A DNA stretch of 60,362 bases. Origin: an uncultured Candidatus Saccharibacteria bacterium (GTDB lineage Bacteria; Patescibacteriota; Minisyncoccia; JAHISW01; Tagabacteraceae). The translations under genes and the position numbers were made by a program. Shown here one piece after another: positions 1 to 60,362 of the stretch. The stretch spans positions 1 to 60,362 of the forward strand of contig CAZPYD010000002.1 in NCBI GenBank assembly GCA_964590835.1, given 5' to 3'. The notes beneath the pieces are model-generated. The model was not told the origin of the DNA and ran no database searches. It saw only the letters and a program-made list of their open reading frames with translations. The number at the start of each line of letters is the position of its first letter. Within the stretch, counting starts at the first letter, position 1.

Positions 1-129
1 TAATTTTCAATTCTTGGATGCAAAGAGAGAAAAGGGAGTTTGTGGGGTTGGGGGTGGGGTTTGTAAGAGGTTTGTTTCTGTGTTAGTTTTTGTGTAGAAG
101 TAAAATTGTTTACAAAAAGGAGGAGGGTA

Positions 130-447
130 ATGAATATATTTTTGAAAAATATTTGTGTAATACTTTTGGTTTTAGGAGTTACAATTACTCTTGAAAATAG
201 TTGTGATGTGTCAGTAAGATCTTTTGTTTATTCTATAGACCATGGTTTTACAAATTATTTTAAGCCATTAAATATTATTGGCGCAGAACTAAAATCTGGT
301 AAAAAGATGGAATCCAATAATGAAAGAAAACCAGGAAGATATTTTGTTATTTGGGAAAAGATTTTGAGCGATGATGCTTCCAGGATAGAATATTTTAAAA
401 TTAAAGAAGGACAAACAGGTAAGATTGTCTTAAAATCTTGCGATTGA
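130..447 (+). CDS. small hypothetical protein with hydrophobic N-terminal signal/anchor
   Basis: The track ORF 106..447 opens at a TTG. AGGAGGG at 121-127 precedes the ATG at 130. The N-terminus MNIFLKNICVILLVLGV is hydrophobic. A strong hairpin follows the stop. Confidence 0.5.
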   Translation: MNIFLKNICVILLVLGVTITLENSCDVSVRSFVYSIDHGFTNYFKPLNIIGAELKSGKKMESNNERKPGRYFVIWEKILSDDASRIEYFKIKEGQTGKIVLKSCD

Positions 448-472
448 TTGTGATAAAAAAGAAATTTAAAAA

Positions 473-505
473 CCCACAGCTTTGTATCAAAGCTGTGGGT
501 TTTAT
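473..505. terminator. bidirectional rho-independent terminator between convergent genes
   Basis: An 11-12 bp stem (cccacagctttg / caaagctgtggg) is flanked by an A-run upstream and a T-run downstream. It lies between the stop at 447 (+) and the stop at 514 (-). Confidence 0.7.
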
Positions 506-513
506 GTTGCATT

Positions 514-2232
514 TTATACCTCGATAACCACTGGCAGCACCATTGGCCTTCTTTTTGTTTTTTGGAAGAGGTATTTACCAACACGTTCCTTGATGTTGTC
601 TTTTATAAAGCTGATGTTTATGGGATGCATATTTGATGATTCCCGTACTATTTTTTTGACTATAAATCGAGATTTTTTAAGTAGATCTTGTGATTCCTTC
701 AAGTAAACAAATCCACGAGAGATAATATCGGGTGATCCCATTACTTTGTTTGTTTTGGTGTCTATTGCTGCGATGATTACAAATATTCCATCTTTGGCTA
801 GCATTTGTCTATCACGTAAAACAACTTCTTTTACATCACCTACGCCCAGACCATCTACCATTACATAGTGAGCCGGTACGCTTTCTTTTGTTATTTGGAT
901 ATTATTCTTATTTGCTTCTATGATAACCCCGTTTCTGGTGGGAACAGCGATATTTTTCTTTGGTATTCCAATAGATTCTGCTAAAGCAGCGTTGGTTTTG
1001 AGCATAAAGTAGTGGCCATGAATAGGAATAAGGAATTTTGGTTTTATCAATTTTGCAATTAATTTTAGTTCTTCTGCATAAGCGTGTCCACTAGCGTGGA
1101 TGTCCGCTACTTCATAGTGAATAACTTTTGCGTCTTTTCTTGCTAAGTTATCTTTTAGGTTTTGGATGCTTTTTTCATTGCCAGGGATAATGGATGAAGA
1201 CAGAACAACAGTATCGCCACTATGTAGTTTAACGTGAGTGTGTTTGTTGCTGGCGATACGCATTAACGAAGCTCGCTTTTCTCCTTGTGCTCCTGTGCAG
1301 ATGATTATTATTTTTTCTTCTGGAAATTCGTCTATATTTTTAATAGGTATTATAGTGTCTTTTTTGTGATTGAATAGCTTTAATTTTTTGGCAATTTCTA
1401 TATTAGATTTCATGCTAAAACCATCTATCGCAACTCTTTTTTTGAGTTTTTCGGCAATTTTAACCATCTCTATAATTCTTTCTAGTTGAGAAGAAAAAGT
1501 ACCTACAATAATTCTTTTTGGTACTTCTTTAAAAATTTTTTCAAGGTTGTCGCGAACGGTGGCTTCTGACATAGAATGACCTGGCTTTTCAGCGTTAGTG
1601 CTTTCTAAAAGTAAGATTAAATTATTTTCTTTTCCAAGTTTTTGATATGCTTCTATTTCTGTTGGTTCTCCTTTTTCATTGTGTTCAACCTTGGCATCTC
1701 CGGGGTAAATTATATTTCCAAGGGGTGTTTCGATAATTGTACCTATAGCATCCGGTATGGTATGGGTAACATCAAAAAATTTCAATCTTAGTTTTGGACT
1801 TATTTTAATTTTGTCGTTAGATTTTATCTCTCTTATCCTGAGGTTTGGTCCGGCAGGAAATTCTTCTTGGCGCTTTTTTATCATAGCTGAGGTTAATTTT
1901 GTGGTATATATCATAGGATTACCGATATTTTTCATAATATAAGGTATTGCTCCAATATGGTCCAAATGTCCATGGCTTATCACCAAAGCTTTTATTTTAT
2001 TTTTATTTTTTTCCAGATAGTTTGTGTTTGGAAGTATATAGTCTATTCCAGGAGTTTCTTCTTCTGGAAATTGAAAACCAGCATCAAAAATAATGATTTC
2101 ATTTTCATATTCGATAACTGTCATATTGCGACCAATTTCCTCTACACCCCCGAGAGGAATGATTTTTATTTTCCCTGGGCTTTTTGGTTGAGGTTTATGA
2201 TAACTTCTTCTTTTTTTGTTTTGTTCAATCAT
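514..2232 (-). CDS. rnj: ribonuclease J (metallo-beta-lactamase / beta-CASP fold)
   Basis: Motifs seen: IIPLGGVEEIGRNM, the HGHLDHIG zinc motif, and the later ASGHA and HGH motifs. Length is about 570 aa. The start could be ATG 2232 (MIEQNKK) or the upstream ATG 2268. Confidence 0.85.
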   Translation of the reverse strand: MIEQNKKRRSYHKPQPKSPGKIKIIPLGGVEEIGRNMTVIEYENEIIIFDAGFQFPEEETPGIDYILPNTNYLEKNKNKIKALVISHGHLDHIGAIPYIMKNIGNPMIYTTKLTSAMIKKRQEEFPAGPNLRIREIKSNDKIKISPKLRLKFFDVTHTIPDAIGTIIETPLGNIIYPGDAKVEHNEKGEPTEIEAYQKLGKENNLILLLESTNAEKPGHSMSEATVRDNLEKIFKEVPKRIIVGTFSSQLERIIEMVKIAEKLKKRVAIDGFSMKSNIEIAKKLKLFNHKKDTIIPIKNIDEFPEEKIIIICTGAQGEKRASLMRIASNKHTHVKLHSGDTVVLSSSIIPGNEKSIQNLKDNLARKDAKVIHYEVADIHASGHAYAEELKLIAKLIKPKFLIPIHGHYFMLKTNAALAESIGIPKKNIAVPTRNGVIIEANKNNIQITKESVPAHYVMVDGLGVGDVKEVVLRDRQMLAKDGIFVIIAAIDTKTNKVMGSPDIISRGFVYLKESQDLLKKSRFIVKKIVRESSNMHPINISFIKDNIKERVGKYLFQKTKRRPMVLPVVIEV

Positions 2233-2356
2233 TGTTAATTTTTTCACGCAACATGTAACCTGAAACATATAACATTTTCAAAAATTTTCTTTGAAAATTT
2301 TTGTCTGACCGCCAATAGGCAAGATTGTTACATGTTACATGCTACATGTTTTGTGA

Positions 2357-3094
2357 TTAGTTAATAATTTTAGTGTAGCAATTTTCTATTGTGAGTATAT
2401 TTTTATATTTTTGAGGATTATTTAAAAAATCTAGTTGATCTTTTGAAAAATTAAGAAGTGGCTTATCAAAAGTTATTCCAAGTTCAGGAATTTCTTTTGG
2501 TTTTAATTTTATTAATTCTGGAACTTGTTTATAATTTTTGTTTTTTTCAAAAGTAATTTCATCGTTTTGGTTTTTTAAAACATAGTAGCAACCACCATGT
2601 AGATCTGTGTATTGTTTGTAATCACTAATAGCATTTAAACTAATCCAGTTTGAAAGAGTGGTGGTGTGTGGTGTTGGGTTTATTGTGAGATGTCCGAACC
2701 TAGTAGGGAAGACAGCCTTTTCTCCTGCGCTGGCCTCTACTAAATAAGCTTCTTCTATAATACTTGGGTCATTGTTATATTTTTGAAGAAGCCATAGAGC
2801 TTTTCCGTCGACAACCTCCATTATTTCCATCATGTCACCTTTGTGGTAATGACCAAAAGTTTTTGTGAGTTCATTTTTTAGTTTATTTGAATAAAAAATT
2901 GTTATATCGTATCTAAAATTATCGATTAGATCAATTTCTCGATAAACGTCATAAATGCTTGTGTTTGGGTCACTTTTTTCTTCAGCACGAAGAACAGGAG
3001 TCATTTCTGAAAGAGGACGAGGTTTTGGAGTTTTGTTTTTGGTGAGTTTTTCTATTGAAATATTTTCCATACTTTTTTTGTTTTTGTATACCAA
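2357..3094 (-). CDS. cupin-type glucose-6-phosphate isomerase family protein
   Basis: TFGHYHKGDMMEIMEV and FPTRFGHLTINP resemble the metal-binding cupin motifs of archaeal-type PGI. The start is uncertain because the ORF overlaps the upstream gene by 19-43 nt. Confidence 0.5.
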   Translation of the reverse strand: MVYKNKKSMENISIEKLTKNKTPKPRPLSEMTPVLRAEEKSDPNTSIYDVYREIDLIDNFRYDITIFYSNKLKNELTKTFGHYHKGDMMEIMEVVDGKALWLLQKYNNDPSIIEEAYLVEASAGEKAVFPTRFGHLTINPTPHTTTLSNWISLNAISDYKQYTDLHGGCYYVLKNQNDEITFEKNKNYKQVPELIKLKPKEIPELGITFDKPLLNFSKDQLDFLNNPQKYKNILTIENCYTKIIN

Positions 3095-4836
3095 TTATAA
3101 ATCTGAGAAAATCTTTCTGAAGAGATGGTTATAAATTTTTGGTCTGTGCTTTTTAGAGAAGAAGGAATCAGATGAATAAAATAGGGAGAATATAAGAAGG
3201 TGGCAGGAATATCTTTTGCTATTTCTTTTTGAAAATTAAAATATTTCTCTTCTCTTTTTTTTATATCAAAAGTTTCTCTAGCATCTTCTAAGAGTTTGTC
3301 AGCCGTGATGTTTGCATAAAGGGCGATATTAAGTCCTGGGTCATTTCTTTGAGAGGAATGCCAAAAAGCAAAAGCATCAGGGTCTTTGCCCATAATTTCA
3401 CCAAAAAGCAACATGTCGTATTTTCTTGGTCTGATAACATTTTGTTCTAGGTCACCAACTTCGTATATTTTAATAGTTACTTTTGCGCCTAGTTCTTCCC
3501 AATTTTCTTTAAGAATGTTTGCTGTTTGTATTAAGTCTGGAATATTTGATGTAGAAATAGAAAACTCAAGTCTTGTTGTGCCTTTTTTGGTCTTTTTTTC
3601 AAGAACTTGTTGCTCTGCCAATTCTTCTTTAGTGTTTTCGTTTTCTTTTTTTGAGATTGGCTCAGACAGCTTCCAGCCATTTTTTGTTAAAAGTTCTTTG
3701 GCATTTTCTACTTGCTTTTCATGGGTTTTTTCTTCAGAGTCTTCTTTTAGATAGCCAATACTTCCCGGAGGTATGGGTGAGTTGATTGTAACACCAAAAT
3801 TTTGTAATACCTCATTTACAATTCTTTCCTTGTCCACACTTCTATTTAGAGCTTTTCTTATTTCTTCTTGTGCGAAAAGTGGTGCATTATCTTGATTAAA
3901 AAATACGGCGAATATTCGTGACAAATGATATGTTTTTAAGAAAGAATTTTCGTCTTTAATTTCTATAATGTCTTTTGGTGATATTGAGCTTAAGCTGTTT
4001 ACTTCATTTTTTTGATAGGCTTTTACAAGTTGTTTTTCAGACGGGTAAAATTTTAATATTATTTTTTGTAAATAAGGATCTTTAAGTGCAAAGTTTTTAT
4101 TAGGGGTTAAAGAATAAGAGGTTATAAGGCCAGAAACGTTTCTTGATATTTTACTTATTTTGTATGGCCCTGATCCAATTGGGTTGATATTAAAGTTACT
4201 TAAAGGCATTTGTTCTGGTAAAATATCCTCCCATATGTGTAAAGGTAGAATACCGATAGTCGTGTTTTCTAAAAAAGGAGCATAAGGTTTTTCAAGGTAA
4301 AATTTTATGGTTCTTTCGTCTATTTTTTCTATATCAACACCTTCCCAGCTTGCTCTTTTGAGACTTTTAACTGTTGGATTTTTGATTGTCTCAATGGTAA
4401 ATATTATGTCGTTGCTGGTTAGTGGTTTGTTGTCTGACCAAAAAAGATTTGGTTTTAATTTGAAGGTATAGGTCAATCCGTCTTCACTTATTTCATAGTT
4501 TTCTGCGAGATCGGGAATAAGTTGGTTGTCTTTGGCACGCATAAGACCCGAATAAATAAGCATTGTTAGGTCTCTATCTGTATCGGAGACTGTAAGAGCT
4601 GGGTTTACAAAACGAGGCATCCCAATAATACCTTCTATTAGTGAACCTCCTTTTGTTGGTATTTCGATGCTAAGTTTTTTGTCGAGTTGATATGTTATTA
4701 AAATTCCACTTATTACAAACAGAACCAAAAGAACCAAAAGTATTTTTTTTAAGCTTTTGGGTAATGTTCTAATAGCGTGTTGTAATTTTAATTCTGCTAA
4801 GAGAGCCTTGTGCTGCAATAGTTTTAATTTTTTCAT
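3052..4836 (-). CDS. ABC transporter substrate-binding protein, family 5 (peptide/nickel type), membrane anchored
   Basis: 594 aa with an N-terminal TM helix (ILLVLLVLFVISGILI). The pattern PRFVNPAL...DRDL..LIYSGL and the overall SBP_bac_5-like layout fit this family. Confidence 0.7.
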   Translation of the reverse strand: MKKLKLLQHKALLAELKLQHAIRTLPKSLKKILLVLLVLFVISGILITYQLDKKLSIEIPTKGGSLIEGIIGMPRFVNPALTVSDTDRDLTMLIYSGLMRAKDNQLIPDLAENYEISEDGLTYTFKLKPNLFWSDNKPLTSNDIIFTIETIKNPTVKSLKRASWEGVDIEKIDERTIKFYLEKPYAPFLENTTIGILPLHIWEDILPEQMPLSNFNINPIGSGPYKISKISRNVSGLITSYSLTPNKNFALKDPYLQKIILKFYPSEKQLVKAYQKNEVNSLSSISPKDIIEIKDENSFLKTYHLSRIFAVFFNQDNAPLFAQEEIRKALNRSVDKERIVNEVLQNFGVTINSPIPPGSIGYLKEDSEEKTHEKQVENAKELLTKNGWKLSEPISKKENENTKEELAEQQVLEKKTKKGTTRLEFSISTSNIPDLIQTANILKENWEELGAKVTIKIYEVGDLEQNVIRPRKYDMLLFGEIMGKDPDAFAFWHSSQRNDPGLNIALYANITADKLLEDARETFDIKKREEKYFNFQKEIAKDIPATFLYSPYFIHLIPSSLKSTDQKFITISSERFSQIYNWYTKTKKVWKIFQ

Positions 4837-4878
4837 TTTTAGTTTGCTTTTAAGACGCAGCTTGTTTTTATACTTATA

Positions 4879-5094
4879 TTATATAAGTAGCGCGCTAAAG
4901 CTAGATAAGAGAAATAGTGTTGCCAAAATTATAGTTGCAATAAAAAGAATTTTTTCAAAACCTCTTTTTGTATGGTAACTACCGTCACTACCACCAAAAA
5001 CACCGGAAAGACCGGAGCCTTGTTGTTGTAGGAGTACTGCGACAATTAATAAAACAGAAACAATTATTTGAAATATTGATAGAATATTAGCCAT
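4879..5094 (-). CDS. secG: preprotein translocase subunit SecG
   Basis: 71 aa. IVSVLLIVAVLLQQQGSGLSGVFGG is the typical SecG signature, and a second TM helix lies at the C-terminus. Confidence 0.8.
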   Translation of the reverse strand: MANILSIFQIIVSVLLIVAVLLQQQGSGLSGVFGGSDGSYHTKRGFEKILFIATIILATLFLLSSFSALLI

Positions 5095-5371
5095 AAATTT
5101 AGTAACTAACTAATTGATACCCAAAGTATAAGGCAATAAAGTAAAATGTCAATAGTTTTGTAAATTTGGCCAATTTGACCCGGTAGTACAATTTCAAATT
5201 GTTTAATTTTATTCTTTTGCTTATCTTCACTGTCCCTAACTCTTCTAGCTTGCATAAAAACAGTTTTTTGGTACCAGGCTTGTTTGAAATTGAATACTAC
5301 CGGGTTTGACAAGGCGATGTTTTTTTGGTAGTTATAAATAATAATTATAAGTTTTTAAAAATATACTTATT

Positions 5372-5707
5372 ATGGCTAAAAAAATTACTAATAAAAAAGA
5401 AACTGTTAGTATTGTTCCTCTTGGAGATAGGGTTTTGATAGAACCTTTGTCTGAAGAAGAGAGGATGAAGAAAACAAAATTTGGGATCGTGTTGCCTGAT
5501 AGTGCAGAGAAAGAAAAAGTTGATAGAGGAAGGGTTGTGGCTGTTGGCGAAGGAAAATACAATGAAGATGGTGATAAAAGAATTCCTCTTTCAGTTAAAA
5601 AAGGTCAAACTGTTGTTTTCACTGAGTTTGCTGCAGACAAAATAAAGGTTGATGATAAAGAGTATTATATGGTAAGTGAGCCAAGCATTTTGGCAATTAT
5701 TAACTAA
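5372..5707 (+). CDS. groES: co-chaperonin GroES
   Basis: IVPLGDRVLIEP...GIVLPDSAEKEK..GRVVAVGEG is the canonical Cpn10 pattern. It lies directly upstream of groEL. Confidence 0.95.
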   Translation: MAKKITNKKETVSIVPLGDRVLIEPLSEEERMKKTKFGIVLPDSAEKEKVDRGRVVAVGEGKYNEDGDKRIPLSVKKGQTVVFTEFAADKIKVDDKEYYMVSEPSILAIIN

Positions 5708-5790
5708 TGCGATACCAATATACCAATGCATACTAATCATACGAATTTAAATTAGTATTATTAGTATAATTCGTATATTAGCATCGATAA

Positions 5791-7494
<1,704 letters not shown>

Positions 7495-7518
7495 ATCATT
7501 TTGCCCATGAAATTCCGC

Positions 7519-7732
7519 TTTAAGCGGAATTTCATGGTTGCAAAATGATTTATCCAGAATTAATTTTCTACAAAAAATTAATTCTGGGGTCTTTATTGTT
7601 AAACACCTCATCTAGTGAGGTGTTTTACTTACCTATGAAAAAGGAGTTTAAGCGGAATTTCATGGTTGCAAAATGATTTATCCAGAATTAATTTTCTACA
7701 AAAAATTAATCCTAGGGTCTTTATTATTAAAC
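7519..7732. repeat. two 86-nt direct repeat copies (period 128 nt) downstream of groEL
   Basis: 7519-7604 and 7647-7732 differ at about 4 positions. Each copy contains the hairpin ccagaattaatttt...aaaattaattctgg (degenerate in copy 2) and is followed by its own terminator-like hairpin. Confidence 0.85.
7602..7626 (+). terminator. rho-independent terminator-like hairpin (first)
   Basis: aacacctca-tctag-tgaggtgtt followed by a T-run. Confidence 0.6.
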
Positions 7733-7765
7733 GGCTCACTAAAATGAGCCGTTTAATTTTTATTG
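7729..7765 (+). terminator. rho-independent terminator-like hairpin (second)
   Basis: aaacggctca-ctaaaa-tgagccgttt followed by aatttttatt. Confidence 0.6.
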
Positions 7766-7840
7766 TCTTTTACTATTTTTTGTGTTATTGTTTTTGAAAT
7801 TGCAATTTTGACAACTTTAATAAAGAGAGGAGAGCACAAA

Positions 7841-8485
7841 TTGAAAACTTTTATTTCAGCGCGTATGTCTGTTTTGTTTGAAGAGATTTTAGTAAACGGA
7901 CTAATTGCTTTAAAGTTAATTTTAAAATATCTCCCCATTTGGCTGGTATTAAGCCTGGTTTGTTATTACGCCACCTTCACTATCATGAAGGGGAGCATAT
8001 TCAATCCACTTATAGTGTGGATAAATAACCAGTTCTTGGCAGTAGAAGGCCTGGGGAATTTTTCAGAGATATTTTGGCACAAAATCACCGTCCTGTTCTC
8101 ATGTTTCCATTGTTTGGGGACGTGGGTCGGTTTTATTATCGGTGCCGTTTTTACCTTTATTTTTGGAATACAGATAAGGTATATTTTTAACCCGAGCTGG
8201 GAAATGCTCAGGCAACTCCAAAAAGACGAGAGAACGGTACTTCTTAAAAATACTTTTAAGAAGTTAAAGTTTTTGATTCTTCGCCCGTTTTTTACCCTGG
8301 CTCTTATTATCGCAATTGGGTTTTGTGTAAGCGCTGGGTCATTGGGGTGGTATTCTATTTTCAATTACCCCAAACACAGGCTTGAATTGATTCGGCATAA
8401 CCATGAAGATTTCATGGATTTAAAAAGTATGTATTTTGAAGAAGCACTTAACCGCTGCGATTGTGCAGCAATAACCAAACAATAG
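7841..8485 (+). CDS. multi-pass membrane protein (possibly DUF1360-like)
   Basis: Several hydrophobic helices and a CFHCLGTWVGF motif. GAGGAG at about 7827-7832 precedes the TTG at 7841. The track start 7763 is also a TTG, so the start is uncertain. The region looks more GC-rich than its neighbours. Confidence 0.5.
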   Translation: MKTFISARMSVLFEEILVNGLIALKLILKYLPIWLVLSLVCYYATFTIMKGSIFNPLIVWINNQFLAVEGLGNFSEIFWHKITVLFSCFHCLGTWVGFIIGAVFTFIFGIQIRYIFNPSWEMLRQLQKDERTVLLKNTFKKLKFLILRPFFTLALIIAIGFCVSAGSLGWYSIFNYPKHRLELIRHNHEDFMDLKSMYFEEALNRCDCAAITKQ

Positions 8486-8495
8486 GAGGAAAGCT

Positions 8496-8681
8496 ATGAA
8501 AAACACCACCTTTATAACGATTTTGCTGGTATATTTTCTTGTGGGGATTCTGTGTATCTTTATTTTTTCTAACCCATGTTCTGCTGGGGAGACAACAGCC
8601 GTCCCGCTTACCAAACAGGAGGTTTTGACAATCCTGGGAGACGCGGTTGCTGAGACCGGAGATAACTGTTCCTGTAGTTAG
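8496..8681 (+). CDS. small secreted/anchored hypothetical protein
   Basis: A strong AGGAGG lies 7 nt upstream of the ATG. The N-terminal signal is ITILLVYFLVGILCIFIFSNPCSAG. A terminator hairpin follows directly after the stop. Confidence 0.55.
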   Translation: MKNTTFITILLVYFLVGILCIFIFSNPCSAGETTAVPLTKQEVLTILGDAVAETGDNCSCS

Positions 8682-8682
8682 T

Positions 8683-8712
8683 GGCTCGATTCGGATCCGA
8701 GCCAAATTTTTT
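8683..8712 (+). terminator. rho-independent terminator
   Basis: The ggctcgat-tcgg-atccgagcc stem has one bulge and is followed by aaatttttt. Confidence 0.55.
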
Positions 8713-8754
8713 ACATCCCACCTGAAAGCTTATAAGAAGGAACGCAACTGGAGT

Positions 8755-8898
8755 ATGGCAACCTATAGTACTGTCACTGGTTGGTTTAAAAGAAATGCCG
8801 GCAATACTGAACTTATCAAAGCAAACAACCGGGATGTCCACATCGACAAATACTATAAAGAGTTCTCCGCTTTATTTATACCGGATGTCGGTCTTTGA
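8755..8898 (+). CDS. small hypothetical protein (47 aa)
   Basis: An internal ATG of track ORF 8647..8898 is preceded by GGAG. The upstream part of that ORF crosses a terminator hairpin. Its own terminator follows. Confidence 0.3.
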   Translation: MATYSTVTGWFKRNAGNTELIKANNRDVHIDKYYKEFSALFIPDVGL

Positions 8899-8914
8899 CC
8901 ACAAAACAAATAAA

Positions 8915-8948
8915 AACCGCCTTGCAGCTGCAGGGCGGTTTGTGTTTT
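8915..8948 (+). terminator. rho-independent terminator
   Basis: aaccgccttgcag / ctgcagggcggtt forms a stem of about 11 bp, followed by tgtgtttt. Confidence 0.7.
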
Positions 8949-9125
8949 AATTATAGTATTAGTTTTAATTTTTAAATTTTATGCCCAGTATTACAAATTT
9001 AATGTGGTTTGTTTATCAAACCAAAAAGTTGTTTTGTTGGGTTAGTCGAATTTTTTAGGTAATATTTTATTATTAATTAAATAAATTCAAATGTTATACA
9101 ACATTGAATTTGAATAATACTGGGT

Positions 9126-9686
9126 ATGAATACTATTTGGATTATTATTTTGGCGGTTTTAGGGGTTGTGGCTTTGTGGCTTATTTTCACTTTTAATCGT
9201 CTTGTTGTTTTAAGGATGCGCAGCAAAGAGGCACTTTCTGATATAGATGTGCAGACAAAAAGACGATATGATCTTATCCCTAATCTTGTTGATACAGTAA
9301 AAGGATACATGACCCACGAGAAAGAGACTCTTGAGAATGTTACAAAAGCTCGTACAGAAGTAATGGGTGCTTCTGGTGATGCTGTGGAAAAAGCCGAAAA
9401 AGAAAATATGCTTTCAGATACATTAAAAACTCTTTTTGCTGTTTCTGAAAATTACCCGGATCTGAAAGCCAATGCAAATTTTTTGGATTTACAGCGAGAG
9501 CTTGCAGATACTGAAAATAAAATTCAGGCTGCGCGCAGGTTTTTTAACACAAACGTTCGCGATTTGAATATTAAAGTAGAAACTTTCCCAGCACGTTTGG
9601 TGGCAGGTACTTTCGGTTTCTCAAAAATGAAGTTTTTTGAGACAAAAACTGAAGCCGAAAAAGAACCAGTGAAAGTAAATTTTTAA
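9126..9686 (+). CDS. lemA: LemA family protein
   Basis: N-terminal TM helix followed by FNRLV.LR......SDIDVQTKRRYDLIPNLV and ENYPDLKAN, which is the typical LemA pattern. Confidence 0.85.
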   Translation: MNTIWIIILAVLGVVALWLIFTFNRLVVLRMRSKEALSDIDVQTKRRYDLIPNLVDTVKGYMTHEKETLENVTKARTEVMGASGDAVEKAEKENMLSDTLKTLFAVSENYPDLKANANFLDLQRELADTENKIQAARRFFNTNVRDLNIKVETFPARLVAGTFGFSKMKFFETKTEAEKEPVKVNF

Positions 9687-9689
9687 TTT

Positions 9690-10598
9690 ATGTCGCTTTA
9701 TACTCAAAAGGAATCAAACATACGAAGGACTTGGCTGCTTTTTGCTGTTTTTTTGGTTGTGGTTATTGGAATTGGTTGGTTGTTTGCTCAGATCTATGGC
9801 AATTCTATTATTTTGGTTGTTGCTGTGGTATTTAGTGTGGGGATGAGTTTTGTTAGTTATTGGTGGTCAGATAAAATTGTTTTAAAAATCAGTAAGGCAA
9901 AAGAGGTTAGAAAGCACGAATCTCCAGAACTATATAATGTGCTAGAAAATCTATCTATTACAGCTGGTTTGCCGATGCCCAGGCTTTATTTAATAAACGA
10001 AGCTGCGCCAAATGCTTTTGCAACTGGCAGAGACCCGGAACATGCTGTGGTGGCGGTGACAAGCGGTCTTTTAGAAAGATTAGATAGATCTGAGCTGGAA
10101 GGTGTGCTTGCGCATGAACTATCGCACATAGGTAATAGAGATATGCTTATTTCTACTGTGGCTGTAGTTCTTGTTGGATTTGTAGCTTTGCTTTCCGATT
10201 TTTTCATGAGGTCTTTGATTTGGGGTGGATTTAGAAACAGGGAAGATAGTGGGCGAGCTGGAGCTATTTTGATGGTTGTTGGGATAGTGCTTGCCATATT
10301 GGCGCCTATTGCCACTAGCTTGATACAGCTGGCGATTTCTAGGAAAAGAGAATATTTGGCCGATGCATCCGGAGCGCTTTTGACTAGGTACCCGGAAGGA
10401 CTGGCAAGCGCGCTTGAAAAAATATCTAGTGACACTACACCGCTTAAGGTGGCAAACAAGGCTACTAATCACTTGTGGCTAGCAGCCCCCAAAAAACCAA
10501 TTTTAAAGCAAAAAGTAAGTGGATTATTTCTCACACATCCACCAATAGATGAAAGAGTAAAAAGGTTACGCGGGATGGAGCCCCGCCGAGCAGGGTAA
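9690..10598 (+). CDS. htpX: zinc metalloprotease HtpX (peptidase M48)
   Basis: HELSHIGNRD (HEXXH), four TM segments, EYLAD and THPP..ERV motifs. A lemA-htpX pairing is common. Confidence 0.9.
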   Translation: MSLYTQKESNIRRTWLLFAVFLVVVIGIGWLFAQIYGNSIILVVAVVFSVGMSFVSYWWSDKIVLKISKAKEVRKHESPELYNVLENLSITAGLPMPRLYLINEAAPNAFATGRDPEHAVVAVTSGLLERLDRSELEGVLAHELSHIGNRDMLISTVAVVLVGFVALLSDFFMRSLIWGGFRNREDSGRAGAILMVVGIVLAILAPIATSLIQLAISRKREYLADASGALLTRYPEGLASALEKISSDTTPLKVANKATNHLWLAAPKKPILKQKVSGLFLTHPPIDERVKRLRGMEPRRAG

Positions 10599-10625
10599 AG
10601 TGTAGGGGTATTATTAGGAATCATA

Positions 10626-10710
10626 GGAGGAGTCGCATAGTGGCCGAGTGCGCCACCTTGGAAAGGTGGTATACCGCAAGGTATCGCAGGTTCGAATCCT
10701 GTCTCCTCCG
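10626..10710 (+). tRNA. tRNA-Ser (anticodon GGA), long variable arm, CCA not encoded
   Basis: Hand fold: acceptor GGAGGAG/CTCCTCC, anticodon stem CCACC/GGTGG with loop TTGGAAA, variable arm ATACC-GCAA-GGTAT, T-arm GCAGG-TTCGAAT-CCTGT. Confidence 0.9.
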
Positions 10711-10972
10711 CAAACAAAGACGTAGGCGCGTAGCGCCGAGGATATTGCTTTGCGTGAGGAGACAGGATGAAGAACCGTAGGCGCCTATTTTTAATGAACG
10801 AAGAGAATATAAAAATAGTGCGTCTCGAGCAAGTTTCTTGCGAGAGGCGAATCCTGTCTCCTCCGCGTTGAGAAAAATTCTAATCGTTGTTTAATCGAAT
10901 TCCATCCCCACCGCAAACAAAGACGTAGGCGCGTAGCGACGAGGATATTGGTTTGCATGAAGGAGGCAGGAT
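10711..10972. repeat. array of tRNA 3'-end fragments plus a duplicated 58-nt downstream block
   Basis: The block caaacaaagacgtaggcgcgtagcg.cgaggatattg.tttgc.tga..ggag.caggat occurs at 10711-10768 and 10914-10972. A 19-nt exact copy of the tRNA-Ser 3' end lies at 10848-10866. A second tRNA-like 3' end (atcgaattccatccccaccg) lies at 10894-10913. Confidence 0.8.
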
Positions 10973-11193
10973 TTGAAAGACGAAGGTGAGAAATAACTGT
11001 GTTATAATAAAAAAATAAAAATCAAGCCTAAAAAGCTATAAAATTTAATAAAAGATTAAATGTTTTTATATACACAATAGTTTTTTCTAAAATAAAAGAA
11101 AAATTTTATAACGAGTTAGTTAAAATGAGAGAATCAGGAGAGTTAAATCAAATATATAAAAAATATTATAATAAGGATATAGATTTTTAAAAT

Positions 11194-11631
11194 ATGACAG
11201 TTCAAAAATTTTTTGTAGCATTGTTTATTATTTTAGCACTTAGTGTTAGCTTGGGTTTTGCTATGGATGGTTTTTATAAAACTACGAATATAATAGAAAC
11301 AAATGGACAAGTCGTTAAATTAACTGCTAGCAATTATTCAAAAATTCTAGGAAATTGGGTTTCTTTAGATGACGAAAGATATACGATCCAGTTTAGTAAA
11401 GGACACAAGATTGATTTTTATGATGATGGTGAGGTGGCAAAAGATAAATTTGCTTTATATAGAGAATATCCAAAAACAGAAGATTCCTTAAAAAACAAGA
11501 GGGGTAAATATTTATTTGTAGGGGATGGGGAAGACCAGCTTGTGTATGAGCTTAAGATGTTAGATGAGGATGTATTGGAAATGATTTATTTAGATAGGGG
11601 TAATCTTTTGAGATTTAAAAAAATAAACTAA
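11194..11631 (+). CDS. hypothetical secreted protein
   Basis: N-terminal signal-like helix FVALFIILALSVSLGFA. I recognise no family motif. Confidence 0.55.
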   Translation: MTVQKFFVALFIILALSVSLGFAMDGFYKTTNIIETNGQVVKLTASNYSKILGNWVSLDDERYTIQFSKGHKIDFYDDGEVAKDKFALYREYPKTEDSLKNKRGKYLFVGDGEDQLVYELKMLDEDVLEMIYLDRGNLLRFKKIN

Positions 11632-11634
11632 AAT

Positions 11635-12936
11635 TTACTTAATTTTTCTTATTACATAAACCTGGTCGTTTTTGCGACTAGTTTTATTTACCCCGCCGGG
11701 CGGGGTAAATTTTATAGCAACCTTTTCGCCTTGTTTAGCTTGTTTAACTGGCTTGTGTTCTATTTCCATGAATTCTATTTTTTGTTTAAAGCTGCCAGTT
11801 TTAGGTCCTTGGAAAATTAGTTTATCACCCTTTTTAATTTTTTTGTTTGCCTGGATAAGTATTTCAGCCACGCTAATTTTTGGATAATAGTGAGTGACAA
11901 TGCCTACGTGGATTTTCTTTTCTGATGCTTGGTTGCCATAGCCATTACACCACTCGTTTATTGGTTGACCTAAAAAAAAGCCATTACCAAAGCCTCGGTT
12001 GTAGACTTTTTCAACTTCTTTTTTGGTTTCTTTTTTAAGTTGTGTCAGTTCCTCTCTAAATTTTTTGCCTTTAATTGATGCATCGAAAATAAAATCAATT
12101 AGTTTTCTATAGGCAGCAGTGACAGTGGCAACGTATTCTGGGCTTCTGTTGCGACCCTCTATTTTAAAACATTCGGCCCCAGTTTCCATTAATTTTTCAA
12201 AAAAATCTATAGTGCAAAGATCTTTCGGGCTTAGTACATAGCTTTCGCCAATTTCCAACTCCCTGATTTTTTCAATGTTCGGAGTCCGACTCCCAACATT
12301 GGAGTTGGTTTTTTCTTTTATTAAGTATTTTCTTCTGCATGGCTGGAGGCACTCTCCGCGGTTTGCAGATTTACCATGCATAAACTGCGATAAGAAGCAT
12401 CTCCCTGATAGGGAAACACACATCGCGCCATGGATAAATATTTCTATCTCTGCTTTTGTATTTTTTTTGATTTTTTTGATTTGCTTAAGAGAGCATTCAC
12501 GAGCAAGAACGATTCTTTTTATTCCTAGTTTTTTATAAAATTCTGCGGCCTTTGAGTTGGAAACGCTGGCTTGTGTACTTAGGTGAGTTTCTATTCCTAG
12601 TTTTTTAGCCATTTGTATTGTTGCCAAATCCCAGCAAATAACAGCATCTATTTTTGATTTTTTGACTGCCTTTAACGTTTTTTCTATTTTAGAGATTTCT
12701 TCTTCGTATACTATTGTATTTAATGCCAAAAAGGTTCGGATTTTGTTTTCTTTTGCTATTTTAGATATTTTAGGCAGATCTTTTATTGTAAAATTTTTGG
12801 CGCCGGCGCGCATGTTGAAACCACGAATACCAAAATATACTGCATCAGTACCAGCATTTATGGCAGCGTTTAGTGACATATAGTCTTGAACTGGAGCCAG
12901 TAATTCCGGCTTTTTTCTCTTGCTTCTTTTTAACAT
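11635..12936 (-). CDS. peptidase U32 family protein (RlhA/TrhP/YegQ-like)
   Basis: ELLAPVQDYMSLNAAINAGTDAVYFG and HGAMCVSLSGRCFLSQFMHGKSANRGECLQPCRRKY are canonical U32 signatures. Confidence 0.85.
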   Translation of the reverse strand: MLKRSKRKKPELLAPVQDYMSLNAAINAGTDAVYFGIRGFNMRAGAKNFTIKDLPKISKIAKENKIRTFLALNTIVYEEEISKIEKTLKAVKKSKIDAVICWDLATIQMAKKLGIETHLSTQASVSNSKAAEFYKKLGIKRIVLARECSLKQIKKIKKNTKAEIEIFIHGAMCVSLSGRCFLSQFMHGKSANRGECLQPCRRKYLIKEKTNSNVGSRTPNIEKIRELEIGESYVLSPKDLCTIDFFEKLMETGAECFKIEGRNRSPEYVATVTAAYRKLIDFIFDASIKGKKFREELTQLKKETKKEVEKVYNRGFGNGFFLGQPINEWCNGYGNQASEKKIHVGIVTHYYPKISVAEILIQANKKIKKGDKLIFQGPKTGSFKQKIEFMEIEHKPVKQAKQGEKVAIKFTPPGGVNKTSRKNDQVYVIRKIK

Positions 12937-13171
12937 ATTGCAAGGATTATACCACAGAAATTATAAAAATCTAGTTTTTTATCTGTTGGACATCCGATAT
13001 CCAACAGATAAAACGGCTTAATAGTAAGTTAGAAAATGCCCCATATGCATGGGGCATTTATTTTTAGGGTTGACCCGAGCCCATTTTTATGCCAGTTTTA
13101 AAGTAGAATTTAAATATGTAAGGTCTTTGAAAGAAAGATTTTTATATCTTTTGCAACGAAAGGAGGCTTTT

Positions 13172-14506
13172 ATGGCCGGTAAGTTGGGTAATGCAATAGT
13201 TGTTGACACTAATGTTTTAATTCATGACCCTCCAGCCATTGATAACTTCAGGGAAGGGGGTAATACTCTTATTATTCCATGGAAGGTGATGTTGGAATTG
13301 GATGATTTGAAGTCAAAATCTGATATCAGGTATGACGTTCAAGAAGTGTCGAGAAGAATTGAGGATTTGCAACTTAAAGAATGTAAAAATATAGTAATTG
13401 ACCGTTCAGGTATTGGATTTGTTAGAAAAGTTTCTGGTTTAAGTTTGGATGTTCCAGACCACCAAGTTATAGCCACGGCTTTTTTCTTGGCTAAAGCTAA
13501 TTTAAAAAGAAAAAAGTTTAAAAAAGTAAAACTATTGTCTCGTGATAGAGGAGTTAGAATTTTGGCTCGTGAAATTTCTAAAGAAAAAGGCAGAGAAATT
13601 TTGGTTGAAAATTATCACAAAGACGATGTGGATGTGGTGAGCCATAAAAGTATCCCTGAAATTATTGTTCCTCAAAATGTAAACATAAAAGAGGGTACTC
13701 ATTTTGAACATAAAAAAGTTAAAATAATAAGGGAAAATGAAGGAGTTGTTTGTTTTACTGAAGAAGAAAATGCACCTCCATTTCTCGCATTAAGGAAGGG
13801 ATCTTCTTTTAAAATTATTGATCCCAAAATCAATGCTTTTGGTATTAAACCTCTTTCTCTTGGTGCGGGTCAAAATCGACCACAAACCATTGCATTGACT
13901 CAGCTCTTGGATCCTGATATTCAACTCGTTTTTTTAAATGGTGGTGCTGGAACAGGAAAAACTATTTTGGCTGTTGCTTCTGCTTTACAGCAGAGAAGAT
14001 CTTACTTAAAAATATTGATTACTCGGCCAATGGTTCATTTGGAAGATGAGGATAATATGGGATTTTTACCCGGTGATATAGAGGCCAAAACTTTACCTTG
14101 GTGGAGACCTATTAATCATGCTCTTTCCGTAATAGGCCAAACAAGGGAAGATAATAATAAAAAGATTACATTGATGTTAGATCCTAGTAAAGGTGAAAAA
14201 ATACTTTTTGAGCCTCTGGATTATATTCGTGGCATGACTTTTCATCGATATTTTATAATAGTTGATGATGCTCAAAATTTAACTCCTCATCAGGTTAAAA
14301 CAATTATCACTCGTGTGGGTGAGGGGACAAAGATAGTTTTTACTGGCGACTTGGGGCAGATAGATCGGCGTCGTAGGATAAACCAACGATCCAGCGGGTT
14401 AAATTATGCTATTAACAAACTTCAAGGTAATCCTTTGGTTGGCGTCACTTTTTTTGAAGAAACTGTTCGTTCTGGTCTTGCCCGACTTGCCGAAGAAAAA
14501 CTTTAA
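13172..14506 (+). CDS. PIN domain-PhoH-like ATPase fusion (PhoH2 type)
   Basis: AGGAGG lies 6 nt before ATG 13172. IVVDTNVLIHDP is PIN-like, GGAGTGKT is a Walker A, and IIVDDAQNL is Walker B-like. The track start 13049 lies inside a hairpin. Confidence 0.85.
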   Translation: MAGKLGNAIVVDTNVLIHDPPAIDNFREGGNTLIIPWKVMLELDDLKSKSDIRYDVQEVSRRIEDLQLKECKNIVIDRSGIGFVRKVSGLSLDVPDHQVIATAFFLAKANLKRKKFKKVKLLSRDRGVRILAREISKEKGREILVENYHKDDVDVVSHKSIPEIIVPQNVNIKEGTHFEHKKVKIIRENEGVVCFTEEENAPPFLALRKGSSFKIIDPKINAFGIKPLSLGAGQNRPQTIALTQLLDPDIQLVFLNGGAGTGKTILAVASALQQRRSYLKILITRPMVHLEDEDNMGFLPGDIEAKTLPWWRPINHALSVIGQTREDNNKKITLMLDPSKGEKILFEPLDYIRGMTFHRYFIIVDDAQNLTPHQVKTIITRVGEGTKIVFTGDLGQIDRRRRINQRSSGLNYAINKLQGNPLVGVTFFEETVRSGLARLAEEKL

Positions 14507-14537
14507 TTTAGATATAAAAATATTTTTTGTAAATTTA

Positions 14538-14570
14538 AACCCTTGGGCTTTTGCTCAAGGGTTTTTCTTT
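14538..14570 (+). terminator. rho-independent terminator after phoH-like gene
   Basis: aacccttg...caagggtt stem followed by tttctttg. Confidence 0.6.
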
Positions 14571-14584
14571 GTATAATAAAAGTA

Positions 14585-15268
14585 ATGAATGGAACAGAGA
14601 ACATAAAAGATATAAGCTCGCAAAAAGAAGCTGTTTCAAAACTGGTGGAATCCAGCAGTTTGAATATGGATTTTTATTTAATGATGGTTTTGTCTAGTTT
14701 GGTGGTTTGCTTAGGGCTGCTTTTGGGGAATATAGTAATTGTTATCGGAGGCATGCTTATAACTCCTTTTTTATCTCCACTTTTAATGCTTGCTTTCGCT
14801 TTTGTTTCTTCTGATTTTGGGATTATTAAGAGAGCTTTATATATTATTTTTAAATCGGTTGTGGTTATTTTGGTAACTTCTTTTGTTGCCACTTTGCTTG
14901 TGCCGCGAGCAGATGTGGATCTAACTTTGGTTACCAATATTGCCAATATTAATCTTTCTTATTTTTATGTTTCTTTGGTGGCTGGGTTTGCGGCTGTTTA
15001 TGCTTGGGCTAGACCAAATATAGCCAGCATATTGCCGGGGGTTGCCATTACTGTGGCGCTTTTGCCGCCGCTTGTAAGTATTGCCGTGGCTTTTTCTTTT
15101 TTTGATTTTCCTTTGATGGTGCGCTTTGTTCAGTCTAGTGTAGCCAATATTTTAGGTGTTTTGCTTTCAGCTACTTTTGTTTTTGCTATACTTGGTTTTT
15201 ATAGAACAAGGAATCACGCTAAAAAAGAAATAAAAGAAACAGAAGAAAAGGAGGAAAGTGAAATATAA
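14585..15268 (+). CDS. DUF389-type hydrophobic membrane protein
   Basis: Multiple TM helices; GGMLITPFLSPLL and VAITVALLPPL motifs resemble DUF389 (TIGR00341-like). Confidence 0.55.
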   Translation: MNGTENIKDISSQKEAVSKLVESSSLNMDFYLMMVLSSLVVCLGLLLGNIVIVIGGMLITPFLSPLLMLAFAFVSSDFGIIKRALYIIFKSVVVILVTSFVATLLVPRADVDLTLVTNIANINLSYFYVSLVAGFAAVYAWARPNIASILPGVAITVALLPPLVSIAVAFSFFDFPLMVRFVQSSVANILGVLLSATFVFAILGFYRTRNHAKKEIKETEEKEESEI

Positions 15269-15294
15269 TTTTCATCCACAAGTATAATTTTGAT

Positions 15295-16128
15295 ATGGAA
15301 AATCAGTTTTTTTATAATAGCGGAATATTGTTTTTGACAAATAATTGTAATAATAATTGTTTAATATGCCAAGATAAATCACCTAATCTCAGTAAAAAAT
15401 TAGATATGGAATATAGTCAGGCCGTAAAGTTAATTGATATTTGGAAGAAAAATCAAAAAAAAGAAATTGAGATATATGGCGGAGAACCTCTTCTTTGTAA
15501 GGATTTCTGGAAGATATTAGACTATATGAAAGAATCCGGTATTTTCCCTAAAATAATGTCTAATGCAAGAGTTTTTTCAAATACTTCGATTGTAAGCAAA
15601 ATAAAGGTTTATAATCCCAAAATAATTACAAGTATTTTTAGTTTAGATCCTGATATTCATGATACGATAACAACTGTGCCAGGGAGTCTTGAGCAATCAA
15701 TTGCCGGAATTAATAATTTAATAAAAGAAGGACTGAGTGTTGTGGTGACAATTGTAATAACAAAATTAAACCAGAATACAATTTTATATATAGTTAATGG
15801 GTTGATTGAAATGGGCGTTGATACGATAAAAATATCAGGGTTAATCAGACAAGGGAGAATGTTTGAAGAAAAAAGATCTTTTTTGATTCCTGACTTTGAT
15901 AAAGTTAAAATAAGCATGGATCCTTTAGTGTCGGTTTTGGAAAAAAATAGAAAAAATAGCAACAATTTTTCTTATCAATTTGAAAAACTACCCTTATGTT
16001 TACATGATTCTTTGCGTTTGTCATTGCGGTGTGAAGATACGCATAAAGAGAAGTTATTAATTAAACCAAAGAACGAAGATTGTTGTAAAAGATGTAAGAA
16101 AAGAAAGTTTTGTTTAGCGGTTTTGTAG
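15295..16128 (+). CDS. radical SAM protein, paralog of the 43.9-49.5 kb array family
   Basis: CNNNCLIC (CX3CX2C), YGGEPLL, SL.DPDIHD.IT..PGS.EQ...GINNL, and a C-terminal LPLC...CKRCKKRKFC module. Confidence 0.85.
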   Translation: MENQFFYNSGILFLTNNCNNNCLICQDKSPNLSKKLDMEYSQAVKLIDIWKKNQKKEIEIYGGEPLLCKDFWKILDYMKESGIFPKIMSNARVFSNTSIVSKIKVYNPKIITSIFSLDPDIHDTITTVPGSLEQSIAGINNLIKEGLSVVVTIVITKLNQNTILYIVNGLIEMGVDTIKISGLIRQGRMFEEKRSFLIPDFDKVKISMDPLVSVLEKNRKNSNNFSYQFEKLPLCLHDSLRLSLRCEDTHKEKLLIKPKNEDCCKRCKKRKFCLAVL

Positions 16129-16344
16129 GCTTTAAATAATTTTATTTGCAAAACTCCTGTGAAGTAGGATTAATAGAGTTGACCGTTGCTTATTTTTACT
16201 TCTATCCACATTATCCACAATTTTGGTGGATTTTATTTTTAGAGTTAGTATAAAGAATAACAGTTTTAAATATTAGAATTTATAATTTAAATATGATTTC
16301 GAATTTCAGGTTTTGAGATTCGAAATTTTAATTTAAGAAATATT

Positions 16345-19086
16345 ATGGCAACAAGAAAAAAGATAGTAAAAAAAGAAAAAACACAAAAAGCCCGCCTTGC
16401 CTCGACAAAGGCGAGGCAGGTTAAAATGATTCAAAAAATCAAAAAGCGTGATGGTAGAGTTGTTGATTTTGATCCGAAAAGAATCGAAGAAGCTGTTTTT
16501 AAAGCATTTGAAGCAAGTGGTCAACCAGATAAAAAACTAGCTCAAGAAGTTGCCAAAACTGTTTTAAACAAATTAAATCAAAAATATAAAAAAAATATTT
16601 CTAAAGCCATTCCCACTGTTGAGGAGCTTCAAGATATTGTGGAAGAATCTCTTATTGAAGATGGGTCTGCAAAAGTTGCCAAATCATATATTCTTTATCG
16701 TCAAAAAAGAGCTGATTTAAGACGTGAAAAACAAGACATACTCGATAAGGGGGAGATAGATGAAGTAGACAAATATTTTGACCCAAACGCTCTCCGAGTT
16801 TTAAAGAGTCGTTATTTGAGAAAAGATGAGAATGGCAAGGTAATAGAATCTCCAAAAGAACTTTTTCAAAGAGTAGCTGTGCATACTGTTTTGCCGGATA
16901 TTGTTTATGACAAGAGAGTAACTTCAAAAAGGGTTGTTGGTAAAAAAGAAATACCTATGTGCCCACCCAGTGGGACAGATCAATTAGGTGTTTTGGGTGA
17001 GAAACGAGCCGTTGAGTTGGAAGGCAAAATGAGAATAGGGGATTATTACTTAAATCGTTTTCACGCCAAAGGGCTTTATCATTGTTTTGACAGATTCAAG
17101 AGAGAGGGAAAGGTAAAAATTAGTTGGGAGAAATTGGTGGAGATGTTAAAGAAGAATAAATTTGCCAAGCATCAAAAAAGAATTGATGAGTTTTATAAGT
17201 TAATGGTTTCTAGGGATTTTATGCCCAACACTCCTACTATTGCCAATTTTGGAAGTTTTTTGGGAATGGGTTCTGCTTGTTTTGCTTTGAATATTAAAGA
17301 TTCTATTAATTCCATAATGGAAACCCTTAAGAGGGCTGCTATAGTTTTCAAATCAGGCGGTGGTTTGGGTTATAATTTTTCAAAACTTAGGCCGGAGGGC
17401 GATTTCATAAAAACAACAGGAGGTGCTTCTTCCGGACCATTAAGTTTTATGCGTCTTTTTGACACAATGACAGAGGTGGTGAAGCAGGGTGGAATAAGAA
17501 GAGGGGCTAACATGGGAATAATGAATAGCAATCATCCTGATATAGAAAATTTTGTGATGGCCAAAGAGGGGAACAAGGCTTTGAATAACTTTAATATTTC
17601 CATTTTGGTAATGCCGGAATTTTGGGAATGCTACAAAAAGAACAAGCCGTATCCATTAGTTAACCCAAGAACTGGTGAGGTGCAGCGTTACATTTCTGCC
17701 AAGATTTTGTTCGACAGCATTGCTTATCAGGCATGGGAATCTGCTGAACCGGGATTGCTATTTTTCGATAAGATAAATGAACACAACCCGGTATTAAAAG
17801 AGATGGGACCGATTGTTACTACCAATCCTTGTGGCGAGCTTTTGCTTTATCCAAACGAGTCTTGCAACTTGGGCTCAATCAATCTTTGGAATTTTGTGAA
17901 AGAAAATGAAAAAGGCAAAAATGAAGTTGATTGGGAAAAACTGGAAAAGGCAGTAAGATTGGGTGTAAGATTTTTGGATAACATTATAGATGTAAACCAA
18001 CTCCCATTAAATGAAATAGAAGAGATGACCCTACAAACAAGAAAGATCGGCTTGGGTGTTATGGGGTTGGGTGATTTGCTTTTCGAGCTTGGAGTAACTT
18101 ACAACTCACCAAAAGGACGTGAACTAATGGAAAAAATTGCTGAATTTATAAATTATTATTCCAAAGAAGAATCGGTTAAAATGGCAAAAGAAAAAGGAGC
18201 CTTTCCTTTGTTCAAGAAGAGTTCTTTTGCAAAAGGAGAAATGCCTGTTTCCGGATTTTATGATAAAAAATCTTGGAATTTTGAATGGAAGAAGCTCGCA
18301 GCCAAAATTAAAAAATTCGGTATTAGAAATAGCTACACTACAGTGATTGCGCCTACCGGATCAATTTCCATGATTGCCGGTTGTTCTTCAGGGGTTGAGC
18401 CGGTTTATTCTTTGGTTTATCAAAAGAGTGTGGCTGTGGGTTCTTTTTATTATATTGATCCTGTTTTCGAGCACCACATGCTTCGCGAAGGTCTTTTTGA
18501 TGAGGATTTGATAACAGACGTGGTTAACTCAAAGGGGACTGTTCAGAATATAAACTACATACCGCCTAAATTTAAAAAAGTTTTTGTTACAAGTCATGAC
18601 ATTAAGCCGGAGGACCACATAAAGAGTTTAGCTGCTTTTCAGAAGTGGGTGGATTCTTCTATTTCAAAAACAATTAATTTTCCAAGAACAGCTTCTGTGG
18701 GTGATATCAAAAGAGCTTACCTTTTGGCTCATGAATTAGGATGCAAAGGGGTTACTGTTTATAGGGATACTTCTCTAAAGAAACAAGTTTTGTCGACAGA
18801 AGGGGCAGGCAAAAAAACAGATCCCTTCGTCAAAACTCAGGGCAAGAAAAAGAAGAGTGAAAAAGAAAGCGGTTTGCAAAGATTAAAAGATGAAAAGGCG
18901 GAGGGTATGGCTGTTTATCGAGATCCATCCGGTGTTTATATGAATGGTAATGGTGATAATGAGAATGGTTTTGTTGCAGATAAACCAACTGGAAAGATTA
19001 CAAAATGTCCAAGTTGTAAGATAGACCTTTCTTTTAAGGAAGGATGTATGTCTTGTCCTGTTTGTGGTTGGGGGTTGTGTGCGTAA
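16345..19086 (+). CDS. nrdJ: class II (adenosylcobalamin-dependent) ribonucleotide reductase with ATP-cone and C-terminal Cys4 ribbon
   Basis: An ATP-cone ([20 protein letters not shown]), TNPCGE...[10 protein letters not shown], and a C-terminal CPSC...CPVC. The start may instead be ATG 16426. Confidence 0.9.
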
Positions 19087-19136
19087 TTATTTTTTGATAT
19101 TTTAAGTATATAATTTAATAGAATTTACTAAAAAGA

Positions 19137-19553
19137 ATGGAAAAAGTAAAAATAAAAAATAATACTATAGAATTTGTTTTTAATTTACAGAATTATCCGA
19201 TGGAGGCACTTTATGGCACCGCTTATGTTTTTTTAGACAGAGCCTATTTGTTTTTGGATAACAAAACACCCGAGAAAATAAATATATTTTTAAAAGGCAA
19301 AAAAAAATTAACTAAAAAACAATTAGAGCAACTAAAAGATGATTTTCTAAATGAACTTTTGAATTATACGGTTAGAATAAAACTGACAAAAAATAATAAA
19401 AAAATAAGAGAGTTTGTTGTTGGGCAGGCTTTGTTTGCAGCTTTAAGTAATGGTGGTGAAGAAGACGAAGGTCTTAGTTATGATGATGATCCTCTTGGTA
19501 TCGCTGTTCCGTGGGAGGACAAATACGGTAAAGAAACAAAGAAGAAAAAATAA
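19137..19553 (+). CDS. HxsD-like small protein
   Basis: FLNELLNYTVRIKL resembles the LLNDYxLRE motif that names the HxsD family. It is positioned upstream of an HxsB-like rSAM gene. Confidence 0.45.
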   Translation: MEKVKIKNNTIEFVFNLQNYPMEALYGTAYVFLDRAYLFLDNKTPEKINIFLKGKKKLTKKQLEQLKDDFLNELLNYTVRIKLTKNNKKIREFVVGQALFAALSNGGEEDEGLSYDDDPLGIAVPWEDKYGKETKKKK

Positions 19554-19569
19554 ATAATCAACAAGGATA

Positions 19570-19770
19570 ATGGTTATAAAATTTAGTAAAAAAATATATA
19601 AATTAAACGCGATAAAATCAGCCATAAAACAATACCAGGAATTGGCTGATTTTAGTTTTGAGAAAAAAGATGATTATATTTTTGTGAAATTGAAAAAAAT
19701 TGATAAGGATATTGAGAAAATAATTAAAGATGAATTTTGTAATTATGTTCTTGGCTTAATGAAAACATAA
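19570..19770 (+). CDS. second short HxsD-like protein
   Basis: AAGGA RBS; DEFCNYVLGL aligns with the same motif region. 66 aa. Confidence 0.4.
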   Translation: MVIKFSKKIYKLNAIKSAIKQYQELADFSFEKKDDYIFVKLKKIDKDIEKIIKDEFCNYVLGLMKT

Positions 19771-19777
19771 AATATCG

Positions 19778-21205
19778 ATGTTAAAGAAAAATAATAATTT
19801 GGGTTATTTTCGTTTTAAAAAAACAGGAAATGAGTATCTTTTAACAAACGATGCAGGTGATTTTTTGTTTTTGAAAGAAAAAGATTTTAACAGTTTTTTA
19901 GACGATAATTTAGATAAAGATAAAGAACCTTATTTATCTTTGAAAGAAAAAAATTTTGTAAAAGATGAGATGGATCTTGCTAGTTGTATAGACAAATATC
20001 GCTCTAAAAATAAATTTTTATTTGGTGGACCTAGTTTGCATATTATAGTAGTAACTCAAAGGTGTAACCACTGTTGTGTTTATTGTCATGCCAGCGCTCA
20101 GTCTATGGATAAAGAAGGTCTTGATATGGACAAAGAAACGGCTAAACAGGTAGTTGATAAAATCTTTCAAACCACAAGTCACTTTGTGGCAATTGAGTTT
20201 CAGGGTGGGGAGCCTTTGGTAAATTGGGATATTATAAAATTTATTATTGAATATGCCAAGAAAAAAAACAAACAAGCAAAAAAAGATTTGCAACTTAGAT
20301 TGGTTTCCAATTTTTCCTTAATGACCGAAGAAAAGTTTCAGTATTTGATTAAAAATAAAGTAAGTTTTTGTATTTCAATAGATGGACCGGAAAAAGTTCA
20401 TAATAAAAATCGTCCTATGGTTGGAGGTAACAGCTATAAACATGCAATAAAGTGGGCTAAGAAGTTTAATGATCTATACCCTAAGTTAAAAAAGAAAAAG
20501 TATATTTTTAAAATGGGATTGGCTGTTACCACAAGTCGTTTTTCTTTGCCTTACTATAAAGAAATAATAGATAAATATATCAAGTTAGGATTTACTGGTG
20601 TTTATTTGAGGCCCTTAAATCCTTTTGGCTTTACGAAAAAACATTTTAAACAAATTGGTTATACTGTTGACGAATATATGGAATTTTATAAAAATGCCCT
20701 TTCTTATATAATCCAGTTGAATTTAAAAGGGAAGGAGGTGACAGAAAAAATGGCGGTTACATTTTTAACAAAGATTTTAACTGATGGTGACCCCAATCAT
20801 TTAGATTTTAGGTCTCCTTGTGGTGCCGGTATTGGTCAGTTAGCTTATAATTACAATGGTAATGTTTACACTTGTGATGAGGGTAGAATGATGAGCATGA
20901 TGGGGGATGAGAGTTTTTGTTTGGGTAATGTTACAGAGAACAGTTATCAAGAAATAGTTGGTAGTCCTGTTACAAGGACAATGTGTACCGCATCGTGTTT
21001 AGATGGTTTGGCAGGTTGTAGTGACTGTGTTTATAAGCCATATTGTGGAGTTTGCCCTATATATAATTATTCTGAACAGGGAAATATTTTTGGACAAATG
21101 CCTGATAATGAGCGCTGTAAAATAAATAAGGCTACTTTGGATTTCTTGTTTGAAAAATTAAAAGACGAAAAAACAAGGCTTATTTTTGAGAAGTGGGTGA
21201 AATAA
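19778..21205 (+). CDS. hxsB: radical SAM/SPASM maturase, HxsB-like
   Basis: CNHCCVYC provides a CX3CX2C, followed by EFQGGEPL. It has a full SPASM end (CGAG...YTCDEG...CSDCVYKPYCGVCP) and an N-terminal extension of about 85 aa. It is adjacent to the His-Xaa-Ser repeat gene. Confidence 0.7.
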   Translation: MLKKNNNLGYFRFKKTGNEYLLTNDAGDFLFLKEKDFNSFLDDNLDKDKEPYLSLKEKNFVKDEMDLASCIDKYRSKNKFLFGGPSLHIIVVTQRCNHCCVYCHASAQSMDKEGLDMDKETAKQVVDKIFQTTSHFVAIEFQGGEPLVNWDIIKFIIEYAKKKNKQAKKDLQLRLVSNFSLMTEEKFQYLIKNKVSFCISIDGPEKVHNKNRPMVGGNSYKHAIKWAKKFNDLYPKLKKKKYIFKMGLAVTTSRFSLPYYKEIIDKYIKLGFTGVYLRPLNPFGFTKKHFKQIGYTVDEYMEFYKNALSYIIQLNLKGKEVTEKMAVTFLTKILTDGDPNHLDFRSPCGAGIGQLAYNYNGNVYTCDEGRMMSMMGDESFCLGNVTENSYQEIVGSPVTRTMCTASCLDGLAGCSDCVYKPYCGVCPIYNYSEQGNIFGQMPDNERCKINKATLDFLFEKLKDEKTRLIFEKWVK

Positions 21206-21268
21206 TTTTGTAAATTAAATAAGAAATGTAAGTTATACACAATTTTCGGTTTTTATTTCATGACTTTT

Positions 21269-21277
21269 TGTTATAAT
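21269..21277 (+). promoter_or_regulatory. extended -10 promoter element (TGtTATAAT) for the repeat-protein gene
   Basis: TGTTATAAT ends 11 nt before ATG 21289, implying a very short leader. Confidence 0.35.
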
Positions 21278-21288
21278 TAAAGAAAACA

Positions 21289-21654
21289 ATGGCTAAAAAG
21301 AAAAAACTTAAACTACCTCAAATTAAAAAAGACATAAAAGCTTTTTTGACTAGTGAGGAAGGCAAGATAAACAAAAAAGATGCAGCTAAAATTGCTTTGG
21401 GTGTATTGTCCCTAGGTATTGTTTTAGCTGGGGCAATGAAGGCAGATCCAACTTCTGCTGCTTGTTCACATGCTTCACATGGTTCACATGGCTCACATGG
21501 TAGTCATGGTTCACACGGTAGTCATGGTTCTCATGGTTCACACGGTAGTCATGGTTCTCATGGTTCACACGGTAGTCATGGTAGTCATGGTTCTCACGGC
21601 TCTCATGGTTCTCATGGAAGTCACGGTTCTCATAGTTCGCATAGCGCTTATTAA
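21289..21654 (+). CDS. hxsA: His-Xaa-Ser repeat protein (HxsA-like): Lys-rich N-terminus, one TM/signal helix, 20 Ser-His-Xaa triplets
   Basis: The sequence runs AAKIALGVLSLGIVLAGAM-KADPTSAAC, then 1 SHA, 17 SHG and 2 SHS triplets, then AY. Confidence 0.8.
   Translation: MAKKKKLKLPQIKKDIKAFLTSEEGKINKKDAAKIALGVLSLGIVLAGAMKADPTSAACSHASHGSHGSHGSHGSHGSHGSHGSHGSHGSHGSHGSHGSHGSHGSHGSHGSHGSHSSHSAY
21466..21645 (+). repeat. 9-bp coding tandem repeat (20 units) with a 27-bp higher-order unit
   Basis: Units are (tca|agt|tct|tcg)(cat|cac)(ggt|ggc|gga|gct|agt|agc). The 27-mer agtcatggttctcatggttcacacggt occurs twice in perfect tandem. Confidence 0.95.
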
Positions 21655-21662
21655 AATATTAA

Positions 21663-22598
21663 ATGAAATCCTTAAATTTAAATAAATTTTTAATAACCAT
21701 ATTAGTGCTTATTGTTATTGTTTTAGGTGTTACTTTTTGGTTTAAGGTTTATCCTCCAATAGCTGATATTTCTCCGGAAGCGGTTGAAAAAAAATGCACA
21801 GAAGAAACAATCCAAATGACAGATGATGAGTTAATTGGACAAATTGATAATTTAAAATATCCAGAAAAAATTACAGGTGTTATTAGTAGCAGAACAGGAT
21901 TGGAGCATGATAGAAAATCATTGACACAAAATTTAATGGTAGAGTATTTGATTTGTAAAGCAAAAACAAACCCCGAAGATAAGAGTTTTTATGATAGAGC
22001 TCAAGAATATATTTCAGAGAAAATGATTTTAGGGGACAAGGGTGAGCAGGCAAAACAAGAAATATTAGATTCATTGAATAGTGCCGTAGAACAGCCTTTT
22101 GTCAATTTTTTAAACATGGTGGAATTAGAAATGATTTTAGAAGATAGAGAGAGGCAGGCAAAACAAGAGGTTTCTGATTCGTTGGATGGTGTCGCTGGAC
22201 AACCTTTTGTTAATTTTTTAAATATAGTGGCATTGGGAAACTTAGAAAAACTTTGTCCAGGCGAATTACCTAAGATATGTCGAAAAAGCTTAGAGGATCT
22301 TGGTGAAAAGAACCAAGCCTTATTTTCTAGTTGTGATTCTTTGTGTAATTATAAAAATTGGACCCCAGACCTTAAGTTAGAGATAGAGGATCCTATTGAG
22401 TTTCAAAGTAGATATCAAACAGAAGTAGCTTTTGCTTATAGATTTGGAGGTAGTGAATTAGCTTTACTTTTTTGTGATGATATTAAAGAAGAAAGTAGAA
22501 AAAAGGATTGCTTAAATCTTATTAAAAGATTTAATTATTTACAAAACTGTGATCTTCATAAAGAGAAGTTGGCTGATTTGATTTGTGTTGTTGATTAG
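21663..22598 (+). CDS. membrane-anchored Cys-containing hypothetical protein with internal 36-aa duplication
   Basis: N-terminal TM helix (FLITILVLIVIVLGVTFWF). Residues 121-153 and 157-189 are repeats (MILGDKGEQAKQE..QPFVNFLNMV / MILEDRERQAKQE..QPFVNFLNIV). Confidence 0.7.
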   Translation: MKSLNLNKFLITILVLIVIVLGVTFWFKVYPPIADISPEAVEKKCTEETIQMTDDELIGQIDNLKYPEKITGVISSRTGLEHDRKSLTQNLMVEYLICKAKTNPEDKSFYDRAQEYISEKMILGDKGEQAKQEILDSLNSAVEQPFVNFLNMVELEMILEDRERQAKQEVSDSLDGVAGQPFVNFLNIVALGNLEKLCPGELPKICRKSLEDLGEKNQALFSSCDSLCNYKNWTPDLKLEIEDPIEFQSRYQTEVAFAYRFGGSELALLFCDDIKEESRKKDCLNLIKRFNYLQNCDLHKEKLADLICVVD

Positions 22599-22631
22599 TT
22601 TGTTTTGTAAAAATTAAAATTTTCTAATTAT

Positions 22632-22658
22632 TACTACATTGAAGTAGTATTTTTTTTG
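22632..22658 (+). terminator. weak terminator-like hairpin plus T8
   Basis: tactac-attgaa-gtagta followed by tttttttt. Confidence 0.35.
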
Positions 22659-22718
22659 GTTTAATATTTAAATATATTGGTATTGGTTAAAAATAAAGAT
22701 AAACATTAAATATAAACC

Positions 22719-23636
22719 ATGTCTTATAGATTTGTTTTTTATGAAAATAAACATAAAGATAAATTAAACAAATATTTAAAAAAAATAGAACCAAGTTTTA
22801 AATATATACCTTTTTTATTTTCTTTAGATAGCTTGCTTGTATTGTCACAATATAAAAAGGTTTTTTTGATTTTAAAAAACAACAAAGTTGTCAATGTGGG
22901 TTATTTAAATATTTGTAAAAATCATGCCAGGTTTTTGTTTGAATTACCAAAAATTGATTATGATTTTTTAAAAAATGTACACAGTATTGCTGTATCATTT
23001 TTAAAAATTAATTTTAATTATAATGATTATGTTTTTTTAAATGAGAATATAATTGATATTAAAAAACTTTTAAAATTAGAAGAAAATAGTTTTAGAAATA
23101 TAAGGAAAAAGATAAAACAATTTAAAAAACTTTATCCTAAAATAGAGATTACAGCTTTTGATTGTAGGAAACATTTAGAGAATGATTTTTTTATTTTTTT
23201 TAATCGGTGGGTGCAAAATTATATAAAAAAAGGAAAAACTCCTTGTTTATTTTTAGACAAAGAATATTTAAAGCATATTTACGGTAATGGTATGAAAACT
23301 AATTGTTTTAGAGGTCTAATTGCAAAAGAAGAAAACAAGATAGTGGGTTTTATTTTTTATATAATTTCTCCTGGCCACAACCAAGCAATAAATCTTGCTC
23401 AAAAAACTTTTTATAAATATAAAGGATTAAATGAATTTTTGCTTTATGAAGCAAGTAGAATTTTGTGGGAAGAGGATGATATTAGATACATTAACATTGG
23501 TCCTTCCAGAGATGAGGGTGTATTAAATTTTAAAAGGAAATTTAATACAGAAATAATTCCTTCGTTTACGATAGTACTTAAGGGTTTTGGAAAAGAAGAT
23601 AAATCTTTTTGGTATGCAGATCATTTTAATAAGTAG
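22719..23636 (+). CDS. GNAT-fold acyl/aminoacyl-transferase-like protein (DUF2156 / FemAB-like)
   Basis: Its C-terminal half (GLIAKEENKIVGFIFY...YKGLNEFLLYEA...INIGPSRDEGVLNFKRKFN) resembles the MprF C-terminal/DUF2156 pattern. Confidence 0.35.
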   Translation: MSYRFVFYENKHKDKLNKYLKKIEPSFKYIPFLFSLDSLLVLSQYKKVFLILKNNKVVNVGYLNICKNHARFLFELPKIDYDFLKNVHSIAVSFLKINFNYNDYVFLNENIIDIKKLLKLEENSFRNIRKKIKQFKKLYPKIEITAFDCRKHLENDFFIFFNRWVQNYIKKGKTPCLFLDKEYLKHIYGNGMKTNCFRGLIAKEENKIVGFIFYIISPGHNQAINLAQKTFYKYKGLNEFLLYEASRILWEEDDIRYINIGPSRDEGVLNFKRKFNTEIIPSFTIVLKGFGKEDKSFWYADHFNK

Positions 23637-23744
23637 TTTTTAGTAATGATCACTGTTGCTTTATTTGTTGGTGTTGCTGTGGTTGTTGTTGAGTTTAAGT
23701 GATATTATTATAATATTTATAATTGGAGTTTAATTAGTGTTGTT

Positions 23745-24710
23745 ATGAGAAAAATATTCTTATTGTATAAGATGACATACAGGTGTAATGATTCTTGTCC
23801 TTTTTGTTTAGATTATGAACAAATCCAAAAAAACACAGGGAATCTTTCTTTAGTTGATTTTAAAAAAAATTTAGATTTTTTTTTAAAAAAAGCAGAAATT
23901 AAAAAGGTAATTCTTACCGGAGGAGAACCCACATTGCATCCGAATTTTTTTGAGATTTTATCATATATTAAAGCTCAAAACATACCTTTTTCTATTATCA
24001 CTAATGCAATAAAATTTACAGACAAAGGTTTTTTAAAAAGAACTAAGAGTTATTTTCCAAATATTTCTTGTGGTGATGTTAATACTATATATTTTTCACT
24101 GAATGATGTTTCAAATAAAACTGATAATACAAAAAAGGGGGAAATTTTAAAAAAAAGAATAGAAGGAATAAAAAATTTGGCAAAATCTGATTTTCCTTTA
24201 TCGGCTATTGTAACCATAAACCAAGAAAATAAGAATAATTTAGGGGAGTTAATGAAATTTTTAATTAACCTAAAATCAGAATTTGATTTTAATTTTAGGT
24301 TAGTAGAGTTTAGAATTCTTTATTCTTTATTAACGCCAATAAAAATATTTAAAAATAATTTTATTGATTCGATCGATGACATCAGGGAATCTTTAGAGAA
24401 AAACCTAACACATCTAAGGCGAAGCAATATTAATTATGTTTTATGGAACTTTCCTTTTTGTTATTTTAAAGACCCGCAAAGTCATGCTGATATTTTATTA
24501 AAAGATAGGCTTGAGGCGAAAATTGTTAAAATTGATTATTCTCATCAATGTAGCCACGCAGACTCTCTTGGGTGGAAAAAACATCTAAAAGATAATTTAT
24601 TTTGCGGGAATTGTGATTTAAATGATTATTGTAGTGGAATTGAGAGAGATTATATTGATTTATATGGATATCCTAGTTTAAAAACTATTAAATACAATAA
24701 TAAACAATAA
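23745..24710 (+). CDS. radical SAM protein with C-terminal Cys module
   Basis: CNDSCPFC, LTGGEPTL, FPFC...CGNCDLNDYCSG. Confidence 0.85.
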   Translation: MRKIFLLYKMTYRCNDSCPFCLDYEQIQKNTGNLSLVDFKKNLDFFLKKAEIKKVILTGGEPTLHPNFFEILSYIKAQNIPFSIITNAIKFTDKGFLKRTKSYFPNISCGDVNTIYFSLNDVSNKTDNTKKGEILKKRIEGIKNLAKSDFPLSAIVTINQENKNNLGELMKFLINLKSEFDFNFRLVEFRILYSLLTPIKIFKNNFIDSIDDIRESLEKNLTHLRRSNINYVLWNFPFCYFKDPQSHADILLKDRLEAKIVKIDYSHQCSHADSLGWKKHLKDNLFCGNCDLNDYCSGIERDYIDLYGYPSLKTIKYNNKQ

Positions 24711-24712
24711 AA

Positions 24713-25909
24713 ATGTTTAGTTCATTCATTAAAGGACAAAAATTATATATAAATGATAGGCATGAAGAAAAGGACACAGAAAATGAAGATAGAGAAAAAT
24801 TATATGATAAAAAAATCTTATCTTTGCTGGAAAGGGGAGATGTAGCAATATTTGGTGCTAAAATAAATCAATTTTTGTGGGATTATTATCGAAAGCTAGG
24901 TCTGGCCAAGATTAAAAAAGACGACATTTTTTTTGTTAGTGACTTTTTGGGTTACAAGTCATTAACGAAAGCCTTACTTGAAGACAAGATTTTATTAGAA
25001 GAATTCAAAAAAAGAAAATTTGATTTTATTTCGCCATATATAGAAAGTGAATCGACTCGAAAGTTGGCAGAAAAAATAAACTCCAGGTTATATAGGGATT
25101 CAGAAATAACAAGTTGGTTTAATAATAAAATAAAATATCGAAAGTTATTAGAAGATTGCGGCTTGCCAGCTATTTCTGGATATAAAGTAGAAAATAAAAA
25201 AGAGATCAGAAAAGCTTATGATAAATTGAAAAAACAAGGTTTTGAAAAAGTTGTTTTAAAAAAAGGTAGATCGGTAGCAGGGTTTGGTATTTGGAAAGTA
25301 GAAAATATTGATAAGTTAGATTTGAATAAAAATGAAGAATATTTATTGGAGGGTTTTGTTGAAAAAATATTTCTTTCTCCAAATGTTCAGTATTTTATTG
25401 GGCGAGATGATATAAAATTTCTTACGGCGACAGATCAGATTTTTGGTGAAAGCGGTTTTGATCATAAGGGGAATATTTTTCCGTCCAGGTTAGAAAAATT
25501 ACCGGAATTAAAACAAAAAATACTTAATTATTCTCAAAAAGTTTGTGATTATTTGCAAAACAAGAAGTGTTTTGGTTTTGTTGGTATAGATTTTATTATT
25601 ACACAAAATCAGGATGTTTATTCTTGTGAATGTAATGTAAGATTAAACTCAAGCACCTTTCCTTTTTTTATAGTATCTAAGTTGTTTCCAGAACAGAATG
25701 TGAGCTGGCATAGCTTTACTTTAAAAACACAACCTATTGAGTTTGAGGATTTTTACAGAAAAAACAAAAAGTTATTTATCAATAGAATTGGTGATTATGG
25801 GATATTTCCTGTTGACATTGATTTGTTGAATAGTTATGGAGAAGGGCAGTTTTTTGCTGTTCACAAAACTAATAAAAAAGTAAAAGAATTAATAAATAAA
25901 ATAAATTAA
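24713..25909 (+). CDS. ATP-grasp family ligase
   Basis: VVLKKGRSVAGFGIWKV and GFVGIDFIIT....VYSCECNVRLN (an E-x-N Mg/ATP motif). Confidence 0.7.
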   Translation: MFSSFIKGQKLYINDRHEEKDTENEDREKLYDKKILSLLERGDVAIFGAKINQFLWDYYRKLGLAKIKKDDIFFVSDFLGYKSLTKALLEDKILLEEFKKRKFDFISPYIESESTRKLAEKINSRLYRDSEITSWFNNKIKYRKLLEDCGLPAISGYKVENKKEIRKAYDKLKKQGFEKVVLKKGRSVAGFGIWKVENIDKLDLNKNEEYLLEGFVEKIFLSPNVQYFIGRDDIKFLTATDQIFGESGFDHKGNIFPSRLEKLPELKQKILNYSQKVCDYLQNKKCFGFVGIDFIITQNQDVYSCECNVRLNSSTFPFFIVSKLFPEQNVSWHSFTLKTQPIEFEDFYRKNKKLFINRIGDYGIFPVDIDLLNSYGEGQFFAVHKTNKKVKELINKIN

Positions 25910-25911
25910 AT

Positions 25912-27036
25912 ATGTATGTTTTGGGGATAGATACAATTTTACATGATTTTTGTGTGGCTGTTACCAAAGATAATAAGGTTTTGAGCAGTATAGTGGTACA
26001 TAGAAGAATGAGTGATTTTAGAGGGGAGTTGTTAAGATTACCTCTTTTAAATATTCAAGATGTGGGAAAAATAATAAATCTAGCAATTAAAAAAGCTAAA
26101 ATTAATTTAACAGATATTTCTTTAATATCTGTTAACAATAAAGGGAGTTTATTTTCTAATATTATTATCGGGATAACATCTGGAAATTTACTTAGTGAAA
26201 TATATGGGATACCGATTGTTGAAGTAGAACATCAAGCAGCTCATATTTTTTCAAATTGGATAAACAAAAAGGAAAAAGATAAAATTTCCTTTCCTGTTAT
26301 AGTTTTTAGCGCATCAGGAGGGCATACATCAATAAATCTTATTAAGAAAAATAACTTTAAATATCAAGTTTTATACGATAACAGTGGGATAGAAAATAAA
26401 AAAGGGGAAAAGCCAAATTTTTTAGGTGTTGGGACGTTGTTTAGCGATATGGCTATTATTTTAGGTTTTGAAAAATCCAAAAAGAGAAATAGGGGGGATG
26501 GTAATTTGATTTCTGGTTTGGCTAAAAGAGGTAGGGAAAATAAGTATGATTTTTTTGGGAATTATAAAAAAGAAAATAATGTTTATGATTTTAATTTTTT
26601 AAATATAAGAAAGTATATTTTATCTAAAATTAAAAAAAAGTTGAAAGCTAATAAAACTGTTTCTTTGCAAAAAAAGGCAGATATTGCTTTGGGGTTTGAG
26701 AACTTTATATCTGATATTATTATAGAAAACGTCCTTTTTTGGGTTAAAAAGCATAAAGCTAAGGAGGTTCATTTTGTTGGGGGAGTGTCTGCAAACTCAA
26801 CACTTCGGAAAAAAGTTAAAAAAATTTTTAAAAAAAGAGAGGTAGTGCTTAGAATAGCTGATAAGAAATATTGTACAGATAATGGGGGTATGATATCAGT
26901 TTTAGGATTTTACAAATATATAAATAACAAAAATAAATATAAAAAACAAAGAAAAGTAAAATTAGAATCAGATTTTAAACTAGAAAAAATTGCAATTGAT
27001 CAATTTTTTAATAAACCAAAAAGAAAAAATATTTAG
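25912..27036 (+). CDS. Kae1/TsaD (ASKHA) family protein, copy 1
   Basis: VLGIDT, HQAAH (HxxxH metal motif), GGVSANSTLRKK, CTDNGGMI. Confidence 0.7.
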   Translation: MYVLGIDTILHDFCVAVTKDNKVLSSIVVHRRMSDFRGELLRLPLLNIQDVGKIINLAIKKAKINLTDISLISVNNKGSLFSNIIIGITSGNLLSEIYGIPIVEVEHQAAHIFSNWINKKEKDKISFPVIVFSASGGHTSINLIKKNNFKYQVLYDNSGIENKKGEKPNFLGVGTLFSDMAIILGFEKSKKRNRGDGNLISGLAKRGRENKYDFFGNYKKENNVYDFNFLNIRKYILSKIKKKLKANKTVSLQKKADIALGFENFISDIIIENVLFWVKKHKAKEVHFVGGVSANSTLRKKVKKIFKKREVVLRIADKKYCTDNGGMISVLGFYKYINNKNKYKKQRKVKLESDFKLEKIAIDQFFNKPKRKNI

Positions 27037-27039
27037 TTT

Positions 27040-28764
27040 ATGAATTGTATAAAATTGAGTAAATTAAGCAATAATTCTCTTAAAAAAGATCTTTCTACCT
27101 CAGAGAGATTAAATATTCTTGTTGATTCTAATGATTATAAAAAACTATACAAGTTGGTTGATTTTGTTAAAAATGATTATAAGGTAATTCAACTGGAGGG
27201 AAAGAGTGGTTTTTTTAGCAATGAGCTTTTAGATTTTATTTCTGAAAGAAAAATATTTTGTAAGATTAATATAGATACTAATTTTACAGAGAAGAAAAAT
27301 TCTTTTAATCTTTTTTCGTCGATAAGTAAAAAAAATATCATGAAATTAGTTGTTAATATTTTGATATACCCAGATAAAAAATTAAGTGATTTAAAAAAAA
27401 TAGATAAAACAATAAGTTGGTTGTCAAAAAATAATATCAATAAAATACAATTTACTTTGTGTGATAGAAAAAGACCAGGGGAGCGGGCTTCTTTTGAGCA
27501 GTTGATCAATGTTTTATCATCAGCAAGATATGTTAGTTTTTCAAAAGTAATAAAAAAAGTTAATGGAATTCCGTATTGTATATTTTCAGATCCGGAGGAG
27601 TTGGTAATACGTGATTTAAGCCACCACAAAGAGAGATATTTTAAATTGGATAAGTGTAAAAAATGTTCATTAAAAAATAATTGTTCTGGAATTCCTAGAA
27701 TATATAAAAATGAGAAGATTGATAAGTTTATTAAGCCAGAAAAGAAACTTAAGGAAGTAACGATAGAATTAACAAGTAAATGTAATTTTGGTTGTAAGTT
27801 TTGTTTTAATAAAGCCAGTTTTGCGAAAGATGGGCGTGGTGGTGACGAAATGGGAACGGAGAAGATAAAAAAGATAATTGATCAAATAAAAAAGAGTGGT
27901 GTTTCTGTTGTTAGGTTCACAGGGGGGGAGCCCTTGTTGAGAAGTGATTTAATGGAGTTGTTGTTGTATACTAGAAACAAAGGGCTTAAAGTGAGGTTGA
28001 ATACTAATGGGTATTTAATTAGAGATTATGAGCATGCAAAAAAGTTGGCCAAGTACTTAGATTATGTTTTATTCTCTTTTCACGCTTATGATTTTAAAAA
28101 GGAAGAAAAAATTACTGGGGTTAAAAATTCATTTCAAAAGAAGATTCAAGCAATAAAATGGCTTAGAAAAGCAGGTGTTAATACCATAAGAATAAACACA
28201 GTTGCTTCGGTTGATAATATAAAAAATTTGGAAAAATTCTATAATTTATTTAAGGAGTTAAAAATAGATAGTTGGGCGACAAACAGATTAATTCCAGTTT
28301 TTGATGACAAGTGTATTTGGGGGAAGAAAGAGTTAGGGTTGTTGGTTAAAAAATTAGTGAAAATTAAAGAAGATATTAATAAAAATAACATTCCTTTACG
28401 GTTGCATATTGTTAATGCTGTTCCACTTTGTGCAATGAATCCGATAACAATGAACAGGGTTTGTATTGGAGGGAGGAGTGTTGATGGTCATGAACGTTTT
28501 GTGATAGATCCTCGAGGTTTTGCTAAGCCCATATATTATATTGATAAAAATATTGGAGATGCTTGTGATATTAAGGGTAGTTGGGAAAATAATTTTATGA
28601 AAAGTTTGAGGAGCTACGTTAATCTTCCGGCAGAATGTAAAAAATGTTCTTTGCTTGAAAAATGTAAGGGAGGTAATAGGTACTGTGCTTTTGTTGCAAC
28701 AGGTAATTTTTTTGGTAAAGATCCGTTAATGAATTACAATAATATAAATGATTTTGTTTGGTGA
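27040..28764 (+). CDS. radical SAM/SPASM-like protein with ~230-aa N-terminal extension carrying an extra Cys module, copy 1
   Basis: The N-terminus has IPYC...CKKCSLKNNCSG. The core has CNFGCKFCFNKASFAKDGRG and FTGGEPLL. The C-terminus has DGHERFVIDPRGFAKP...CKKCSLLEKCKGGNRYC. Confidence 0.85.
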   Translation: MNCIKLSKLSNNSLKKDLSTSERLNILVDSNDYKKLYKLVDFVKNDYKVIQLEGKSGFFSNELLDFISERKIFCKINIDTNFTEKKNSFNLFSSISKKNIMKLVVNILIYPDKKLSDLKKIDKTISWLSKNNINKIQFTLCDRKRPGERASFEQLINVLSSARYVSFSKVIKKVNGIPYCIFSDPEELVIRDLSHHKERYFKLDKCKKCSLKNNCSGIPRIYKNEKIDKFIKPEKKLKEVTIELTSKCNFGCKFCFNKASFAKDGRGGDEMGTEKIKKIIDQIKKSGVSVVRFTGGEPLLRSDLMELLLYTRNKGLKVRLNTNGYLIRDYEHAKKLAKYLDYVLFSFHAYDFKKEEKITGVKNSFQKKIQAIKWLRKAGVNTIRINTVASVDNIKNLEKFYNLFKELKIDSWATNRLIPVFDDKCIWGKKELGLLVKKLVKIKEDINKNNIPLRLHIVNAVPLCAMNPITMNRVCIGGRSVDGHERFVIDPRGFAKPIYYIDKNIGDACDIKGSWENNFMKSLRSYVNLPAECKKCSLLEKCKGGNRYCAFVATGNFFGKDPLMNYNNINDFVW

Positions 28765-28770
28765 TAAAAT

Positions 28771-29430
28771 ATGAAGATAATAAATATTAACTATAAAGAT
28801 CCGAATATAGACGCTATTAAAAAAGTTGCTGATGTCATTAAAAAAGGAGAAATGGCAATTGTTCCTGGTGACGCTGTTTATACTCTTGTTGGTGATGCAA
28901 CAAACATGGAATCCATAAAAAAAATAAACCAAATTAAAAAAAGAGATAAGGGTAAAGCGTTTAATTTAGGGTTGGGTAATTTGAGTGATATTAATAATTA
29001 TGGTTATTACGATAATAGAATTCTAAAAATTCAAGAAATGTTTCCGGATGAACCTTTTACTTTTGTGGTAAAAAGAAAGAACGGTGTTTTACCAGTAAGT
29101 CTTAATCCTAGTTATAAAAAACTTGGGTTTAGAGTACCTTTTAACAAGGTCACTTCAACGTTGTCTAAATTTAACCCCACTCCGGTTATAGGTACAAGCG
29201 CTAATGTTTCCGGTTTTGGAGATTCTCATTCAACAAGTGAAGTTATTGAATATTTTAAAAAGAATTTTGGAGAAGAATTGTGTCCTAAATTATTTTTAAA
29301 TGCAGGTCAATTAGAAGAAAGAAAACCATCTACTGTTATAGATGTAAGTGAGAATAAGATTAAAATAATAAGAAAAGGAGAAATAGATGAGGGTAATTTT
29401 TATCAAAAGATAAAACTAATTTCTATATAA
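28771..29430 (+). CDS. YrdC/Sua5/TsaC-like (acyl-adenylate forming) domain protein, copy 1
   Basis: AIVPGDAVYTLVGDA, IKKRDKGKAFNL, VIGTSANVSG, KPSTVIDV. Confidence 0.75.
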   Translation: MKIININYKDPNIDAIKKVADVIKKGEMAIVPGDAVYTLVGDATNMESIKKINQIKKRDKGKAFNLGLGNLSDINNYGYYDNRILKIQEMFPDEPFTFVVKRKNGVLPVSLNPSYKKLGFRVPFNKVTSTLSKFNPTPVIGTSANVSGFGDSHSTSEVIEYFKKNFGEELCPKLFLNAGQLEERKPSTVIDVSENKIKIIRKGEIDEGNFYQKIKLISI

Positions 29431-29510
29431 TAAGAAATGAACCTTTGTCTATTAAAAAAGAAAAAATTGCGGATTTGATTAAAGAATTTTCTGCTAAAGA
29501 TTAAGAAACA

Positions 29511-30719
29511 ATGACTAGTTTAAATTTAATTAAAAAATATAAATTGCAACCACCTTTTTTTATTTATAAAAAAAGTATTATAGAAAAACAATTTTTAAAG
29601 CTTAAAAATAATTTACCAAAAAATTTTGAGATTTTTTATAGTATCAAAGCTAACCCCAATATTCATGTTTTAAAAACATTGAAAAAATTAAACGCTAATG
29701 CTGAGATTTCATCAGGAGGTGAGTTGTCCAGTGCTTTGAAGGCAGGTTTTGTTTCAAATAAAATTATTTTTACAGGTCCAGGAAAAACAAACGAAGAATT
29801 AAAAAAAGCTATTAAGGCTAAAATCAATTTAATTATAGTAGAGTCTTTAAACGAAATTCGTCGGATAGAAAAAATTGCCTGTAAATTAAAATTAAAACAA
29901 AATATTTTATTAAGAATTAACCCTTCTTCTTACATAAAACAATCTAAAGCAGAAATGCTTAATTTGCCTGGGATAAGTCAGAAGCTTGGAGTAGATGAGG
30001 AGTATATTCCTAAGATTATTGATAGTTTGAAAAAAATGAAGAATGTTAATTTGGTGGGGCTTCATTTGTTTACGACTAGTAATATTTTTGATGAAAAAAT
30101 AATTATCAATAACACCAAGCATCTTTTTGAGGTAGTTAAAAAAATAGAAGCTGAGTTTTCCATTAATCTTCCTGTTATTAATATTGGTGGTGGTTTGGGT
30201 ATTGGTCATTCAGATAATTCTAAAAGACTCAATCTTGAAAAATTATCTCTTGGTCTTTCTGGGTTAATAGATAAATATAATTTTAATGATAAGAGGTTTG
30301 TATTAGAAACAGGTAGGTTTTTAGTGGGAGAGTCGGGTGAATACATTGCTAAAGTGATTGATAGTAAAGCATCTTATGGTGAAAAATTTTTGATTATTGA
30401 TGGAGGTAAAAATCATTTATCTTTAGCTTCTTTGTTAAAGGAAGGGCATTTTGTAGAAGTTTTAAATAAAAGACGAAAAGGAAAAAAAGAGTTTTTTAAT
30501 ATCGTCGGCAATTTAAATACACCAAATGATTTTATTAGTAAAACAACATTACCGGGAGATGTTAAGATTGGTGATTTGATTAGTGTTAAAAATACAGGCG
30601 CATATAGTTTTTCTATTAGTTGGCTTTTGTTTTCTAGTAGGCCAATTCCCAAAGAATATTTTTTGGTTAAAAAAGGTCATCTTAGGGATATTTCTAAAAA
30701 AATAGTAGTGAATGATTAA
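29511..30719 (+). CDS. PLP-dependent decarboxylase, fold type III (diaminopimelate/ornithine/arginine decarboxylase family)
   Basis: FYSIKANPN (PLP lysine), NIGGGLGIGH, ETGRFLVGESG, NTGAYSFS. Confidence 0.8.
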   Translation: MTSLNLIKKYKLQPPFFIYKKSIIEKQFLKLKNNLPKNFEIFYSIKANPNIHVLKTLKKLNANAEISSGGELSSALKAGFVSNKIIFTGPGKTNEELKKAIKAKINLIIVESLNEIRRIEKIACKLKLKQNILLRINPSSYIKQSKAEMLNLPGISQKLGVDEEYIPKIIDSLKKMKNVNLVGLHLFTTSNIFDEKIIINNTKHLFEVVKKIEAEFSINLPVINIGGGLGIGHSDNSKRLNLEKLSLGLSGLIDKYNFNDKRFVLETGRFLVGESGEYIAKVIDSKASYGEKFLIIDGGKNHLSLASLLKEGHFVEVLNKRRKGKKEFFNIVGNLNTPNDFISKTTLPGDVKIGDLISVKNTGAYSFSISWLLFSSRPIPKEYFLVKKGHLRDISKKIVVND

Positions 30720-30730
30720 AATACAATACT

Positions 30731-31465
30731 ATGAACACTATCAATAAAAAAACAGTTTTAATCAGTGGAGGTACAGACGGTATTGGAAAAGCCGCCACTC
30801 TTCGTCTTCTTGATGATGGACACAGTGTGGTGGCTTTTTCTAGGGATAGTTGTAAGTGTAATCAACTGAAAAAGGTTTTAGGTAGAATATATCCGCAAAA
30901 GCAATTTTTAGTACTCACTGCCGATGTAATAGACGAGACAAGTCTAAAACTAGTCGCCAATGAGGTTGTTAAAAAATTCGGTACCATAGATATATTGATT
31001 AATAATGCTGGTATTGGATATTTAACAGACTGTGATAAAGTCGACATGACGAGATTCCAGCAGATGATCCAAGTTAACATCGTTGGCATAGCTCTGTTGA
31101 CGAAGTTGATTGTTCCACACATGAAGAAACGTAAATCCGGTTTGATTATCAATCTTGCTTCTATATCAGAAAAAATTGCTTTTACTAATAGCGAATTTTA
31201 TAGTGCCACTAAGTTTGGTGTAATGGGCTACTCTCAAGGAATAAGAAATGAATTAAAAGATTTTGGAATAAAAGTTACTACAATATGTCCCGGCACGATT
31301 AAAACTAGTTTTTTTGATGTTGAGGAACTTAAGCGCCGTAAAAAAATACGGAAAGGAGAAACCTTGCCCATGTTGAATGTAGAAGATATCAGTAACATTA
31401 TTAGTTTAATCTGTAATCAATCTGAACATTGTGATATACAAGATTTAACAGTCATGCCTTTTTAG
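30731..31465 (+). CDS. short-chain dehydrogenase/reductase (SDR)
   Basis: ISGGTDGIGKA, NNAG, YSATK (YxxxK). Confidence 0.85.
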   Translation: MNTINKKTVLISGGTDGIGKAATLRLLDDGHSVVAFSRDSCKCNQLKKVLGRIYPQKQFLVLTADVIDETSLKLVANEVVKKFGTIDILINNAGIGYLTDCDKVDMTRFQQMIQVNIVGIALLTKLIVPHMKKRKSGLIINLASISEKIAFTNSEFYSATKFGVMGYSQGIRNELKDFGIKVTTICPGTIKTSFFDVEELKRRKKIRKGETLPMLNVEDISNIISLICNQSEHCDIQDLTVMPF

Positions 31466-32311
31466 ATGAAAAATAAAGAAAAATTTAATAAATTAGATTG
31501 GAGTCATGCCATACTTAATTGGGGGAGATACACTTCTCCTTTTAGATTGTCTAGTGATGATGTTGAGGTTTATTCATCTGTTTTGAGAAAATTTAAGAAT
31601 AAAAAGAGAATTTTACTTTTAGGATCTACTCCTGAAATTAGAGAGGTTTTGTCTAGTTTAGATTTTGAAATTGTTGTCGCTGATTTTTCTTACGAGATGC
31701 TTCAAGGTATGATTTATTTTGGAGATATTGATATAGATAAAGAGTGGTGGGTAAAAGCTGATTGGATGATTTTAGATAAATTCTTAAAAAATAATTATTT
31801 TGATTTAATTTTAGGAGACTTGGTTTTACGTAATATTGATTTTGGTAGACAAAATAAATTTTTAAAAATTATTTCTAGTTTATTAAATGAAAAAGGAATG
31901 TTTATAAGCAGAATTCACCATTATGATGAAAAAATGAGTTTAGTTAGTCAAAAAAAGATTGTTGAAGATGTTTTGTCTTTAAAAAATATTTCTCAAAAAT
32001 TAAAAGAAGATTTGATTACTTCTCGCTTATTTGATAAATACACAGAAAGAAAAAATAAAACAATTAATAAAAAATTGTTTTTAGAAGCTATAGGGAGTAA
32101 TAAAAAAATATTAAAAAATATTTATAAAAAGTGGGGAGACGAAAAAAGGACATGGACGCAACACACAAAACAAGAAATTCAAGAAATGCTTAAAAAATAT
32201 TTTTATATTGAAGAGAGAAAAATAGCGGAAGATTATATAGATTCGAAGTTTTATCCAACTTATGTTTTGAAGAAAATAGTAAAAGAAAAAACCGCCCCAA
32301 TTGAGATCTAG
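31466..32311 (+). CDS. possible class I SAM-dependent methyltransferase-like protein
   Basis: ILLLGSTPE...VVADFSYEML...DLILGDLVLRNI resembles Rossmann MTase motifs I-III, but motif I is atypical. Confidence 0.35.
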   Translation: MKNKEKFNKLDWSHAILNWGRYTSPFRLSSDDVEVYSSVLRKFKNKKRILLLGSTPEIREVLSSLDFEIVVADFSYEMLQGMIYFGDIDIDKEWWVKADWMILDKFLKNNYFDLILGDLVLRNIDFGRQNKFLKIISSLLNEKGMFISRIHHYDEKMSLVSQKKIVEDVLSLKNISQKLKEDLITSRLFDKYTERKNKTINKKLFLEAIGSNKKILKNIYKKWGDEKRTWTQHTKQEIQEMLKKYFYIEERKIAEDYIDSKFYPTYVLKKIVKEKTAPIEI

Positions 32312-32321
32312 GGCGGTTTTT
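32291..32321. terminator. bidirectional terminator between convergent genes
   Basis: accgccc-caattgagatcta-gggcggt flanked by A-run and T-run. It overlaps the stop at 32309-32311. Confidence 0.65.
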
Positions 32322-32344
32322 AGAAAAGTAGGAGTAAAAAAGAC

Positions 32345-32761
32345 CTACCAGCTGGTTTTTTTCAGTTTCCAGTTGTTGTCTTTCAGTTCCCAGATATAGG
32401 TGATGTTGATATATCCGGCGTAGTGGTTGGGGTAAACCGTGAACTTTACGGTTACCTGTTGGTCGTTGTTGCTGGAAGTCTTATAACTTCCTTTAATAAT
32501 CGGTGAACGTTTTTTGCCGATTATTTTCGGGAGATGCTTCCTGAATTTTTCTTTGGACATGAACACTCTGTTCTTGCCACCGGTCATGATTTTGGCATCG
32601 TCAGCAACGAAAGACATATAATTTTCAACATTTTTTGTCTTCCATGCTTCGGACATTTTTTTCATGTTGATATCAACAGCCTTTTCGTCGTCGTTCATTC
32701 CCTCATTTTTGGAGGCAATGGTGTTGTTGATGGCAAAAATCAGGGTAAAAATAGCGGCCAC
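32345..32761 (-). CDS. NTF2-like/DUF4440-like small protein, apparently frameshifted at its 5' end
   Basis: It is the only minus-strand gene inside the cluster and is visibly more GC-rich. The track start is a GTG. An RBS plus ATG at 32792 is out of frame by one A within an A8 run (see findings). Confidence 0.55.
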   Translation of the reverse strand: MAAIFTLIFAINNTIASKNEGMNDDEKAVDINMKKMSEAWKTKNVENYMSFVADDAKIMTGGKNRVFMSKEKFRKHLPKIIGKKRSPIIKGSYKTSSNNDQQVTVKFTVYPNHYAGYINITYIWELKDNNWKLKKTSW

Positions 32762-32911
32762 AATGGCGATGGTGAGGTTTCTTTTTTTTCATTCTTCTCT
32801 CCTTGTTTTTGGTTTTTAAAGAAACACTTTAGCCTGTTTTATATTATGCATTGAACAGATTCTTTGTCAATAGTTTTTTTAACTTCTTTTTTATAAAATA
32901 AAAGTATATTT

Positions 32912-33790
32912 ATGCCCAATGTTTTAATAACAAATAGATGTAATCAAAATTGTTCTTATTGTTTTGCCCAAAAAGAAATGAAAAAAAAGACAGAAGAAAT
33001 GCCTTTTTCGAGTTTTGAGAGAGTTTTAGATTTTTTAAAGCAGAGTGGAGATGAGAATCTTCGATTATTGGGTGGTGAGCCAACACTGCATTTTAGATTT
33101 AAAGATATTATTAAATTAGCTTTTGATAGAAAATTTTCTATTCAAATCTTTACTAATGGTCTTTTTGGGGAAGATATTTTAGATTTTTTGATAAGCAGGG
33201 GTTGTCAAATAAGATATAGTTTTAATATGAATTCAAAGGAAAAATATTCTTCTCAAAATTATAAACAGCTTTTAAAAAATCTAGAAAAAATTTCAGTTTT
33301 TAAAAATGTCTTGGTGGGAGTTGTGATATATGATAACAATTTTAATTTAGATTATCTTTTAAAAATTATAAAAAAATATCAAATAAAAAGTATTGCCTTG
33401 AGAGTGGCCAATCCAACTTTTTTGGTGAGTGGAAATACATTAATAAAAGAAATAAAAAAAATAAGTAAAGAAGGATTTGGTGTTGGTTTTGGATGCGGAT
33501 TATCTAAAAAATTATTTAATGAAAAACAAAGGGATGTTTTAAAGGAGGTTGGAGTCTTTAATAGTAATTATGGTTGCGGAGCAAATAGTGGTAAATTTGA
33601 CATAGGAGTTGATTTGTCTGTTTTTCGCTGTTTCCCTTTGGCTTGCTGGAAAAATAAAAATTTATTTGATTTTAAAAACACAAAAGAAATAGAACAATAT
33701 TTTTCCAGTAAAATGAAAGATTATCAATCAAAAAACTTAAAAGAAAATTTTATTCAACAAGGGCCGTGTTTTGCCAATTCATTAAAATGA
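32912..33790 (+). CDS. radical SAM protein
   Basis: CNQNCSYC, LLGGEPTL, FTNG. Confidence 0.85.
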   Translation: MPNVLITNRCNQNCSYCFAQKEMKKKTEEMPFSSFERVLDFLKQSGDENLRLLGGEPTLHFRFKDIIKLAFDRKFSIQIFTNGLFGEDILDFLISRGCQIRYSFNMNSKEKYSSQNYKQLLKNLEKISVFKNVLVGVVIYDNNFNLDYLLKIIKKYQIKSIALRVANPTFLVSGNTLIKEIKKISKEGFGVGFGCGLSKKLFNEKQRDVLKEVGVFNSNYGCGANSGKFDIGVDLSVFRCFPLACWKNKNLFDFKNTKEIEQYFSSKMKDYQSKNLKENFIQQGPCFANSLK

Positions 33791-34851
33791 AAATCGCACT
33801 TATTTGTTCATCAAGAAATATTATTCCGCCTACTAAAACCGGCGGGACAGAACAGCCTATTTTTTATTTGGCAAAAGGCTTGGCTGAAAGAGGGCATAAG
33901 GTTGTTTTATACGCAGCAAAGGGGTCAAAAGCACCAGGTGTAGAGGTAAAAGAAATTTCTCCTTTTGTTACCTTTGTTAGACAAAAACATTTAAATATCC
34001 AGGAAAGAATTTCCAGTTTTTATGATCTTACCGCTTTGTCTGGTTTTTTTAAAAACGAAGCGGATAGTTTTGATATTATACAATTCAATGGCTATGTATT
34101 TTATGAGATTTTACCTTTTGTTAATTTTTCAAAAACACCTGTGATAATTAGGGTGAATTATCCTCATAATTTAATTTATCCATATATAAAAGAGGGTCTC
34201 AAAAAAATTAAAAATGTTCACTATTTACCAATATCAAATTTTATAAAAAGTATTATGCCGGATTTAAAATATTTAGATCCTATTTATCCAGCAATAGATA
34301 TGGATGATTTTAGGTTTTCAGATAAGTCAAAAGATTATTTATTATTTGTTGGTAGAATATGCGGAAACAAAGGAACTCATTTGGCTATTGATGTTGCGAA
34401 AAAGACCGGGAAGAAATTAATTATTGCCGGGAGAGTGGAGGGTGGAGAATCGGAAGGGTATTTTGATAATCATATTAAGCCTCACATAGATGGCAAAAAT
34501 GTTGAGTATGTTGGAGAGGTTGATTTAAAGAATAAAGTTAAACTTTACCAAAAAGCTTTAGCAACACTTTTTCCAATTCAATGGGATGAGCCTTTTGGTA
34601 ATGTTCCTGTTGAGTCCATGTCTTGTGGGACTCCTGTGATTACTTTTAACAGAGCCGCAATGAGCGAATCGGTAAAAGATGGTTTGAGTGGTTTTGTGGT
34701 TGAAGATGGAGCTATTGATGCAATGATAGACGCAATAAAAAATATAAATAAAATAGATCGAATTAAAGTGAGAAAATGGGCAGAAGATAATTTTTCTTTA
34801 GATAAATGTATTAGTCAATATGAAAAAATGTATAAGAAAATAGTAAAATGA
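33787..34851 (+). CDS. glycosyltransferase family 4 (GT-B, retaining type)
   Basis: TGGTEQ at the N-terminus and EPFGNVPVESMSCGTPVI (E-x7-E region). ATGA overlap with the upstream stop. Confidence 0.8.
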   Translation: MKIALICSSRNIIPPTKTGGTEQPIFYLAKGLAERGHKVVLYAAKGSKAPGVEVKEISPFVTFVRQKHLNIQERISSFYDLTALSGFFKNEADSFDIIQFNGYVFYEILPFVNFSKTPVIIRVNYPHNLIYPYIKEGLKKIKNVHYLPISNFIKSIMPDLKYLDPIYPAIDMDDFRFSDKSKDYLLFVGRICGNKGTHLAIDVAKKTGKKLIIAGRVEGGESEGYFDNHIKPHIDGKNVEYVGEVDLKNKVKLYQKALATLFPIQWDEPFGNVPVESMSCGTPVITFNRAAMSESVKDGLSGFVVEDGAIDAMIDAIKNINKIDRIKVRKWAEDNFSLDKCISQYEKMYKKIVK

Positions 34852-35756
34852 CAAAACAAAAATATTTTGAATCACTAATGATAGAGCCGACTAACAAATG
34901 CAATTTAAGTTGCCCCGTTTGTCCTACGGGAAATAAAGCAACTTTAAAAAAGAAAGGTTGTATGAAGTTTGACCAGTTTAAATTAATTGTTGATCAGGTA
35001 GATGGGTTTTTGAAAAATATAAATTTATGGGGTTATGGTGAGCCTTTTTTAGCTTCTAATATACATAAGATGATAGATTATGTAGGAGATAAAAAAATAT
35101 TTTTAACTATTCATACTAATGGAAGTTTTTTAAACAAAGAGGTGATGGATGTATTAAAAAATAATTATAAAGTTAGTGTTTCTTTTTCTGTTGATGGATT
35201 GTCTCAGGAGACATATGGTCATTATCGACTAGGGGGAGATTTTGAGAAGGTTTTTGGGAATATGTTGCGTTTGATTAAATTTAAACAGAAAAACAATTTA
35301 TCTAATTTACAAATTATTTGGCAATTTTTAGTAAATAGAGTTAATGAGTTTGAAGTTTCTGAGGTTATTGAGATAGCTAAAAAAATTAATGTTAATAAAT
35401 TAAAACTAAAAACAATTAGTATCGGAGACGATCATTCTAGGTACAAGGACTTTATTCCTGATAATCAAAATTACCATCGTAAAAAAGTAACTGATCCTAA
35501 TTCGGTTATTTGTTTTTTTGTTGATTCAGGGATGCCTGTTGTTACTTGGGATGGTAATGTTCTACCATGTTGTCAGGATTACAAAGATAAAGTGATAATG
35601 GGGAATGTTTTTCGAAGAAGCTTAATAGATATTTGGAATAATAAAAAATATCAGAAATTTAGAAAAGATTACAGAAAAGATAAAAATGATTTTTGTAATA
35701 AAAAGTGCAGATTTGCCAAAAAATTTAAGCTTTATGTTAGGGAAATAGATTTTTAA
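34848..35756 (+). CDS. radical SAM/SPASM-like protein
   Basis: CNLSCPVC, WGYGEPFL, a C-terminal VTWDGNVLPCCQD...CNKKC. ATGA overlap with the upstream gene. Confidence 0.85.
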   Translation: MTKQKYFESLMIEPTNKCNLSCPVCPTGNKATLKKKGCMKFDQFKLIVDQVDGFLKNINLWGYGEPFLASNIHKMIDYVGDKKIFLTIHTNGSFLNKEVMDVLKNNYKVSVSFSVDGLSQETYGHYRLGGDFEKVFGNMLRLIKFKQKNNLSNLQIIWQFLVNRVNEFEVSEVIEIAKKINVNKLKLKTISIGDDHSRYKDFIPDNQNYHRKKVTDPNSVICFFVDSGMPVVTWDGNVLPCCQDYKDKVIMGNVFRRSLIDIWNNKKYQKFRKDYRKDKNDFCNKKCRFAKKFKLYVREIDF

Positions 35757-35760
35757 TAGT

Positions 35761-36900
35761 ATGAAAAAGAAAAAAATTTTATTTTATACATCAGATGGGA
35801 TTTCTTTGGGGCATTTGCAAAGAGTTTCTCAAATTGGAAAAGAGATTAGGGGGGAAAATAAGAATATAGAAATAGCCTTGGTTACTTCTTCTTTAAAGCC
35901 CAAAGTGTTTGGTGAGTTTTTTGATCAATGTATTCAGATTGTTCCTTTATCTGATGAAATTTTGAAAAATCCATCTGAAGAAACAAGGATAGAAAATGCT
36001 GATTTAGTGCTTTCGTTTTTTAAAAAATTTAAACCAGACTTGGTGATAGCTGATTTTTTGCTTTCATCAAGGTTTACTTTTTATCCTTTAAAATTTGCCT
36101 TAGATAATTTACCAGTTAAGACAGTATTTATTTGGCGAGTAGGAGAGATAAAAAAAATAGCCAGTGATCTGAAAAAGGAAAAAGAAAAGCTAGATTATTT
36201 TGAAAAAGTTTTTTTGCCTTACAGCAAGGAGGAGATTGGAGAGGTTGTAGGTGTTTTGCCTAATAATTTTGAAATAACAAGGGCTGTTTTTAGAGAAGTA
36301 GATAGAAATAAATTAAAGAATTGTAAAAAGAAATATAAAATTTCTTCAAAAGATTTTTTAATAACAATTGTTTTGGGTGGAGGTGGAGAATTAAAAGTGG
36401 GCAAATGTGAATCGCCTGAAAAGATAATTGATATTTTTTTTGGTATATTTAAAAAATTAGAAGATAAAATTACTAATTTGAAAGTGGTAATATCTACTGG
36501 GCCGTATTATTATAAAAAAAATATCGATAAACATAGCTTAGAGGAGCATCCTGTAGAAGTTGTTGATTTTGAAGAAAATATGTTGGAATTAATGAGTGTC
36601 TCTGATTTAGTGATTTCTTCTGCCGGGTATAATGCTTGCCAAGAAATAATTCAAGCTAAAACACCGGCTATTTTGGTGCCGTTGTGGAGAAAAAACAAAG
36701 AACAGTTTGAGCGTTCGGAATATTTAAAAACAAAAGGGGTTGTGGATGTTTTGGAAGATAATTCTTTTTCGTCTTTATTGGGTTTAATAGAAAAGAGTTA
36801 TAAAAATTTAAAAAAGATGAAGAAAAATTTTAGTGACTTTTCTGATTTAAAGTCTGGTAATAAAAAGATTGCTCAAAAAATATTAAAAATTTTGAATTAA
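35761..36900 (+). CDS. glycosyltransferase, MurG/GT28-C-terminal-like
   Basis: DLVISSAGYNACQEIIQAKTPAILVPL and an N-terminal GISLGHLQR. Confidence 0.55.
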   Translation: MKKKKILFYTSDGISLGHLQRVSQIGKEIRGENKNIEIALVTSSLKPKVFGEFFDQCIQIVPLSDEILKNPSEETRIENADLVLSFFKKFKPDLVIADFLLSSRFTFYPLKFALDNLPVKTVFIWRVGEIKKIASDLKKEKEKLDYFEKVFLPYSKEEIGEVVGVLPNNFEITRAVFREVDRNKLKNCKKKYKISSKDFLITIVLGGGGELKVGKCESPEKIIDIFFGIFKKLEDKITNLKVVISTGPYYYKKNIDKHSLEEHPVEVVDFEENMLELMSVSDLVISSAGYNACQEIIQAKTPAILVPLWRKNKEQFERSEYLKTKGVVDVLEDNSFSSLLGLIEKSYKNLKKMKKNFSDFSDLKSGNKKIAQKILKILN

Positions 36901-36903
36901 TTT

Positions 36904-37956
36904 ATGTTGATTTTATCTATTGATACAACAGGGTTTACTGCTTCTTTTGCTTTGGTTAAGGATGGTATCAGAGTTTTATTAAATAAGAATAGTTCAGGTT
37001 TTATCCCGTTTAAAAGATGGGATGAGTTTCCATATTTGCTTCCAGATTGTCATAGAAAATTTTTACTTAAAAATATTGAATTAACTTTAAAGAAAAAAGA
37101 TATAAAATGGAAAGATATTGATGCGATTGCGGTGAGTGCTAATTCAGGTATATATAGCTGTATTTTAGCCGGCAAAACAATAGCTTATACACTTGCTAAG
37201 ATTTACAATAAGCCACTAATTGAAGTTGATCATATTCTGGCTCATAATTATTCTTCTTGGCTCGCTACCAAGCCTGAAAAATTTAGTTTTCCTGTTTTGG
37301 TTTTTTCTGCGTCTGGAAGTCATAGCGATTTTGCGTTGCTTAAAAATATTAAGAGTTTTCAGTCTTTTAGTAATGAAATAGAAAAAGCCAACTGGGGTGG
37401 AGTGGAGACTTTTATTGGAGTAGGAAAAATTTTTAGAATTGCCGGTAAAAGTTTAGGCTTAATAAAACCACAAGATAAAACACCAGATGTTTCTATAAAA
37501 AGATTGATTAAAGCCATGGATAGCGGAAATAGTTCATTTTTTGATTTTACGACTTTTTATAAGGGGAAATTGTTTGATTTAAATTTTTCGAGTCTTTTGA
37601 GTGTTTTGGACGAGTTGTTAATAAAAGAGAAAAAGAAAAAAGGTAGATTGTCGAAGAGTTTTATAAATAACATGGCGGCCAGTTTTCAGGAATCGATAAA
37701 TAATATTTTGTCAGATAAAATAATTAAGTTAGCAAAGACTAAAAAAGTAAAAGAAATCCATGTGTGTGGTGGTCTTTCAGAAAATAAACACTTAAAGAAA
37801 AAACTTAAGAAAAAAATTGAAGGAGAGATATTGTTGCGTTATCCTATTAAGAAAGAGTATAGGTTGGATAATGCAGCCATGATTGGGTGTTTAGCTTTCT
37901 ATCAACAAAAATATAACATAAAGTTTAAAAACTTTAAGCCAAGTATTACAAAATGA
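36904..37956 (+). CDS. Kae1/TsaD (ASKHA) family protein, copy 2
   Basis: ILSIDTT, HILAH (HxxxH), GGLSENKHLKKK, LDNAAMIG. Confidence 0.7.
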   Translation: MLILSIDTTGFTASFALVKDGIRVLLNKNSSGFIPFKRWDEFPYLLPDCHRKFLLKNIELTLKKKDIKWKDIDAIAVSANSGIYSCILAGKTIAYTLAKIYNKPLIEVDHILAHNYSSWLATKPEKFSFPVLVFSASGSHSDFALLKNIKSFQSFSNEIEKANWGGVETFIGVGKIFRIAGKSLGLIKPQDKTPDVSIKRLIKAMDSGNSSFFDFTTFYKGKLFDLNFSSLLSVLDELLIKEKKKKGRLSKSFINNMAASFQESINNILSDKIIKLAKTKKVKEIHVCGGLSENKHLKKKLKKKIEGEILLRYPIKKEYRLDNAAMIGCLAFYQQKYNIKFKNFKPSITK

Positions 37957-38552
37957 AGATATTTAAATTTAATCTGAAAATCAAACAAGAAGTACAAGAG
38001 GCGATTAAAATGGCAATAGATGTTTTAAAAAAGGGCGGGATTGTTATTCACCCTACGGACACGTGTTATGGTATAGCAGCTGATATTAACAACCATAGAG
38101 CGATTAATAATGTTTATCAACTGAAAGGGAGAAATTTTAATAAGCCTTTTTTTATTATCACTTCTAATATTACTCAGTTTAAAAAGTTTGGTTCTTTTGG
38201 TTCTTTGGCAAAAAAAATAATTGAAGCCAATTCAGAAAAAATGCATACCTTTGTTGTTCCTAGGAAAAAAGCTGTGCCAGATCGTTTAAATCCGGGATTA
38301 GAAACGATTGGTATTCAGATACCGAGAAATATTTTTTCTTTAAGTTTGCTTGAAGAGTTAAAAAATCCGGTGATTGGTACCAGTGCCAATGTTTCAGGTT
38401 TGCCGGTAGTTTATTCTATAAGTGAATTGATGGACCAGCTGGATTCTGTTAATAGATATCCAGATTTGATTTTGGATGCGGGTAGACTTCCTGTGAGAAA
38501 ACCATCGACCATAATAGAAATAAAAGAAAATAAAGTTAAAATTTTACGCTAA
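37953..38552 (+). CDS. YrdC/Sua5/TsaC-like domain protein, copy 2
   Basis: VIHPTDTCYGIAAD, LKGRNFNKPF, VIGTSANVSG, KPSTIIEI. ATGA overlap with copy 2 of the Kae1-like gene. Confidence 0.75.
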   Translation: MKIFKFNLKIKQEVQEAIKMAIDVLKKGGIVIHPTDTCYGIAADINNHRAINNVYQLKGRNFNKPFFIITSNITQFKKFGSFGSLAKKIIEANSEKMHTFVVPRKKAVPDRLNPGLETIGIQIPRNIFSLSLLEELKNPVIGTSANVSGLPVVYSISELMDQLDSVNRYPDLILDAGRLPVRKPSTIIEIKENKVKILR

Positions 38553-38558
38553 GTAAGA

Positions 38559-39506
38559 ATGTCAAAGAGGATAAAAATTTTAAGTCCAATTGATAGAATT
38601 GAAGAAGCAACTCCTCTTATTAAAGCTGGAGCTGACGAGTTTTTTTGCGGAGTTTTAATAGATGGTTTAAATACATCTAGTCCTAGGGGTTTTAAGTTAG
38701 AAAGTAGTAATTTATTAAATTTAGATGAATTGAAGAAATTAGTTTTAGTTTTAAAAAAATATAATAAAAAAACTTTTTTAGCGCTAAATATTTCAAAGGG
38801 TGAAAAGAAAAGTTTTAGTGTTATAGAAAAAAATATAGAAAAAATAAAAAATACAAACGTAGACTCAATTATTATTGGTAATATTAATTTAATTAATGAA
38901 CTAAAAAATGCCGGAATAGATATTATCATAAGCTCTTTGTTGGAAGTAAAAAACAAAGAAGCAGTAAGACTTTTTGTAAAAGAATTTGGAGCCAAAAGAG
39001 TAATTTTAGATAGGCAAATAATAGAAAACGATTTAAAAAGTATTACACATGAATTTCCTAAAATTAAAATTGAGGCCTTTATAATGCAGTCAGGGTGTAG
39101 GAGTTTGATTAGTTCTTGTCGACGTCATTTAGCTATTAATAAAAATATTCATTTATGTTTGAAGTCTTTTTTTGTAGATAAGAAAAATAAAGTAAAATTA
39201 TTAAATTCTTTTGACAAAGAGATTATTGCTAGTAGATTAAAAATGCCAATGCCCACTTGTGGTGCTTGTGCGCTTTTTCAGTTTAATAAGTACAACATTG
39301 ATTCAGTTAAAATAGTAGGGAGAGGTTATTTAATTGAAGAAAAAATTAAAAACATAGAGATTATAAAAAGCTCTAGAGGTATATTAGAAAAGAATTATTC
39401 TGAAGAAAAGTTTTATCAAAAAGTAGAAGATTTGTTTGAAAAAACTTTTGGTTATAAATGTAAAAGACGATTTTGTTATTATCCTCATTTTTTCAAACAA
39501 AAATAA
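38559..39506 (+). CDS. U32 family protein (UbiU/YhbU-like)
   Basis: ILSPIDRIEEATPLIKAGADEFFCGV has the U32 N-terminal pattern, with Cys cluster GCRSLISSCRR...C...CGAC. Confidence 0.6.
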   Translation: MSKRIKILSPIDRIEEATPLIKAGADEFFCGVLIDGLNTSSPRGFKLESSNLLNLDELKKLVLVLKKYNKKTFLALNISKGEKKSFSVIEKNIEKIKNTNVDSIIIGNINLINELKNAGIDIIISSLLEVKNKEAVRLFVKEFGAKRVILDRQIIENDLKSITHEFPKIKIEAFIMQSGCRSLISSCRRHLAINKNIHLCLKSFFVDKKNKVKLLNSFDKEIIASRLKMPMPTCGACALFQFNKYNIDSVKIVGRGYLIEEKIKNIEIIKSSRGILEKNYSEEKFYQKVEDLFEKTFGYKCKRRFCYYPHFFKQK

Positions 39507-39512
39507 AATGTT

Positions 39513-40217
39513 ATGGAACATGCGATTATTATAAATAATATAGAAGATTTTAAATATTTTGATAAAAAATATAGTAAAATATATTTTGGTAATGAATTTT
39601 GTTCAAAATTATTACCAAAAGAAAAAGAAGTAGAAGAAGTTATTGATATTATTAAAAAAAAGAAATTAAATATTACCTTATTAACGCCCCAATTAAATAG
39701 TGAGGGGGTTAAAAGAGTAAAAAAAATAATTAAACAACTATATAAAGAGAAACTATTAAGTGAAATTGTGGTTAATGATTATGGTTTGCTTTATTATATA
39801 AAGGAAAATTTTCTTGACTGTGAGATTATTCTAGGGAGGACATTGTCTTGCGGGGTTTTTTTGTATAAAAAAAGTTTTTTAAATAAAATAGGGATTAAGA
39901 GGATTGAAATTGATAATTTGAAAAAAAATAAAAAATATAATTCATCGAAAATTTCCTATTATTATCCTTTCTCGTTTGTTTCTGTATCAATGTATTGTCC
40001 AGTTGCTGACATTTATAATAATAAGTCTAAAAATCATGGAATAATTGATTGCTCGAAAGAATGTTCAGGGTTATCACCCTTAGAGATAGATAGTAAGTTT
40101 TTTTCTAAAAAAGTTTTTCTTAAAGGAAATACACAATTTATAAAAAATAAAAATATTAACTCAAGAGAATTAATTAAAAATGGGGTTGATAGATTAGTTT
40201 TTCAACCAAATATTTAA
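39513..40217 (+). CDS. short U32-like protein (UbiV/YhbV-like)
   Basis: IYFGNEFCSKLLP resembles the YhbV-type N-terminus, with later Cys residues (YCP...C..EC). It is adjacent to the larger U32 gene. Confidence 0.45.
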   Translation: MEHAIIINNIEDFKYFDKKYSKIYFGNEFCSKLLPKEKEVEEVIDIIKKKKLNITLLTPQLNSEGVKRVKKIIKQLYKEKLLSEIVVNDYGLLYYIKENFLDCEIILGRTLSCGVFLYKKSFLNKIGIKRIEIDNLKKNKKYNSSKISYYYPFSFVSVSMYCPVADIYNNKSKNHGIIDCSKECSGLSPLEIDSKFFSKKVFLKGNTQFIKNKNINSRELIKNGVDRLVFQPNI

Positions 40218-40219
40218 AT

Positions 40220-40984
40220 ATGAAAAAAGAAATGAGTTTTAGGCCGAGAGAACTTTTAACTATTTTGAGTGTTTATAATGGGGTTAGACCTTTAGGGAGG
40301 ATTACTTGTTTTTGTGATGAGGGATTGGGTTACTGTGTCCGTATAGCAAAGGAGCTTAACTTGGAATATAAAATTTATAAGAAAGATTTTGTGTATATAT
40401 CAAAAGAAAAAGATTTAGTTAACGAAGGTTTTAGTTTGCATCATTCTTTGTCCAGTGTAACTAGTAAAGAATTAAAAAATAATATTTTAGGAAAGTTTTA
40501 TGGTTATCCAGGATGTTGTGTAAAAAATTTTGTAGAAAATAAAAATTTAACAAGGAAAAATGATGATATGGGAGTTCTTTTAAAGAGTTTTAAAAATTCA
40601 AAATCAAATATATTTTCAATTTATACAAACTGGTTTTTAAGTTTTAAGCCAGTTTTGCATTTACCGCATGCGTTTGATTGTGAGCCATCTATTGAGGTAG
40701 GAAAAAAGAATATAGAGCTCTTGGGTGGGTATAATAAAGAAGGTGTTGGTGGCTTGATTAAAAAACTGAAAACATGTGTATTGATATATAAAAGAAATAT
40801 TTTGCTAGTGGAAGATTTTGATATTAATAAGGAGGGGGTAGTTTTTGAAAGAAGCGGGTGGTCTATTAATTCACACTTAAACAAAAAAGATACCTATAGC
40901 TTAGGGTCGTGGGAATCGCTACTTGATCCGTTTAATTTTAAAAATTTAAAAAAAATAAAAGTACTAGTATTTCATGAGGTTTAA
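40220..40984 (+). CDS. hypothetical protein with conserved-looking Cys motifs
   Basis: CFCDEGLGYC and YGYPGCCVKNF...HLPHAFDCEPS. I cannot name a family. Confidence 0.6.
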   Translation: MKKEMSFRPRELLTILSVYNGVRPLGRITCFCDEGLGYCVRIAKELNLEYKIYKKDFVYISKEKDLVNEGFSLHHSLSSVTSKELKNNILGKFYGYPGCCVKNFVENKNLTRKNDDMGVLLKSFKNSKSNIFSIYTNWFLSFKPVLHLPHAFDCEPSIEVGKKNIELLGGYNKEGVGGLIKKLKTCVLIYKRNILLVEDFDINKEGVVFERSGWSINSHLNKKDTYSLGSWESLLDPFNFKNLKKIKVLVFHEV

Positions 40985-42326
40985 AATAAATAAACATAAC
41001 TACAATGACTTGTCTGCTGTTGCGGAATTTGTTAGGCAAGCCGGAGACAAAAAATTAGAAATATTTTTAAGTAAAGACAACACCCCTTTTTTAGGGGATG
41101 TTTTGAGTGTTGTGTATGAGGTATTGGATGATTATGAAAGATATTTTCAAATAATATTGAAAAACATCCCATATTGCGTTGTTTCAAAAGAGACAGTAGA
41201 TCATGTTGTGTTTGATATTAAAAACGGAGATAAAATTAAAGATTGTAAAAAATGTAAATGGAATAAAAACTGTGGAGGTTTTTCAAAAGGGTATTTAAAA
41301 AAATATGGAAGTAAGGAAGTTTGCTCACAGCCTGATTTACCTGCTGAGGTAATGATTGAGGTGACACCAAAATGTAATTTTAAATGTGATTTTTGTTTTA
41401 ACAAAATTTCTTTTGCAAAACACGGTAGAGGTATAAAACCCCTAAGCGCAAGTTATGTAAAAAAAATAATTGATAATGTTTCTAGTGCTGGAATACAAGT
41501 TATAAGGTTTACTGGTGGAGAACCCTTGTTAAGAAAAGATATTTTTACTTTATTTAAATATGCTAAAAGTAAAAATCTGGAAGTACGTTTGAATACCAAT
41601 GGATATTTAATTGATAAAAAAATAGCTGAAAAATTAAAAGGTATTGTGGATAATGTTTTAATTCCAATTGAAAGTTGGTCGGATAAAAAAGAAGAAAAAA
41701 TAACAGGAGTTGCCAATGCTTTAAGTAAAAAAAAGGAAGCAATTGATTTTTTGAAAGAGAAAAAGATTCCTATTGTTAGGGTAGGTACTGTTGCCACGAA
41801 AGAAAATATTTTAAATTTTGATAAACTTGCGGACTTTGTTGATAGATTAGATATAAATGAGTGGGAGTTTTATCGTCCAGTTGAAATTTCTAAAAAAGAA
41901 AATTTGAATTCCAAATTAGTAAATATTTTAGTGAATAAATTAATAGACTTTAGACAGAAAACAGATAAGATTATTTTTATTGCCAATGCCTTGCCTTTTT
42001 GTGTGATAAAGGATTTGAATAAAATTAATATTGTAAGTAAGGGGAGTATTTCTGATGATGGGCACTCTAGGTTAGTGGTTGATCCGAGAGGTTTTGTAAA
42101 GCCTCATTATTTTATAAATAAAAACATTGGAGATCCTTTGAATATACTTAAGGCATGGAATAGCCCTTTTATGAAAAAGATTCGTGGTTTGGAGTATTTA
42201 CCCAAGGAATGTCAAAATTGTTTTTTTATTTTTAAATGTCGCGGTGGGAGTCGTAATTCTGCAATGCTGTTTAACGGTGGGTATGACAAAGTTGATCCTT
42301 TGGCGAATTTTTCTTTTCGTGCTTAA
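40974..42326 (+). CDS. radical SAM/SPASM-like protein with N-terminal extra Cys module, copy 2
   Basis: The N-terminus has IPYC...CKKCKWNKNCGG. The core has CNFKCDFCFNKISFAKHGRG and FTGGEPLL. The C-terminus has DGHSRLVVDPRGFVKP...CQNCFFIFKCRGG. By eye it is about 50 percent identical to 27040..28764 in the core. Confidence 0.85.
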   Translation: MRFKINKHNYNDLSAVAEFVRQAGDKKLEIFLSKDNTPFLGDVLSVVYEVLDDYERYFQIILKNIPYCVVSKETVDHVVFDIKNGDKIKDCKKCKWNKNCGGFSKGYLKKYGSKEVCSQPDLPAEVMIEVTPKCNFKCDFCFNKISFAKHGRGIKPLSASYVKKIIDNVSSAGIQVIRFTGGEPLLRKDIFTLFKYAKSKNLEVRLNTNGYLIDKKIAEKLKGIVDNVLIPIESWSDKKEEKITGVANALSKKKEAIDFLKEKKIPIVRVGTVATKENILNFDKLADFVDRLDINEWEFYRPVEISKKENLNSKLVNILVNKLIDFRQKTDKIIFIANALPFCVIKDLNKINIVSKGSISDDGHSRLVVDPRGFVKPHYFINKNIGDPLNILKAWNSPFMKKIRGLEYLPKECQNCFFIFKCRGGSRNSAMLFNGGYDKVDPLANFSFRA

Positions 42327-42363
42327 ATTTAAAGAGGTTGTTATTTAATTATTTTATAAAATT

Positions 42364-42558
42364 ATGGATAAAAAACTACTTAAAAAATTACAGAATATTA
42401 ATAAAGATGATTCATTCTTAATAACCTTTACAGTTTTTAATAAAAAGAAAAAATTAGACACTTTTTTATTTGTTAATGATTTTCCGTATAAGGATATACC
42501 AAGTACTAAAAAAATGATAAGTAAATTAATTGATGAAATGGTTGAAAAGAAGAATTAA
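42364..42558 (+). CDS. small Phe/Lys-rich protein (candidate substrate peptide or recognition/chaperone element)
   Basis: 64 aa with no Cys. The middle reads FLITFTVFNKKKKLDTFLFVNDFPYKD. It lies immediately upstream of the HemN-like gene and the rSAM array. Confidence 0.45.
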   Translation: MDKKLLKKLQNINKDDSFLITFTVFNKKKKLDTFLFVNDFPYKDIPSTKKMISKLIDEMVEKKN

Positions 42559-42559
42559 G

Positions 42560-43942
42560 ATGCAAAAAGAAATTCAATTTTTAAATAATAATTTAACTGA
42601 AATTGTACAAGCTATAAATTTTTATAATAATGAAGTTTGGTTTAGGCAATTTCCTGTTCCTCCACCTTTGGGAAGTGCTTATTTTTCAAATAGTAAATCA
42701 GGTTTTGCTGAAAAAGAAATAAAGAAAGTAAAAGAGATTGTTTTGTATATAAATATTCCTTTTTGTAATAATCAGTGTGATTATTGTGGTCTTAGGGGAG
42801 TGAATAAGGTTAATAAACATCGTTCCTCTCTTTATGTGGAGTGTTTGAAAAAAGAGGCTGAATTTGTTTTAAAAGATAATTCTAATAAGATAAAAATACT
42901 TGCTATTTTAATTGGAGGCGGCACCCCAAGCCTGCTTTTGCCACAAGATTTATATAAATTATTAAATTTTTTAAGGCAGAAGTTTGAAATTGTAAAAGAT
43001 GCACAAATTTCTATTGAGGTTTCTCCGGAGGATGTGTCAGAAAAGATGTCACAATCTTTTGCAAAAGGAGGTGTAGATAGGGTTTGTATTGGTGTTCAAA
43101 CTTTTAATGAACAAAAATTAAAACAATGTGGGCGTAGATCACAAAAACATCAACATGTGTATGAAGCGGTGAAAAATTTGAGAAAAACAGGGATAGACAA
43201 CATAAACTTGGATTTGATATATGGGCTTAAAAAAAACGAAACATCAAAGGAATTTTTAAAAGACAATTTGAGCCATATCGTAAAGATAAAACCTGCTAAT
43301 ATTAATTTTTTTTCTTTACAAAATCATACCAAATATTCGGAAAACATTAGGCGATTTTATTCGAAGGAGTTTGAAAAGGCAAAGCAGGTAATAATTTCTG
43401 AATTATCAATGTGGAGTAAAAGAGAAAAAAGTGTTTATTCTAAATATTTTTTCTTGAGAAGATGTCGTAACGTGGATTGTGTTGCTATTGGGGCTGGTGG
43501 TAAAAGTGAGTTTTGGACAGGTGGTAAGTTCATCGAGAGAACTAATACAAATAGTAGATATAATCCATTAGAATATATGAAAGATATAAAGAAAGGTTTG
43601 TTTAAATATGATTATTCAATGCTTAATAAAGAATGCTCTGTTCGTAAATTTATAATTCATAATTTAAATCTAGAGACTGGGGTGGATAAACGGATTTTGA
43701 ATAAAATTTTTCCTGATTACGGCGCAATCATTAATAAGATTTTTTCTAAAATTAAAGACAATACAACAGAAGCGAAAAATGTAATTAGGCTTAAGGATAA
43801 TTTTGAAAAATCACTTCCTTTTAAAACAAAAAATAAAGATGTAAATTATTTTATTTTTTCATTTTGTTTTTTGTATTCCCCTCAAGATAGGAGTATGTTG
43901 ATTGAATCATTTAAAAAAATAAATAAAAAATTAAAAGTTTAA
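42560..43942 (+). CDS. HemN/HemW-like radical SAM protein
   Basis: CNNQCDYC, IGGGTPS, GVDRVCIGVQTF. The track ORF opens at TTG 42530; ATG 42533 and ATG 42560 are both possible starts. Confidence 0.75.
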   Translation: MQKEIQFLNNNLTEIVQAINFYNNEVWFRQFPVPPPLGSAYFSNSKSGFAEKEIKKVKEIVLYINIPFCNNQCDYCGLRGVNKVNKHRSSLYVECLKKEAEFVLKDNSNKIKILAILIGGGTPSLLLPQDLYKLLNFLRQKFEIVKDAQISIEVSPEDVSEKMSQSFAKGGVDRVCIGVQTFNEQKLKQCGRRSQKHQHVYEAVKNLRKTGIDNINLDLIYGLKKNETSKEFLKDNLSHIVKIKPANINFFSLQNHTKYSENIRRFYSKEFEKAKQVIISELSMWSKREKSVYSKYFFLRRCRNVDCVAIGAGGKSEFWTGGKFIERTNTNSRYNPLEYMKDIKKGLFKYDYSMLNKECSVRKFIIHNLNLETGVDKRILNKIFPDYGAIINKIFSKIKDNTTEAKNVIRLKDNFEKSLPFKTKNKDVNYFIFSFCFLYSPQDRSMLIESFKKINKKLKV

Positions 43943-43951
43943 ATTATTTTT

Positions 43952-44848
43952 ATGGAAAGGGTAGATATAAAAATTGGTTTTGGTTGTAACAATCATTGTT
44001 TTTTTTGTGTTCAGGGTGACAAGCGTAATTTTTGTGTAGCCAAAAGCAAAAAAGAAATAAAAGATTCTTTAATAGAGGCCTATACTAAAGGAAAAACTCA
44101 AGTTGTGTTTACTGGAGGGGAACCAGCTCTTCACCCTGATTTTTTTGAATTGATTAAAATAGCCAAAAAAATTGGCTATGATTCGGTTATGATACAGACA
44201 AATGGCCGGATGTTTGCTTATAAAAATTTTTGCGTTAAAACTATTCAAGCAGGAGCAGATTTGTTTTCGCCCGCAGTTCATGGTCACAACAAAAAGATTC
44301 ATGATTATTTAACGGATGCTGAGGGTAGTTTTGATCAAACCGTTAAGGGTATCAAGAATTTAAAAAATTTAAATCAATTTGTTTCTACAAATACAGTTGT
44401 TACATCAAAGAATTATAAGTTTCTTCCTAAAATCGCTCAGATACTAGTTGATTTAAGTGTTGACCAATTTCAATTTGCCTTTATTCATTTGGGTGGTACA
44501 GCTCAAAAAAATAAAGATTGGATTACTCCTAAAAAAAGTGAGATTATGCCTTATATTAAAAAAGGTTTGGATATTGGAATTAAAGCTGGTAAATGGGTGA
44601 CAACAGAAGCTATTCCTTATTGTTTTATGAAGGGGTATGAAAAACACATAGCAGAAATAGGTATTCCTAAACCAATGATTTTTGATGCTGGTTTTAAAGT
44701 TGAAGATTATGCTAAATATCGTAAAAATGAAGCTAAGACTAAAGGACCGGAGTGTAAAAAATGTAAGTATTATAAGGTTTGCGAAGGCCCTTGGAAAGAA
44801 TATCCGGAGATTTATGGTTGGAAAGAATTTAAGCCTATAAAAAAATAA
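43952..44848 (+). CDS. radical SAM protein, array member 1
   Basis: CNNHCFFC, FTGGEPAL, TNGRMFAY, HGHNKKIHD...GSFDQ..KGIKNL, IPYC...CKKCKYYKVCEGPWKEY. Confidence 0.85.
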   Translation: MERVDIKIGFGCNNHCFFCVQGDKRNFCVAKSKKEIKDSLIEAYTKGKTQVVFTGGEPALHPDFFELIKIAKKIGYDSVMIQTNGRMFAYKNFCVKTIQAGADLFSPAVHGHNKKIHDYLTDAEGSFDQTVKGIKNLKNLNQFVSTNTVVTSKNYKFLPKIAQILVDLSVDQFQFAFIHLGGTAQKNKDWITPKKSEIMPYIKKGLDIGIKAGKWVTTEAIPYCFMKGYEKHIAEIGIPKPMIFDAGFKVEDYAKYRKNEAKTKGPECKKCKYYKVCEGPWKEYPEIYGWKEFKPIKK

Positions 44849-44849
44849 A

Positions 44850-46745
44850 ATGAAAAGATTATATTTTGCTAGTTTATATAATTGCAATGAGGATTGTTTG
44901 TTTTGCACGCGTCGAGGGGATGAAGACCCGATTAAGTTTATAGATACAAAAAAAGCTAAAAAAATCCTTAGGAAGAAAAAAGAAGAAGGTTATAAGGAAA
45001 TTTATTTTGATGGTGGAGAACCAACCTTGAGAGAAGATTTACCGGAATTGATTGAGTTTGCTAAAAAACTGGGTTTTAAAAATGTTAATATTTTAACTAA
45101 TGCCATTTTGTTGGCTGATAATGATTTGGTTAAAAAAATATTGATGGTTAAAAACACAAAAGATTTTAATTTGTCTTTTTCTGTTTCTCTTCATTCTCAT
45201 AAAAAAGAAATTTCTGAAAAATTAGTGGGCCAAAAAAATACTTTTAACAAGACAATAAAGGGGATAAAAAATCTGATTAAAAATGACTGTGGAGATATTT
45301 CTCTTTATCATATTATTACAAAAAATAATTATAGAGATTTATCTAGTTTTGTAAATTTTGTAAATAAAAAATTTCCTGAAATAAAAAATATAACTTTTTC
45401 TTTTATTTATCCTGCGGGAGCTGCTTTAAAAAATAAAAATATTTTCCCTCAACTTTCTAAGGTAGAGCCTTGTCTTCAAAAGGCTTTTAAATTATGTAGA
45501 CAAAATAAAATAGATTTTTCTATTAGTACTTGTGGTACAGTCCCTTTATGTTTTCTTAAAGGTTATGAAGATATTTTATTGAAACAACAAGAGCTAGATC
45601 AGCCAGATAATGTTGGACTTGTAGATGCTCAAAAAGATGTTGAGTATGAATTGGCAACTAAAAAATTTCACAAAAAAACAAAAATAAAATCTTCTAAATG
45701 TGTAGATTGTTTTTATAATAAAAAATGCGGTGGTATTTGGAGGGATTATGTGGAGATGTACGGTATGGACGAATTGAGTCCCATAGTAAAAAAACAAGGT
45801 GATGTTTTTCTTGTAGTTACAGGGTGGACTTGCAATAATAACTGTTCTTTTTGTTCGACAGTTGCTGACAGGAATATGAATAGGAGTTTTGATGAGATTG
45901 TTTTTGATCTTAAAGAGGCTTATAAAAAAGGATATAGAATTATTGAATTTATTGGTGGGGAGGTGAGTATTAGGCCCGATTTTTTACTTCTTTTGTCTTC
46001 GGCTAAAAAAATAGGATTTCAAGATATTCGTTTGACTACCAACGGAAGAGTTTTTAGTTATAAAAGTTTTTTGAAAAAAAGCATAGAAGCGGGACTTAGG
46101 ATTATAAATTTTTCTCTACACGGTCATAAGGCGATTATACATGATGGGGTAACAAGAACTCCCGATTCTTTTAAACAGTGTGTAGAAGGAATAAAAAATG
46201 CGGCAACAGAACCAGATGTAAAAGTAATTGTGAACACCGTTGTTTCGAAGGCGAATTATAAATATATAAAAAAGATGGGTTTGTTTTTGAAAGAATTAGG
46301 TGTTGGAGAATGGCATTTATTGGAGCTTTTGCCTGATGGTCGAGCATCGGAAGTATATAACAGTATCGCTGTAGGTTATAAAGAATTGTCGTCTTATTTA
46401 AATAAAATTATGGAATGTGCTGATTTTTTTGTTCAGATTGATATATTTGATTTTCCATTTTGTTTGTTTAAATCGGAAATGTTTGGTTTTAAAAATGTAA
46501 CTTTTTTTACTCCTCAAAATAGATATGAAGATATAAACCAAAAAGGGTTTGATCCGGTTAGAGTATCTAAAGAAAAAATAAATGGTAAAATTATTTATCA
46601 GGATAAATATAAGATTAAGCCAAAAATTTGTCATGATTGTTGTCATTTTGATAAATGTGGTGGTTTGGCAAAATCTTATTTTGAAAAATATAAAGATAAA
46701 GAGATTAAATTTTTGAAAAATGAAAATACAAGAAACATATTATAG
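44850..46745 (+). CDS. two-domain radical SAM fusion, array members 2 and 3
   Basis: Two CX3CX2C motifs (CNEDCLFC and CNNNCSFC) and two C-terminal modules (VPLC...CVDCFYNKKCGGIWRDY and FPFC...CHDCCHFDKCGG). The domain junction is near 45.79 kb. Confidence 0.85.
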   Translation: MKRLYFASLYNCNEDCLFCTRRGDEDPIKFIDTKKAKKILRKKKEEGYKEIYFDGGEPTLREDLPELIEFAKKLGFKNVNILTNAILLADNDLVKKILMVKNTKDFNLSFSVSLHSHKKEISEKLVGQKNTFNKTIKGIKNLIKNDCGDISLYHIITKNNYRDLSSFVNFVNKKFPEIKNITFSFIYPAGAALKNKNIFPQLSKVEPCLQKAFKLCRQNKIDFSISTCGTVPLCFLKGYEDILLKQQELDQPDNVGLVDAQKDVEYELATKKFHKKTKIKSSKCVDCFYNKKCGGIWRDYVEMYGMDELSPIVKKQGDVFLVVTGWTCNNNCSFCSTVADRNMNRSFDEIVFDLKEAYKKGYRIIEFIGGEVSIRPDFLLLLSSAKKIGFQDIRLTTNGRVFSYKSFLKKSIEAGLRIINFSLHGHKAIIHDGVTRTPDSFKQCVEGIKNAATEPDVKVIVNTVVSKANYKYIKKMGLFLKELGVGEWHLLELLPDGRASEVYNSIAVGYKELSSYLNKIMECADFFVQIDIFDFPFCLFKSEMFGFKNVTFFTPQNRYEDINQKGFDPVRVSKEKINGKIIYQDKYKIKPKICHDCCHFDKCGGLAKSYFEKYKDKEIKFLKNENTRNIL

Positions 46746-47586
46746 GGTAGGCAAAAGTCCTTTTGTTTATATTGGCTACAATTGTAACAACAATTGTATT
46801 TTTTGCTTTGAAGATGGCAGAGAATTTTCTAAAAAAACTACAAATGGAATTAAAAAGGAGATGGAGACCATAAGACAAAATTTTGATTTTATTAATTTTA
46901 TGGGGCAAGAGCCAACACTAAGAAGTGATGTTGTTGACCTGGTTGGGTTTGCAAAAGATTTGGGTTTTAAAAATATAGGCATTACAACCAACGGTCGGAT
47001 GTTTGCTTATAAAAAATTTACTCAAGATATTTTAAATAGCGGCTTAAATCAAGTTGTTTTTACTGTAGTTGGTGGATCAGCAGAGGGGCATGATTTACAT
47101 ACTTTGGCCAAAGGTAGTTTTGACCAAGCTCTGGCGGGTATTAAAAATGTTTTACTTTTAAAGAAACCAGAAGTGAGTGCGATAGTTAATATTATGGTTA
47201 CTAAAAATAATTTTAAGGAGTTAGTTGATATGGTGGATTTTTATGTAGGGTTGGGTGTAAAAGAAATAAACATTGGCCATATTATGCCTCTTAATAAAAA
47301 AATTGAAAATTCCAAAAAAATGATTGCCAAAATGAGCGAGGTTGTACCACTGCTTATTGAATGCCAAAATAAATATAGCGATAGAGTAAAGTTTTTATTT
47401 GTTGAATATCCAGCATGTATTTTTCCAAAAGAGTTTGGTGATTTGGCGTTTCCTTGTCTTGAAGAAAATCCACAAAAAAAAAGGATAAGTATTTGTCAAA
47501 AGTGCGATCATAATAAAAAATGTCTGGGTATAAGCAAATCTTATTTGAAATTATATGGTGATAAAGAATTTTCAATTAATAATTGA
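46720..47586 (+). CDS. radical SAM protein, array member 4
   Basis: CNNNCIFC, FMGQEPTL, TNGRMFAY, YPAC...CQKCDHNKKCLG. It overlaps the upstream gene by 26 nt. Confidence 0.85.
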   Translation: MKIQETYYRVGKSPFVYIGYNCNNNCIFCFEDGREFSKKTTNGIKKEMETIRQNFDFINFMGQEPTLRSDVVDLVGFAKDLGFKNIGITTNGRMFAYKKFTQDILNSGLNQVVFTVVGGSAEGHDLHTLAKGSFDQALAGIKNVLLLKKPEVSAIVNIMVTKNNFKELVDMVDFYVGLGVKEINIGHIMPLNKKIENSKKMIAKMSEVVPLLIECQNKYSDRVKFLFVEYPACIFPKEFGDLAFPCLEENPQKKRISICQKCDHNKKCLGISKSYLKLYGDKEFSINN

Positions 47587-47589
47587 TAA

Positions 47590-48516
47590 ATGACAGAGAA
47601 AAAAAATAAAATTAAAAAGACAGTTATCATTACTGGTTATAAATGCAATAATAATTGTTCTTTTTGTATTGATGCCGATAAAAGAAACTTAAGGAATAAA
47701 AACACGGTAGAAATTAAAAATGAAATAATGGAGGCGAAAAAGAAGGGGACTACTTATTTGGAATTTATTGGTGGAGAGGTAACATCAAGAGGTGATGTTT
47801 TTGAGTTGGTAAGTTTTGCAAATAATCTTGGTTTTGAGACTATATCTATGGCGACAAACGGTAGGGTTTTTTCTTATCTAGATTTTACAAAAAAAATTAT
47901 TAAAGCTGGTTTAACTGATATAATTTTTTCTATTCATGGCCATAATGCTAAAATACATGATGATTTGACTCAGTCTCCCGGTAGTTTTGACCAGCTTAAG
48001 CAAGGTTTGAAAAATTTTAAAAAATGCGACTTTAAAAAAATTTGTTCCAACACCACCATTGTAAAAAAGAATTATAGATATCTAAAGCAGATAGGGGAGT
48101 TTATTTATGGTAGCAAAATTAAAAATGCGGAGTTTATTTTTGTTGACCCCAACTATGGAGGAGCTTATAACAATTTTAAAAAAATTGTTCCAAAAATATC
48201 TACGATTGCTCCTTATGTTAAAAAATGCCTTGATTTGGGTAGAAATAATAATTTTCGTTGGAACATAAGATATGTACCTTTGTGTTATTTTCAGAATCAT
48301 CTTGATCAAATTAGTGAAATTAGAGAAATAGAAAATTTTCAAACAGAACATCTTGCTCCTGATTTTAAAAATTTTGATGTGGAAAATTCCAGGCAAGAAA
48401 TTGGTCGAGCAAAGACCAAAAGGTGTAAAGATTGTAAATTGTTTAATAAATGTGAGGGTATTTGGAAAGAGTATCTAAAGCAATATGGTGACAAGGAATT
48501 AAAACCAATTATTTGA
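47590..48516 (+). CDS. radical SAM protein, array member 5
   Basis: CNNNCSFC, FIGGEVTS, TNGRVFSY, HGHNAKIHD, VPLC...CKDCKLFNKCEGIWKEY. Confidence 0.85.
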   Translation: MTEKKNKIKKTVIITGYKCNNNCSFCIDADKRNLRNKNTVEIKNEIMEAKKKGTTYLEFIGGEVTSRGDVFELVSFANNLGFETISMATNGRVFSYLDFTKKIIKAGLTDIIFSIHGHNAKIHDDLTQSPGSFDQLKQGLKNFKKCDFKKICSNTTIVKKNYRYLKQIGEFIYGSKIKNAEFIFVDPNYGGAYNNFKKIVPKISTIAPYVKKCLDLGRNNNFRWNIRYVPLCYFQNHLDQISEIREIENFQTEHLAPDFKNFDVENSRQEIGRAKTKRCKDCKLFNKCEGIWKEYLKQYGDKELKPII

Positions 48517-48519
48517 ATT

Positions 48520-49455
48520 ATGGATATTTGTATTTGGGATAAATGTAATAATAAATGTTTAATGTGTACTAACCCGGATGGGCCTTGGCGTAATTTTGAC
48601 GGCACCATAGGAGAGGGTTATGGTTTTGATGTTCTTACTCAAAGGATTAAAAAAATTAAAAAAAACATTGATCCCTCTGAGGCTATTATTCTTACAGGCG
48701 GAGAGACCACCTTGCATCCTCGTTTTTTGGATATTTTGAAATTTGTTCGCAAGACTTTTCCAAAACAAGAAGTCAGGGTACTGACTAACGGTCGCAGTTT
48801 TTTTTATAGAGATTTTACGAAGCGTGTTTTGGAAACGAAAAATCTTAATTTGGCGATTTCTTTATATGGACCTACAGCTAAAATACATGACACCATAACT
48901 AGAACAAAAAACGGCTTTGAACAAACAATAAGAGGGATAGAGAATGTGCTCGCTTGCAGGGGAGAAGATCAAAGTGTGGAAATAAGGACGGTTGTAACTA
49001 AACTTTCATATAAACATATTAATGAAATTTTGAATTTGATTAGTTTAAAATTTCCATCAATCGATAGGGTTATTGTTATTTTTATGGAAATTGAAGGGCA
49101 GGCGATTAAAAACAAAAAGGCGTCTAGTATTTCTTACTCTAAAGTAAAGCCTTATATCAAAAAAACATATCAGTTTTTAAATATATTAAGGGAAATAAGG
49201 TTTTATCATTTTCCTTTATGTATGATTGAGCCAAAGTTTTGGCCTTCTGTTTGGCGTACTCTTCCAAACAAAGAGGTTTCTTATATTTCTGTCTGCGATA
49301 AGTGTAAGTATAAAAAATATTGCTTGGGTATTCATAACGAATATCTAAAAAACATTGGCGATAAAGAATTTAAGCCAATAAAAAAAGATTTAATTATTCA
49401 AGAAACAAATAATTATTATCACCCTATAGCAGGATTAGAAATAAATGATATTTGA
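48520..49455 (+). CDS. radical SAM protein, array member 6
   Basis: CNNKCLMC, LTGGETTL, TNGRSFFY, FPLC...CDKCKYKKYCLGIHNEY. Confidence 0.85.
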   Translation: MDICIWDKCNNKCLMCTNPDGPWRNFDGTIGEGYGFDVLTQRIKKIKKNIDPSEAIILTGGETTLHPRFLDILKFVRKTFPKQEVRVLTNGRSFFYRDFTKRVLETKNLNLAISLYGPTAKIHDTITRTKNGFEQTIRGIENVLACRGEDQSVEIRTVVTKLSYKHINEILNLISLKFPSIDRVIVIFMEIEGQAIKNKKASSISYSKVKPYIKKTYQFLNILREIRFYHFPLCMIEPKFWPSVWRTLPNKEVSYISVCDKCKYKKYCLGIHNEYLKNIGDKEFKPIKKDLIIQETNNYYHPIAGLEINDI

Positions 49456-50194
49456 TATTTTATTTTTACCAGTCCTTTTTTTTATTGCTGCCATAACATG
49501 TTATGAGGATTTTAAATATGGCAAAGTGAGGAACAAATGGATACTTTTAGGTATTTTTTGGGGAGTGATTGTGGTAGTTTTTTTTGTTGCTTGGTATTTT
49601 ATAGCTTCTCCTGTCACTAGGTTTTATTATTTAAATGTTCTAAATTTTTCGCCAGATTCTCCTATGCCGGTGTTTACTGTTAACCCCTCCTATTTGGGCA
49701 CTGTTTTATGGAACTTTCTTGTTGCATTTGTTGTAGCTTTTTTAATGTGGCGCTTTGGGGCATGGGCTGCCGGTGACGCCAAGCTTTTTGCGGTCTTTGC
49801 GTTTCTTTTACCGTTAAAATATTATTGGAAAACATATTTTTCTTATTTTCCTTCTTTTGTGTTGTTGTCAAATATTTTTTTGTTAATTTTTTTGTATTTA
49901 CTTTTTAGGTCTTGTTTTTTTTCTTTTAAGTCACTCCCTTTTTTAATTAGTGGATTGCGGAAAAATTTTAAAAAACAAGGGATATGGGAAAAGGTATCTG
50001 AGAAGTTTTCTTGGAGTAAACTTAAAAAAAGACTAAGGTCAATTCCGTGTTTCATTTGGATTTTTCTAATTTTGGGTTTGTTTCAAAATACAATTGAAGA
50101 TTATTTGTTGATGTTTTGTCTTTACAGATACTTATATTTGGTTCTTTTGTTCTTTTTAATAAATTTTGGTCTGATGTTTTTCAAAAGCCAGTGA
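49445..50194 (+). CDS. A24-family (prepilin/preflagellin peptidase-like) aspartyl membrane peptidase
   Basis: A polytopic membrane protein. YEDFKYGKVRN (first Asp motif, D....g.I.N-like) and AAGDAKLF (GxGDxKL-like second Asp motif). Confidence 0.6.
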   Translation: MIFDILFLPVLFFIAAITCYEDFKYGKVRNKWILLGIFWGVIVVVFFVAWYFIASPVTRFYYLNVLNFSPDSPMPVFTVNPSYLGTVLWNFLVAFVVAFLMWRFGAWAAGDAKLFAVFAFLLPLKYYWKTYFSYFPSFVLLSNIFLLIFLYLLFRSCFFSFKSLPFLISGLRKNFKKQGIWEKVSEKFSWSKLKKRLRSIPCFIWIFLILGLFQNTIEDYLLMFCLYRYLYLVLLFFLINFGLMFFKSQ

Positions 50195-50670
50195 TATTTA
50201 GAGTTATTATTTTTTTCTTTATCCTTACTTTTGGTTACGGGCTTATTTTTTCTTGGGTTTTAACTTGGCAGATACTTTTCCAGTCTATAATGATGTTGGT
50301 GATTTTTATGACCGTTTTTACCTTACTTGGTAAGGTGATAGATTTTTACGTTTCCCAAACAAGTATCAGTAAAATAAAAATAGAATCACTGAAGGCAAAA
50401 ATGAATTTAACAGAGGATGTGATTAATGAAATAAAAAAAGATGAGAAGCTTTATAATAATCAAATAGGGCAGTTTTATACTGATGGTTTGACACAAGAAC
50501 AAGTAGATATTATTAAAGAAAGAGCAAGGAAAAATAAAAATTTTTCAAAAACTATTTCTATTTATAAACCATTTCCTTTTGTTGTTTGGATGTTTATTGG
50601 TTTGATTGCCACAATGTTTTTAAAAGGTTCTATGGTGAGTTTTTTTATAAAAAATATTTTCAGTGGATAA
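50191..50670 (+). CDS. membrane protein with cytoplasmic C-terminal segment, translationally coupled to the A24 peptidase
   Basis: GTG 50191 overlaps the TGA 50192-50194 of the upstream gene (GTGA). The track alternative is TTG 50116. Three to four TM helices. Confidence 0.5.
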   Translation: MIFRVIIFFFILTFGYGLIFSWVLTWQILFQSIMMLVIFMTVFTLLGKVIDFYVSQTSISKIKIESLKAKMNLTEDVINEIKKDEKLYNNQIGQFYTDGLTQEQVDIIKERARKNKNFSKTISIYKPFPFVVWMFIGLIATMFLKGSMVSFFIKNIFSG

Positions 50671-50739
50671 AATTATAAATAATAATTTTATATTTGTGGT
50701 ATAATAAATATAAAATTATAAATAATAATTTTATATTTG
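50668..50739. repeat. 29-bp perfect direct repeat, two copies, in the promoter region
   Basis: taaaattataaataataattttatatttg occurs at 50668-50696 and 50711-50739. TGgTATAAT lies between the copies at 50697-50705. Confidence 0.85.
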
Positions 50740-50746
50740 AGATATA

Positions 50747-51784
50747 ATGAAAAATAATATTTTATTTGGGATAGGTTTATTGGTATCTTCTTTTTTTGTT
50801 GTTTTCTTTGTTTTTGCTTATAACGCAGGAACGGATTTTATTCTTTGTAGCTCTACATTTAATGGTGTTAGCTGTACTTTAAATTGGACCGTGACAGGTT
50901 CATCTAGTCAAACTGCTTACCAGATTCAAATTGATGATAATAGTAATTTTAATAGCCCAGAATCTGATACTGGTGTTGTTAATTCTATAAATAACTTTTA
51001 CGTGGTGAATACTGCTGGTCTTAGTTTCGGTGTAAATTATTATTGGCGAATAAAAATTCAGGACAATTATGGTAGTTGGATTACTGATTGGGTGGAGGGG
51101 GATAGTGCTTTTCAGCTTTCTGCTGCCTGTGCTGGTTCTGTAACAGCAGCAAGTTTAACCGTTTCTTCTCATGGTCCTGCGACTTATTGTGGAACTGCTT
51201 TGCATAATTTCTCATGGGTTTTCACTTCAGCTAGTAGCAACGATCAATCTCGTTTTCAGTTTCAGGTAGACGATGATAGTGGTTTTGGTTCTCCGGAGGT
51301 AGATAGAGATTTTACTGGCTTATCTAATCCAAGTCCTACAACGAATAATCAAATTGTTTATGTTGCTTCGGCCCCGACAGCAGATAAATTAACATATAAT
51401 AATACATATTATTGGAGAGTAAAGGTTTATGATAATTCTGGTAATGATTCTGGTTGGGTAAGTGGTTCAGCTTTTTCTACGGCTACACATTCTTATCCTG
51501 ATGTAGATTTTAGTTGGCAGCCTAATAGTCCAAGTGTTGGGGATAATGTTCAGTTTACTGATAATGCAACCTGTTCGGTTGGTTGTAGTGGTTGGTCTTG
51601 GGGTTTCTCAGATGGAACACCTTCAACATCTAGTATTCAAAATCCAATTATTCAGTTTAGTTCTGATGGCTTAAAGTCAACAACTCTGCAAGTTACTGAT
51701 ACTAGTGCTTATTCTTGTTCTGTGTCTAAGAATGTTGATATAGGTACTCAAATACCTGATTGGAGAGAAATTTTACCGCAGTAA
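50747..51784 (+). CDS. secreted/anchored protein with two repeated beta-rich modules and a C-terminal PKD domain
   Basis: N-terminal hydrophobic helix. Repeats YQIQIDDNSNFNSPE...YYWRIKIQDNYGSW and FQFQVDDDSGFGSPE...YYWRVKVYDNSGNDSGW. PKD-like VQFTDNA...WSWGFSDGT. Confidence 0.7.
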   Translation: MKNNILFGIGLLVSSFFVVFFVFAYNAGTDFILCSSTFNGVSCTLNWTVTGSSSQTAYQIQIDDNSNFNSPESDTGVVNSINNFYVVNTAGLSFGVNYYWRIKIQDNYGSWITDWVEGDSAFQLSAACAGSVTAASLTVSSHGPATYCGTALHNFSWVFTSASSNDQSRFQFQVDDDSGFGSPEVDRDFTGLSNPSPTTNNQIVYVASAPTADKLTYNNTYYWRVKVYDNSGNDSGWVSGSAFSTATHSYPDVDFSWQPNSPSVGDNVQFTDNATCSVGCSGWSWGFSDGTPSTSSIQNPIIQFSSDGLKSTTLQVTDTSAYSCSVSKNVDIGTQIPDWREILPQ

Positions 51785-51860
51785 AATTATAATAAAAATC
51801 ATTTTAAATTTTCTTGTCTTTGTGCTTGAGCCAAAAAAGACTTTGGTGTATATTTAATGC

Positions 51861-52052
51861 ATGTCCAGTAATACACATTCGCGCATGTTCTTCTATTATG
51901 TTTACGCGCTGATTAGTTTGAGAGATATAGTGTATTATGAGGCAAGTCTAAATCAAGAAGATGCGAAACAAAGAGAAAAATATTTTAAAACAACCACAAG
52001 TCGTAGATTTATTATCAAAAGAATCAAGAATTATCTTGATTTAACGCGATAG
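51861..52052 (+). pseudogene. internally deleted GIY-YIG nuclease family remnant
   Basis: FFYYVYAL (GIY region) is joined directly to IVYYEASLNQEDAKQREKYFK (the conserved C-terminal helix region). The middle YIG/Arg segment expected in 80-100 aa family members is absent. Confidence 0.4.
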
Positions 52053-52065
52053 TGTATTACTGGGT

Positions 52066-53310
52066 ATGGTAAAAATAACTAAAAAAACAACTCCTAAGAC
52101 TACAAAAAAGAAACCGGTTAAAAAAACCACAAAAAAGATTGTGACTAAAAAAGGTAAGGCTGTAGCAAAAAAAGCCCGCCTTGCTCGCCTCGATTCGGCG
52201 AAGCGGGACTCGACAAAGGCGAGGCGAGTTGTTAAAAAAACAAAAAAAGAGTCTAATGAAGCAAAAATAGAAGCCTTGGTATCAAAAGGAGTGTCTCGAG
52301 GCTTTGTTACTCAAAAAGAAATTATAAAGGAATTCCCTAGAATAGAAGAAGATATTGTTTTTTTAGACCATCTTTATACTCGTTTTGAAGATGAAAGTAT
52401 TGATGTTTTGGACAGCAGAGATCTTTTGGAAACAACAAAGGAGGAGAAAAATGTCGCTGGTAAAATTATAAAGACACCGACATCTTCAGATTCTGTCCAA
52501 ATGTATTTAAAGGAAATTGGAAGGATCTCTCTTTTGACCGCAAAAGAAGAAAAAGATTTGGCAAAACGTATAGAGAAAGGGGATGAAGATGCAAAAAGAA
52601 GCCTTACTCAAGCTAATCTTCGTTTAGTTGTTTCTATTGCTAAAAAATATATTACTCGAACACCAAATTTAACCATTTTGGATTTGATTCAAGAAGGGAA
52701 CCTGGGTCTTTTTAGAGCTGTTGAAAAGTTTGATTGGCGAAGAGGATTTAAGTTTTCTACTTATGCGACTTGGTGGGTTAGGCAGGCGATTACTCGTGCT
52801 TTGGCAGATCAATCAAAGACTATTCGTATTCCTGTTCACATGGTGGAAAGTATTTCCAAGTATCAGCAGGTTGTGAGGAGATTAACTCAGGATTTGGACA
52901 GAGAGCCTTTGGCAGAAGAGGTTGCTTCTGAAATGGGACTCGAGGTAGAAAAAATTAGACATATGCAAAAAATTTCTCAAGAGACAGTTTCTTTGGAGGC
53001 GCCGGTTGGTGATGAGGATAAAGATTCTACTTTAGGGGAGTTTATTGAGGATGATAAGATTCTTTCTCCGGATCAACAAGCTATGAGGAGAATTTTGAAG
53101 GATCAAGTGAAAGAAGTATTGATGGATTTAACACCGCGAGAGAAAAAGATTTTGGAAATGAGATTTGGTCTTATAGATGGTATCACACACACTCTAGAAG
53201 AAGTGGGAAGAAAATTTGGTGTAACCAGAGAGCGTATTAGGCAGATTGAAGCAAAAGCCATTGAAAAAATAAGATTGCATGATAAACTGAAAAAGTTAAA
53301 AGAGTATTAA
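52066..53310 (+). CDS. rpoD: primary sigma-70 factor RpoD with Lys-rich N-terminal extension
   Basis: [73 protein letters not shown]. Confidence 0.95.
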
Positions 53311-53340
53311 AATTTTGACAATTTAATATTTGTAAAATAT

Positions 53341-53412
53341 TCTGCGGTAGCTCAGTGGTAGAGCGGTCGACTGTTAATCGATTGGTCGCAGGTTCGAATC
53401 CTGCCCGCAGAG
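53341..53412 (+). tRNA. tRNA-Asn (anticodon GTT), CCA not encoded
   Basis: Hand fold: acceptor TCTGCGG/CCGCAGA, D-arm GCTC-AGTGGTA-GAGC, anticodon stem GTCGA/TCGAT with loop CTGTTAA, T-arm GCAGG-TTCGAAT-CCTGC. Confidence 0.9.
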
Positions 53413-54897
53413 CAAATTAGGATGGCTAGATACTTTTGCGATACTGTTAAACGGTTCTCGCATTGTAAATACTAGCTTTTTCCTATCAACAACAGAGTTC
53501 TGAAGTAAGAAACCAAGAAGTTGGTTTTTTTGTGTTACTTCCGAACTTTCAAATATACCCAAAGACCTTTGTGCTAGACTTAGGGCTGATTTTGCAACGA
53601 TATAATAGTTTTCATTGGCACTTGTTAATTCGGATTTTTGTAAGTCTAAATCGTGCTGTTTTTCTGTATACTCTTTTAACTTTTTGTCATATATATCCTT
53701 AGTAATACTACAATCCATTAGTAGGTCGTAGGAATTACTTATTCTTTTTTGTAGTTTGTCGTATGTTTCGTTGATTTGTTTGATTTTCTTTTTATGATAT
53801 AAAGTTTGGCTGTCGTGGCTTTTCTTTAGGTAAGCCACAATCTTTGTTATCTGCTTGTCAGATAGCTTTATTTGCCCCAATACTCGCTTTATAGGCTTGA
53901 GAAGCACCTCTTCTCTAACATATTCCCTTTGGCAGTTTTTCTTGCCGTTTGTGCAACTGTAATAGATATATTTACTTTTTTTTATTTCTGCTGTCATTGA
54001 ACAGCCACATTTTGCACATTTAAGAAGTCCATTAAAAATAAATTGTTTTTTATTTAGAGTTTTTGTTGGGTTACAGTTTTTTCTAGTTAGTTGGTCTTGA
54101 ACTTTTAAGAACAAACTTTTTGTTATAAGAGGTTTGTATTTGTGGTCAAAATGTATATCGTATTTTCTAGAATAGGCAACACCATAATAGAAAGGGTTTT
54201 TAAGTATTATATGAACCACACTTGTATAAACAGGTTTGCCTTTAGCTGTTGTGATTTTTCTTTCTTTTAATTCTTTAGCTAAGCTAGCACAAGAGCAATT
54301 ACCAGAAGCGTATCTGTTAAATAATTCAACCACAATATAGCTTCTTTCTTCGTCGTGAGCAATGTCTTTTCTCAGCCCTTTCTTTTCGTTTAATGGGATA
54401 TTTGTGTAGCCAAAAGGAATTGGTCCTGTCCATTCACCAACTCTTCTTTTCTGTTCAAAGGCTCTTTTTACATTATCGCTGATAGCATCAGAGTAATACT
54501 TTGCTAGCCCTAAGCTCATTCCAAATTGAAATTTTTCAACTGCAGACATTTTGGAGTTTATAACTTGTCCATCAGAAACAAAATGAAGTTCTATTTCGTC
54601 TACAATAGCTTTCTCATAAAGAGCAGAAACTCTTTTGTCAAAAATGTTTCTAGAAAGTCTATCAACTTTATCAAAACAGATAGCAATTTTTTCTTTGTTC
54701 TTTTCTAGATATTCTAAAACATTATCAAATTCATCTCTTTTTGTTTTATAAGCACTTTCATCAAAGCTAAAAGTTTCGGCAATTTTGAAGTCTTTCCTTT
54801 TGCAGTAATCTTGGATACGACGAATTTGAGCGGGCAGGGAATTACCAGCGTCTTTTTGTTCTTCTGTTGAAACTCTAGCTAAAATTACTGCTTTCAT
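53374..54897 (-). CDS. large serine recombinase (resolvase catalytic domain + recombinase domain + zinc ribbon + coiled coil)
   Basis: MKAVILARVSTEEQ holds the catalytic Ser motif. CAKCGCSM...YYSC forms the zinc ribbon. The last 13 codons are antisense to tRNA-Asn. Confidence 0.85.
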   Translation of the reverse strand: MKAVILARVSTEEQKDAGNSLPAQIRRIQDYCKRKDFKIAETFSFDESAYKTKRDEFDNVLEYLEKNKEKIAICFDKVDRLSRNIFDKRVSALYEKAIVDEIELHFVSDGQVINSKMSAVEKFQFGMSLGLAKYYSDAISDNVKRAFEQKRRVGEWTGPIPFGYTNIPLNEKKGLRKDIAHDEERSYIVVELFNRYASGNCSCASLAKELKERKITTAKGKPVYTSVVHIILKNPFYYGVAYSRKYDIHFDHKYKPLITKSLFLKVQDQLTRKNCNPTKTLNKKQFIFNGLLKCAKCGCSMTAEIKKSKYIYYSCTNGKKNCQREYVREEVLLKPIKRVLGQIKLSDKQITKIVAYLKKSHDSQTLYHKKKIKQINETYDKLQKRISNSYDLLMDCSITKDIYDKKLKEYTEKQHDLDLQKSELTSANENYYIVAKSALSLAQRSLGIFESSEVTQKNQLLGFLLQNSVVDRKKLVFTMREPFNSIAKVSSHPNLLCGQDSNLRPID

Positions 54898-54898
54898 A

Positions 54899-56314
54899 TT
54901 ATTTAATTGCTTTCTCAATTATTTTATCAATCTTGTTTCTTTCACTTTCAATTTTATTTTTGATTTCTTCTTGTTTTTCTAATTCTGCCTTGATTTCATC
55001 AACGATTTTTTGTTGAGCATTCAAAGAAATATCAATCAATGGAAATTCTTGTATCTGACTTGGAAAGATATTTGTATTATTTCCTAATCCTTTTTTATGT
55101 ATTTCTACAAGATATTGAAAATACTCTGTTCTGAAATAATAATATGCAAAAAGAGGATTGTAATTTTGCAGTCTTATTCTCATTGTAAAGTCAGCAAAAA
55201 TACCTTGTAAATCTTCATCATCAATTAAAGCTACTTTTCCGATTGTGCCTTCTCCCGAACGAGCAATTAAGATGTCATTTTTAGAAACTGTTTTATTCTT
55301 GTTTTGTTCTGAATATTCTTTGGAAACAAGTTTTGAATCTTCGCTTTCAAATTGCCAATTTTTAATATTTGCCATTGAGATATAATAATAATCTCCATTT
55401 TCATCATAATCTTTTGGTGATACTCCTTTCCCTAAAACTATTGGCTCTGAAATAAAATCTTTGATTTTTTTACTAGTGATTTTTTTAAGCTCTTGAATAA
55501 CAAATATTCCTGCTTCTCTGTGGAATTTCACGCTTTGTCTTATATCTCTATTGTTTCCAAAGGCGAATAAATCAAGATAGTAGTTTTTTATTTTCTTTAA
55601 TTCTTCAAATTTTTCTAAATCAAACCCAAACTCTCTGGCAAACACGTTATTGATGACTTCTTGTGGGGGTGTGATTTTTATTTTTAGGTCTTTAATTTTC
55701 TTTTCAATCGGATCTATTTGAGTAACGATTTGATCTTGTTTTGGTTTTGCGATTAAGGGAATTTTTATTTTTAGTAAATCTTCTTTCTTGTAAGCAGAAA
55801 TTCCAATACCTCTATAAATATGATTATCAAGAATGGTCTTTAATTTTTTTGTTCTCAAAATATAAAGGACAAATTTATTATTCCAATCGTCATTTACTTT
55901 GAAAATATAAAAACCATTTGAAAAGACATATTCAGATAAGTCTTTGTTTTCAAAAAATAACGCTGGAGATTTTGCCAGTCTTAAACTTGAAATAAGAATA
56001 TTGTCATTTGAAACTTTGTATTTTAATCTTCCAGGGTGATTTTCTGCGTTTACGGGTTGAAATTCCTTTATATCTCCGTCTTCATCTAAATAAGTTTGTC
56101 CTGTTGGTATTCCTTTATATTCTTCGTCTTCTTGATAATCAAAAAGAGTATAATCATCACTTAAAATATCTTTAAGAGCAATAAGTTTTTTACCTGAAGA
56201 ACAAAACAAGTTCCAATCTGATGAAAATAAAAAATTATGATATTTTTCATCATTTCTTAAATAAGAATCTTTACTCAATTTTGCTACTGATATTGTAAAA
56301 GTTTTTAATCCCAT
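54899..56314 (-). CDS. restriction-modification specificity (HsdS-like) subunit with two target recognition domains
   Basis: 471 aa with two TRD-like halves, each followed by a helical conserved region (KQDQIVTQIDPIEKKIKDLK and QQKIVDEIKAELEKQEEIKNKIE). Confidence 0.75.
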   Translation of the reverse strand: MGLKTFTISVAKLSKDSYLRNDEKYHNFLFSSDWNLFCSSGKKLIALKDILSDDYTLFDYQEDEEYKGIPTGQTYLDEDGDIKEFQPVNAENHPGRLKYKVSNDNILISSLRLAKSPALFFENKDLSEYVFSNGFYIFKVNDDWNNKFVLYILRTKKLKTILDNHIYRGIGISAYKKEDLLKIKIPLIAKPKQDQIVTQIDPIEKKIKDLKIKITPPQEVINNVFAREFGFDLEKFEELKKIKNYYLDLFAFGNNRDIRQSVKFHREAGIFVIQELKKITSKKIKDFISEPIVLGKGVSPKDYDENGDYYYISMANIKNWQFESEDSKLVSKEYSEQNKNKTVSKNDILIARSGEGTIGKVALIDDEDLQGIFADFTMRIRLQNYNPLFAYYYFRTEYFQYLVEIHKKGLGNNTNIFPSQIQEFPLIDISLNAQQKIVDEIKAELEKQEEIKNKIESERNKIDKIIEKAIK

Positions 56315-58677
56315 AATACATCTCTTAAATGATCTAAGGCGGTTTCTTTAACTCCGTCATCTACCAAAACCTTGCCTTTTTCACTCACACGATAAAGTTC
56401 ATTTGGCATTGGCTTTTCGCCTCTTTTTGTTCTCTTATAGCCGATATTTTCCACTTCTGCCATAAAGATCTTGTAATTGAGTTCTTTGGCAACTTCACCA
56501 AAAACCCACCAAGTATTTACAAAACCAAAAATATTTTTGGTGTCATTGTCATATTTACAAAGCTCTTTTAGTTCGTCTTTGTATTTTTTTACAATTTTTT
56601 TAGATGAAAGTTTTTGATCATCTTCTTCAAAATAATCTTTTAGCATTTTTGCCAAAATTTCTTTTTCTTCCTTTTCGGTTAAGCCTTTGATTGAAGGCAG
56701 TTTTTTGCGGTCTTTTTCGTCAAGATAAACGGCTGACAAGTTTTCACATCTGGTTTTAAGATTGTTCCACTCATTAGAGTATTTACTCCATAGTTTATTC
56801 CATTCTTCAATTTCTGTTTTGGTTTTCTTTTGAGCAAAAAGCAAACTCGTTTTTGTGCTGGTAAATGGTTCAAAAGTAAGCTGTGGCAAAGAAACAACCG
56901 CTTTGACTTTGAAATATTTGTAAATAAAAAGTCTGATATATTTGTTTTCTGTTGTATCAAAAACACTTTCAGGCAAAACCACACCAAAACGTCCATTTGG
57001 TTTAAGGAGTTGATACCACCTTTCTACAAATAAGTTTTCAGAGTTCTTTTTGTCACCAAAAATAAATTCTTTTTTAACATTCTTTTTTGTTTCATTGTCT
57101 AAATCAACACTAAAAGGTGGATTGGTAATAATACAATCAAATTGTCCGTTTACTTCTTTATCAAAATAAACTTTATCTTGCTCGTATTGTTTTAGGAAGT
57201 TTGGTGCAGTTTCTTTGTCATAGAATTTGAAAGGTAAAAGTCCGTCTTTGACAAAAATATTGGTTGAGCCGTCGCCGTGTAAAATCATATTTACTTTTGT
57301 GGCTGTGCCGAGATTGAAATTGATTTCTACACCATAAATAAAATTGGAAGCCCATTTATTTTCTCTATGGTCTGGCATAAACCATTGATGAAATTTATCT
57401 TCTACATCTCTCGTTTCGTGTAGCTCGTCTTTAAATCTTCTTTTTATATTTTCAGTAATAAATTTCATATACTCAATAAGGAAAGTCCCGCTACCTGCAC
57501 TCGGATCAATCAAATAGGGAATTTCCAAATCATTGTTTACTCTATCAATGGCTAATTTATCAAGCTGTAAGCCCCAAAGCAAAAATTTAACGACATTTAT
57601 ATGAGTAAAAAATTGCCCTTTGGTTTGTTTAAAACCTTCTCTGATAATTCCTTCAAAGAAATCTCCTAAAATATCTTTTCCGTTAAAACTATTTTTTCCG
57701 TCCACGAAACTGAATCTTTCAAGTTCTGCGACTGTGTATTTTAGTTTGTTAAGCGAAAATTTGTTTTCGTCTATAACAAAAGATTTTTTAAGTTTTGCCT
57801 CATCAATAATATTTAATCTTTGTTTTAATGCTCTTCTGTAAAGTTCGTTTATTCTTTCAAAAAGTTGTTCGTTAGATTCAAAACTTTCTCCGTCTTTGAA
57901 TGAAAAAATTTGAAAATCATATTTTTCGCCCTTTTTCTTTTCTGATTCATCTTGAATTTTGGCAAGAATGATATTTACCAAAGAAGAAAACACATCGTTA
58001 TCATCAGTTCCACCGCCACCCCAAAGAACATTGTGTAGATTTTTTCTAAGTCCGTCTAATTGCTCGTGAGTAAAACTTGTTTCTAAATCTTTTTTACCAT
58101 TTTTAATGTATGGCTCTTTTTGTGCTTTTCCGTATCTTTCAGGCAATTCATCAGCAAAATCTCTAATTTTTTTCCAAGAGTCAAAAGAAGTAAACTTTTC
58201 ATAATCAATCAAAATACATTTGTCTTTGATTTCGCTTTCGTTTAATTCAAAAGTGTAAAGAACAAGATATTTTACATTGTTGCCTTGTCCTTTTTCCTGT
58301 GAGGCAAGATTGAAAAGTTGTTTTTCAATTACTTCATCTTTGTCTTTTTCATAATCTTGCGGACTTTTCAGCTCAATATAAAGAAAAGCATCGCCTTTAT
58401 CATCTCTAACAATAATATCAATTCTTGGCTTATTTACTTTTGGTCTTCCAATATCGTATTGCTTTTCAAGTTCAATATTTTCAGGTTTATAGCCCAATTC
58501 ATTTACAAGTTTGGCGAGAACAAAGGCTCTGACGATTTCCTCATCGCCTCTAAACTTATCAATTTTCCAACCCCTTATCTTTTCAGAATACTTTACTTTT
58601 TTATGTTCAAAACCATAGGTTTCAACAACCTTGATCTTTTGCTTGTCCAAATATTGCTTGACGATTTGATAATTCAT
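56305..58677 (-). CDS. fusion of an N-terminal PD-(D/E)xK (HsdR_N-like) domain with a gamma-class N6-adenine DNA methyltransferase
   Basis: PRIDIIVRDDKGDAFLYIELK (D...ExK), DPSAGSGTFL (motif I), ITNPPF (motif IV). I recognise no helicase/translocase gene among the element's ORFs in this window. Confidence 0.75.
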   Translation of the reverse strand: MNYQIVKQYLDKQKIKVVETYGFEHKKVKYSEKIRGWKIDKFRGDEEIVRAFVLAKLVNELGYKPENIELEKQYDIGRPKVNKPRIDIIVRDDKGDAFLYIELKSPQDYEKDKDEVIEKQLFNLASQEKGQGNNVKYLVLYTFELNESEIKDKCILIDYEKFTSFDSWKKIRDFADELPERYGKAQKEPYIKNGKKDLETSFTHEQLDGLRKNLHNVLWGGGGTDDNDVFSSLVNIILAKIQDESEKKKGEKYDFQIFSFKDGESFESNEQLFERINELYRRALKQRLNIIDEAKLKKSFVIDENKFSLNKLKYTVAELERFSFVDGKNSFNGKDILGDFFEGIIREGFKQTKGQFFTHINVVKFLLWGLQLDKLAIDRVNNDLEIPYLIDPSAGSGTFLIEYMKFITENIKRRFKDELHETRDVEDKFHQWFMPDHRENKWASNFIYGVEINFNLGTATKVNMILHGDGSTNIFVKDGLLPFKFYDKETAPNFLKQYEQDKVYFDKEVNGQFDCIITNPPFSVDLDNETKKNVKKEFIFGDKKNSENLFVERWYQLLKPNGRFGVVLPESVFDTTENKYIRLFIYKYFKVKAVVSLPQLTFEPFTSTKTSLLFAQKKTKTEIEEWNKLWSKYSNEWNNLKTRCENLSAVYLDEKDRKKLPSIKGLTEKEEKEILAKMLKDYFEEDDQKLSSKKIVKKYKDELKELCKYDNDTKNIFGFVNTWWVFGEVAKELNYKIFMAEVENIGYKRTKRGEKPMPNELYRVSEKGKVLVDDGVKETALDHLRDVLWD

Positions 58678-58853
58678 TGTTTTGTTTTATTAGCTTCTAA
58701 AAATCTACTAAACTCTTTTTGGTCAATCCTAAACTCTTTGCCTAGTTTGTAGGCTTTTAGACGACCAGCTTTTATATAACGATAAATCGTCATAATGTTT
58801 ACTCTTAGTTTTTCAGCCAATTCTTCGGCTGTGTAAAATTCTTTGTTTCCCAT
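58674..58853 (-). CDS. excisionase-family helix-turn-helix DNA-binding protein (59 aa; absent from the ORF track)
   Basis: Hand translation: MGNKEFYTAEELAEKLRVNIMTIYRYIKAGRLKAYKLGKEFRIDQKEFSRFLEANKTKQ. YT.EE.A..L.V...T.YR.I..G.L.A.K.G...RI is the MerR/excisionase HTH pattern. Its TGA overlaps the ATG of the downstream gene. Confidence 0.65.
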   Translation of the reverse strand: MGNKEFYTAEELAEKLRVNIMTIYRYIKAGRLKAYKLGKEFRIDQKEFSRFLEANKTKQ

Positions 58854-58911
58854 AATTTTTTTGTTTCTAATTACTAATTATTATACTTTACAATAGTTTA
58901 CAATTCAATTT

Positions 58912-60033
58912 TTACCTGTGGGTATCTTTTTGTCTAAATTTATAAGGCTTAAACTCTTCAATTTGTTTTTCAATATCTTTGATAAACCCGTGCGGATTTG
59001 GTTCTTCTTTATAGCTGTTTATTTTAGCTATGTCTTTGCTGATGTTTCGCCAAGAACAAGATTTGGATATAAGGGCTACATTTTTTCTTAGTTCTCTAAT
59101 CCCTTTTTCTTTGCAAAGTATTTCTAGCCCTGTTAAATAGATAATTTGTTTGGCTTTTTGTTTTCTATTATTCTTGATTGCTCTTTGCATTATTCGTAGC
59201 GGGCTGTTTGTCATATCAAAAACAAATAGGTTTTCGTTTACTATCATTGTTTGCCAATAATCTTTTATGACTTTTTGAAAAAGCTCTTTCTTAAAAATGT
59301 CTTGGAATGTTGGGTTTTTAGCATAACCTAATTTTTCTAAAACATTATTCATTTTTCTTTTCTTGCTAAGCCTGACTTCTAGTCTAAGGATTTCAGGGAT
59401 TTTCTTAGAAGGTTTTAAGTTATCAAACAAACTAGATTGTCTGGTTGTTTGGTCTTTGTCTATTGCTCTGGCTGGGGGTAATCCTAAATCGTATTTTTTG
59501 TCGTATATAACAAACGAATGAGAGACAGAGTAGTATTGCAGAGCAGAACCATCGTTTCTGAATTTGGTTTCTGTAAAATCCATTTTTCCGTTGAGTTTTA
59601 TCTTTGACAGTTCTGTAAGGGCAAAAGAAGAGGTGTAGCCGTTTTCAAGAGATATGTTTTTGGATGGATGAAAGGACGATACGTCAGCTTTCTTAATAAA
59701 GTTTTTTGTTGTCCAAACTCCCATTTCTTCTAATCTTAAAACCAAAGTTTCAACAATTTTTTCAAAATCTTCTTCTTTTAGTTCACTAACATTTTCTGTG
59801 AAAAGTATTTTAGGGGCAGAGAACTCAAGTTTTAGGACGTGTTCTCGTCCTCTTTTCATTAAAGTCAATCTGGGTTTATAAACTCCATTTTCTTTGTCTT
59901 GTTTTGTTGGATTATTGTAGAACATTCTAAAACTTCTTAAATTTTCAAAGTTTTCTTTAGTTGTTTTGAACTTGCCATAGTCCTGCACAATAAATCTTCT
60001 CCCTTTTAACTCTAAAATTATGGTATCAATCAT
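58912..60033 (-). CDS. hypothetical protein, possibly a replication-initiation (phage gene II/CRI-like) protein
   Basis: The N-terminus MIDTIILEL and the size are reminiscent of phage/plasmid Rep proteins. The main support is context within the mobile element. Confidence 0.3.
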   Translation of the reverse strand: MIDTIILELKGRRFIVQDYGKFKTTKENFENLRSFRMFYNNPTKQDKENGVYKPRLTLMKRGREHVLKLEFSAPKILFTENVSELKEEDFEKIVETLVLRLEEMGVWTTKNFIKKADVSSFHPSKNISLENGYTSSFALTELSKIKLNGKMDFTETKFRNDGSALQYYSVSHSFVIYDKKYDLGLPPARAIDKDQTTRQSSLFDNLKPSKKIPEILRLEVRLSKKRKMNNVLEKLGYAKNPTFQDIFKKELFQKVIKDYWQTMIVNENLFVFDMTNSPLRIMQRAIKNNRKQKAKQIIYLTGLEILCKEKGIRELRKNVALISKSCSWRNISKDIAKINSYKEEPNPHGFIKDIEKQIEEFKPYKFRQKDTHR

Positions 60034-60169
60034 TGTTTTCTTCGTTTAACTTGTAAAGTTCAGGGTTGTTTTTACTATCTATCTCAAAAAGCAGGGCAAA
60101 GAAGCCGACCAGATTTTTATCTGCTTCATTTTCAATCTCTTCTTTGTTTGTTTCTTTTTCTTCAGACAT
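60026..60169 (-). CDS. small acidic hypothetical ORF (47 aa; absent from the ORF track)
   Basis: Hand translation: MSEEKETNKEEIENEADKNLVGFFALLFEIDSKNNPELYKLNEENND. Its stop overlaps the ATG of the Rep-like gene (ATGATTGA). Confidence 0.3.
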   Translation of the reverse strand: MSEEKETNKEEIENEADKNLVGFFALLFEIDSKNNPELYKLNEENND

Positions 60170-60272
60170 AAAAAATTCCCGACTTATGATGTCAGGATAT
60201 ATGAATGAAGGTTTATAGGTATGGTTTGAAGATGGGTTTATTCTGGCTTCAATATGGTGTGAATCTGTTTTT

Positions 60273-60362
60273 TTATTCTACAATAATCCTATAACCAAAA
60301 CCCTTTATATTTTTGAAAATATCTGGATTCTTGGCGTTCTTTTTGGGAAGTATTTTTAAAAT
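60273..60362 (-). CDS. 3' end of an OmpR/PhoB-type response regulator (partial, continues beyond the window)
   Basis: Hand translation ends ...NPDIFKNIKGFGYRIIVE, matching the winged-helix C-terminal pattern (...I.TVRG.GYR...). Confidence 0.45.
   Translation of the reverse strand: MLKILPKKNAKNPDIFKNIKGFGYRIIVE

What the first reader, a model, noticed from the sequence alone, without database searches (positions are those of the whole stretch)
19137..50670. A ~31-kb locus with 12 radical SAM genes (13 domains), plus an outlying paralog at 15295, built around a His-Gly-Ser repeat protein: candidate undescribed maturation/biosynthetic system
Seen directly:
- Thirteen genes carry 14 CX3CX2C radical SAM cores. 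They start at 15295, 19778, 23745, 27040, 32912, 34848, 40974, 42560, 43952, 44850 (two cores), 46720, 47590 and 48520.
- Within each of the two operons (23745-32311 and 32912-50670) the genes are co-directional, with gaps of 0-12 nt (one 80-nt gap at 29431-29510) or ATGA/GTGA overlaps.

Interleaved with the radical SAM genes are:
- an Hxs-type module (HxsD-like x2, HxsB-like, and a (Ser-His-Gly)n protein);
- a DUF2156/Fem-like transferase and an ATP-grasp ligase;
- two pairs of split Kae1-like and YrdC-like genes;
- a PLP decarboxylase, an SDR and a methyltransferase-like protein;
- two glycosyltransferases and a UbiU/UbiV-like U32 pair;
- a HemN-like enzyme, an A24 aspartyl peptidase and a membrane partner.

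Inference: each family is individually known, but I know of no characterised pathway that combines them. The density of radical SAM enzymes is extreme. It points to heavy multi-step modification of a repetitive peptide, or of a peptide-glycan conjugate, displayed at the membrane.
Basis: partly seen in the sequence, partly recalled or inferred. Interest (0 to 1): 0.92.

Follow-up and report, generated by a model that had tools for sequence, protein, structure and literature searches.

The report
Expanded His-Xaa-Ser peptide maturation locus
A tiny-genome (Patescibacteria) bacterium devotes about 31 kb to an enlarged version of the known His-Xaa-Ser system, in which a dozen radical SAM enzymes plus sugar- and carbamoyl-transfer enzymes probably modify one exported His-Gly-Ser repeat protein; the simple four-gene version of this system was shown in 2026 to block phage DNA entry.

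Summary

The locus is not an unknown kind of system. HxsD, HxsD-like, HxsB and the HGS-repeat protein HxsA4 all pass NCBIfam equivalog cutoffs for the His-Xaa-Ser (Hxs) system. The canonical four-gene Hxs system was shown in 2026 to be an anti-phage system.

What is new is the scale. Nine of the 13 rSAM genes belong to one HxsC-like family. Six of their domains are old paralogs: 24-38% identical to each other, but 60-74% identical to orthologs in other genomes.

Related loci in Patescibacteria, Omnitrophota, Elusimicrobiota and others also carry multi-HxsC arrays followed by a dedicated A24 peptidase. The block rSAM–GT4–SPASM–GT28–Kae1–YrdC–rSAM–HemN–HxsC array recurs in synteny. Operon 1 is lineage-specific.

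- The "A24 peptidase plus membrane partner" is one 409-aa gene, split here by a 4-nt deletion.
- Two genes were missed.

Verdict: a new, greatly expanded variant of a known kind. Its chemistry and biological role are inferred, not shown.

The parts
15295..16128 (+). Outlying, distant HxsC-like radical SAM gene
   Evidence: PF04055 56 bits. Best NCBIfam hit is HxsC at 89 bits, below the 267.9 cutoff. It falls in the HxsC-like cluster. It is absent at this position in the relatives L007 and L008.
19137..19553 (+). HxsD
   Evidence: TIGR03976 55.9 bits, above the cutoff of 50. Found upstream of HxsB in most of the related loci fetched.
19570..19770 (+). HxsD-like small protein (66 aa)
   Evidence: NF038315 HxsD_rel 79.7 bits, above the cutoff of 41. 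Conserved between HxsD and HxsB in the related loci that carry it, 14 of them in the ORF clustering.
19778..21205 (+). HxsB, radical SAM/SPASM maturase
   Evidence: TIGR03978 546 bits, above the cutoff of 370. PF13186 SPASM 23.9 bits. Homologs are 55-82% identical in Patescibacteria and are named HxsB by NCBI.
21289..21654 (+). HxsA4 precursor: conserved basic leader, hydrophobic segment, A-x-A-like site, then about 19 His-Xaa-Ser (mostly HGS) repeats
   Evidence: NF038313 96.6 bits, above the cutoff of 55. Family alignment by eye. Searching with the leader alone finds 88 representative proteins.
21464..21642 (.). 27-nt periodic DNA repeat that encodes the HGS array; its copy number varies
   Evidence: Tandem Repeats Finder gives period 27, 5.5-6.4 copies. 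Contigs 99.8-100% identical to the window differ from it only by 27- or 54-nt gaps in this array.
21663..22598 (+). 311-aa protein with an N-terminal hydrophobic segment (by eye); function unknown
   Evidence: No Pfam or NCBIfam hit. It follows HxsA4 in 5 closely related loci (cluster 13).
22719..23636 (+). DUF2156 / LPG_synthase_C-like transferase
   Evidence: PF09924 33.8 bits, above the gathering cutoff of 27.5. No homolog in any of the related loci fetched.
23745..24710 (+). Distant HxsC-like radical SAM gene
   Evidence: PF04055 76 bits. Best NCBIfam hit is HxsC at 62.5 bits, below cutoff. Carries the C-terminal CxxCx5CxG motif.
24713..25909 (+). ATP-grasp ligase
   Evidence: PF02655 47 bits. 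A 47%-identical homolog lies next to YrdC and Kae1 in L093.
25912..27036 (+). Kae1/TsaD-like transferase, copy a
   Evidence: PF00814 100.6 bits. TsaD equivalog 153 bits, below the cutoff of 296. The HxxxH and DN(A/G)xM metal-site motifs are present in the sequence.
27040..28764 (+). Radical SAM gene whose N-terminal 235 aa are probably a remnant of an HxsC-like domain
   Evidence: PF04055 106 bits. 44% identical to the C-terminal part of 40974. The N-terminal region keeps the CxxCx5CxG motif but matches HxsC-like domains only weakly (E = 1e-3).
28771..29430 (+). YrdC/Sua5-like adenylate-forming enzyme, copy a
   Evidence: PF01300 125 bits. TIGR00057 123.8 bits against a cutoff of 123.2.
29511..30719 (+). 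PLP-dependent Orn/DAP-type decarboxylase
   Evidence: PF02784 146 bits. TIGR03099 296 bits and lysA 250 bits, both below cutoff. A 69%-identical homolog occurs in the L007 locus.
30731..31465 (+). Short-chain dehydrogenase/reductase (SDR)
   Evidence: PF00106 169.5 bits.
31466..32311 (+). Methyltransferase-like protein (weak call)
   Evidence: PF13847 E = 0.0017, below cutoff. Homologs occur in the Hxs loci L007, L008, L010 and L090 at 42-62% identity.
32287..32321 (.). Terminator-like hairpin with a 14-bp stem, at the end of operon 1
32345..32761 (-). Small NTF2/SnoaL-like gene between the two operons, likely exported
   Evidence: Weak DUF4440 and SnoaL hits. Called genes of similar size occupy the same position in L090 (148 aa, minus strand) and L091 (151 aa, plus strand); their homology to this gene was not computed. 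A promoter-like site matching 11 of 12 positions lies at 32870-32843.
32912..33790 (+). Radical SAM gene, first gene of operon 2
   Evidence: PF04055 61 bits. Orthologs of 46-63% identity head the same block in L008, L090, L091 and L191.
33787..34851 (+). GT4-family glycosyltransferase
   Evidence: PF00534 98 bits. Orthologs of 58-79% identity in L090, L091, L092 and L191. ATGA overlap with the upstream gene.
34848..35756 (+). Radical SAM/SPASM enzyme
   Evidence: PF13186 60.9 bits and PF04055 57 bits. Orthologs of 47-53% identity in the syntenic blocks.
35761..36900 (+). GT28 (MurG-like) glycosyltransferase
   Evidence: PF04101 67.9 bits. Conserved in L008, L090, L091, L092, L190 and L191.
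36904..37956 (+). Kae1/TsaD-like transferase, copy b
   Evidence: PF00814 119.5 bits. TsaD equivalog 145 bits, below the cutoff of 296. It belongs to a distinct subfamily of about 66 clusters at 40% identity or more, separated by a sharp drop from true TsaD at about 30%.
37953..38552 (+). YrdC/Sua5-like enzyme, copy b
   Evidence: PF01300 153 bits. TIGR00057 164 bits. It follows Kae1 in L008, L090, L091, L092 and L191; in L190 an A24 gene follows instead.
38559..39506 (+). U32-family protein (UbiU-like, weakly)
   Evidence: PF01136 62 bits. UbiU 41.8 bits, far below the cutoff of 440. Recurs together with its partner gene in the HxsB loci L010, L020 and L023, and in L092 beside the Kae1 block.
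39513..40217 (+). Partner of the U32 gene; a divergent U32-like protein
   Evidence: No Pfam or NCBIfam hit. hhalign against U32 gives 66% probability, E = 5.6e-5.
40220..40984 (+). DUF483-like protein
   Evidence: PF04467 22.9 bits, below the cutoff of 25. Shares the GYPxCC motif and an HxPxxFxC motif with the DUF483 gene of L191 (E = 6e-8). A DUF483-like gene also lies next to the Hxs core in L009.
40974..42326 (+). Radical SAM gene with a 120-aa remnant of an HxsC-like C-terminal half at its N-terminus
   Evidence: PF04055 93 bits. The N-terminal region aligns to residues 160-283 of gene 46720 (E = 2e-9). Orthologs of 44-74% identity in L090, L091, L092 and L191.
42364..42558 (+).
   Evidence: Similar by eye to a 69-aa ORF in L091 and a 67-aa ORF in L092 at the equivalent position; not aligned with a tool. 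No family hit.
42560..43942 (+). HemN/HemW-like radical SAM gene
   Evidence: PF04055 72 bits. Best NCBIfam hit is the STM4012 family at 157 bits, below the cutoff of 380. HemN-like genes occur in 12 of the HxsB loci.
43952..44848 (+). HxsC4-like radical SAM paralog
   Evidence: NF038332 169.9 bits, below the cutoff of 500. Orthologs of 49-67% identity occur next to Hxs cores in many loci.
44850..46745 (+). HxsC4-like protein with two radical SAM domains
   Evidence: Two CX3CX2C cores and two PF04055 stretches. NF038332 226.5 bits. Orthologs: 62% identity in L091 (641 aa) and 49% in L027.
46720..47586 (+). HxsC4-like radical SAM paralog
   Evidence: NF038332 121.8 bits. Orthologs: 68% identity in L012 and 62% in L091.
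47590..48516 (+). HxsC4-like radical SAM paralog
   Evidence: NF038332 156.8 bits over the full model length. The 120 listed ortholog clusters are 60-74% identical. AlphaFold model with pLDDT 92.8; nearest PDB folds are GDGT-MAS, BlsE, SuiB and SkfB.
48520..49455 (+). Equivalent of canonical HxsC
   Evidence: TIGR03977 180.7 bits, the best in the window but below the cutoff of 267.9. It is the best window match to the single HxsC of canonical systems. It comes last in the array, before the A24 gene, as in L012, L025, L026 and L065.
49445..50670 (+). A24-family aspartyl peptidase with a C-terminal membrane extension, split in this contig by a 4-nt deletion near 50110
   Evidence: PF01478 27.4 bits, above the gathering cutoff of 26.5. 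An Asp at position 22 and the W..AGD.K motif are invariant across the family. The gene is intact at 409 aa in L173 and 381 aa in L090.

Best explanation
This is an expanded 'type 4' His-Xaa-Ser (Hxs) maturation system in a Patescibacteria genome.

Shown:
- The locus encodes bona fide HxsD, an HxsD-like protein, HxsB and HxsA4.
- HxsA4 consists of a conserved basic leader, a hydrophobic segment and about 19 HGS repeats.
- Eleven HxsC-type modules are present, each with a C-terminal CxxCx5CxG motif. They lie in 8 of the 9 clustered HxsC-like genes; 15295 lacks the motif.
- A dedicated A24-family peptidase is present.
- Across genomes these components travel together with a conserved block of glycosyltransferases, SPASM rSAMs, a Kae1/YrdC pair and a HemN-like rSAM.

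Inferred mechanism:
1. In the cytoplasm, HxsD-type small proteins present the HxsA4 leader to the rSAM enzymes. In the canonical system HxsC binds HxsD.
2. HxsB and the canonical-type HxsC (48520) install the core modification.
3. The ancient HxsC4 paralogs each add a distinct radical modification along the repeat array.
4. The glycosyltransferases decorate the product, probably on the repeat serines. The YrdC/Kae1 pairs make an acyl- or carbamoyl-adenylate and transfer the group. A U32 pair and the operon-1 enzymes (ATP-grasp, decarboxylase, SDR) tailor it further.
5. The A24 peptidase removes the leader at the membrane and the product is exported to the cell surface.

By analogy with the canonical HXS system, the role may be an envelope barrier against phage. 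This last point is the weakest step.
For: Family membership:
- HxsD scores 55.9 bits (cutoff 50), HxsB 546 (cutoff 370) and HxsA4 96.6 (cutoff 55).
- HxsD_rel scores 79.7 bits (cutoff 41).

One rSAM family dominates:
- Nine window rSAM genes fall in one HxsC-like cluster of 160 genes spread over 56 of 84 loci.
- Eight of those nine genes carry CxxCx5CxG at the C-terminus of each domain (11 copies; 15295 lacks it). This matches the second Fe-S site that was mutated in canonical HxsC (PMC13128918).

Linkage of the array and A24 to the core:
- L012 has the C array, A24 and p345 directly upstream of HxsD-HxsB-HxsA4.
- L025 (Omnitrophota) has a compact D-d2-B-A4-C4-HxsC-A24 arrangement.
- L017, L020, L022, L024 and L065 carry 5-7 HxsC-like genes each.

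Linkage of the tailoring block:
- L090 lies on the same contig as an HxsB 82% identical to the window's. L008, L091, L092 and L191 show the same gene order.
- In L190 the A24 gene directly follows Kae1.
- By matching contig lengths, at least 11 of 22 long contigs that carry the Kae1 subfamily also carry an HxsB or C4 ortholog. This is a lower bound.

The paralogs are old:
- They are 24-38% identical within the window but 60-74% identical to orthologs elsewhere.

RiPP-like logic:
- The HxsA4 leader is conserved across phyla.
- The same leader is also attached to non-HxS cores.

A24 and precursor type:
- In every A24-carrying locus where a precursor was found (4 of 4), it is of the leader + hydrophobic-segment type. 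A24 is absent from the 19 loci whose precursors did not match the leader motif, most of them Myxococcota forms lacking the hydrophobic segment.

Operon structure:
- Genes are packed tightly, with ATGA overlaps.

Published function of the canonical system: PMC13128918.
Against: - No window HxsC-like protein reaches the HxsC or HxsC4 trusted cutoffs.
- HxsC is not adjacent to HxsB, unlike 99.6% of canonical systems.
- HxsA4 lacks the peptidoglycan-binding domain of canonical HxsA.
- Nothing shows that the glycosyltransferases, the Kae1/YrdC pairs, the U32 pair or the operon-1 enzymes act on HxsA4.
- The closest folds to an HxsC4 paralog include BlsE, which acts on a nucleoside sugar, and viperins. 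Some paralogs may therefore act on non-peptide substrates.
- Operon 1 differs completely in the closest relative (L007).
- A terminator and a minus-strand gene separate the two operons.
- HxsA4 has an A-x-A|C site typical of signal peptidase I and lacks the G|F site of prepilins. A24 may therefore not be its leader peptidase.
- The A24 gene is frameshifted in this contig.
- HxsB could not be looked for beyond 10 kb on the contigs of L091, L092, L190 and L191.
Confidence: 0.68

Rival explanations
1. The locus is two or more independent systems placed side by side. One is a small Hxs module: the core plus the HxsC array and A24. The other is an unrelated cell-envelope glycan or lipid biosynthesis island (GT4, GT28, SDR, decarboxylase, Kae1/YrdC carbamoylation, DUF2156) that inserted between the two halves of the Hxs module.
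For: - In L012 and L025 the core and the array are contiguous, with no tailoring block between them.
- The 22-48 kb stretch has lower GC than the core and flanks: 0.27-0.29 against 0.31-0.35.
- Operon 1 is replaced by different genes in L007.
- A terminator and an opposite-strand gene separate the operons.
- In other loci the block includes GT2, PMT_2, polysaccharide deacetylase and GFO/IDH/MocA genes, which are typical of glycan pathways.
Against: - HxsC-like rSAM genes (23745, 27040, 40974) are interleaved with the tailoring genes, with 2-6 nt gaps or overlaps.
- The tailoring block is followed by HxsC4 orthologs or by the A24 peptidase in every fetched locus that has it: L090, L091, L092, L190 and L191.
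- It lies on the same contig as HxsB in at least 6 cases.
Confidence: 0.2
2. The HGS repeats are a multi-copy core from which a small molecule is excised. A cross-linked His/Ser-derived cofactor or metabolite would be cut out, as in PQQ or mycofactocin biosynthesis, and then tailored by the ATP-grasp, decarboxylase, SDR, glycosyltransferase and carbamoyl-transfer enzymes. On this reading the end product is not a modified protein.
For: - The same tripeptide unit is repeated 7 to more than 50 times.
- Many small-molecule-type tailoring enzymes are present.
- The HxsC4 fold resembles BlsE, MoaA and viperin as much as it resembles peptide maturases.
- Peptidase-family genes (U32, A24) are present.
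Against: - In the canonical system the mature product is the protein itself, acting in the periplasm (PMC13128918).
- HxsA4 carries export signals.
- No transporter, and no evident excising protease for tripeptide units, is encoded in the locus.
- U32 proteins of the UbiU, UbiV and TrhP type are hydroxylases, not proteases (established knowledge).
Confidence: 0.1
3. The locus is a chance cluster of housekeeping genes: t6A tRNA modification (TsaC/TsaD), heme or HemW function, anaerobic quinone or RNA hydroxylation (U32), and lysine biosynthesis (lysA).
For: - Both YrdC proteins pass the TsaC equivalog cutoff, one of them only barely.
- The best named hits of the other genes are to housekeeping families.
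Against: - The Kae1-like, HemN-like, UbiU-like and lysA-like proteins all score far below their equivalog cutoffs.
- The Kae1 subfamily is separated from true TsaD by a sharp drop in score.
- A separate, well-scoring TrhP-like U32 gene lies elsewhere in the window, at 11635-12936.
- Conserved synteny with rSAM arrays is incompatible with chance.
Confidence: 0.02

Closest known systems
Canonical HXS anti-phage system (HxsD-HxsB-HxsC-HxsA; Li et al., Nat Commun 2026, PMC13128918)
   Same: - HxsB and HxsD are homologous, and both pass the equivalog models.
- There is an HxsC-type rSAM with a second C-terminal Cys cluster.
- The substrate carries tandem His-Xaa-Ser repeats and an N-terminal export or processing region.
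   Different: - The canonical system has four genes, one HxsC adjacent to HxsB, and 5 repeats plus a peptidoglycan-binding domain. It is 99.7% Pseudomonadota and is often found on prophage-like contigs.
- This locus has about 19 HGS repeats and no peptidoglycan-binding domain.
- HxsC lies 27 kb from HxsB.
- There are five extra HxsC4-type domains and four more distant HxsC-like genes.
- It adds a second HxsD-like protein, a dedicated A24 peptidase and about 20 tailoring genes.
- The flanks are housekeeping genes and the host is a Patescibacterium.
NCBIfam 'type 4' Hxs models (HxsA4 NF038313, HxsD_rel NF038315, HxsC4 NF038332)
   Same: HxsA4 and HxsD_rel pass their cutoffs. The HxsC4 model is the best hit for five rSAM domains.
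   Different: All HxsC4 scores (122-227 bits) are far below the 500-bit cutoff. NCBI names the orthologs only 'radical SAM protein'. I found no publication describing the arrays or the tailoring block.
Radical SAM/SPASM and twitch-domain RiPP maturase systems (PqqE/PqqD, SuiB, SkfB, anSME-type)
   Same: - A conserved leader is joined to a variable core.
- Small partner proteins (HxsD) may act like peptide chaperones.
- HxsB has a SPASM domain.
- The HxsC4 model has SuiB and SkfB among its nearest folds.
   Different: - The number of rSAM enzymes per substrate is far higher.
- The substrate looks like an exported repeat protein rather than a short secreted peptide.
- No RiPP transporter or C39-type leader protease is present.
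YrdC + Kae1 two-domain transferases (TobZ and HypF carbamoyltransferases; TsaC/TsaD of t6A synthesis)
   Same: An adenylate-forming YrdC-like protein sits next to a Kae1-like transferase with an intact metal site. PF02543 and HypF_C_2 give weak hits.
   Different: - The two parts are separate genes, not a fusion.
- By sequence they are closest to TsaD, yet well below its cutoff.
- They are embedded in rSAM and glycosyltransferase operons, and the acceptor is unknown.
Type IV prepilin / preflagellin peptidases (family A24)
   Same: The Pfam A24 hit is above its cutoff and two Asp residues are invariant. The candidate substrate has a charged leader followed by a hydrophobic helix.
   Different: - The protein has a roughly 200-aa C-terminal membrane extension specific to this subfamily.
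- The candidate substrate has no G|F(M) cleavage motif.
- No pilus genes lie adjacent.

Membership tests
His-Xaa-Ser (Hxs/HXS) system | Precursor or effector protein with tandem His-Xaa-Ser repeats (HxsA) | tested here: met
   About 19 HxS units are visible in the sequence. NF038313 HxsA4 scores 96.6 bits, above the cutoff of 55.
His-Xaa-Ser (Hxs/HXS) system | HxsB radical SAM/SPASM maturase | tested here: met
   TIGR03978 546.2 bits, above the cutoff of 370.
His-Xaa-Ser (Hxs/HXS) system | HxsD small protein | tested here: met
   TIGR03976 55.9 bits, above the cutoff of 50. A second copy matches HxsD_rel at 79.7 bits, above the cutoff of 41.
His-Xaa-Ser (Hxs/HXS) system | HxsC radical SAM maturase at equivalog level | tested here: not met
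   The best score is gene 48520 at 180.7 bits, below the cutoff of 267.9. It is homologous, and it is the best window match to canonical HxsC, but it falls below the trusted cutoff.
His-Xaa-Ser (Hxs/HXS) system | HxsB and HxsC adjacent, in the order D-B-C-A (99.6% of canonical systems; PMC13128918) | tested here: not met
   The order here is D-d2-B-A. The HxsC equivalent lies 27 kb downstream.
His-Xaa-Ser (Hxs/HXS) system | Peptidoglycan-binding domain in HxsA | tested here: not met
   The only Pfam hit on HxsA4 is a low-complexity collagen-repeat match.
His-Xaa-Ser (Hxs/HXS) system | rSAM-dependent N-terminal processing, the +8 Da modification, and a block to phage DNA entry | not testable with these tools
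   These need expression, mass spectrometry and phage assays.
NCBIfam HxsC4 (NF038332) | Score at or above the curated 500-bit cutoff | tested here: not met
   Scores are 226.5 (44850), 169.9 (43952), 156.8 (47590) and 121.8 (46720) bits.
Radical SAM superfamily | CX3CX2C motif and a PF04055 score above the gathering cutoff | tested here: met
   13 genes and 14 motifs.
SPASM/twitch auxiliary-cluster rSAM enzymes | C-terminal Cys-rich domain that binds an extra Fe-S cluster | tested here: inconclusive
   PF13186 is above cutoff only for HxsB (23.9 bits) and gene 34848 (60.9 bits). The HxsC-like domains carry a conserved CxxCx5CxG motif, and their nearest folds include the twitch enzymes BlsE, SkfB and MoaA. 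Cluster binding cannot be tested here.
Peptidase family A24 | Pfam A24 match and two catalytic Asp residues | tested here: met
   PF01478 27.4 bits, above the cutoff of 26.5. Asp22 and the AGD motif are invariant in 9 homologs. The gene is frameshifted in this contig and intact in L173.
Peptidase family A24 | Substrate with a prepilin-type G|F(M) cleavage site ahead of the hydrophobic helix | tested here: not met
   The HxsA4 leaders conserve SEEGK(I/V)xKK and an A-x-A|C site after the hydrophobic segment. No G|F motif is present.
t6A machinery (TsaC/TsaD) | TsaD equivalog score | tested here: not met
   153.3 and 145.4 bits, below the cutoff of 296.1. A distinct subfamily.
t6A machinery (TsaC/TsaD) | TsaC/Sua5 equivalog score | tested here: met
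   TIGR00057 123.8 and 164.3 bits against a cutoff of 123.2. The first is borderline.
TobZ/HypF-type carbamoyltransferases | YrdC-like and Kae1-like modules working together, fused in one polypeptide in the known enzymes | tested here: inconclusive
   The modules are adjacent genes, not a fusion. PF02543 scores 25.4 bits (cutoff 24) and PF22521 29 bits (cutoff 27) for gene 25912 only. PDB sequence hits are all to TsaD/Kae1.
UbiU/UbiV (U32) O2-independent hydroxylases | Two U32-family subunits at equivalog level | tested here: not met
   Gene 38559 matches PF01136 at 62 bits but UbiU at only 41.8 bits, below the cutoff of 440. Gene 39513 matches U32 only by hhalign, at 66% probability.

The most novel reading that the evidence does not exclude
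Many Patescibacteria, and some Omnitrophota and Elusimicrobiota, share a conserved 25-30 kb pathway. In it, six or more anciently diverged HxsC-type radical SAM enzymes each perform a different radical reaction on one exported His-Gly-Ser repeat protein. The product is then glycosylated and carbamoyl- or acyl-modified. The result would be a new class of heavily modified surface protein, possibly an envelope-level phage barrier or a host-contact structure, in ultra-small symbiotic bacteria that spend a sizeable share of their roughly 1-Mb genomes on it.
Probability: 0.3. Interest if true: 0.85.

Novelty: new variant of a known kind. Interest (0 to 1): 0.6.

Why it matters
The Hxs system gained an experimental function only in 2026. 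Even there, the chemistry (+8 Da on SHRSS) and the route of leader processing remain unsolved.

This variant offers several handles on those questions:
- a naturally 'exploded' version with separable, conserved HxsC paralogs;
- a candidate dedicated leader peptidase (A24);
- a second HxsD-like partner;
- a set of tailoring enzymes.

It also shows that Hxs-type systems are widespread outside Pseudomonadota, contrary to the distribution reported from HxsA searches.

For Patescibacteria, organisms with minimal genomes, a conserved locus with about a dozen Fe-S radical enzymes is a large investment. It points to something important at the cell surface. The repeat-number variation between near-identical strains is the kind of change seen in surface or defence functions.

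Tried and rejected
1. A metagenome-contig scan anchored on the Kae1 subfamily alignment was wasted. The DNAAMI pattern pulled in housekeeping TsaD at 25-35% identity. Only L093 was informative.
2. PADLOC-DB gave only generic viperin-type rSAM hits. The database predates the HXS paper, so this says nothing either way about defence.
3. PDB sequence searches found nothing for HxsC_48520 or for gene 39513.
4. The fold search with a confident HxsC4 model returned only generic rSAM neighbours, with TM-scores of 0.7 or less. It does not fix the substrate class.
5. The sigma-70 promoter scan found fewer sites than in shuffled sequence, so it was uninformative. Only the terminator at 32287-32321 was used.
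6. Rfam found no riboswitch or other RNA in the locus.
7. An exact-sequence look-up of the truncated A24 ORF found nothing. The question was settled through the neighbouring gene instead.
8. The 64-aa ORF shows no detectable similarity to HxsD_rel.
9. I considered the Kae1/YrdC pairs as the housekeeping t6A enzymes and rejected this. Their TsaD scores are below cutoff and they form a distinct subfamily.
10. Haft & Basu 2011 (PMC3133131) is not held in the library. It is cited only through PMC9062424 and PMC13128918.

Full report

Yes. All 13 score above the Pfam Radical_SAM gathering cutoff.

The interleaved families are also confirmed:
- DUF2156/LPG_synthase_C;
- ATP-grasp;
- two TsaD/Kae1-like genes, each near a YrdC gene;
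- an Orn/DAP-type PLP decarboxylase and an SDR;
- GT4 and GT28 glycosyltransferases;
- a U32 protein;
- a HemN-like rSAM;
- an A24 peptidase.

Two calls are weaker. The methyltransferase hit is weak. The second 'U32' gene (39513) has no Pfam or NCBIfam hit, and a profile-profile comparison links it to U32 only at 66% probability (E = 5.6e-5).

Gene spacing is as described: gaps of 0-11 nt or overlaps of 4-26 nt, plus one 80-nt gap.

**2. Corrections to the gene map.**

(a) The 'A24 peptidase' and its 'membrane partner' are one gene.
- A contig from another sample, 99.9% identical to the window, encodes an intact 409-aa protein.
- The window differs from it by a 4-nt deletion near 50110.
- All homologs are single proteins of about 350-410 aa where complete.

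(b) The apparent gap at 42327-42559 holds a 64-aa ORF (42364-42558).
- It has clear counterparts in L091 and L092.

(c) The 600-nt gap between the operons holds a minus-strand gene for an NTF2/SnoaL-like, likely exported protein (32345-32761).
- Called genes of similar size occupy the same position in L090 and L091.
- A hairpin with a 14-bp stem lies at 32287-32321.

(d) The small ORF at 19570-19770 is the 'HxsD-like' family NF038315 (79.7 bits, cutoff 41).

**3. What the core is.**

NCBIfam places four genes above curated cutoffs:

| Gene | Model | Bits | Cutoff |
|---|---|---|---|
| HxsD | TIGR03976 | 55.9 | 50 |
| HxsD_rel | NF038315 | 79.7 | 41 |
| HxsB | TIGR03978 | 546 | 370 |
| HxsA4 (repeat protein) | NF038313 | 96.6 | 55 |

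So this is a His-Xaa-Ser (Hxs) system. The family was defined in silico by Haft & Basu in 2011 (cited in PMC9062424 and PMC13128918).

The literature search turned up a 2026 paper on the canonical four-gene HXS system of Pseudomonadota (PMC13128918). It reports the following:
- The system is an anti-phage defence.
[quoted passage not shown] - There it blocks phage DNA entry.

**4. The radical SAM genes are mostly one family.**

All-against-all clustering of ORFs from the window and 83 related loci puts nine window rSAM genes in one HxsC-like cluster. These are 15295, 23745, 27040, 40974, 43952, 44850, 46720, 47590 and 48520. The cluster holds 160 genes from 56 loci.
- Their best NCBIfam hits are HxsC or HxsC4, always below cutoff.
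- Every domain except 15295 ends in a CxxCx5CxG motif. There are 11 copies, because the N-terminal regions of 27040 and 40974 keep the motif. That of 40974 is a clear remnant of an HxsC-like C-terminal half (E = 2e-9 against gene 46720); that of 27040 matches only weakly (E = 1e-3).
- Gene 48520 is the equivalent of canonical HxsC. It has the top TIGR03977 score (180.7 bits) and is the best window match to the single HxsC of canonical systems found on IMG/VR contigs.
- The six array domains are 24-38% identical to each other. Orthologs of 47590 in other genomes are 60-74% identical across the 120 listed clusters. These are therefore old paralogs kept for distinct jobs, not recent duplicates.
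- A confident AlphaFold model of 47590 (pLDDT 92.8) resembles GDGT-MAS, BlsE, SuiB, SkfB, viperins and MoaA, with TM-scores of 0.7 or less. This is consistent with a twitch-like auxiliary domain but does not decide the substrate class.
- The remaining rSAM genes are HxsB, a HemN-like gene, and two genes whose best but sub-cutoff hit is the tungsten-cofactor oxidoreductase maturase model TIGR04317; one of these has a SPASM domain.

**5. Comparative genomics: the core and the array.**

HxsB homologs 42-82% identical to the window's occur in Patescibacteria, Omnitrophota, Elusimicrobiota, Myxococcota, Spirochaetes and others. A tblastn search of every window protein against 83 loci shows that arrays of several HxsC-like genes are the rule in the low-GC lineages:
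- L017, L020 and L022 have 6 each, L024 has 5 and L065 has 7.
- L065 additionally carries four HemN-like genes.

An A24 homolog often closes the array (L012, L025, L026, L044, L052, L065, L075, L084).

Two arrangements are especially telling:
- L025 (Omnitrophota) is a compact D-d2-B-A4-C4-HxsC-A24.
- L012 (HxsB 71% identical) has the C array, A24 and the Ig/PKD protein directly upstream of HxsD.

On this evidence, the roughly 20 kb at 22719-43942 in the window is extra material lying between the two halves of a type-4 Hxs system.

**6. Comparative genomics: the tailoring block.**

The Kae1-like protein at 36904 belongs to a distinct subfamily. About 66 clusters are at least 40% identical, and scores then drop sharply to true TsaD at about 30%.

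Its neighbourhoods repeat the window's operon 2:

| Locus | Context | Gene order |
|---|---|---|
| L090 | Same contig as an HxsB 82% identical to the window's | rSAM-GT4-SPASM-GT28-Kae1-YrdC-rSAM(40974-type)-HemN-A24 |
| L091 | – | Same order, extended by C4(298 aa)-C4x2(641 aa)-C4(289 aa) orthologs; 11 rSAM genes in 21 kb |
| L092, L191 | – | Same block, plus GT2, PMT_2, DUF483, deacetylase and GFO/IDH genes |
| L190 | A distant genome, GC 0.45 | Six rSAM genes-GT28-GT2-Kae1-A24 |

Matching contig lengths between the hit lists gives a further, rough check. At least 11 of 22 long contigs that carry the Kae1 subfamily also carry an HxsB or C4 ortholog. This is a lower bound, because the lists were cut at 120 rows.

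Operon 1 behaves differently. In the closest relative (L007) it is replaced by SHMT, an aminotransferase, two B12-rSAM genes and a PALP enzyme, and only the decarboxylase and the methyltransferase-like gene are retained. The one recurring piece is a YrdC-Kae1-ATP-grasp-rSAM-decarboxylase sub-block on L093.

The locus sits at a fixed chromosomal position, after RNR, in L007 and L008. It has lower GC than its flanks (0.27-0.29 against 0.32-0.35).

**7. The substrate.**

HxsA4 homologs were found in 61 of 89 loci. The low-GC forms share the following layout:
- a conserved leader, roughly lPqIKKDIKaFLTSEEGKIxKK;
- a hydrophobic segment;
- an A-x-A|C-like site;
- 4 to more than 50 HxS units, often ending in W, Y or GGWC.

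Myxococcota forms lack the hydrophobic segment.

Searching 1.84 billion representative proteins with the 56-aa leader alone gave 88 hits. Only 28 of them carry three or more tandem HxS units. The rest have Cys-, Tyr- or Trp-rich cores, which is the RiPP pattern of a conserved leader joined to a variable core.

In every A24-carrying locus where a precursor was found (4 of 4), the precursor has the leader plus hydrophobic segment.

The HGS array is encoded by a 27-nt periodic repeat. Contigs from other samples that are 99.8-100% identical to the window differ from it only by 27- or 54-nt gaps in this array.

**8. How it most likely works.**

Shown: membership of the core genes, the paralog structure, and the co-conservation.

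Inferred:
1. HxsD-type proteins present the leader to the rSAM enzymes. In the canonical system HxsC binds HxsD.
2. HxsB and HxsC (48520) make the core modification.
3. The C4 paralogs add further radical modifications along the repeats.
4. GT4 and GT28 glycosylate the product, with the repeat serines the obvious acceptors. Related loci carry PMT_2-type enzymes next to the core.
5. The YrdC/Kae1 pairs form an acyl- or carbamoyl-adenylate and transfer the group. Their HxxxH and DNAAM metal-site motifs are intact.
6. The U32 pair may hydroxylate the product.
7. The A24 peptidase removes the leader at the membrane.
8. The product ends up outside the cell.

A role as an envelope barrier against phage is an analogy to the canonical system and nothing more.

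**9. What speaks against this, and the rivals.**

The points against:
- The HxsC-like proteins fail the trusted cutoffs.
- The canonical gene order and the peptidoglycan-binding domain are both missing.
- Nothing ties the tailoring enzymes to HxsA4 directly.
- Operon 1 is not conserved.
- HxsA4 has a signal-peptidase-I-like site and no prepilin G|F site.
- A24 is frameshifted in this contig.

The main rival (confidence about 0.2) is that a glycan or lipid island merely sits inside an Hxs system. Against it:
- HxsC-like genes are interleaved with the tailoring genes at 2-6 nt spacing.
- In every fetched locus the block is followed by HxsC4 orthologs or by A24.

A second rival (about 0.1) is that the repeats are a multi-copy core for an excised small molecule. 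A chance cluster of housekeeping genes is excluded by the sub-cutoff scores and the conserved synteny.

**10. Verdict.**

This is not an unknown kind of system. It is a greatly expanded variant of the His-Xaa-Ser system, widespread in Patescibacteria and some other phyla. I found no description of it in the literature I could search, beyond the bare NCBIfam model names.

Interest is moderate to high, at 0.6. The finding gives concrete handles on the unsolved Hxs chemistry and on leader processing. It also shows a large, conserved investment by minimal-genome bacteria. The kind of system is already known, however, and every mechanistic step beyond family membership is inference.

Noticed in passing
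window 50105-50115 (compare L173:4590-4596): A 4-nt deletion (ATTA) splits the A24-family gene into two overlapping ORFs in this contig. A 99.9%-identical contig from another sample has the intact 409-aa gene. This is either a real strain variant or an assembly error.
   Followed up: yes
window 21464-21642: The HGS array is a 27-nt periodic repeat. Its copy number differs between otherwise 99.8-100% identical contigs from different samples, giving HxsA4 proteins of 121, 112 and 103 aa. This could be real rapid variation or collapse of the repeat during assembly.
   Followed up: partly
window 42364-42558: A conserved 64-aa ORF (MDKKLLKKLQNINKDDSFLITFTVFN...) lies upstream of the HemN-like gene. 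It has 67-69 aa counterparts before the C4 gene in L091 and L092. It has no family hit and no similarity to HxsD_rel.
   Followed up: partly
window 32345-32761 (minus strand) and 32287-32321: An NTF2/SnoaL-like, likely exported protein is encoded on the opposite strand between the two operons. Genes of similar size sit at the same position in L090 and L091. Next to it is a hairpin with a 14-bp stem that looks like a bidirectional terminator.
   Followed up: partly
window 27040-27744 and 40974-41333: The N-terminal extensions of two rSAM genes are remnants of HxsC-like C-terminal halves that still carry the CxxCx5CxG motif (clear for 40974, E = 2e-9; weak for 27040, E = 1e-3). This suggests descent from two-domain proteins like 44850 that lost the first rSAM core.
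   Followed up: partly
window 53341-58677: tRNA-Asn is overlapped at its 3' end by a large serine recombinase gene (minus strand, 514 aa). An unknown 471-aa gene and a 790-aa N6-methyltransferase/Eco57I-type restriction-modification protein follow. This looks like an integrated mobile or defence element unrelated to the Hxs locus.
   Followed up: no
window 15295-16128: The outlying HxsC-like rSAM gene sits between DUF389 and the class II ribonucleotide reductase. It is absent from that position in the two closest relatives (L007, L008), so it is a lineage-specific insertion.
   Followed up: partly
P0361-P0448 (leader search): The HxsA4-type leader is also attached to short cores without HxS repeats, for example ...SCATGTYSSTY, ...ACWDLPGGGHNRGGWC and ...CDRCSAQLGQCHPWY. 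The same maturation machinery may therefore serve other peptide classes.
   Followed up: no
L175-L188 (IMG/VR contigs): Canonical-type Hxs systems, with HxsB next to a single HxsC and GC of 0.37-0.65, occur on 14 contigs classed as viral. This fits a mobile defence role for the canonical form. No type-4 arrays were seen there.
   Followed up: partly
window 50747-51784: A secreted protein with two Rha78A-like Ig domains and a PKD domain follows the A24 gene here, in L173 and in L012 (37% identity). It may be a further surface component of the system, or just a neighbour.
   Followed up: no
window 11635-12936 (minus strand): A second, well-scoring U32 protein (PF01136 266 bits; best NCBIfam hit TrhP) lies outside the locus at a position conserved in L007 and L008. 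It is probably the housekeeping enzyme and is distinct from the divergent U32 pair inside the locus.
   Followed up: partly

What the first reader, a model, noticed from the sequence alone, without database searches (positions are those of the whole stretch)
21289..21654. HxsA-like protein: membrane anchor followed by 20 uninterrupted Ser-His-Xaa triplets encoded with mixed Ser codon families
Seen directly:
- After a Lys-rich N-terminus and one hydrophobic helix, the protein ends in C-(SHA)(SHG)x17(SHS)x2-AY.
- Ser is encoded by both TCN and AGY codons, His by both CAT and CAC. The repeat is therefore maintained at the protein level, not just by DNA slippage.
- A perfect tandem 27-bp higher-order unit also shows recent expansion.

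Established knowledge: His-Xaa-Ser repeat proteins (HxsA) are paired with radical SAM maturases HxsB/HxsC and with HxsD in a bioinformatically defined system of unknown function. Related SPASM enzymes acting on repeated aromatic-X-X motifs (XyeB, GrrM, FxsB-type three-residue cyclophane-forming enzymes) make C-C crosslinks between residue 1 and residue 3.

Inference: up to about 19 consecutive His-Gly-Ser units could each be crosslinked. That would give a rigid, metal-binding, membrane-tethered polymer.
Basis: partly seen in the sequence, partly recalled or inferred. Interest (0 to 1): 0.8.

Follow-up and report, generated by a model that had tools for sequence, protein, structure and literature searches.

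The report
HxsA4 His-Xaa-Ser repeat precursor gene
This is a real gene for an already catalogued class of His-Xaa-Ser repeat protein (HxsA4), sitting beside its radical-SAM enzyme in a candidate-phyla-radiation bacterium. It is an untested cousin of a system shown in 2026 to block phage DNA entry in E. coli.

Summary
ORF 21289..21654 encodes 121 aa: a Lys-rich N-terminus, one hydrophobic helix, Cys59, 20 uninterrupted S-H-x triplets and a C-terminal AY. Ser and His codons are mixed, and a 79-nt tract is perfectly periodic at 27 bp.

It scores above NCBI's curated cut-off for HxsA4. It lies in the cassette HxsD, HxsD_rel, HxsB, HxsA4 and a Cys-rich exported partner. That cassette is conserved in 11 of 12 related Patescibacteria loci, and the enzyme triad recurs in loci of other lineages.

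Repeat number varies widely: 14, 17 and 20 triplets among near-identical strains (steps of exactly 27 bp) and 5 to 42 among relatives. The tract is always in frame and almost always ends in an aromatic residue. It is therefore selected protein, not junk.

Li et al. 2026 showed that the canonical HxsDBCA system is an anti-phage system. They reported +8 Da on one repeat, not -2 Da per repeat.

This variant differs from that system:
- It has no peptidoglycan-binding domain.
- Its core carries no charged residues.
- It has no adjacent HxsC. HxsC-like genes and an A24-type leader peptidase lie 22-29 kb away.

The leader is shared with precursors that have other cores. The chemistry and the function here remain untested.

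Verdict: new member of a known kind, moderate interest.

The parts
19137..19553 (+). hxsD (138 aa), small accessory protein. It has a C-terminal DDPLGIAxPWExK tail that canonical HxsD lacks.
   Evidence: TIGR03976 55.9 bits, cut-off 50. Alignment with relatives and with Aeromonas HxsD. Conserved at this position in 11 of 12 Patescibacteria loci and in L014 and L016.
19570..19770 (+). hxsD_rel (66 aa), a short HxsD-like protein that aligns to the N-terminal two-thirds of HxsD (motif EFxNYxL).
   Evidence: NF038315 79.7 bits, cut-off 41. Orthologues in L014, L016 and L022 are also above cut-off. Alignment.
19778..21205 (+). hxsB (475 aa), radical SAM/SPASM peptide maturase.
   Evidence: TIGR03978 546 bits, cut-off 370. 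Pfam Radical_SAM, Fer4_12 and SPASM. 37.7% identical over its full length to annotated Aeromonas HxsB. Invariant Cys 96/100/103 (CX3CX2C) and 348/414/417/423/447 (SPASM). Nearest solved structure is CteB, 5wgg.
21289..21654 (+). hxsA4, the precursor/effector gene (121 aa). This is the finding.
   Evidence: NF038313 96.6 bits, cut-off 55. 571 relatives at E<=1e-3. Same position in 11 of 12 related loci.
21289..21384 (+). Leader, aa 1-32: a Lys-rich cytoplasmic segment with the family motif LPQIKKDIKAFLTSEEGKINKK. It is the presumed docking site for HxsB/HxsD.
   Evidence: F19, L20, E23, E24 and G25 are invariant. K13, K14, I27 and K34 are at least 90% conserved. AF2 predicts a helix at 12-21. 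A leader-only search finds 93 cluster representatives. The docking role is inferred.
21385..21441 (+). Single hydrophobic helix (aa 33-51). It is either a membrane anchor or the h-region of an N-terminally extended signal peptide.
   Evidence: Mean Kyte-Doolittle value 1.98 over 19 aa. AF2 predicts a helix at 29-49. Topology (N-terminus inside) is inferred from the positive-inside rule.
21442..21465 (+). Linker KADPTSAAC (aa 52-59) with conserved A57-x-C59. It is a candidate signal-peptidase-I type site.
   Evidence: A57 and C59 are at least 90% conserved in alignment A1. Cys lies within 4 residues before the first repeat in 36 of 45 members. Cys-less relatives have AxA-type sites there. Cleavage itself is not tested.
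21466..21645 (+). Core: 20 S-H-x triplets (SHA, 17 SHG, 2 SHS). It contains a 27-bp variable-number tandem repeat at 21504..21582.
   Evidence: Strain alleles of 17 and 14 triplets differ by exactly 27 and 54 bp. Predicted without secondary structure.
21663..22598 (+). Partner protein (311 aa): an N-terminal transmembrane helix plus a Cys-rich, predicted all-helical outer domain. It is fast evolving and matches no known family.
   Evidence: Positional homologues follow hxsA4 in L001, L003, L004, L009, L011 and L013. Five Cys are invariant. It is 37.5% identical to the L001 orthologue, against 82% for HxsB. No Pfam, NCBIfam or PADLOC match. The AF2 model is poor, pLDDT 52.5.
47590..48516 (+). 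HxsC4-like small rSAM (308 aa). A candidate remote accessory gene of the system.
   Evidence: Top NCBIfam hit is NF038332 HxsC4 at 156.8 bits, below the cut-off of 500. 56% identical to the gene directly after hxsA4 in Omnitrophota locus L014.
48520..49455 (+). HxsC-like small rSAM (311 aa). The best HxsC candidate in the window.
   Evidence: TIGR03977 180.7 bits, below the cut-off of 267.9. 63% identical to L007 243..1181, 53% to L002 10727..11677 and 39% to L014 7422..8288, all of which lie next to Hxs cassettes or hxsA4.
49445..50670 (+). A24-type (type IV leader peptidase family) polytopic membrane protein, motif WAAGDAKLF. It is split here by a frameshift near 50101-50116. A candidate leader peptidase.
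   Evidence: Pfam Peptidase_A24 27.4 bits, cut-off 26.5. tblastn shows the L007 402-aa orthologue matching frame 1 and then frame 3. Intact homologues lie beside the cassette or precursor in L007, L014, L016 and L022.

Best explanation
ORF 21289..21654 is a functional gene for an HxsA4-class His-Xaa-Ser repeat protein of a Patescibacteria (CPR) bacterium. It is the substrate and end product of a compact Hxs cassette: hxsD, hxsD_rel, hxsB, hxsA4 and a Cys-rich membrane partner.

Proposed mechanism:
1. The conserved Lys-rich leader (aa 8-31, IKKDIKAFLTSEEGKI) stays in the cytoplasm. It recruits the SPASM radical-SAM enzyme HxsB together with the two HxsD-type proteins. This step is inferred.
2. 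HxsB modifies His/Ser units of the disordered, uncharged (SHG)n core before export. That a modification happens is inferred from the canonical system. Its chemistry is unknown.
3. The single hydrophobic helix carries the core across the cytoplasmic membrane. Topology is inferred from the charge distribution.
4. The leader is then removed, either at the conserved A-x-C site outside the membrane or by the A24-type peptidase that recurs in related loci. This step is inferred.
5. A His-rich modified peptide is left on or just outside the membrane, next to the fast-evolving Cys-rich partner.

By analogy with the E. coli HXS system, the most likely role is an envelope-level barrier against incoming phage DNA. 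The effector principle must differ in detail, because this core has no basic residues and no peptidoglycan-binding domain.

Repeat number changes by slippage or recombination of a 27-bp unit, which always keeps the reading frame.
For: Identity:
- All four family models score above their curated cut-offs.
- HxsB is full length, with every rSAM and SPASM cysteine conserved.

Conserved cassette:
- The same gene order occurs in 11 of 12 Patescibacteria loci.
- HxsD, HxsD_rel and HxsB recur with HxsA4 in an Omnitrophota MAG (L014) and in an unclassified metagenome contig (L016).

Protein-level selection:
- S and H are near-invariant. The x position is G, S or A in 89% of cases.
- An aromatic residue lies within the last three residues in 40 of 45 members.
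- Repeats number 5-42 in relatives and are never out of frame.
- Strain alleles of 20, 17 and 14 triplets differ by exactly 27 or 54 bp within contigs at least 99.5% identical.

Leader as recognition module:
- The leader is the most conserved part of the protein.
- It is also found on precursors with unrelated cores.
- One such precursor sits beside a bona fide HxsB (495 bits) and HxsD_rel.

Export:
- There are 11 K/R before the helix and no charged residues after it.
- AF2 predicts a leader helix at 12-21, a hydrophobic helix at 29-49 and an unstructured core.

Function by analogy: in the canonical system HxsB, HxsC and HxsD are all needed for HxsA processing, for a +8 Da modification in an HxS repeat and for blocking phage DNA entry (PMC13128918).

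Surface-conflict signature: the partner is 37.5% identical between genomes whose HxsB is 82% identical.
Against: - No experiment exists for any HxsA4-type system.
- The canonical effector depends on a peptidoglycan-binding domain and on Arg-rich repeats. Both are absent here: the core has 0 K/R/D/E.
- All four canonical genes are essential. No HxsC above cut-off is present here. The HxsC-like genes are 22-28 kb away, and the associated A24-like gene is frameshifted in this window.
- Flanking genes of 13 related loci show no consistent defence-island content.
- In two genomes the cassette lies next to a housekeeping ribonucleotide reductase.
- The copy-number alleles could be assembly collapses of a perfect repeat.
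Confidence: 0.6

Rival explanations
1. HxsB acts like a triceptide (three-residue cyclophane) synthase. It crosslinks the His imidazole to Ser C-beta in each of about 19 H-G-S units (-2 Da each). The result is a rigid, metal-binding polymer held on the membrane by the N-terminal helix.
For: - H-x-S fits the aromatic-X-X motif formally.
- His-based triceptides are real: HaaB on HAA, YhhB on HNR, HtkB on HTK, each His C2 to X3 C-beta (PMC11499958).
- HxsB has a complete SPASM domain.
- The x position is restricted to small residues and the Ser position is 87% Ser. That fits a per-unit enzymatic requirement.
Against: - HxsB scores only 59 bits on the YhhB model (cut-off 445) and 66 on WgkB. It scores 113-138 bits on PapB, nif11, QhpD and SCIFF maturases.
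- The only mass spectrometry on an Hxs substrate reports +8.0 Da at a single SHRSS motif.
- A conserved A-x-C or AxA site after the helix, and the recurrent A24-type peptidase, argue against a simple permanent anchor.
Confidence: 0.15
2. A metal-handling peptide. The exported (SHG)n tract, with 20 His and no other ionisable side chains, buffers or scavenges Ni, Zn or Cu at the cell surface of a metabolically reduced episymbiont. The rSAM modification serves mainly to stabilise it or tune its affinity.
For: - The core has His at every third residue and no competing charges.
- It is predicted to be flexible and unstructured.
- Its location is extracytoplasmic by charge topology.
- Copy number varies freely, as expected for a capacity-type function.
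Against: - No metal transporter, metallochaperone or metalloregulator was seen among the neighbours in the window or the related loci.
- The same leader and enzyme set serves cores that are not His-rich.
- The experimentally studied relative acts in phage defence.
Confidence: 0.12
3. Pilin-like processing. The Lys-rich leader plus hydrophobic helix is a class-III-like signal. It is cut on the cytoplasmic face by the dedicated A24-family peptidase. The helix is kept, and the mature protein stays membrane-anchored or is assembled into a surface fibre that carries the (SHG)n tail.
For: - A24-type peptidase homologues (WAAGDAKLF) lie beside the cassette or precursor in L007, L014, L016 and L022. 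The window has an orthologue at 49445..50670.
- The precursor layout (basic leader, then one hydrophobic helix) is the layout of A24 substrates.
- In E. coli, HxsA N-terminal cleavage is reported as non-canonical.
Against: - The prepilin cleavage signature is absent: no Gly at -1 directly before the helix and no Glu at +5. The invariant G25 is followed by polar KINKKD.
- The leader is 32 aa, long for a class III signal.
- The window's A24-like gene is frameshifted and 28 kb away.
- No pilus assembly ATPase or platform gene was seen next to the cassettes.
Confidence: 0.15
4. The tract is not a functional feature. It is a slippage-prone low-complexity or collagen-like (Gly-X-Y) tail without specific function.
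For: - Pfam Collagen matches at 37.9 bits, cut-off 27.2.
- Copy number is hypervariable.
Against: - Gly is replaceable by Ala or Ser in relatives (for example SHASHASHA in L002), while S and H are fixed. The periodic element is therefore not Gly.
- The tract is in frame in 15 related loci and 3 strain alleles.
- SHG has 8 synonymous spellings.
- The gene is always found with a dedicated rSAM cassette.
Confidence: 0.02

Closest known systems
NCBIfam NF038313 'His-Xaa-Ser repeat protein HxsA4', with NF038315 HxsD_rel, TIGR03978 HxsB and TIGR03976 HxsD
   Same: All four models are matched above their curated cut-offs. The layout is the same: leader, helix, S-H-x repeats. Relatives are already named HxsA4 in NCBI annotations of Omnitrophota and Actinobacteria MAGs.
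   Different: Nothing essential. This copy is at the long end of the range (20 repeats; the median of a family sample is 9) and shows strain-level 27-bp copy-number variation. The family is defined by bioinformatics only.
Canonical HXS anti-phage system HxsD-HxsB-HxsC-HxsA of E. coli, Klebsiella and Aeromonas (Li et al., Nat Commun 2026, PMC13128918)
   Same: HxsB is orthologous (37.7% identity over its full length). An HxsD is present. The substrate has tandem H-x-S units followed by an aromatic residue and is destined for the extracytoplasmic side.
   Different: - Canonical HxsA has a 22-aa signal peptide, only 5-7 Arg-rich repeats and a C-terminal peptidoglycan-binding domain.
- HxsA4 has a 32-aa conserved leader, 20 uncharged repeats and no further domain.
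- The canonical operon has an adjacent 404-aa HxsC. Here there is none above cut-off, and a second HxsD-like gene is present instead.
- The host here is probably a monoderm CPR bacterium without a periplasm.
- The authors' census places 99.7% of systems in Pseudomonadota.
Triceptide (three-residue cyclophane) pathways acting on His-X-X motifs: HaaB, YhhB, HtkB
   Same: A radical-SAM/SPASM enzyme is paired with a precursor carrying aromatic-X-X motifs. Histidine is a proven ring donor.
   Different: HxsB is not a member of those enzyme families (YhhB model 59 bits against a cut-off of 445). The reported Hxs mass shift is +8 Da, not -2 Da. Triceptide precursors have no transmembrane helix.
Thioether-forming SPASM maturases (PapB, SCIFF/CteB, QhpD)
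   Same: Together with the nif11-peptide maturase family (138 bits), these are the best non-Hxs sequence relatives of HxsB (113-132 bits). CteB is the nearest solved structure. A Cys directly precedes the core in most Patescibacteria members.
   Different: All are far below their cut-offs. Canonical Aeromonas HxsA has no Cys at all, so thioether formation cannot be the general Hxs reaction.
Class III (type IV prepilin) signal peptides cut by A24 aspartic peptidases
   Same: The precursor has a basic N-terminal leader followed by one hydrophobic helix. An A24-family gene recurs beside the cassettes.
   Different: There is no G(-1)/E(+5) signature. The leader is longer. The peptidase has a large extra C-terminal region. 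No pilus assembly genes are seen.

Membership tests
HxsA4 (NCBIfam NF038313) | Whole-protein score at or above the curated cut-off (55 bits) | tested here: met
   96.6 bits, E 1.2e-27, profile positions 1-89 of 93.
HxsA4 (NCBIfam NF038313) | Tandem His-Xaa-Ser repeats after a conserved leader and a hydrophobic segment | tested here: met
   20 S-H-x triplets. Leader residues F19, L20, E23, E24 and G25 are invariant in the family alignment.
HxsA4 (NCBIfam NF038313) | Genomic pairing with HxsB and HxsD-type proteins | tested here: met
   HxsD, HxsD_rel and HxsB lie immediately upstream, all above cut-off. The same order occurs in 11 of 12 related loci.
Canonical HxsA (TIGR03979) | Score at or above the cut-off (121.65 bits) | tested here: not met
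   TIGR03979 is not among the hits at E<=0.01 for this protein. A relative in L016 reaches only 20 bits.
Canonical HxsA (TIGR03979) | Short N-terminal signal peptide and C-terminal peptidoglycan-binding domain | tested here: not met
   A 32-aa leader precedes the helix. The protein ends two residues after the repeats. Pfam finds only a compositional Collagen match. Compare Aeromonas HxsA.
Canonical four-gene HXS system (HxsD-B-C-A) | HxsB radical SAM/SPASM enzyme | tested here: met
   TIGR03978 546 bits against 370. All cluster cysteines are conserved.
Canonical four-gene HXS system (HxsD-B-C-A) | HxsC radical SAM enzyme adjacent to HxsB | tested here: not met
   No gene reaches the TIGR03977 cut-off of 267.9. 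The best are 48520..49455 (180.7 bits, 27 kb away) and 15295..16128 (89 bits, absent from the syntenic relative L001).
Canonical four-gene HXS system (HxsD-B-C-A) | HxsD small protein | tested here: met
   TIGR03976 55.9 bits against 50, plus a second, shorter HxsD_rel.
Canonical four-gene HXS system (HxsD-B-C-A) | Confers resistance to phage by blocking DNA entry; +8 Da modification and HxsBCD-dependent N-terminal cleavage of HxsA | not testable with these tools
   Known only for the E. coli system. Context analysis gives no defence-island signal.
Triceptide / 3-residue cyclophane pathways | Maturase belongs to a cyclophane-synthase family | tested here: not met
   YhhB model 59.2 bits (cut-off 445) and WgkB 66.4 (cut-off 650). 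Higher scores go to nif11-peptide (138 bits) and thioether-forming (113-132 bits) families.
Triceptide / 3-residue cyclophane pathways | Aromatic-X-X motif carrying an aromatic-to-C-beta crosslink (-2 Da) | not testable with these tools
   The H-G-S motif is formally compatible. The crosslink needs MS or NMR. The published Hxs shift is +8 Da.
Collagen-like triple-helix repeat (PF01391) | Gly strictly at every third position as the conserved element | tested here: not met
   The Pfam score passes (37.9 against 27.2). In relatives, however, the Gly position is S or A in 42% of units, while S and H are fixed.
Bacterial lipoprotein (signal peptidase II substrate) | Lipobox directly after an uncharged h-region, with Cys within about 35 residues of the N-terminus | tested here: not met
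   Read directly from the sequence. K51 and D53 lie within the six residues before T-S-A-A-C59, and the Cys is at position 59. The rule is applied from memory of PROSITE PS51257.
Type IV prepilin-like (class III signal) substrates | Gly at -1 immediately before the hydrophobic helix and Glu at +5 | tested here: not met
   The helix is preceded by D-A-A-K34. The invariant G25 is followed by polar KINKKD.

The most novel reading that the evidence does not exclude
HxsA4-type cassettes may be more than a diminished copy of the proteobacterial defence operon. They could be a separate pathway of CPR and Omnitrophota bacteria, working as follows:
- A shared leader (FLxSEEG) plus a transmembrane helix delivers many different cores to HxsB, HxsD and HxsD_rel. 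The cores include (SHx)n, short Cys...Tyr/Trp peptides and long Cys/Asp/Tyr-rich domains.
- The precursor then passes to a dedicated A24-type intramembrane leader peptidase.
- The result would be a new class of exported, rSAM-modified surface peptides processed like pilins.
- In the (SHG)n members every repeat would be modified.
Probability: 0.2. Interest if true: 0.7.

Novelty: new member of a known kind. Interest (0 to 1): 0.42.

Why it matters
The chemistry performed by HxsB and HxsC is still unsolved. The 2026 study could not reconstitute it, partly because E. coli HxsA is insoluble on its own and is modified at only one site.

An HxsA4 cassette may be a much simpler test bed for finding out what HxsB does to a His-Xaa-Ser unit. 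It has one SPASM enzyme, two small helper proteins and a substrate made of 14-20 near-identical, uncharged units.

It also raises a biological question. Does an HXS-type envelope barrier against phage DNA exist in the tiny, probably periplasm-free CPR bacteria? Or is the same enzyme set used there for another surface function?

Three things seen here give concrete handles for experiments:
- the leader shared by unrelated cores,
- the fast-evolving Cys-rich partner,
- the recurrent A24-type peptidase.

Tried and rejected
- **Collagen-like reading.** The Pfam hit passes its cut-off. I rejected it because Gly is not the conserved position in relatives.
- **Lipoprotein reading of C59.** Rejected: charged residues lie in the would-be h/c-region and the Cys is at position 59.
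- **Fold of the 311-aa partner.** A word-indexed search found only the protein itself. A profile search found 3 more. The AF2 model from 4 sequences had pLDDT 52.5 and was all-helical, so I did not fold-search it.
- **Homology between the partner and the Cys-rich exported proteins beside hxsA4 in other phyla.** hhalign probability is below 1%. The resemblance is positional only.
- **HxsD against solved structures.** No match.
- **PADLOC on the cassette proteins.** Only generic rSAM-to-viperin cross-hits.
- **PADLOC on 127 flanking genes of 13 loci.** No consistent defence content.
- **Sigma-70 promoter and terminator scan.** Counts equal the shuffle expectation in this AT-rich DNA, so it is uninformative.
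- **Locus search with the 20-sequence leader alignment.** An 8-sequence subset worked.
- **rSAM 15295..16128 as the missing HxsC.** The score is weak (89 bits) and the gene is absent from the syntenic close relative L001. It is unlikely to be a core component.
- **rSAM 27040..28764 as an HxsC analogue.** Homologues recur near cassettes in L004, L009 and L011, but its best family matches are AhbD/NirJ-like. Left open.
- **tRNA and Rfam scans.** Only two tRNAs, far from the locus.
Full report
**Observation.** The ORF at 21289..21654 (+) exists exactly as described.
- It encodes 121 residues: a Lys-rich N-terminus (11 K/R in the first 32 residues), one hydrophobic stretch (AAKIALGVLSLGIVLAGAM, mean Kyte-Doolittle value 1.98), the linker KADPTSAAC, 20 uninterrupted S-H-x triplets (1 SHA, 17 SHG, 2 SHS) and a final AY.
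- Ser uses TCA, TCT, TCG, AGT and AGC. His uses CAT and CAC.
- The 17 SHG units are spelled in 8 different ways. None of 20,000 random-mutation simulations preserved the protein repeat this well.
- That test overstates significance, because units were copied in blocks. The 27-bp higher-order unit already contains three different Ser codons.
- The sequence is identical to itself at lag 27 over 79 nt, 21504..21582. TRF reports period 27 with 5.5 copies.

**What it is.** The protein scores 96.6 bits on NCBIfam NF038313, 'His-Xaa-Ser repeat protein HxsA4' (cut-off 55).
- The three genes upstream are HxsD (TIGR03976, 55.9 against 50), HxsD_rel (NF038315, 79.7 against 41) and HxsB (TIGR03978, 546 against 370).
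- The canonical HxsA model TIGR03979 is not matched.
- HxsB is complete. The CX3CX2C motif (C96, C100, C103) and five SPASM cysteines are invariant from this window to Aeromonas. It is 37.7% identical over its full length to an annotated plasmid HxsB. Its nearest solved relative is the SCIFF maturase CteB.
- Related loci come from Patescibacteria MAGs (Falkowbacteria, 'Patescibacteria group', Saccharibacteria-labelled assemblies). With 31% G+C, the window is most likely from a CPR bacterium.

**Conservation.** A search of 5.8 billion proteins gave 571 relatives.
- They share the motif [LF]PxIKKDIKxFLxSEEGKIxKK, a hydrophobic helix, a short linker, S-H-[GAS] repeats and an aromatic C-terminus (SSY, GQW, GSW, GGWC).
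- In a strict subset of 45, the x position is G 47%, S 24%, A 18%. The Ser position is Ser in 87%. An aromatic residue lies in the last three positions in 40 of 45. Charged residues make up 1.3% of the cores.
- In 12 genome loci found through the leader, 11 have the order HxsD, HxsD_rel, HxsB, HxsA4. Repeats number 5 to 42 and are always in frame. Two Falkowbacteria loci carry two tandem hxsA4 genes.
- The closest relative (L001, about 79% nucleotide identity, syntenic from a U32 peptidase through the ribonucleotide reductase to the cassette) has only about 6 units.
- Three contigs whose HxsB is identical to the window's are at least 99.5% identical in nucleotide sequence. They carry hxsA4 alleles of 17, 17 and 14 triplets. 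The only indel is exactly 27 or 54 bp inside the perfect tract.
- This is what a 27-bp variable-number tandem repeat looks like. The caveat is that short-read assemblers can collapse such a repeat.

**What is known.** Li et al. (Nat Commun 2026, PMC13128918) report the following for the E. coli hxsD-B-C-A operon:
- It protects against 110 of 113 coliphages by blocking DNA entry.
- All four genes are required.
- HxsA is exported, is cleaved at its N-terminus in a way that needs HxsB, HxsC and HxsD, and carries a +8.0 Da change localised to the SHRSS motif of its last repeat.
- HxsC binds HxsD, and periplasmic HxsA binds DNA.
- The chemistry was not reconstituted.
- Their census puts 99.7% of systems in Pseudomonadota, so HxsA4-type cassettes were outside their view.
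- No paper in the library mentions HxsA4.

**How this variant differs.**
- Canonical HxsA (Aeromonas example) has a short signal peptide, the Arg-rich tract GHRSHRSHSSHRSHSSHRSHYSGY and a peptidoglycan-binding domain.
- HxsA4 has a 32-residue conserved leader, an entirely uncharged core with 20 His, and nothing after the repeats. Any electrostatic DNA binding would depend on His protonation.
- There is no HxsC beside HxsB.
- The small rSAM at 15295..16128 has HxsC as its top hit, but at 89 bits against 268, and it is missing from syntenic L001.

**A dispersed accessory block.** The window carries a row of six HxsC/HxsC4-like rSAM domains at 43952..49455. HxsC or HxsC4 is the best family for each, and all are below cut-off.
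- Two of them are orthologous to genes that directly flank Hxs cassettes elsewhere. 47590..48516 is 56% identical to the gene after hxsA4 in Omnitrophota locus L014. 48520..49455 is 63% identical to a gene in L007 and 53% to one in L002.
- The next gene, 49445..50670, belongs to the A24 type IV leader peptidase family (Pfam 27.4 against 26.5, motif WAAGDAKLF). In this window it is split by a frameshift.
- Intact homologues lie beside the cassette or the precursor in L007, L014, L016 and L022.
- This is guilt by association in four loci that are only distantly related to one another. It is not proof, but it suggests the full system includes HxsC-like rSAMs and a dedicated leader peptidase. Here those genes are separated from the core cassette by a roughly 28-kb region of lower G+C (27-30% against 32-37%).

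**The leader is modular.** I searched residues 1-60 alone against 1.84 billion cluster representatives. This found 93 families.
- Fewer than half of the new ones have H-x-S runs.
- The others join the same leader and helix to short Cys...Tyr/Trp cores, to long Cys/Asp/Tyr-rich cores, or to 500-residue proteins.
- Curated models see only a sub-threshold HxsA3 leader match in them.
- One such precursor (L022) lies behind HxsD, HxsD_rel (69.7 bits) and a bona fide HxsB (495 bits), and is followed by the A24-like gene.
- The enzyme triad therefore seems matched to the leader rather than to the repeat. This is the behaviour of a leader in ribosomally made, post-translationally modified peptides (RiPPs).

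**Mechanism, with what is shown and what is inferred.**
- Shown: gene identities, conserved order, intact catalytic motifs, protein-level conservation of S and H, length variation in 27-bp steps, and the charge asymmetry around a single helix.
- AF2 with 47 sequences predicts a short leader helix (12-21), the hydrophobic helix (29-49) and no structure in the repeats, at low confidence.
- Inferred: the leader docks to HxsB/HxsD in the cytoplasm. HxsB modifies H-x-S units before export. The helix takes the core outside. The leader is then removed.
- Two cleavage options remain. The conserved A57-x-C59 (AxA in Cys-less relatives) looks like a signal-peptidase-I site and would release the core. 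The A24-type enzyme would cut on the cytoplasmic side and leave the helix as an anchor.
- I favour an envelope-level role related to phage defence, by analogy and because the adjacent partner evolves fast (37.5% identity where HxsB keeps 82%). I hold this only moderately. The peptidoglycan-binding domain and the basic residues are missing, and 127 flanking genes in 13 loci give no consistent defence-island signal.

His-based three-residue cyclophanes are real (HaaB, YhhB, HtkB), so the idea is legitimate. However, HxsB scores 59-66 bits on cyclophane-synthase models against 113-138 bits on nif11-peptide and thioether-forming maturases. The only mass spectrometry on an Hxs substrate is +8 Da at one site. 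Thioether chemistry cannot be general either, because canonical HxsA has no cysteine. The reaction is simply unknown.

**Verdict.** This is a genuine and well-observed feature that belongs to an already curated family. Its experimentally characterised cousin was published in 2026. It is a new member of a known kind. Its value is as a simpler substrate for solving Hxs chemistry, and as a pointer to a broader leader-defined precursor family in CPR and Omnitrophota bacteria.

Noticed in passing
window 15295..49455: Very high density of radical-SAM genes: about 14 rSAM domains in 34 kb. They start at 15295, 19778, 23745, 27040, 32912, 34848, 40974, 42530, 43952, 44850 (two domains), 46720, 47590 and 48520. 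Nearly all are on the + strand.
   Followed up: partly
window 44850..46745: A 631-aa protein made of two complete small rSAM domains. The N-terminal half matches HxsC best (175 bits) and the C-terminal half matches HxsC4 best (227 bits). It looks like a fusion of the two neighbouring gene types.
   Followed up: no
window 49445..50670: The A24-type leader peptidase homologue is split into two ORFs by a frame change near 50101-50116. Orthologues in L007, L014, L016 and L022 are intact (320-402 aa). This could be a pseudogene, a sequencing error or recoding.
   Followed up: partly
window 22719..40000: A co-directional cluster follows the cassette. It holds a FemAB/LPG_synthase_C-like protein, an ATP-grasp, two TsaD/Kae1-like plus Sua5/YrdC pairs (25912+28771 and 36904+37953, resembling split TobZ/HypF-type carbamoyltransferases), a PLP decarboxylase, an SDR, GT1 and GT28 glycosyltransferases and a U32 peptidase. 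It may make a surface glycan or a modified nucleoside.
   Followed up: no
window 21001..51000: G+C is 27-30% here against 32-37% on both sides. The region between the Hxs cassette and the HxsC-like/A24 block may be a variable insert. The syntenic relative L001 has different genes after the partner protein.
   Followed up: no
window 21663..22598: The partner protein contains an internal duplication of about 40 aa (EQAKQEILDSLNSAVEQPFVNFLNMV / RQAKQEVSDSLDGVAGQPFVNFLNIV). The 271-aa L001 orthologue lacks it. Five cysteines are invariant across seven homologues.
   Followed up: partly
window 27040..28764; L004 9363..10931, L009 7125..8966, L011 14055..15614: A 574-aa rSAM with a roughly 230-aa N-terminal extension of unknown type has close homologues (537-618 bits) 1-6 kb downstream of the Hxs cassette in three other Patescibacteria loci.
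   Followed up: no
window 21269..21277: An extended -10-like element, TGTTATAAT, lies 11 nt before the hxsA4 start codon. The same nonamer precedes hxsA4 in L001. If used, the mRNA would be almost leaderless. Pattern matches are common in this AT-rich DNA.
   Followed up: no
proteins P0133-P0210; locus L022: The HxsA4 leader and helix are attached to unrelated cores in many metagenomic proteins. Examples are short C...Y/W peptides such as CATGTYSSTY and CWDLPGGGHNRGGWC, long CPTDY-rich domains, and two proteins of about 500 aa. None is covered by a curated family above cut-off.
   Followed up: partly
window 21289..21654: The exact 121-aa product is not in the 15-billion-protein collection. HxsB, HxsD and the reductase from the same 60,362-bp contig are. 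The 112-aa and 103-aa alleles were called on other contigs.
   Followed up: no
L008 7599..8231 and L010 7611..8240: Falkowbacteria loci carry two tandem hxsA4 genes, one long (about 20 repeats) and one short (5-6 repeats). L016 also has two. L002 and L015 have an hxsA4 with no HxsB within the fetched flank.
   Followed up: no

Follow-up and report, generated by a model that had tools for sequence, protein, structure and literature searches.

His-Xaa-Ser (HXS) systems were defined bioinformatically by the TIGR03976–03979 models, which are credited to Haft and Basu in PMC9062424. The canonical system is encoded as hxsD-hxsB-hxsC-hxsA and has been shown to protect E. coli against phage (Li et al., 2026; PMC13128918). 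In the HXS survey, 99.7% of the systems were found in Pseudomonadota and 99.8% had four genes (PMC13128918). Phage defence and a covalent, radical SAM-dependent modification of the repeat protein are known from E. coli HXS only. There HxsC binds HxsD, and a +8 Da change on an SHRSS repeat of processed HxsA is attributed to the maturation enzymes; this change and an unsuccessful attempt at reconstitution in vitro are all that is on record of the modification chemistry (PMC13128918). A literature search returned no paper on the NCBIfam HxsA4 and HxsC4 models or on an array of several HxsC-like paralogues.

Hxs genes and radical SAM array in the window

The window (the whole stretch of DNA analysed, 60,362 nucleotides) encodes three HXS components, each of which scored above its curated cut-off:

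19137..19553, + strand: HxsD, 138 amino acids; TIGR03976, 55.9 bits (cut-off 50)
19778..21205, + strand: HxsB radical SAM/SPASM maturase, 475 amino acids; TIGR03978, 546.2 bits (cut-off 370)
21289..21654, + strand: HxsA4 His-Xaa-Ser repeat protein, 121 amino acids; NF038313, 96.6 bits (cut-off 55)

HxsD and HxsB are common to this locus and to canonical HXS. The compact four-gene layout with HxsB beside HxsC (PMC13128918) was not found in the window, in which the order is a lone HxsC-like gene (copy X, see below), an nrdJ-like gene, HxsD, HxsB, HxsA4, other genes and then an array of radical SAM genes. The three Hxs genes lie on the same strand as the array, HxsA4 being 22 kb upstream of it, in a one-strand cluster (19137–50670, 31.5 kb) in which nearly all genes are separated by very short gaps.

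The N-terminal leader of HxsA4 is charged and conserved (consensus ...LP.IKK.I..FL.SEEGKISK...). A hydrophobic segment and then Ser-His-Gly repeats follow it, and a six-frame scan placed about 19 units of the repeat at 21469–21639. The corresponding 9-nt DNA period is matched at 74% only, which argues that the repeat is kept at the protein level. In contrast to E. coli HxsA, the window repeat protein is short, is predicted to be a membrane-anchored (Ser-His-Gly)n protein and has no peptidoglycan-binding domain.

The array and the membrane-protease gene directly after it comprise the following features:

43952..44848, + strand: gene A, HxsC-like radical SAM protein, 298 amino acids; PF04055, 80.2 bits; CNNHCFFC and CKKCKYYKVC
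44850..46745, + strand: fusion gene B~C, 631 amino acids, two Pfam Radical_SAM stretches, each with a complete set of Cys motifs
44850–45788, + strand: domain B of the fusion
45789–46745, + strand: domain C of the fusion
46720..47586, + strand: gene D, HxsC-like radical SAM protein, 288 amino acids; PF04055, 61.2 bits
47590..48516, + strand: gene E, HxsC-like radical SAM protein, 308 amino acids; the copy most closely matched in other genomes
48520..49455, + strand: gene F, HxsC-like radical SAM protein, 311 amino acids; array copy nearest canonical HxsC
49445..50670, + strand: prepilin-peptidase-like (A24) polytopic membrane protease; PF01478, 27.4 bits (cut-off 26.5)

The sequence-only reading of this DNA had described an array of five closely packed genes holding six radical SAM domains, two of them fused near 45.79 kb. 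Five plus-strand open reading frames with six complete domains do lie at exactly the coordinates it gave; the intervals that it put at 1–4 nt or overlaps measure, in order, 1, −26, 3 and 3 nt. The fusion is equally real: CNEDCLFC (residue 12) and CNNNCSFC (residue 328) each precede a CxxCxxxxxC motif (residues 284 and 594), with the domain junction near residue 313 (about nucleotide 45789). That reading named neither the family nor the link to HxsA4, HxsB and HxsD.

Pfam Radical_SAM (PF04055, cut-off 29.5) was matched by all five genes with 58–126 bits, and CxxxCxxC is present in all six domains, each of which retains the three SAM-cluster cysteines and P-x-C ... C-x2-C-x5-C-x-G. The GGE motif is likewise kept in all six, reading GQE in gene D. 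The longer motifs that had been described as shared throughout the array are found in most copies, though not in every one: domain B has TNAILLAD in place of TNGR.F.Y and HSH in place of HGH, and genes D and F read VGG and YGP, respectively.

The array domains are distant relatives of HxsC/HxsC4, which is the second maturase in HXS systems. The best NCBIfam match of every array domain was HxsC4 (NF038332, 'rSAM_rare_HxsC4') or HxsC (TIGR03977), in all cases below the cut-offs; among the 'type 4' models, only that for HxsA4 (NF038313) is passed in the window. HxsC4 was the best family match of genes A, B~C, D and E. Against its exception model (cut-off 500 bits) the scores were 169.9 (A), 226.5 (B~C), 121.8 (D), 156.8 (E) and 102.2 (F) bits; against the HxsC equivalog model (cut-off 267.9 bits) they were 180.7 for F, 174.6 for the fusion and 86.8–103.8 for the other single-domain copies. 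Orthologues from Omnitrophota, Elusimicrobia and one archaeon likewise matched HxsC4 or HxsC best and reached only 136–185 bits with HxsC4.

In BLASTP, Aeromonas HxsC was matched best by gene F (24% identity, E = 6e-24). This Aeromonas protein, a canonical HxsC, ends in C-x2-C-x5-C-x-G, as the array domains do. Its N-terminal extension of about 110 residues (Aeromonas HxsC has 401 amino acids) is absent from all window copies, the alignments starting at HxsC residues 101–117 and window-copy residues 6–18.

Where canonical HXS has a single HxsC, the gene cluster described here has eight radical SAM domains that are clearly HxsC-like and a further one that is borderline. With a family HMM built from the window copies, further members and relatives were located outside the array (first four entries below; the last two are upstream neighbours of the array):

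15295..16128, + strand: copy X, seventh HxsC-like protein, 277 amino acids; family HMM, 271.9 bits; Cys motifs present
23745..24710, + strand: remote HxsC-like radical SAM protein, 321 amino acids; HMM positions 10–303, 122.7 bits
27040..28764, + strand: radical SAM protein, borderline family member, 574 amino acids; residues 234–552 match most of the HMM, 106.5 bits
40974..42326, + strand: radical SAM/SPASM-like protein, 450 amino acids; residues 1–118 match HMM positions 224–299
42364–42558: 64-amino-acid open reading frame, conserved in one related locus (L004)
42530..43942, + strand: HemN/HemW-like radical SAM protein whose gene immediately precedes the array; conserved in L004

Copy X, upstream of the ribonucleotide reductase (nrdJ-like) gene, had been placed in the same family, and its HMM score bears this out; with TIGR03977 it reaches 89 bits, below the cut-off. 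The earlier count of seven or eight domains was too low, as 23745–24710 and 27040–28764 also match the HMM. The former has HxsC as its best NCBIfam match (62.5 bits) and belongs to a clade of 46 members from 37 loci, Elusimicrobia and archaea among them; for the latter, generic SPASM-type families outscore HxsC. The first 118 residues of the 40974–42326 product reproduce the Cys module found at the C-terminus of the family (IPYC...CKKCKWNKNCGG...YLKKYGSKE).

Divergence and recurrence of the array

Pairwise identities among the six array domains are 26–39%, and the longest DNA words common to the copies are about 20 nt, which argues against both recent duplication and an assembly artefact. The B~C gene is identical in three independent assemblies. 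The conditions that would have spoken against the array, near-identical copies or missing cluster ligands, were looked at and neither was found. Judged from their sequences, the six domains are copies of a single radical SAM enzyme that diverged long ago.

Related loci were defined as those centred on an orthologue of gene E; 82 were collected from Patescibacteria, Elusimicrobia, Omnitrophota and DPANN archaea. Recurrence of the array in related genomes had been proposed as a check, and arrays of the family do recur in these loci (median five domains, maximum nine), with each window domain falling into its own orthologue clade at about one copy per locus. Patescibacteria orthologues are 40–73% identical, against 26–39% for the paralogues. 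The clades of genes A, D and F have 58 members in 52 loci, 18 in 16 and 75 in 71, respectively. Gene E is 60–74% identical to its orthologues in Patescibacteria, 41–55% in Elusimicrobia and 36–53% in DPANN archaea. Fused B~C orthologues (618–657 amino acids, 44–71% identity over at least 95% of the length) are found in at least 30 protein clusters; in three loci (L009, L032 and L069) B and C are unfused and in the order C-B.

HxsA4, HxsB or HxsD was found within 10 kb in 46 of the 82 loci, the fraction in Patescibacteria being only 7 of 17. One compact arrangement is HxsD-HxsB-x-HxsA4-E-F-A24 (L025; x is one open reading frame). Elsewhere A24-HxsD-HxsB-HxsA4 is followed by four HxsC-like genes (L077), or HxsD-HxsB-HxsA4 by eight radical SAM domains in seven genes and then A24 (L087).

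The A24-like family is present in 59 loci, and 54 of its 63 copies have an HxsC-like or Hxs gene no more than 100 nt away. In the window a 4-bp deletion near 50113 splits the gene; the intact version in L001 encodes 409 amino acids (PF01478, 26.5 bits at a cut-off of 26.5). The window protein carries D-x5-V-x-N and W-A-A-G-D-A-K-L-F, and both aspartate motifs (D-x5-[IV]-x-N and the G-D-A-K type) are found in 44 of the 63 homologues. Type IV prepilin and preflagellin peptidases (Pfam Peptidase_A24) have the same two motifs, and the Pfam score passes at the borderline; the A24-like protein differs from them in having about 250 extra residues at its C-terminus, with additional membrane segments, and in the linkage of its gene to Hxs, not pilus, genes in Elusimicrobia and archaea. 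Such a dedicated protease distinguishes the variant from canonical HXS, as do its hosts (Patescibacteria, Elusimicrobia, Omnitrophota and DPANN archaea).

The residues conserved universally in the family are exactly seven cysteines together with N20, G61, E63, N90, F133, G290 and Y295. The four C-terminal cysteines (C232, C279, C282 and C288 in gene E numbering) occur in at least 80% of the members of every orthologue group. The AF2 model of gene E has a pLDDT of 85.9. Foldseek comparison with solved SPASM/Twitch-type structures gave query-normalised TM-scores of 0.54–0.67 with a probability of 1.0 at 15–23% sequence identity; the radical SAM partial barrel is common to the family and to GDGT-MAS (PDB entries 7tol and 7tom), BlsE (7vob), SuiB, SkfB and anSME. 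The array domains gave no match to Pfam SPASM. Four conserved C-terminal cysteines, not seven, suggest one auxiliary cluster, which this Cys-rich region could hold.

Assignment and alternatives

We consider the five genes to be probably the enlarged HxsC module of a variant HXS protein-maturation system, the array enzymes being the nearest relatives of HxsC; as far as found, this variant of a known system is unpublished. Its likely target, from gene content, is the HxsA4 repeat protein.

The 22-kb stretch between HxsA4 and the array encodes GT1, GT28, ATP-grasp, two TsaD/Sua5-like pairs, a PLP decarboxylase, an SDR and a U32-family protein, so that a small-molecule or glycan product is possible. 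The array might accordingly serve a small-molecule, glycan or lipid pathway of the 22719–43942 genes, the closeness of Hxs genes being incidental. The array domains do lack an N-terminal peptide-binding domain, in the PDB they come closest, by structure and by sequence, to BlsE and GDGT-MAS, which act on a nucleoside sugar and a lipid, and TsaD/Sua5-like genes lie just upstream of the array in three other loci (L004, L005 and L007). We nevertheless regard this pathway as unlikely: the glycosyltransferase, ATP-grasp and TsaD/Sua5 genes are missing from the Elusimicrobia, Omnitrophota and archaeal loci, in which HxsA4, HxsB and HxsD adjoin HxsC-like genes, and the compact locus L025 contains only HxsD, HxsB, one open reading frame, HxsA4, two HxsC-like genes and the protease. 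Slightly less credible still is modification, not of HxsA4, but of other exported proteins handled by the A24-like protease, such as the Ig/PKD protein (50747–51784) or a pilin-like protein. The order array, A24-like, Ig/PKD and several small proteins with weak N_methyl (pilin) matches in the Patescibacteria loci L004, L005 and L007 would fit; however, no more than 11 of the 82 loci have an Ig/PKD family member, and none turned up in the Elusimicrobia or archaeal loci whose gene order was mapped, where the A24-like gene adjoins HxsD or sits between HxsC-like genes, and in the window the Ig/PKD gene is followed by rpoD and not by a pilin-like gene.

It is very improbable that the array is an assembly artefact, or a set of redundant or degenerating duplicates that divide no labour among them. 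Some motifs (TNGR, HGH) have indeed been lost from domain B and genes D and F, and the adjacent A24-like gene is frameshifted in this assembly. Against this, every cluster ligand is kept, no long DNA is common to the copies, and each has conserved orthologues, about one per locus, elsewhere in Patescibacteria; agreement across three assemblies, separate clades and the low identity between copies largely refute this explanation. The proposal of the sequence-only reading that the enzymes divide their labour on one polymeric substrate fares better in part: the clades are distinct and old, the ligands are retained and a candidate polymer, HxsA4, is encoded in the cluster, but a strict test for group-specific conserved residues returned three positions only.

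Proposed maturation of HxsA4

The best reading of the enlarged HxsC module is a multi-enzyme line that would modify the repeat protein before processing and export, with a chemistry and a role that we infer as follows. HxsA4, with its charged leader, hydrophobic segment and roughly 19 Ser-His-Gly units, would be synthesised first. Each HxsC-like enzyme would then cleave SAM in the cytoplasm at the [4Fe-4S] cluster of CxxxCxxC, and the resulting 5'-deoxyadenosyl radical would take a hydrogen atom from the repeat units; a second cluster on the four C-terminal cysteines could accept the electron in the manner of SPASM and Twitch-type enzymes. The separately conserved paralogues might be responsible for different steps or might target different atoms within the tripeptide unit, and HxsB and HxsD would presumably participate as in the E. 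coli system. The membrane protease or a signal peptidase would then cut off the N-terminal part, leaving a modified His-rich polymer outside the membrane. By analogy with E. coli HXS this polymer may form a barrier to phage DNA entry, the least certain step, and antiphage defence could be the role of the variant. A broader and more tentative proposal, which we put forward as possible, is that ultrasmall or streamlined lineages (Patescibacteria, Omnitrophota, Elusimicrobia and DPANN archaea) have this maturation line in common across domains of life. Up to nine distinct radical SAM enzymes, each with a radical reaction of its own, and a dedicated intramembrane aspartyl protease would convert a (Ser-His-Gly)n protein into a novel, heavily modified extracellular polymer that would act at the cell surface as a barrier to phage DNA or as an attachment structure.

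With its near-perfect tripeptide repeat, the variant offers a simpler HXS substrate, and the loci provide a natural series with two to nine HxsC-like enzymes from which the contribution of each could be read by mass spectrometry. They represent a large unreported HXS reservoir in candidate phyla and archaea, against the 99.7% share of Pseudomonadota in the survey (PMC13128918). Related arrays occur in small complete genomes, namely those of Ca. Nealsonbacteria (L022, 0.69 Mb) and Ca. Fermentimicrarchaeum (L083, 1.18 Mb); an investment of this size, in genomes so reduced, speaks for an important function.

The radical SAM array and its copies

The sequence-only reading had placed five consecutive radical SAM genes on the + strand, and all five ORFs were present:

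43952-44848, +, gene A
44850-46745, +, gene B~C, a 631-aa fusion of domains B and C
46720-47586, +, gene D
47590-48516, +, gene E
48520-49455, +, gene F

Their spacing, described as short or overlapping, is 1, -26, 3 and 3 nt. Pfam Radical_SAM matched above its cut-off in 5/5 genes, in two stretches of the 631-aa gene, which bears out the radical SAM assignment. The copy at 15295-16128, placed in the same family by that reading, is a member and was aligned with the six array domains. 14 columns of this alignment are invariant, including the three cysteines of CxxxCxxC, the G and E of GGE and four C-terminal cysteines (P-x-C ... C-x2-C-x5-C). The longer motifs TNGR.F.Y and HGH....HD, thought to be common to the array, occur in most copies but not in every one.

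The six array domains and the 15295 copy stand, but the number of copies had been set too low. A family HMM was built from the window copies and run on the other window genes, giving the following further matches:

23745-24710, +, remote family member, matched nearly end to end (122.7 bits)
27040-28764, +, borderline family member, matched over residues 234-552 (106.5 bits)
40974-42326, +, copy of the C-terminal Cys module, the first 118 residues matching that part of the HMM

With the 15295 copy, the HxsC-like family has eight clear domains in the window and a ninth, borderline one.

Recent duplication or an assembly artefact was considered as the origin of the array and was ruled out by the identity between window copies (26-39%) and by the agreement of three independent assemblies, in which the fusion gene is identical. 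The longest DNA words common to the copies are of about 20 nt, and the cluster ligands are lost in 0 copies. The two objections raised beforehand, near-identity of the paralogues and loss of ligands, therefore do not apply.

For gene F the best NCBIfam match was HxsC (TIGR03977); A, B~C, D and E matched HxsC4 (NF038332) best. Every array domain scored well under the curated cut-offs and, as judged from these profiles, the array enzymes fall outside both HxsC and HxsC4. The same split was found in orthologues from one Omnitrophota locus, one Elusimicrobia locus and one archaeal chromosome (F type, 150-209 bits on HxsC; A and E types, 136-185 bits on HxsC4). The canonical HxsC of an Aeromonas plasmid matched gene F best (24% identity, E 6e-24). 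It shares the terminal C-x2-C-x5-C-x-G motif with the window copies but carries an N-terminal extension of ~110 residues that is absent from every one of them.

An AF2 model of gene E was obtained with a pLDDT of 85.9 and a pTM of 0.85. The nearest solved folds were GDGT-MAS, BlsE, SuiB, viperin-like enzymes, SkfB and anSME, with TM-scores of 0.54-0.67 at 15-23% identity. The confident model and these scores point to an ordinary radical SAM core in the SPASM/Twitch neighbourhood that has no close solved relative.

The B~C fusion is itself conserved: fused orthologues of 618-657 aa make up at least 30 protein clusters (44-71% identity across 95% or more of the length). In other Patescibacteria the two domains are encoded by separate adjoining genes, with C ahead of B. 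When gene E was searched against the whole library with phmmer, 678 representatives were found at E <= 1e-30. Many of these run to 600-1400 aa and are matched in two to four stretches; multi-domain forms are thus common in the family. Fusions of this kind suggest that the paralogues act in physical contact. AF2 modelled both domains of B~C with confidence (pLDDT 87.4); the pTM of 0.54 speaks neither for nor against a fixed interface between the barrels.

Related loci and orthologous clades

Hundreds of homologues of gene E at 60-74% identity were found in Patescibacteria. A scan of one genome per species yielded 80 loci, whose titles, from which the groups were taken, name Patescibacteria lineages, Omnitrophota, Elusimicrobia and DPANN archaea. 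Complete chromosomes of Ca. Nealsonbacteria (0.69 Mb) and Ca. Fermentimicrarchaeum (1.18 Mb) are included. Arrays of the family, which the sequence-only reading had proposed to look for in relatives, do recur: 79 of the 82 loci analysed contain 385 near-full-length domains (median 5 per locus, maximum 9), 367 of them with both Cys motifs.

In a neighbour-joining tree the window domains fall into separate clades, each with roughly one member per locus. The clades comprise 75 members in 71 loci for F, 58 in 52 for A, 44 in 43 for E, 28 in 23 for C, 18 in 16 for D and 11 in 10 for B. A, E and F thus form the core that is shared widely, and B, C and D are for the most part additions of the Patescibacteria. 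14 positions hold one residue in at least 80% of the members of all seven groups, namely seven cysteines and N20, G61, E63, N90, F133, G290 and Y295. Group-specific residues were also considered as a sign of distinct pockets; a strict criterion gave only positions 154, 227 and 228 (gene E numbering), which is too few.

HxsA4, HxsB or HxsD was found within 10 kb in 46/82 loci (by title, 21/27 for Elusimicrobia, 12/21 for archaea and 7/17 for Patescibacteria). Three loci illustrate the gene order, A24 being a prepilin-peptidase-like gene:

L025, HxsD-HxsB-x-HxsA4-E-F-A24, a compact example
L077, A24-HxsD-HxsB-HxsA4, then four HxsC-like genes
L087, HxsD-HxsB-HxsA4, then eight radical SAM domains in seven genes, then A24

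A 416-aa class-V aminotransferase or cysteine desulfurase-like gene adjoins arrays in 21 loci, mostly of Elusimicrobia (including L014, L016, L027, L028 and L034). An M20 peptidase and a Gly-rich protein of 277 aa, the latter possibly secreted, recur in nine loci each; none of these three genes is present in the window. A 1054-aa protein with four family stretches is encoded on a Logan contig (SRR7589087, L088); its neighbours are another five radical SAM genes, a DUF483-like gene, a carbamoyltransferase gene and a B12-binding radical SAM gene.

The Elusimicrobia nitrogenase-paralogue clusters are rich in radical SAM genes (10.1101/765248) and were considered as the identical system. No nif-like family was found among the annotated recurrent families of the 82 loci; several recurrent families are unannotated.

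Hxs partners, repeat protein and protease

ORFs of the related loci were clustered, and Ser-His-Gly repeat proteins emerged as one recurrent small family. A six-frame scan of the window then located the repeat protein behind two Hxs genes:

gene before HxsB, +, HxsD (55.9 bits, cut-off 50)
gene before HxsA4, +, HxsB (546.2 bits, cut-off 370)
21289-21654, +, HxsA4 (96.6 bits, cut-off 55), repeats at 21469-21639

The repeat DNA matches a 9-nt period at 74% and its codons vary synonymously, so the repeat is maintained at the protein level. Bacterial and archaeal HxsA4 proteins have in common the N-terminal leader ...LP.IKK.I..FL.SEEGKISK..., followed by a hydrophobic segment that starts past a Gly and often ends at an Ala-x-Ala-like site. 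This Gly and the conserved one in SEEGK are candidate cleavage sites for the A24-like protease described below. Many short HxsA4 proteins end in Ser and an aromatic residue (SW, SF). In two Patescibacteria loci (L011, 5392-6921; L022, 421-1914) the HxsA4-type repeat protein is fused to a C-terminal domain of ~350 residues.

Every gene between 19137 and 50670 is on the same strand, and most of them overlap or are spaced by 0-11 nt. Directly behind the array, gene 49445-50670 encodes a polytopic membrane protein with a borderline but passing match to Peptidase_A24. It carries both prepilin-peptidase aspartate motifs, which are kept in 44/63 homologues. This A24-like family ranks second in frequency among the families of the loci (59/82); 54/63 copies have an HxsC-like or Hxs gene at a distance of at most 100 nt, and 55/63 share the strand of that gene. 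In the window a 4-bp deletion (TTAA) near 50113 splits the gene into ORFs of 249 and 184 aa. A third contig (L002) is split likewise, and L001, otherwise identical, has an intact 409-aa gene. The split could be a real polymorphism, pseudogenization or an assembly error.

Beyond the observed gene content, conserved ligands, family relationships and recurrent synteny, a route can be proposed. The Ser-His-Gly units of HxsA4 would be modified by radical chemistry in the cytoplasm, each paralogue perhaps performing a different step, and HxsB and HxsD would take part as in Escherichia coli. The leader would then be removed, for which we infer the A24-like enzyme, and the product placed outside the membrane.

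In the E. coli His-Xaa-Ser (HXS) system, HxsC binds HxsD, and a change of +8 Da on an SHRSS repeat of processed HxsA is attributed to two enzymes of the system; the gain of one carbon and the loss of four hydrogens was suggested for it (PMC13128918). If this is correct, two enzymes bring about several chemical events, and more enzymes could mean more events per repeat. With bona fide HxsB, HxsD and HxsA4, the window system is taken to work alike; it differs in that its organization is not the canonical four-gene one. In the one experimental paper found, 99.7% of HXS systems were from Pseudomonadota and 99.8% had four proteins (PMC13128918). No description of the present variant was found in the literature on Hxs terms; the NCBIfam HxsA4 and HxsC4 models show that curators had already noticed a fourth type. 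An antiphage role is known only for E. coli HXS (PMC13128918), and extending it to these lineages would be a guess. PADLOC gave only weak generic viperin (pVip) matches to the radical SAM cores and 0 matches to HxsD, HxsA4 and the protease; the system is thus not covered by the 2023 defence catalogue.

Other genes of the cluster and the window

The one-strand cluster also encodes a HemN-like enzyme and another three radical SAM proteins, of which one or more have a SPASM domain. It contains the following genes as well:

25912-27036 with 28771-29430, TsaD/Kae1-like and Sua5/YrdC-like, pair 1
36904-37956 with 37953-38552, TsaD/Kae1-like and Sua5/YrdC-like, pair 2
38559-39506, Peptidase_U32 family, divergent (62 bits)

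Both TsaD-like proteins score far under the TsaD cut-off (153 and 145 bits versus 296). The pathway has probably recruited them as carbamoyl- or acyl-adenylate transferases; they would not be the tRNA t6A enzymes. Some U32-family members (UbiU/UbiV, RlhA, TrhP) are oxygen-independent hydroxylases rather than peptidases. Genes like that of the cluster adjoin arrays in seven loci, mostly of Elusimicrobia (including L043, L046, L048, L051, L060 and L080); a second U32-family gene of the window is at 11635-12936 on the - strand. Conservation of the other cluster enzymes is confined to close relatives, except for the U32-family protein and a 234-aa protein, which recur in some Elusimicrobia loci. 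These other enzymes may decorate the product further or make something else.

A 64-aa ORF (42364-42558) between the SPASM-type and HemN-like genes has been annotated as a gene in other assemblies, and its L004 counterpart has 63% identity. The ORF was considered as a precursor or HxsD-like partner and was set aside, having neither a family match nor repeats. Promoter-like sites in 40000-52200 were not in excess (49 versus 57.5 in shuffles) and terminator-like matches were scattered within genes, so the scan yields no operon boundaries. Rfam matched two tRNAs only, neither within the cluster.

The 15295 copy is flanked by a PIN-PhoH protein (13049-14506), homologues of which also lie near arrays in L034 and L038, and a DUF389 membrane protein (14543-15268). 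A class II-like ribonucleotide reductase gene with an ATP-cone (16345-19086) stands between this copy and HxsD.

Downstream of the cluster, a gene for a large serine recombinase (53374-54918, -) abuts a tRNA gene (53341-53412, +). Beyond it lie an ORF of 471 aa and an Eco57I-like restriction-modification gene of type IIG (56305-58677, -). The GC skew changes sign near 54 kb. The region 53341-60033 looks like an integrated mobile element.
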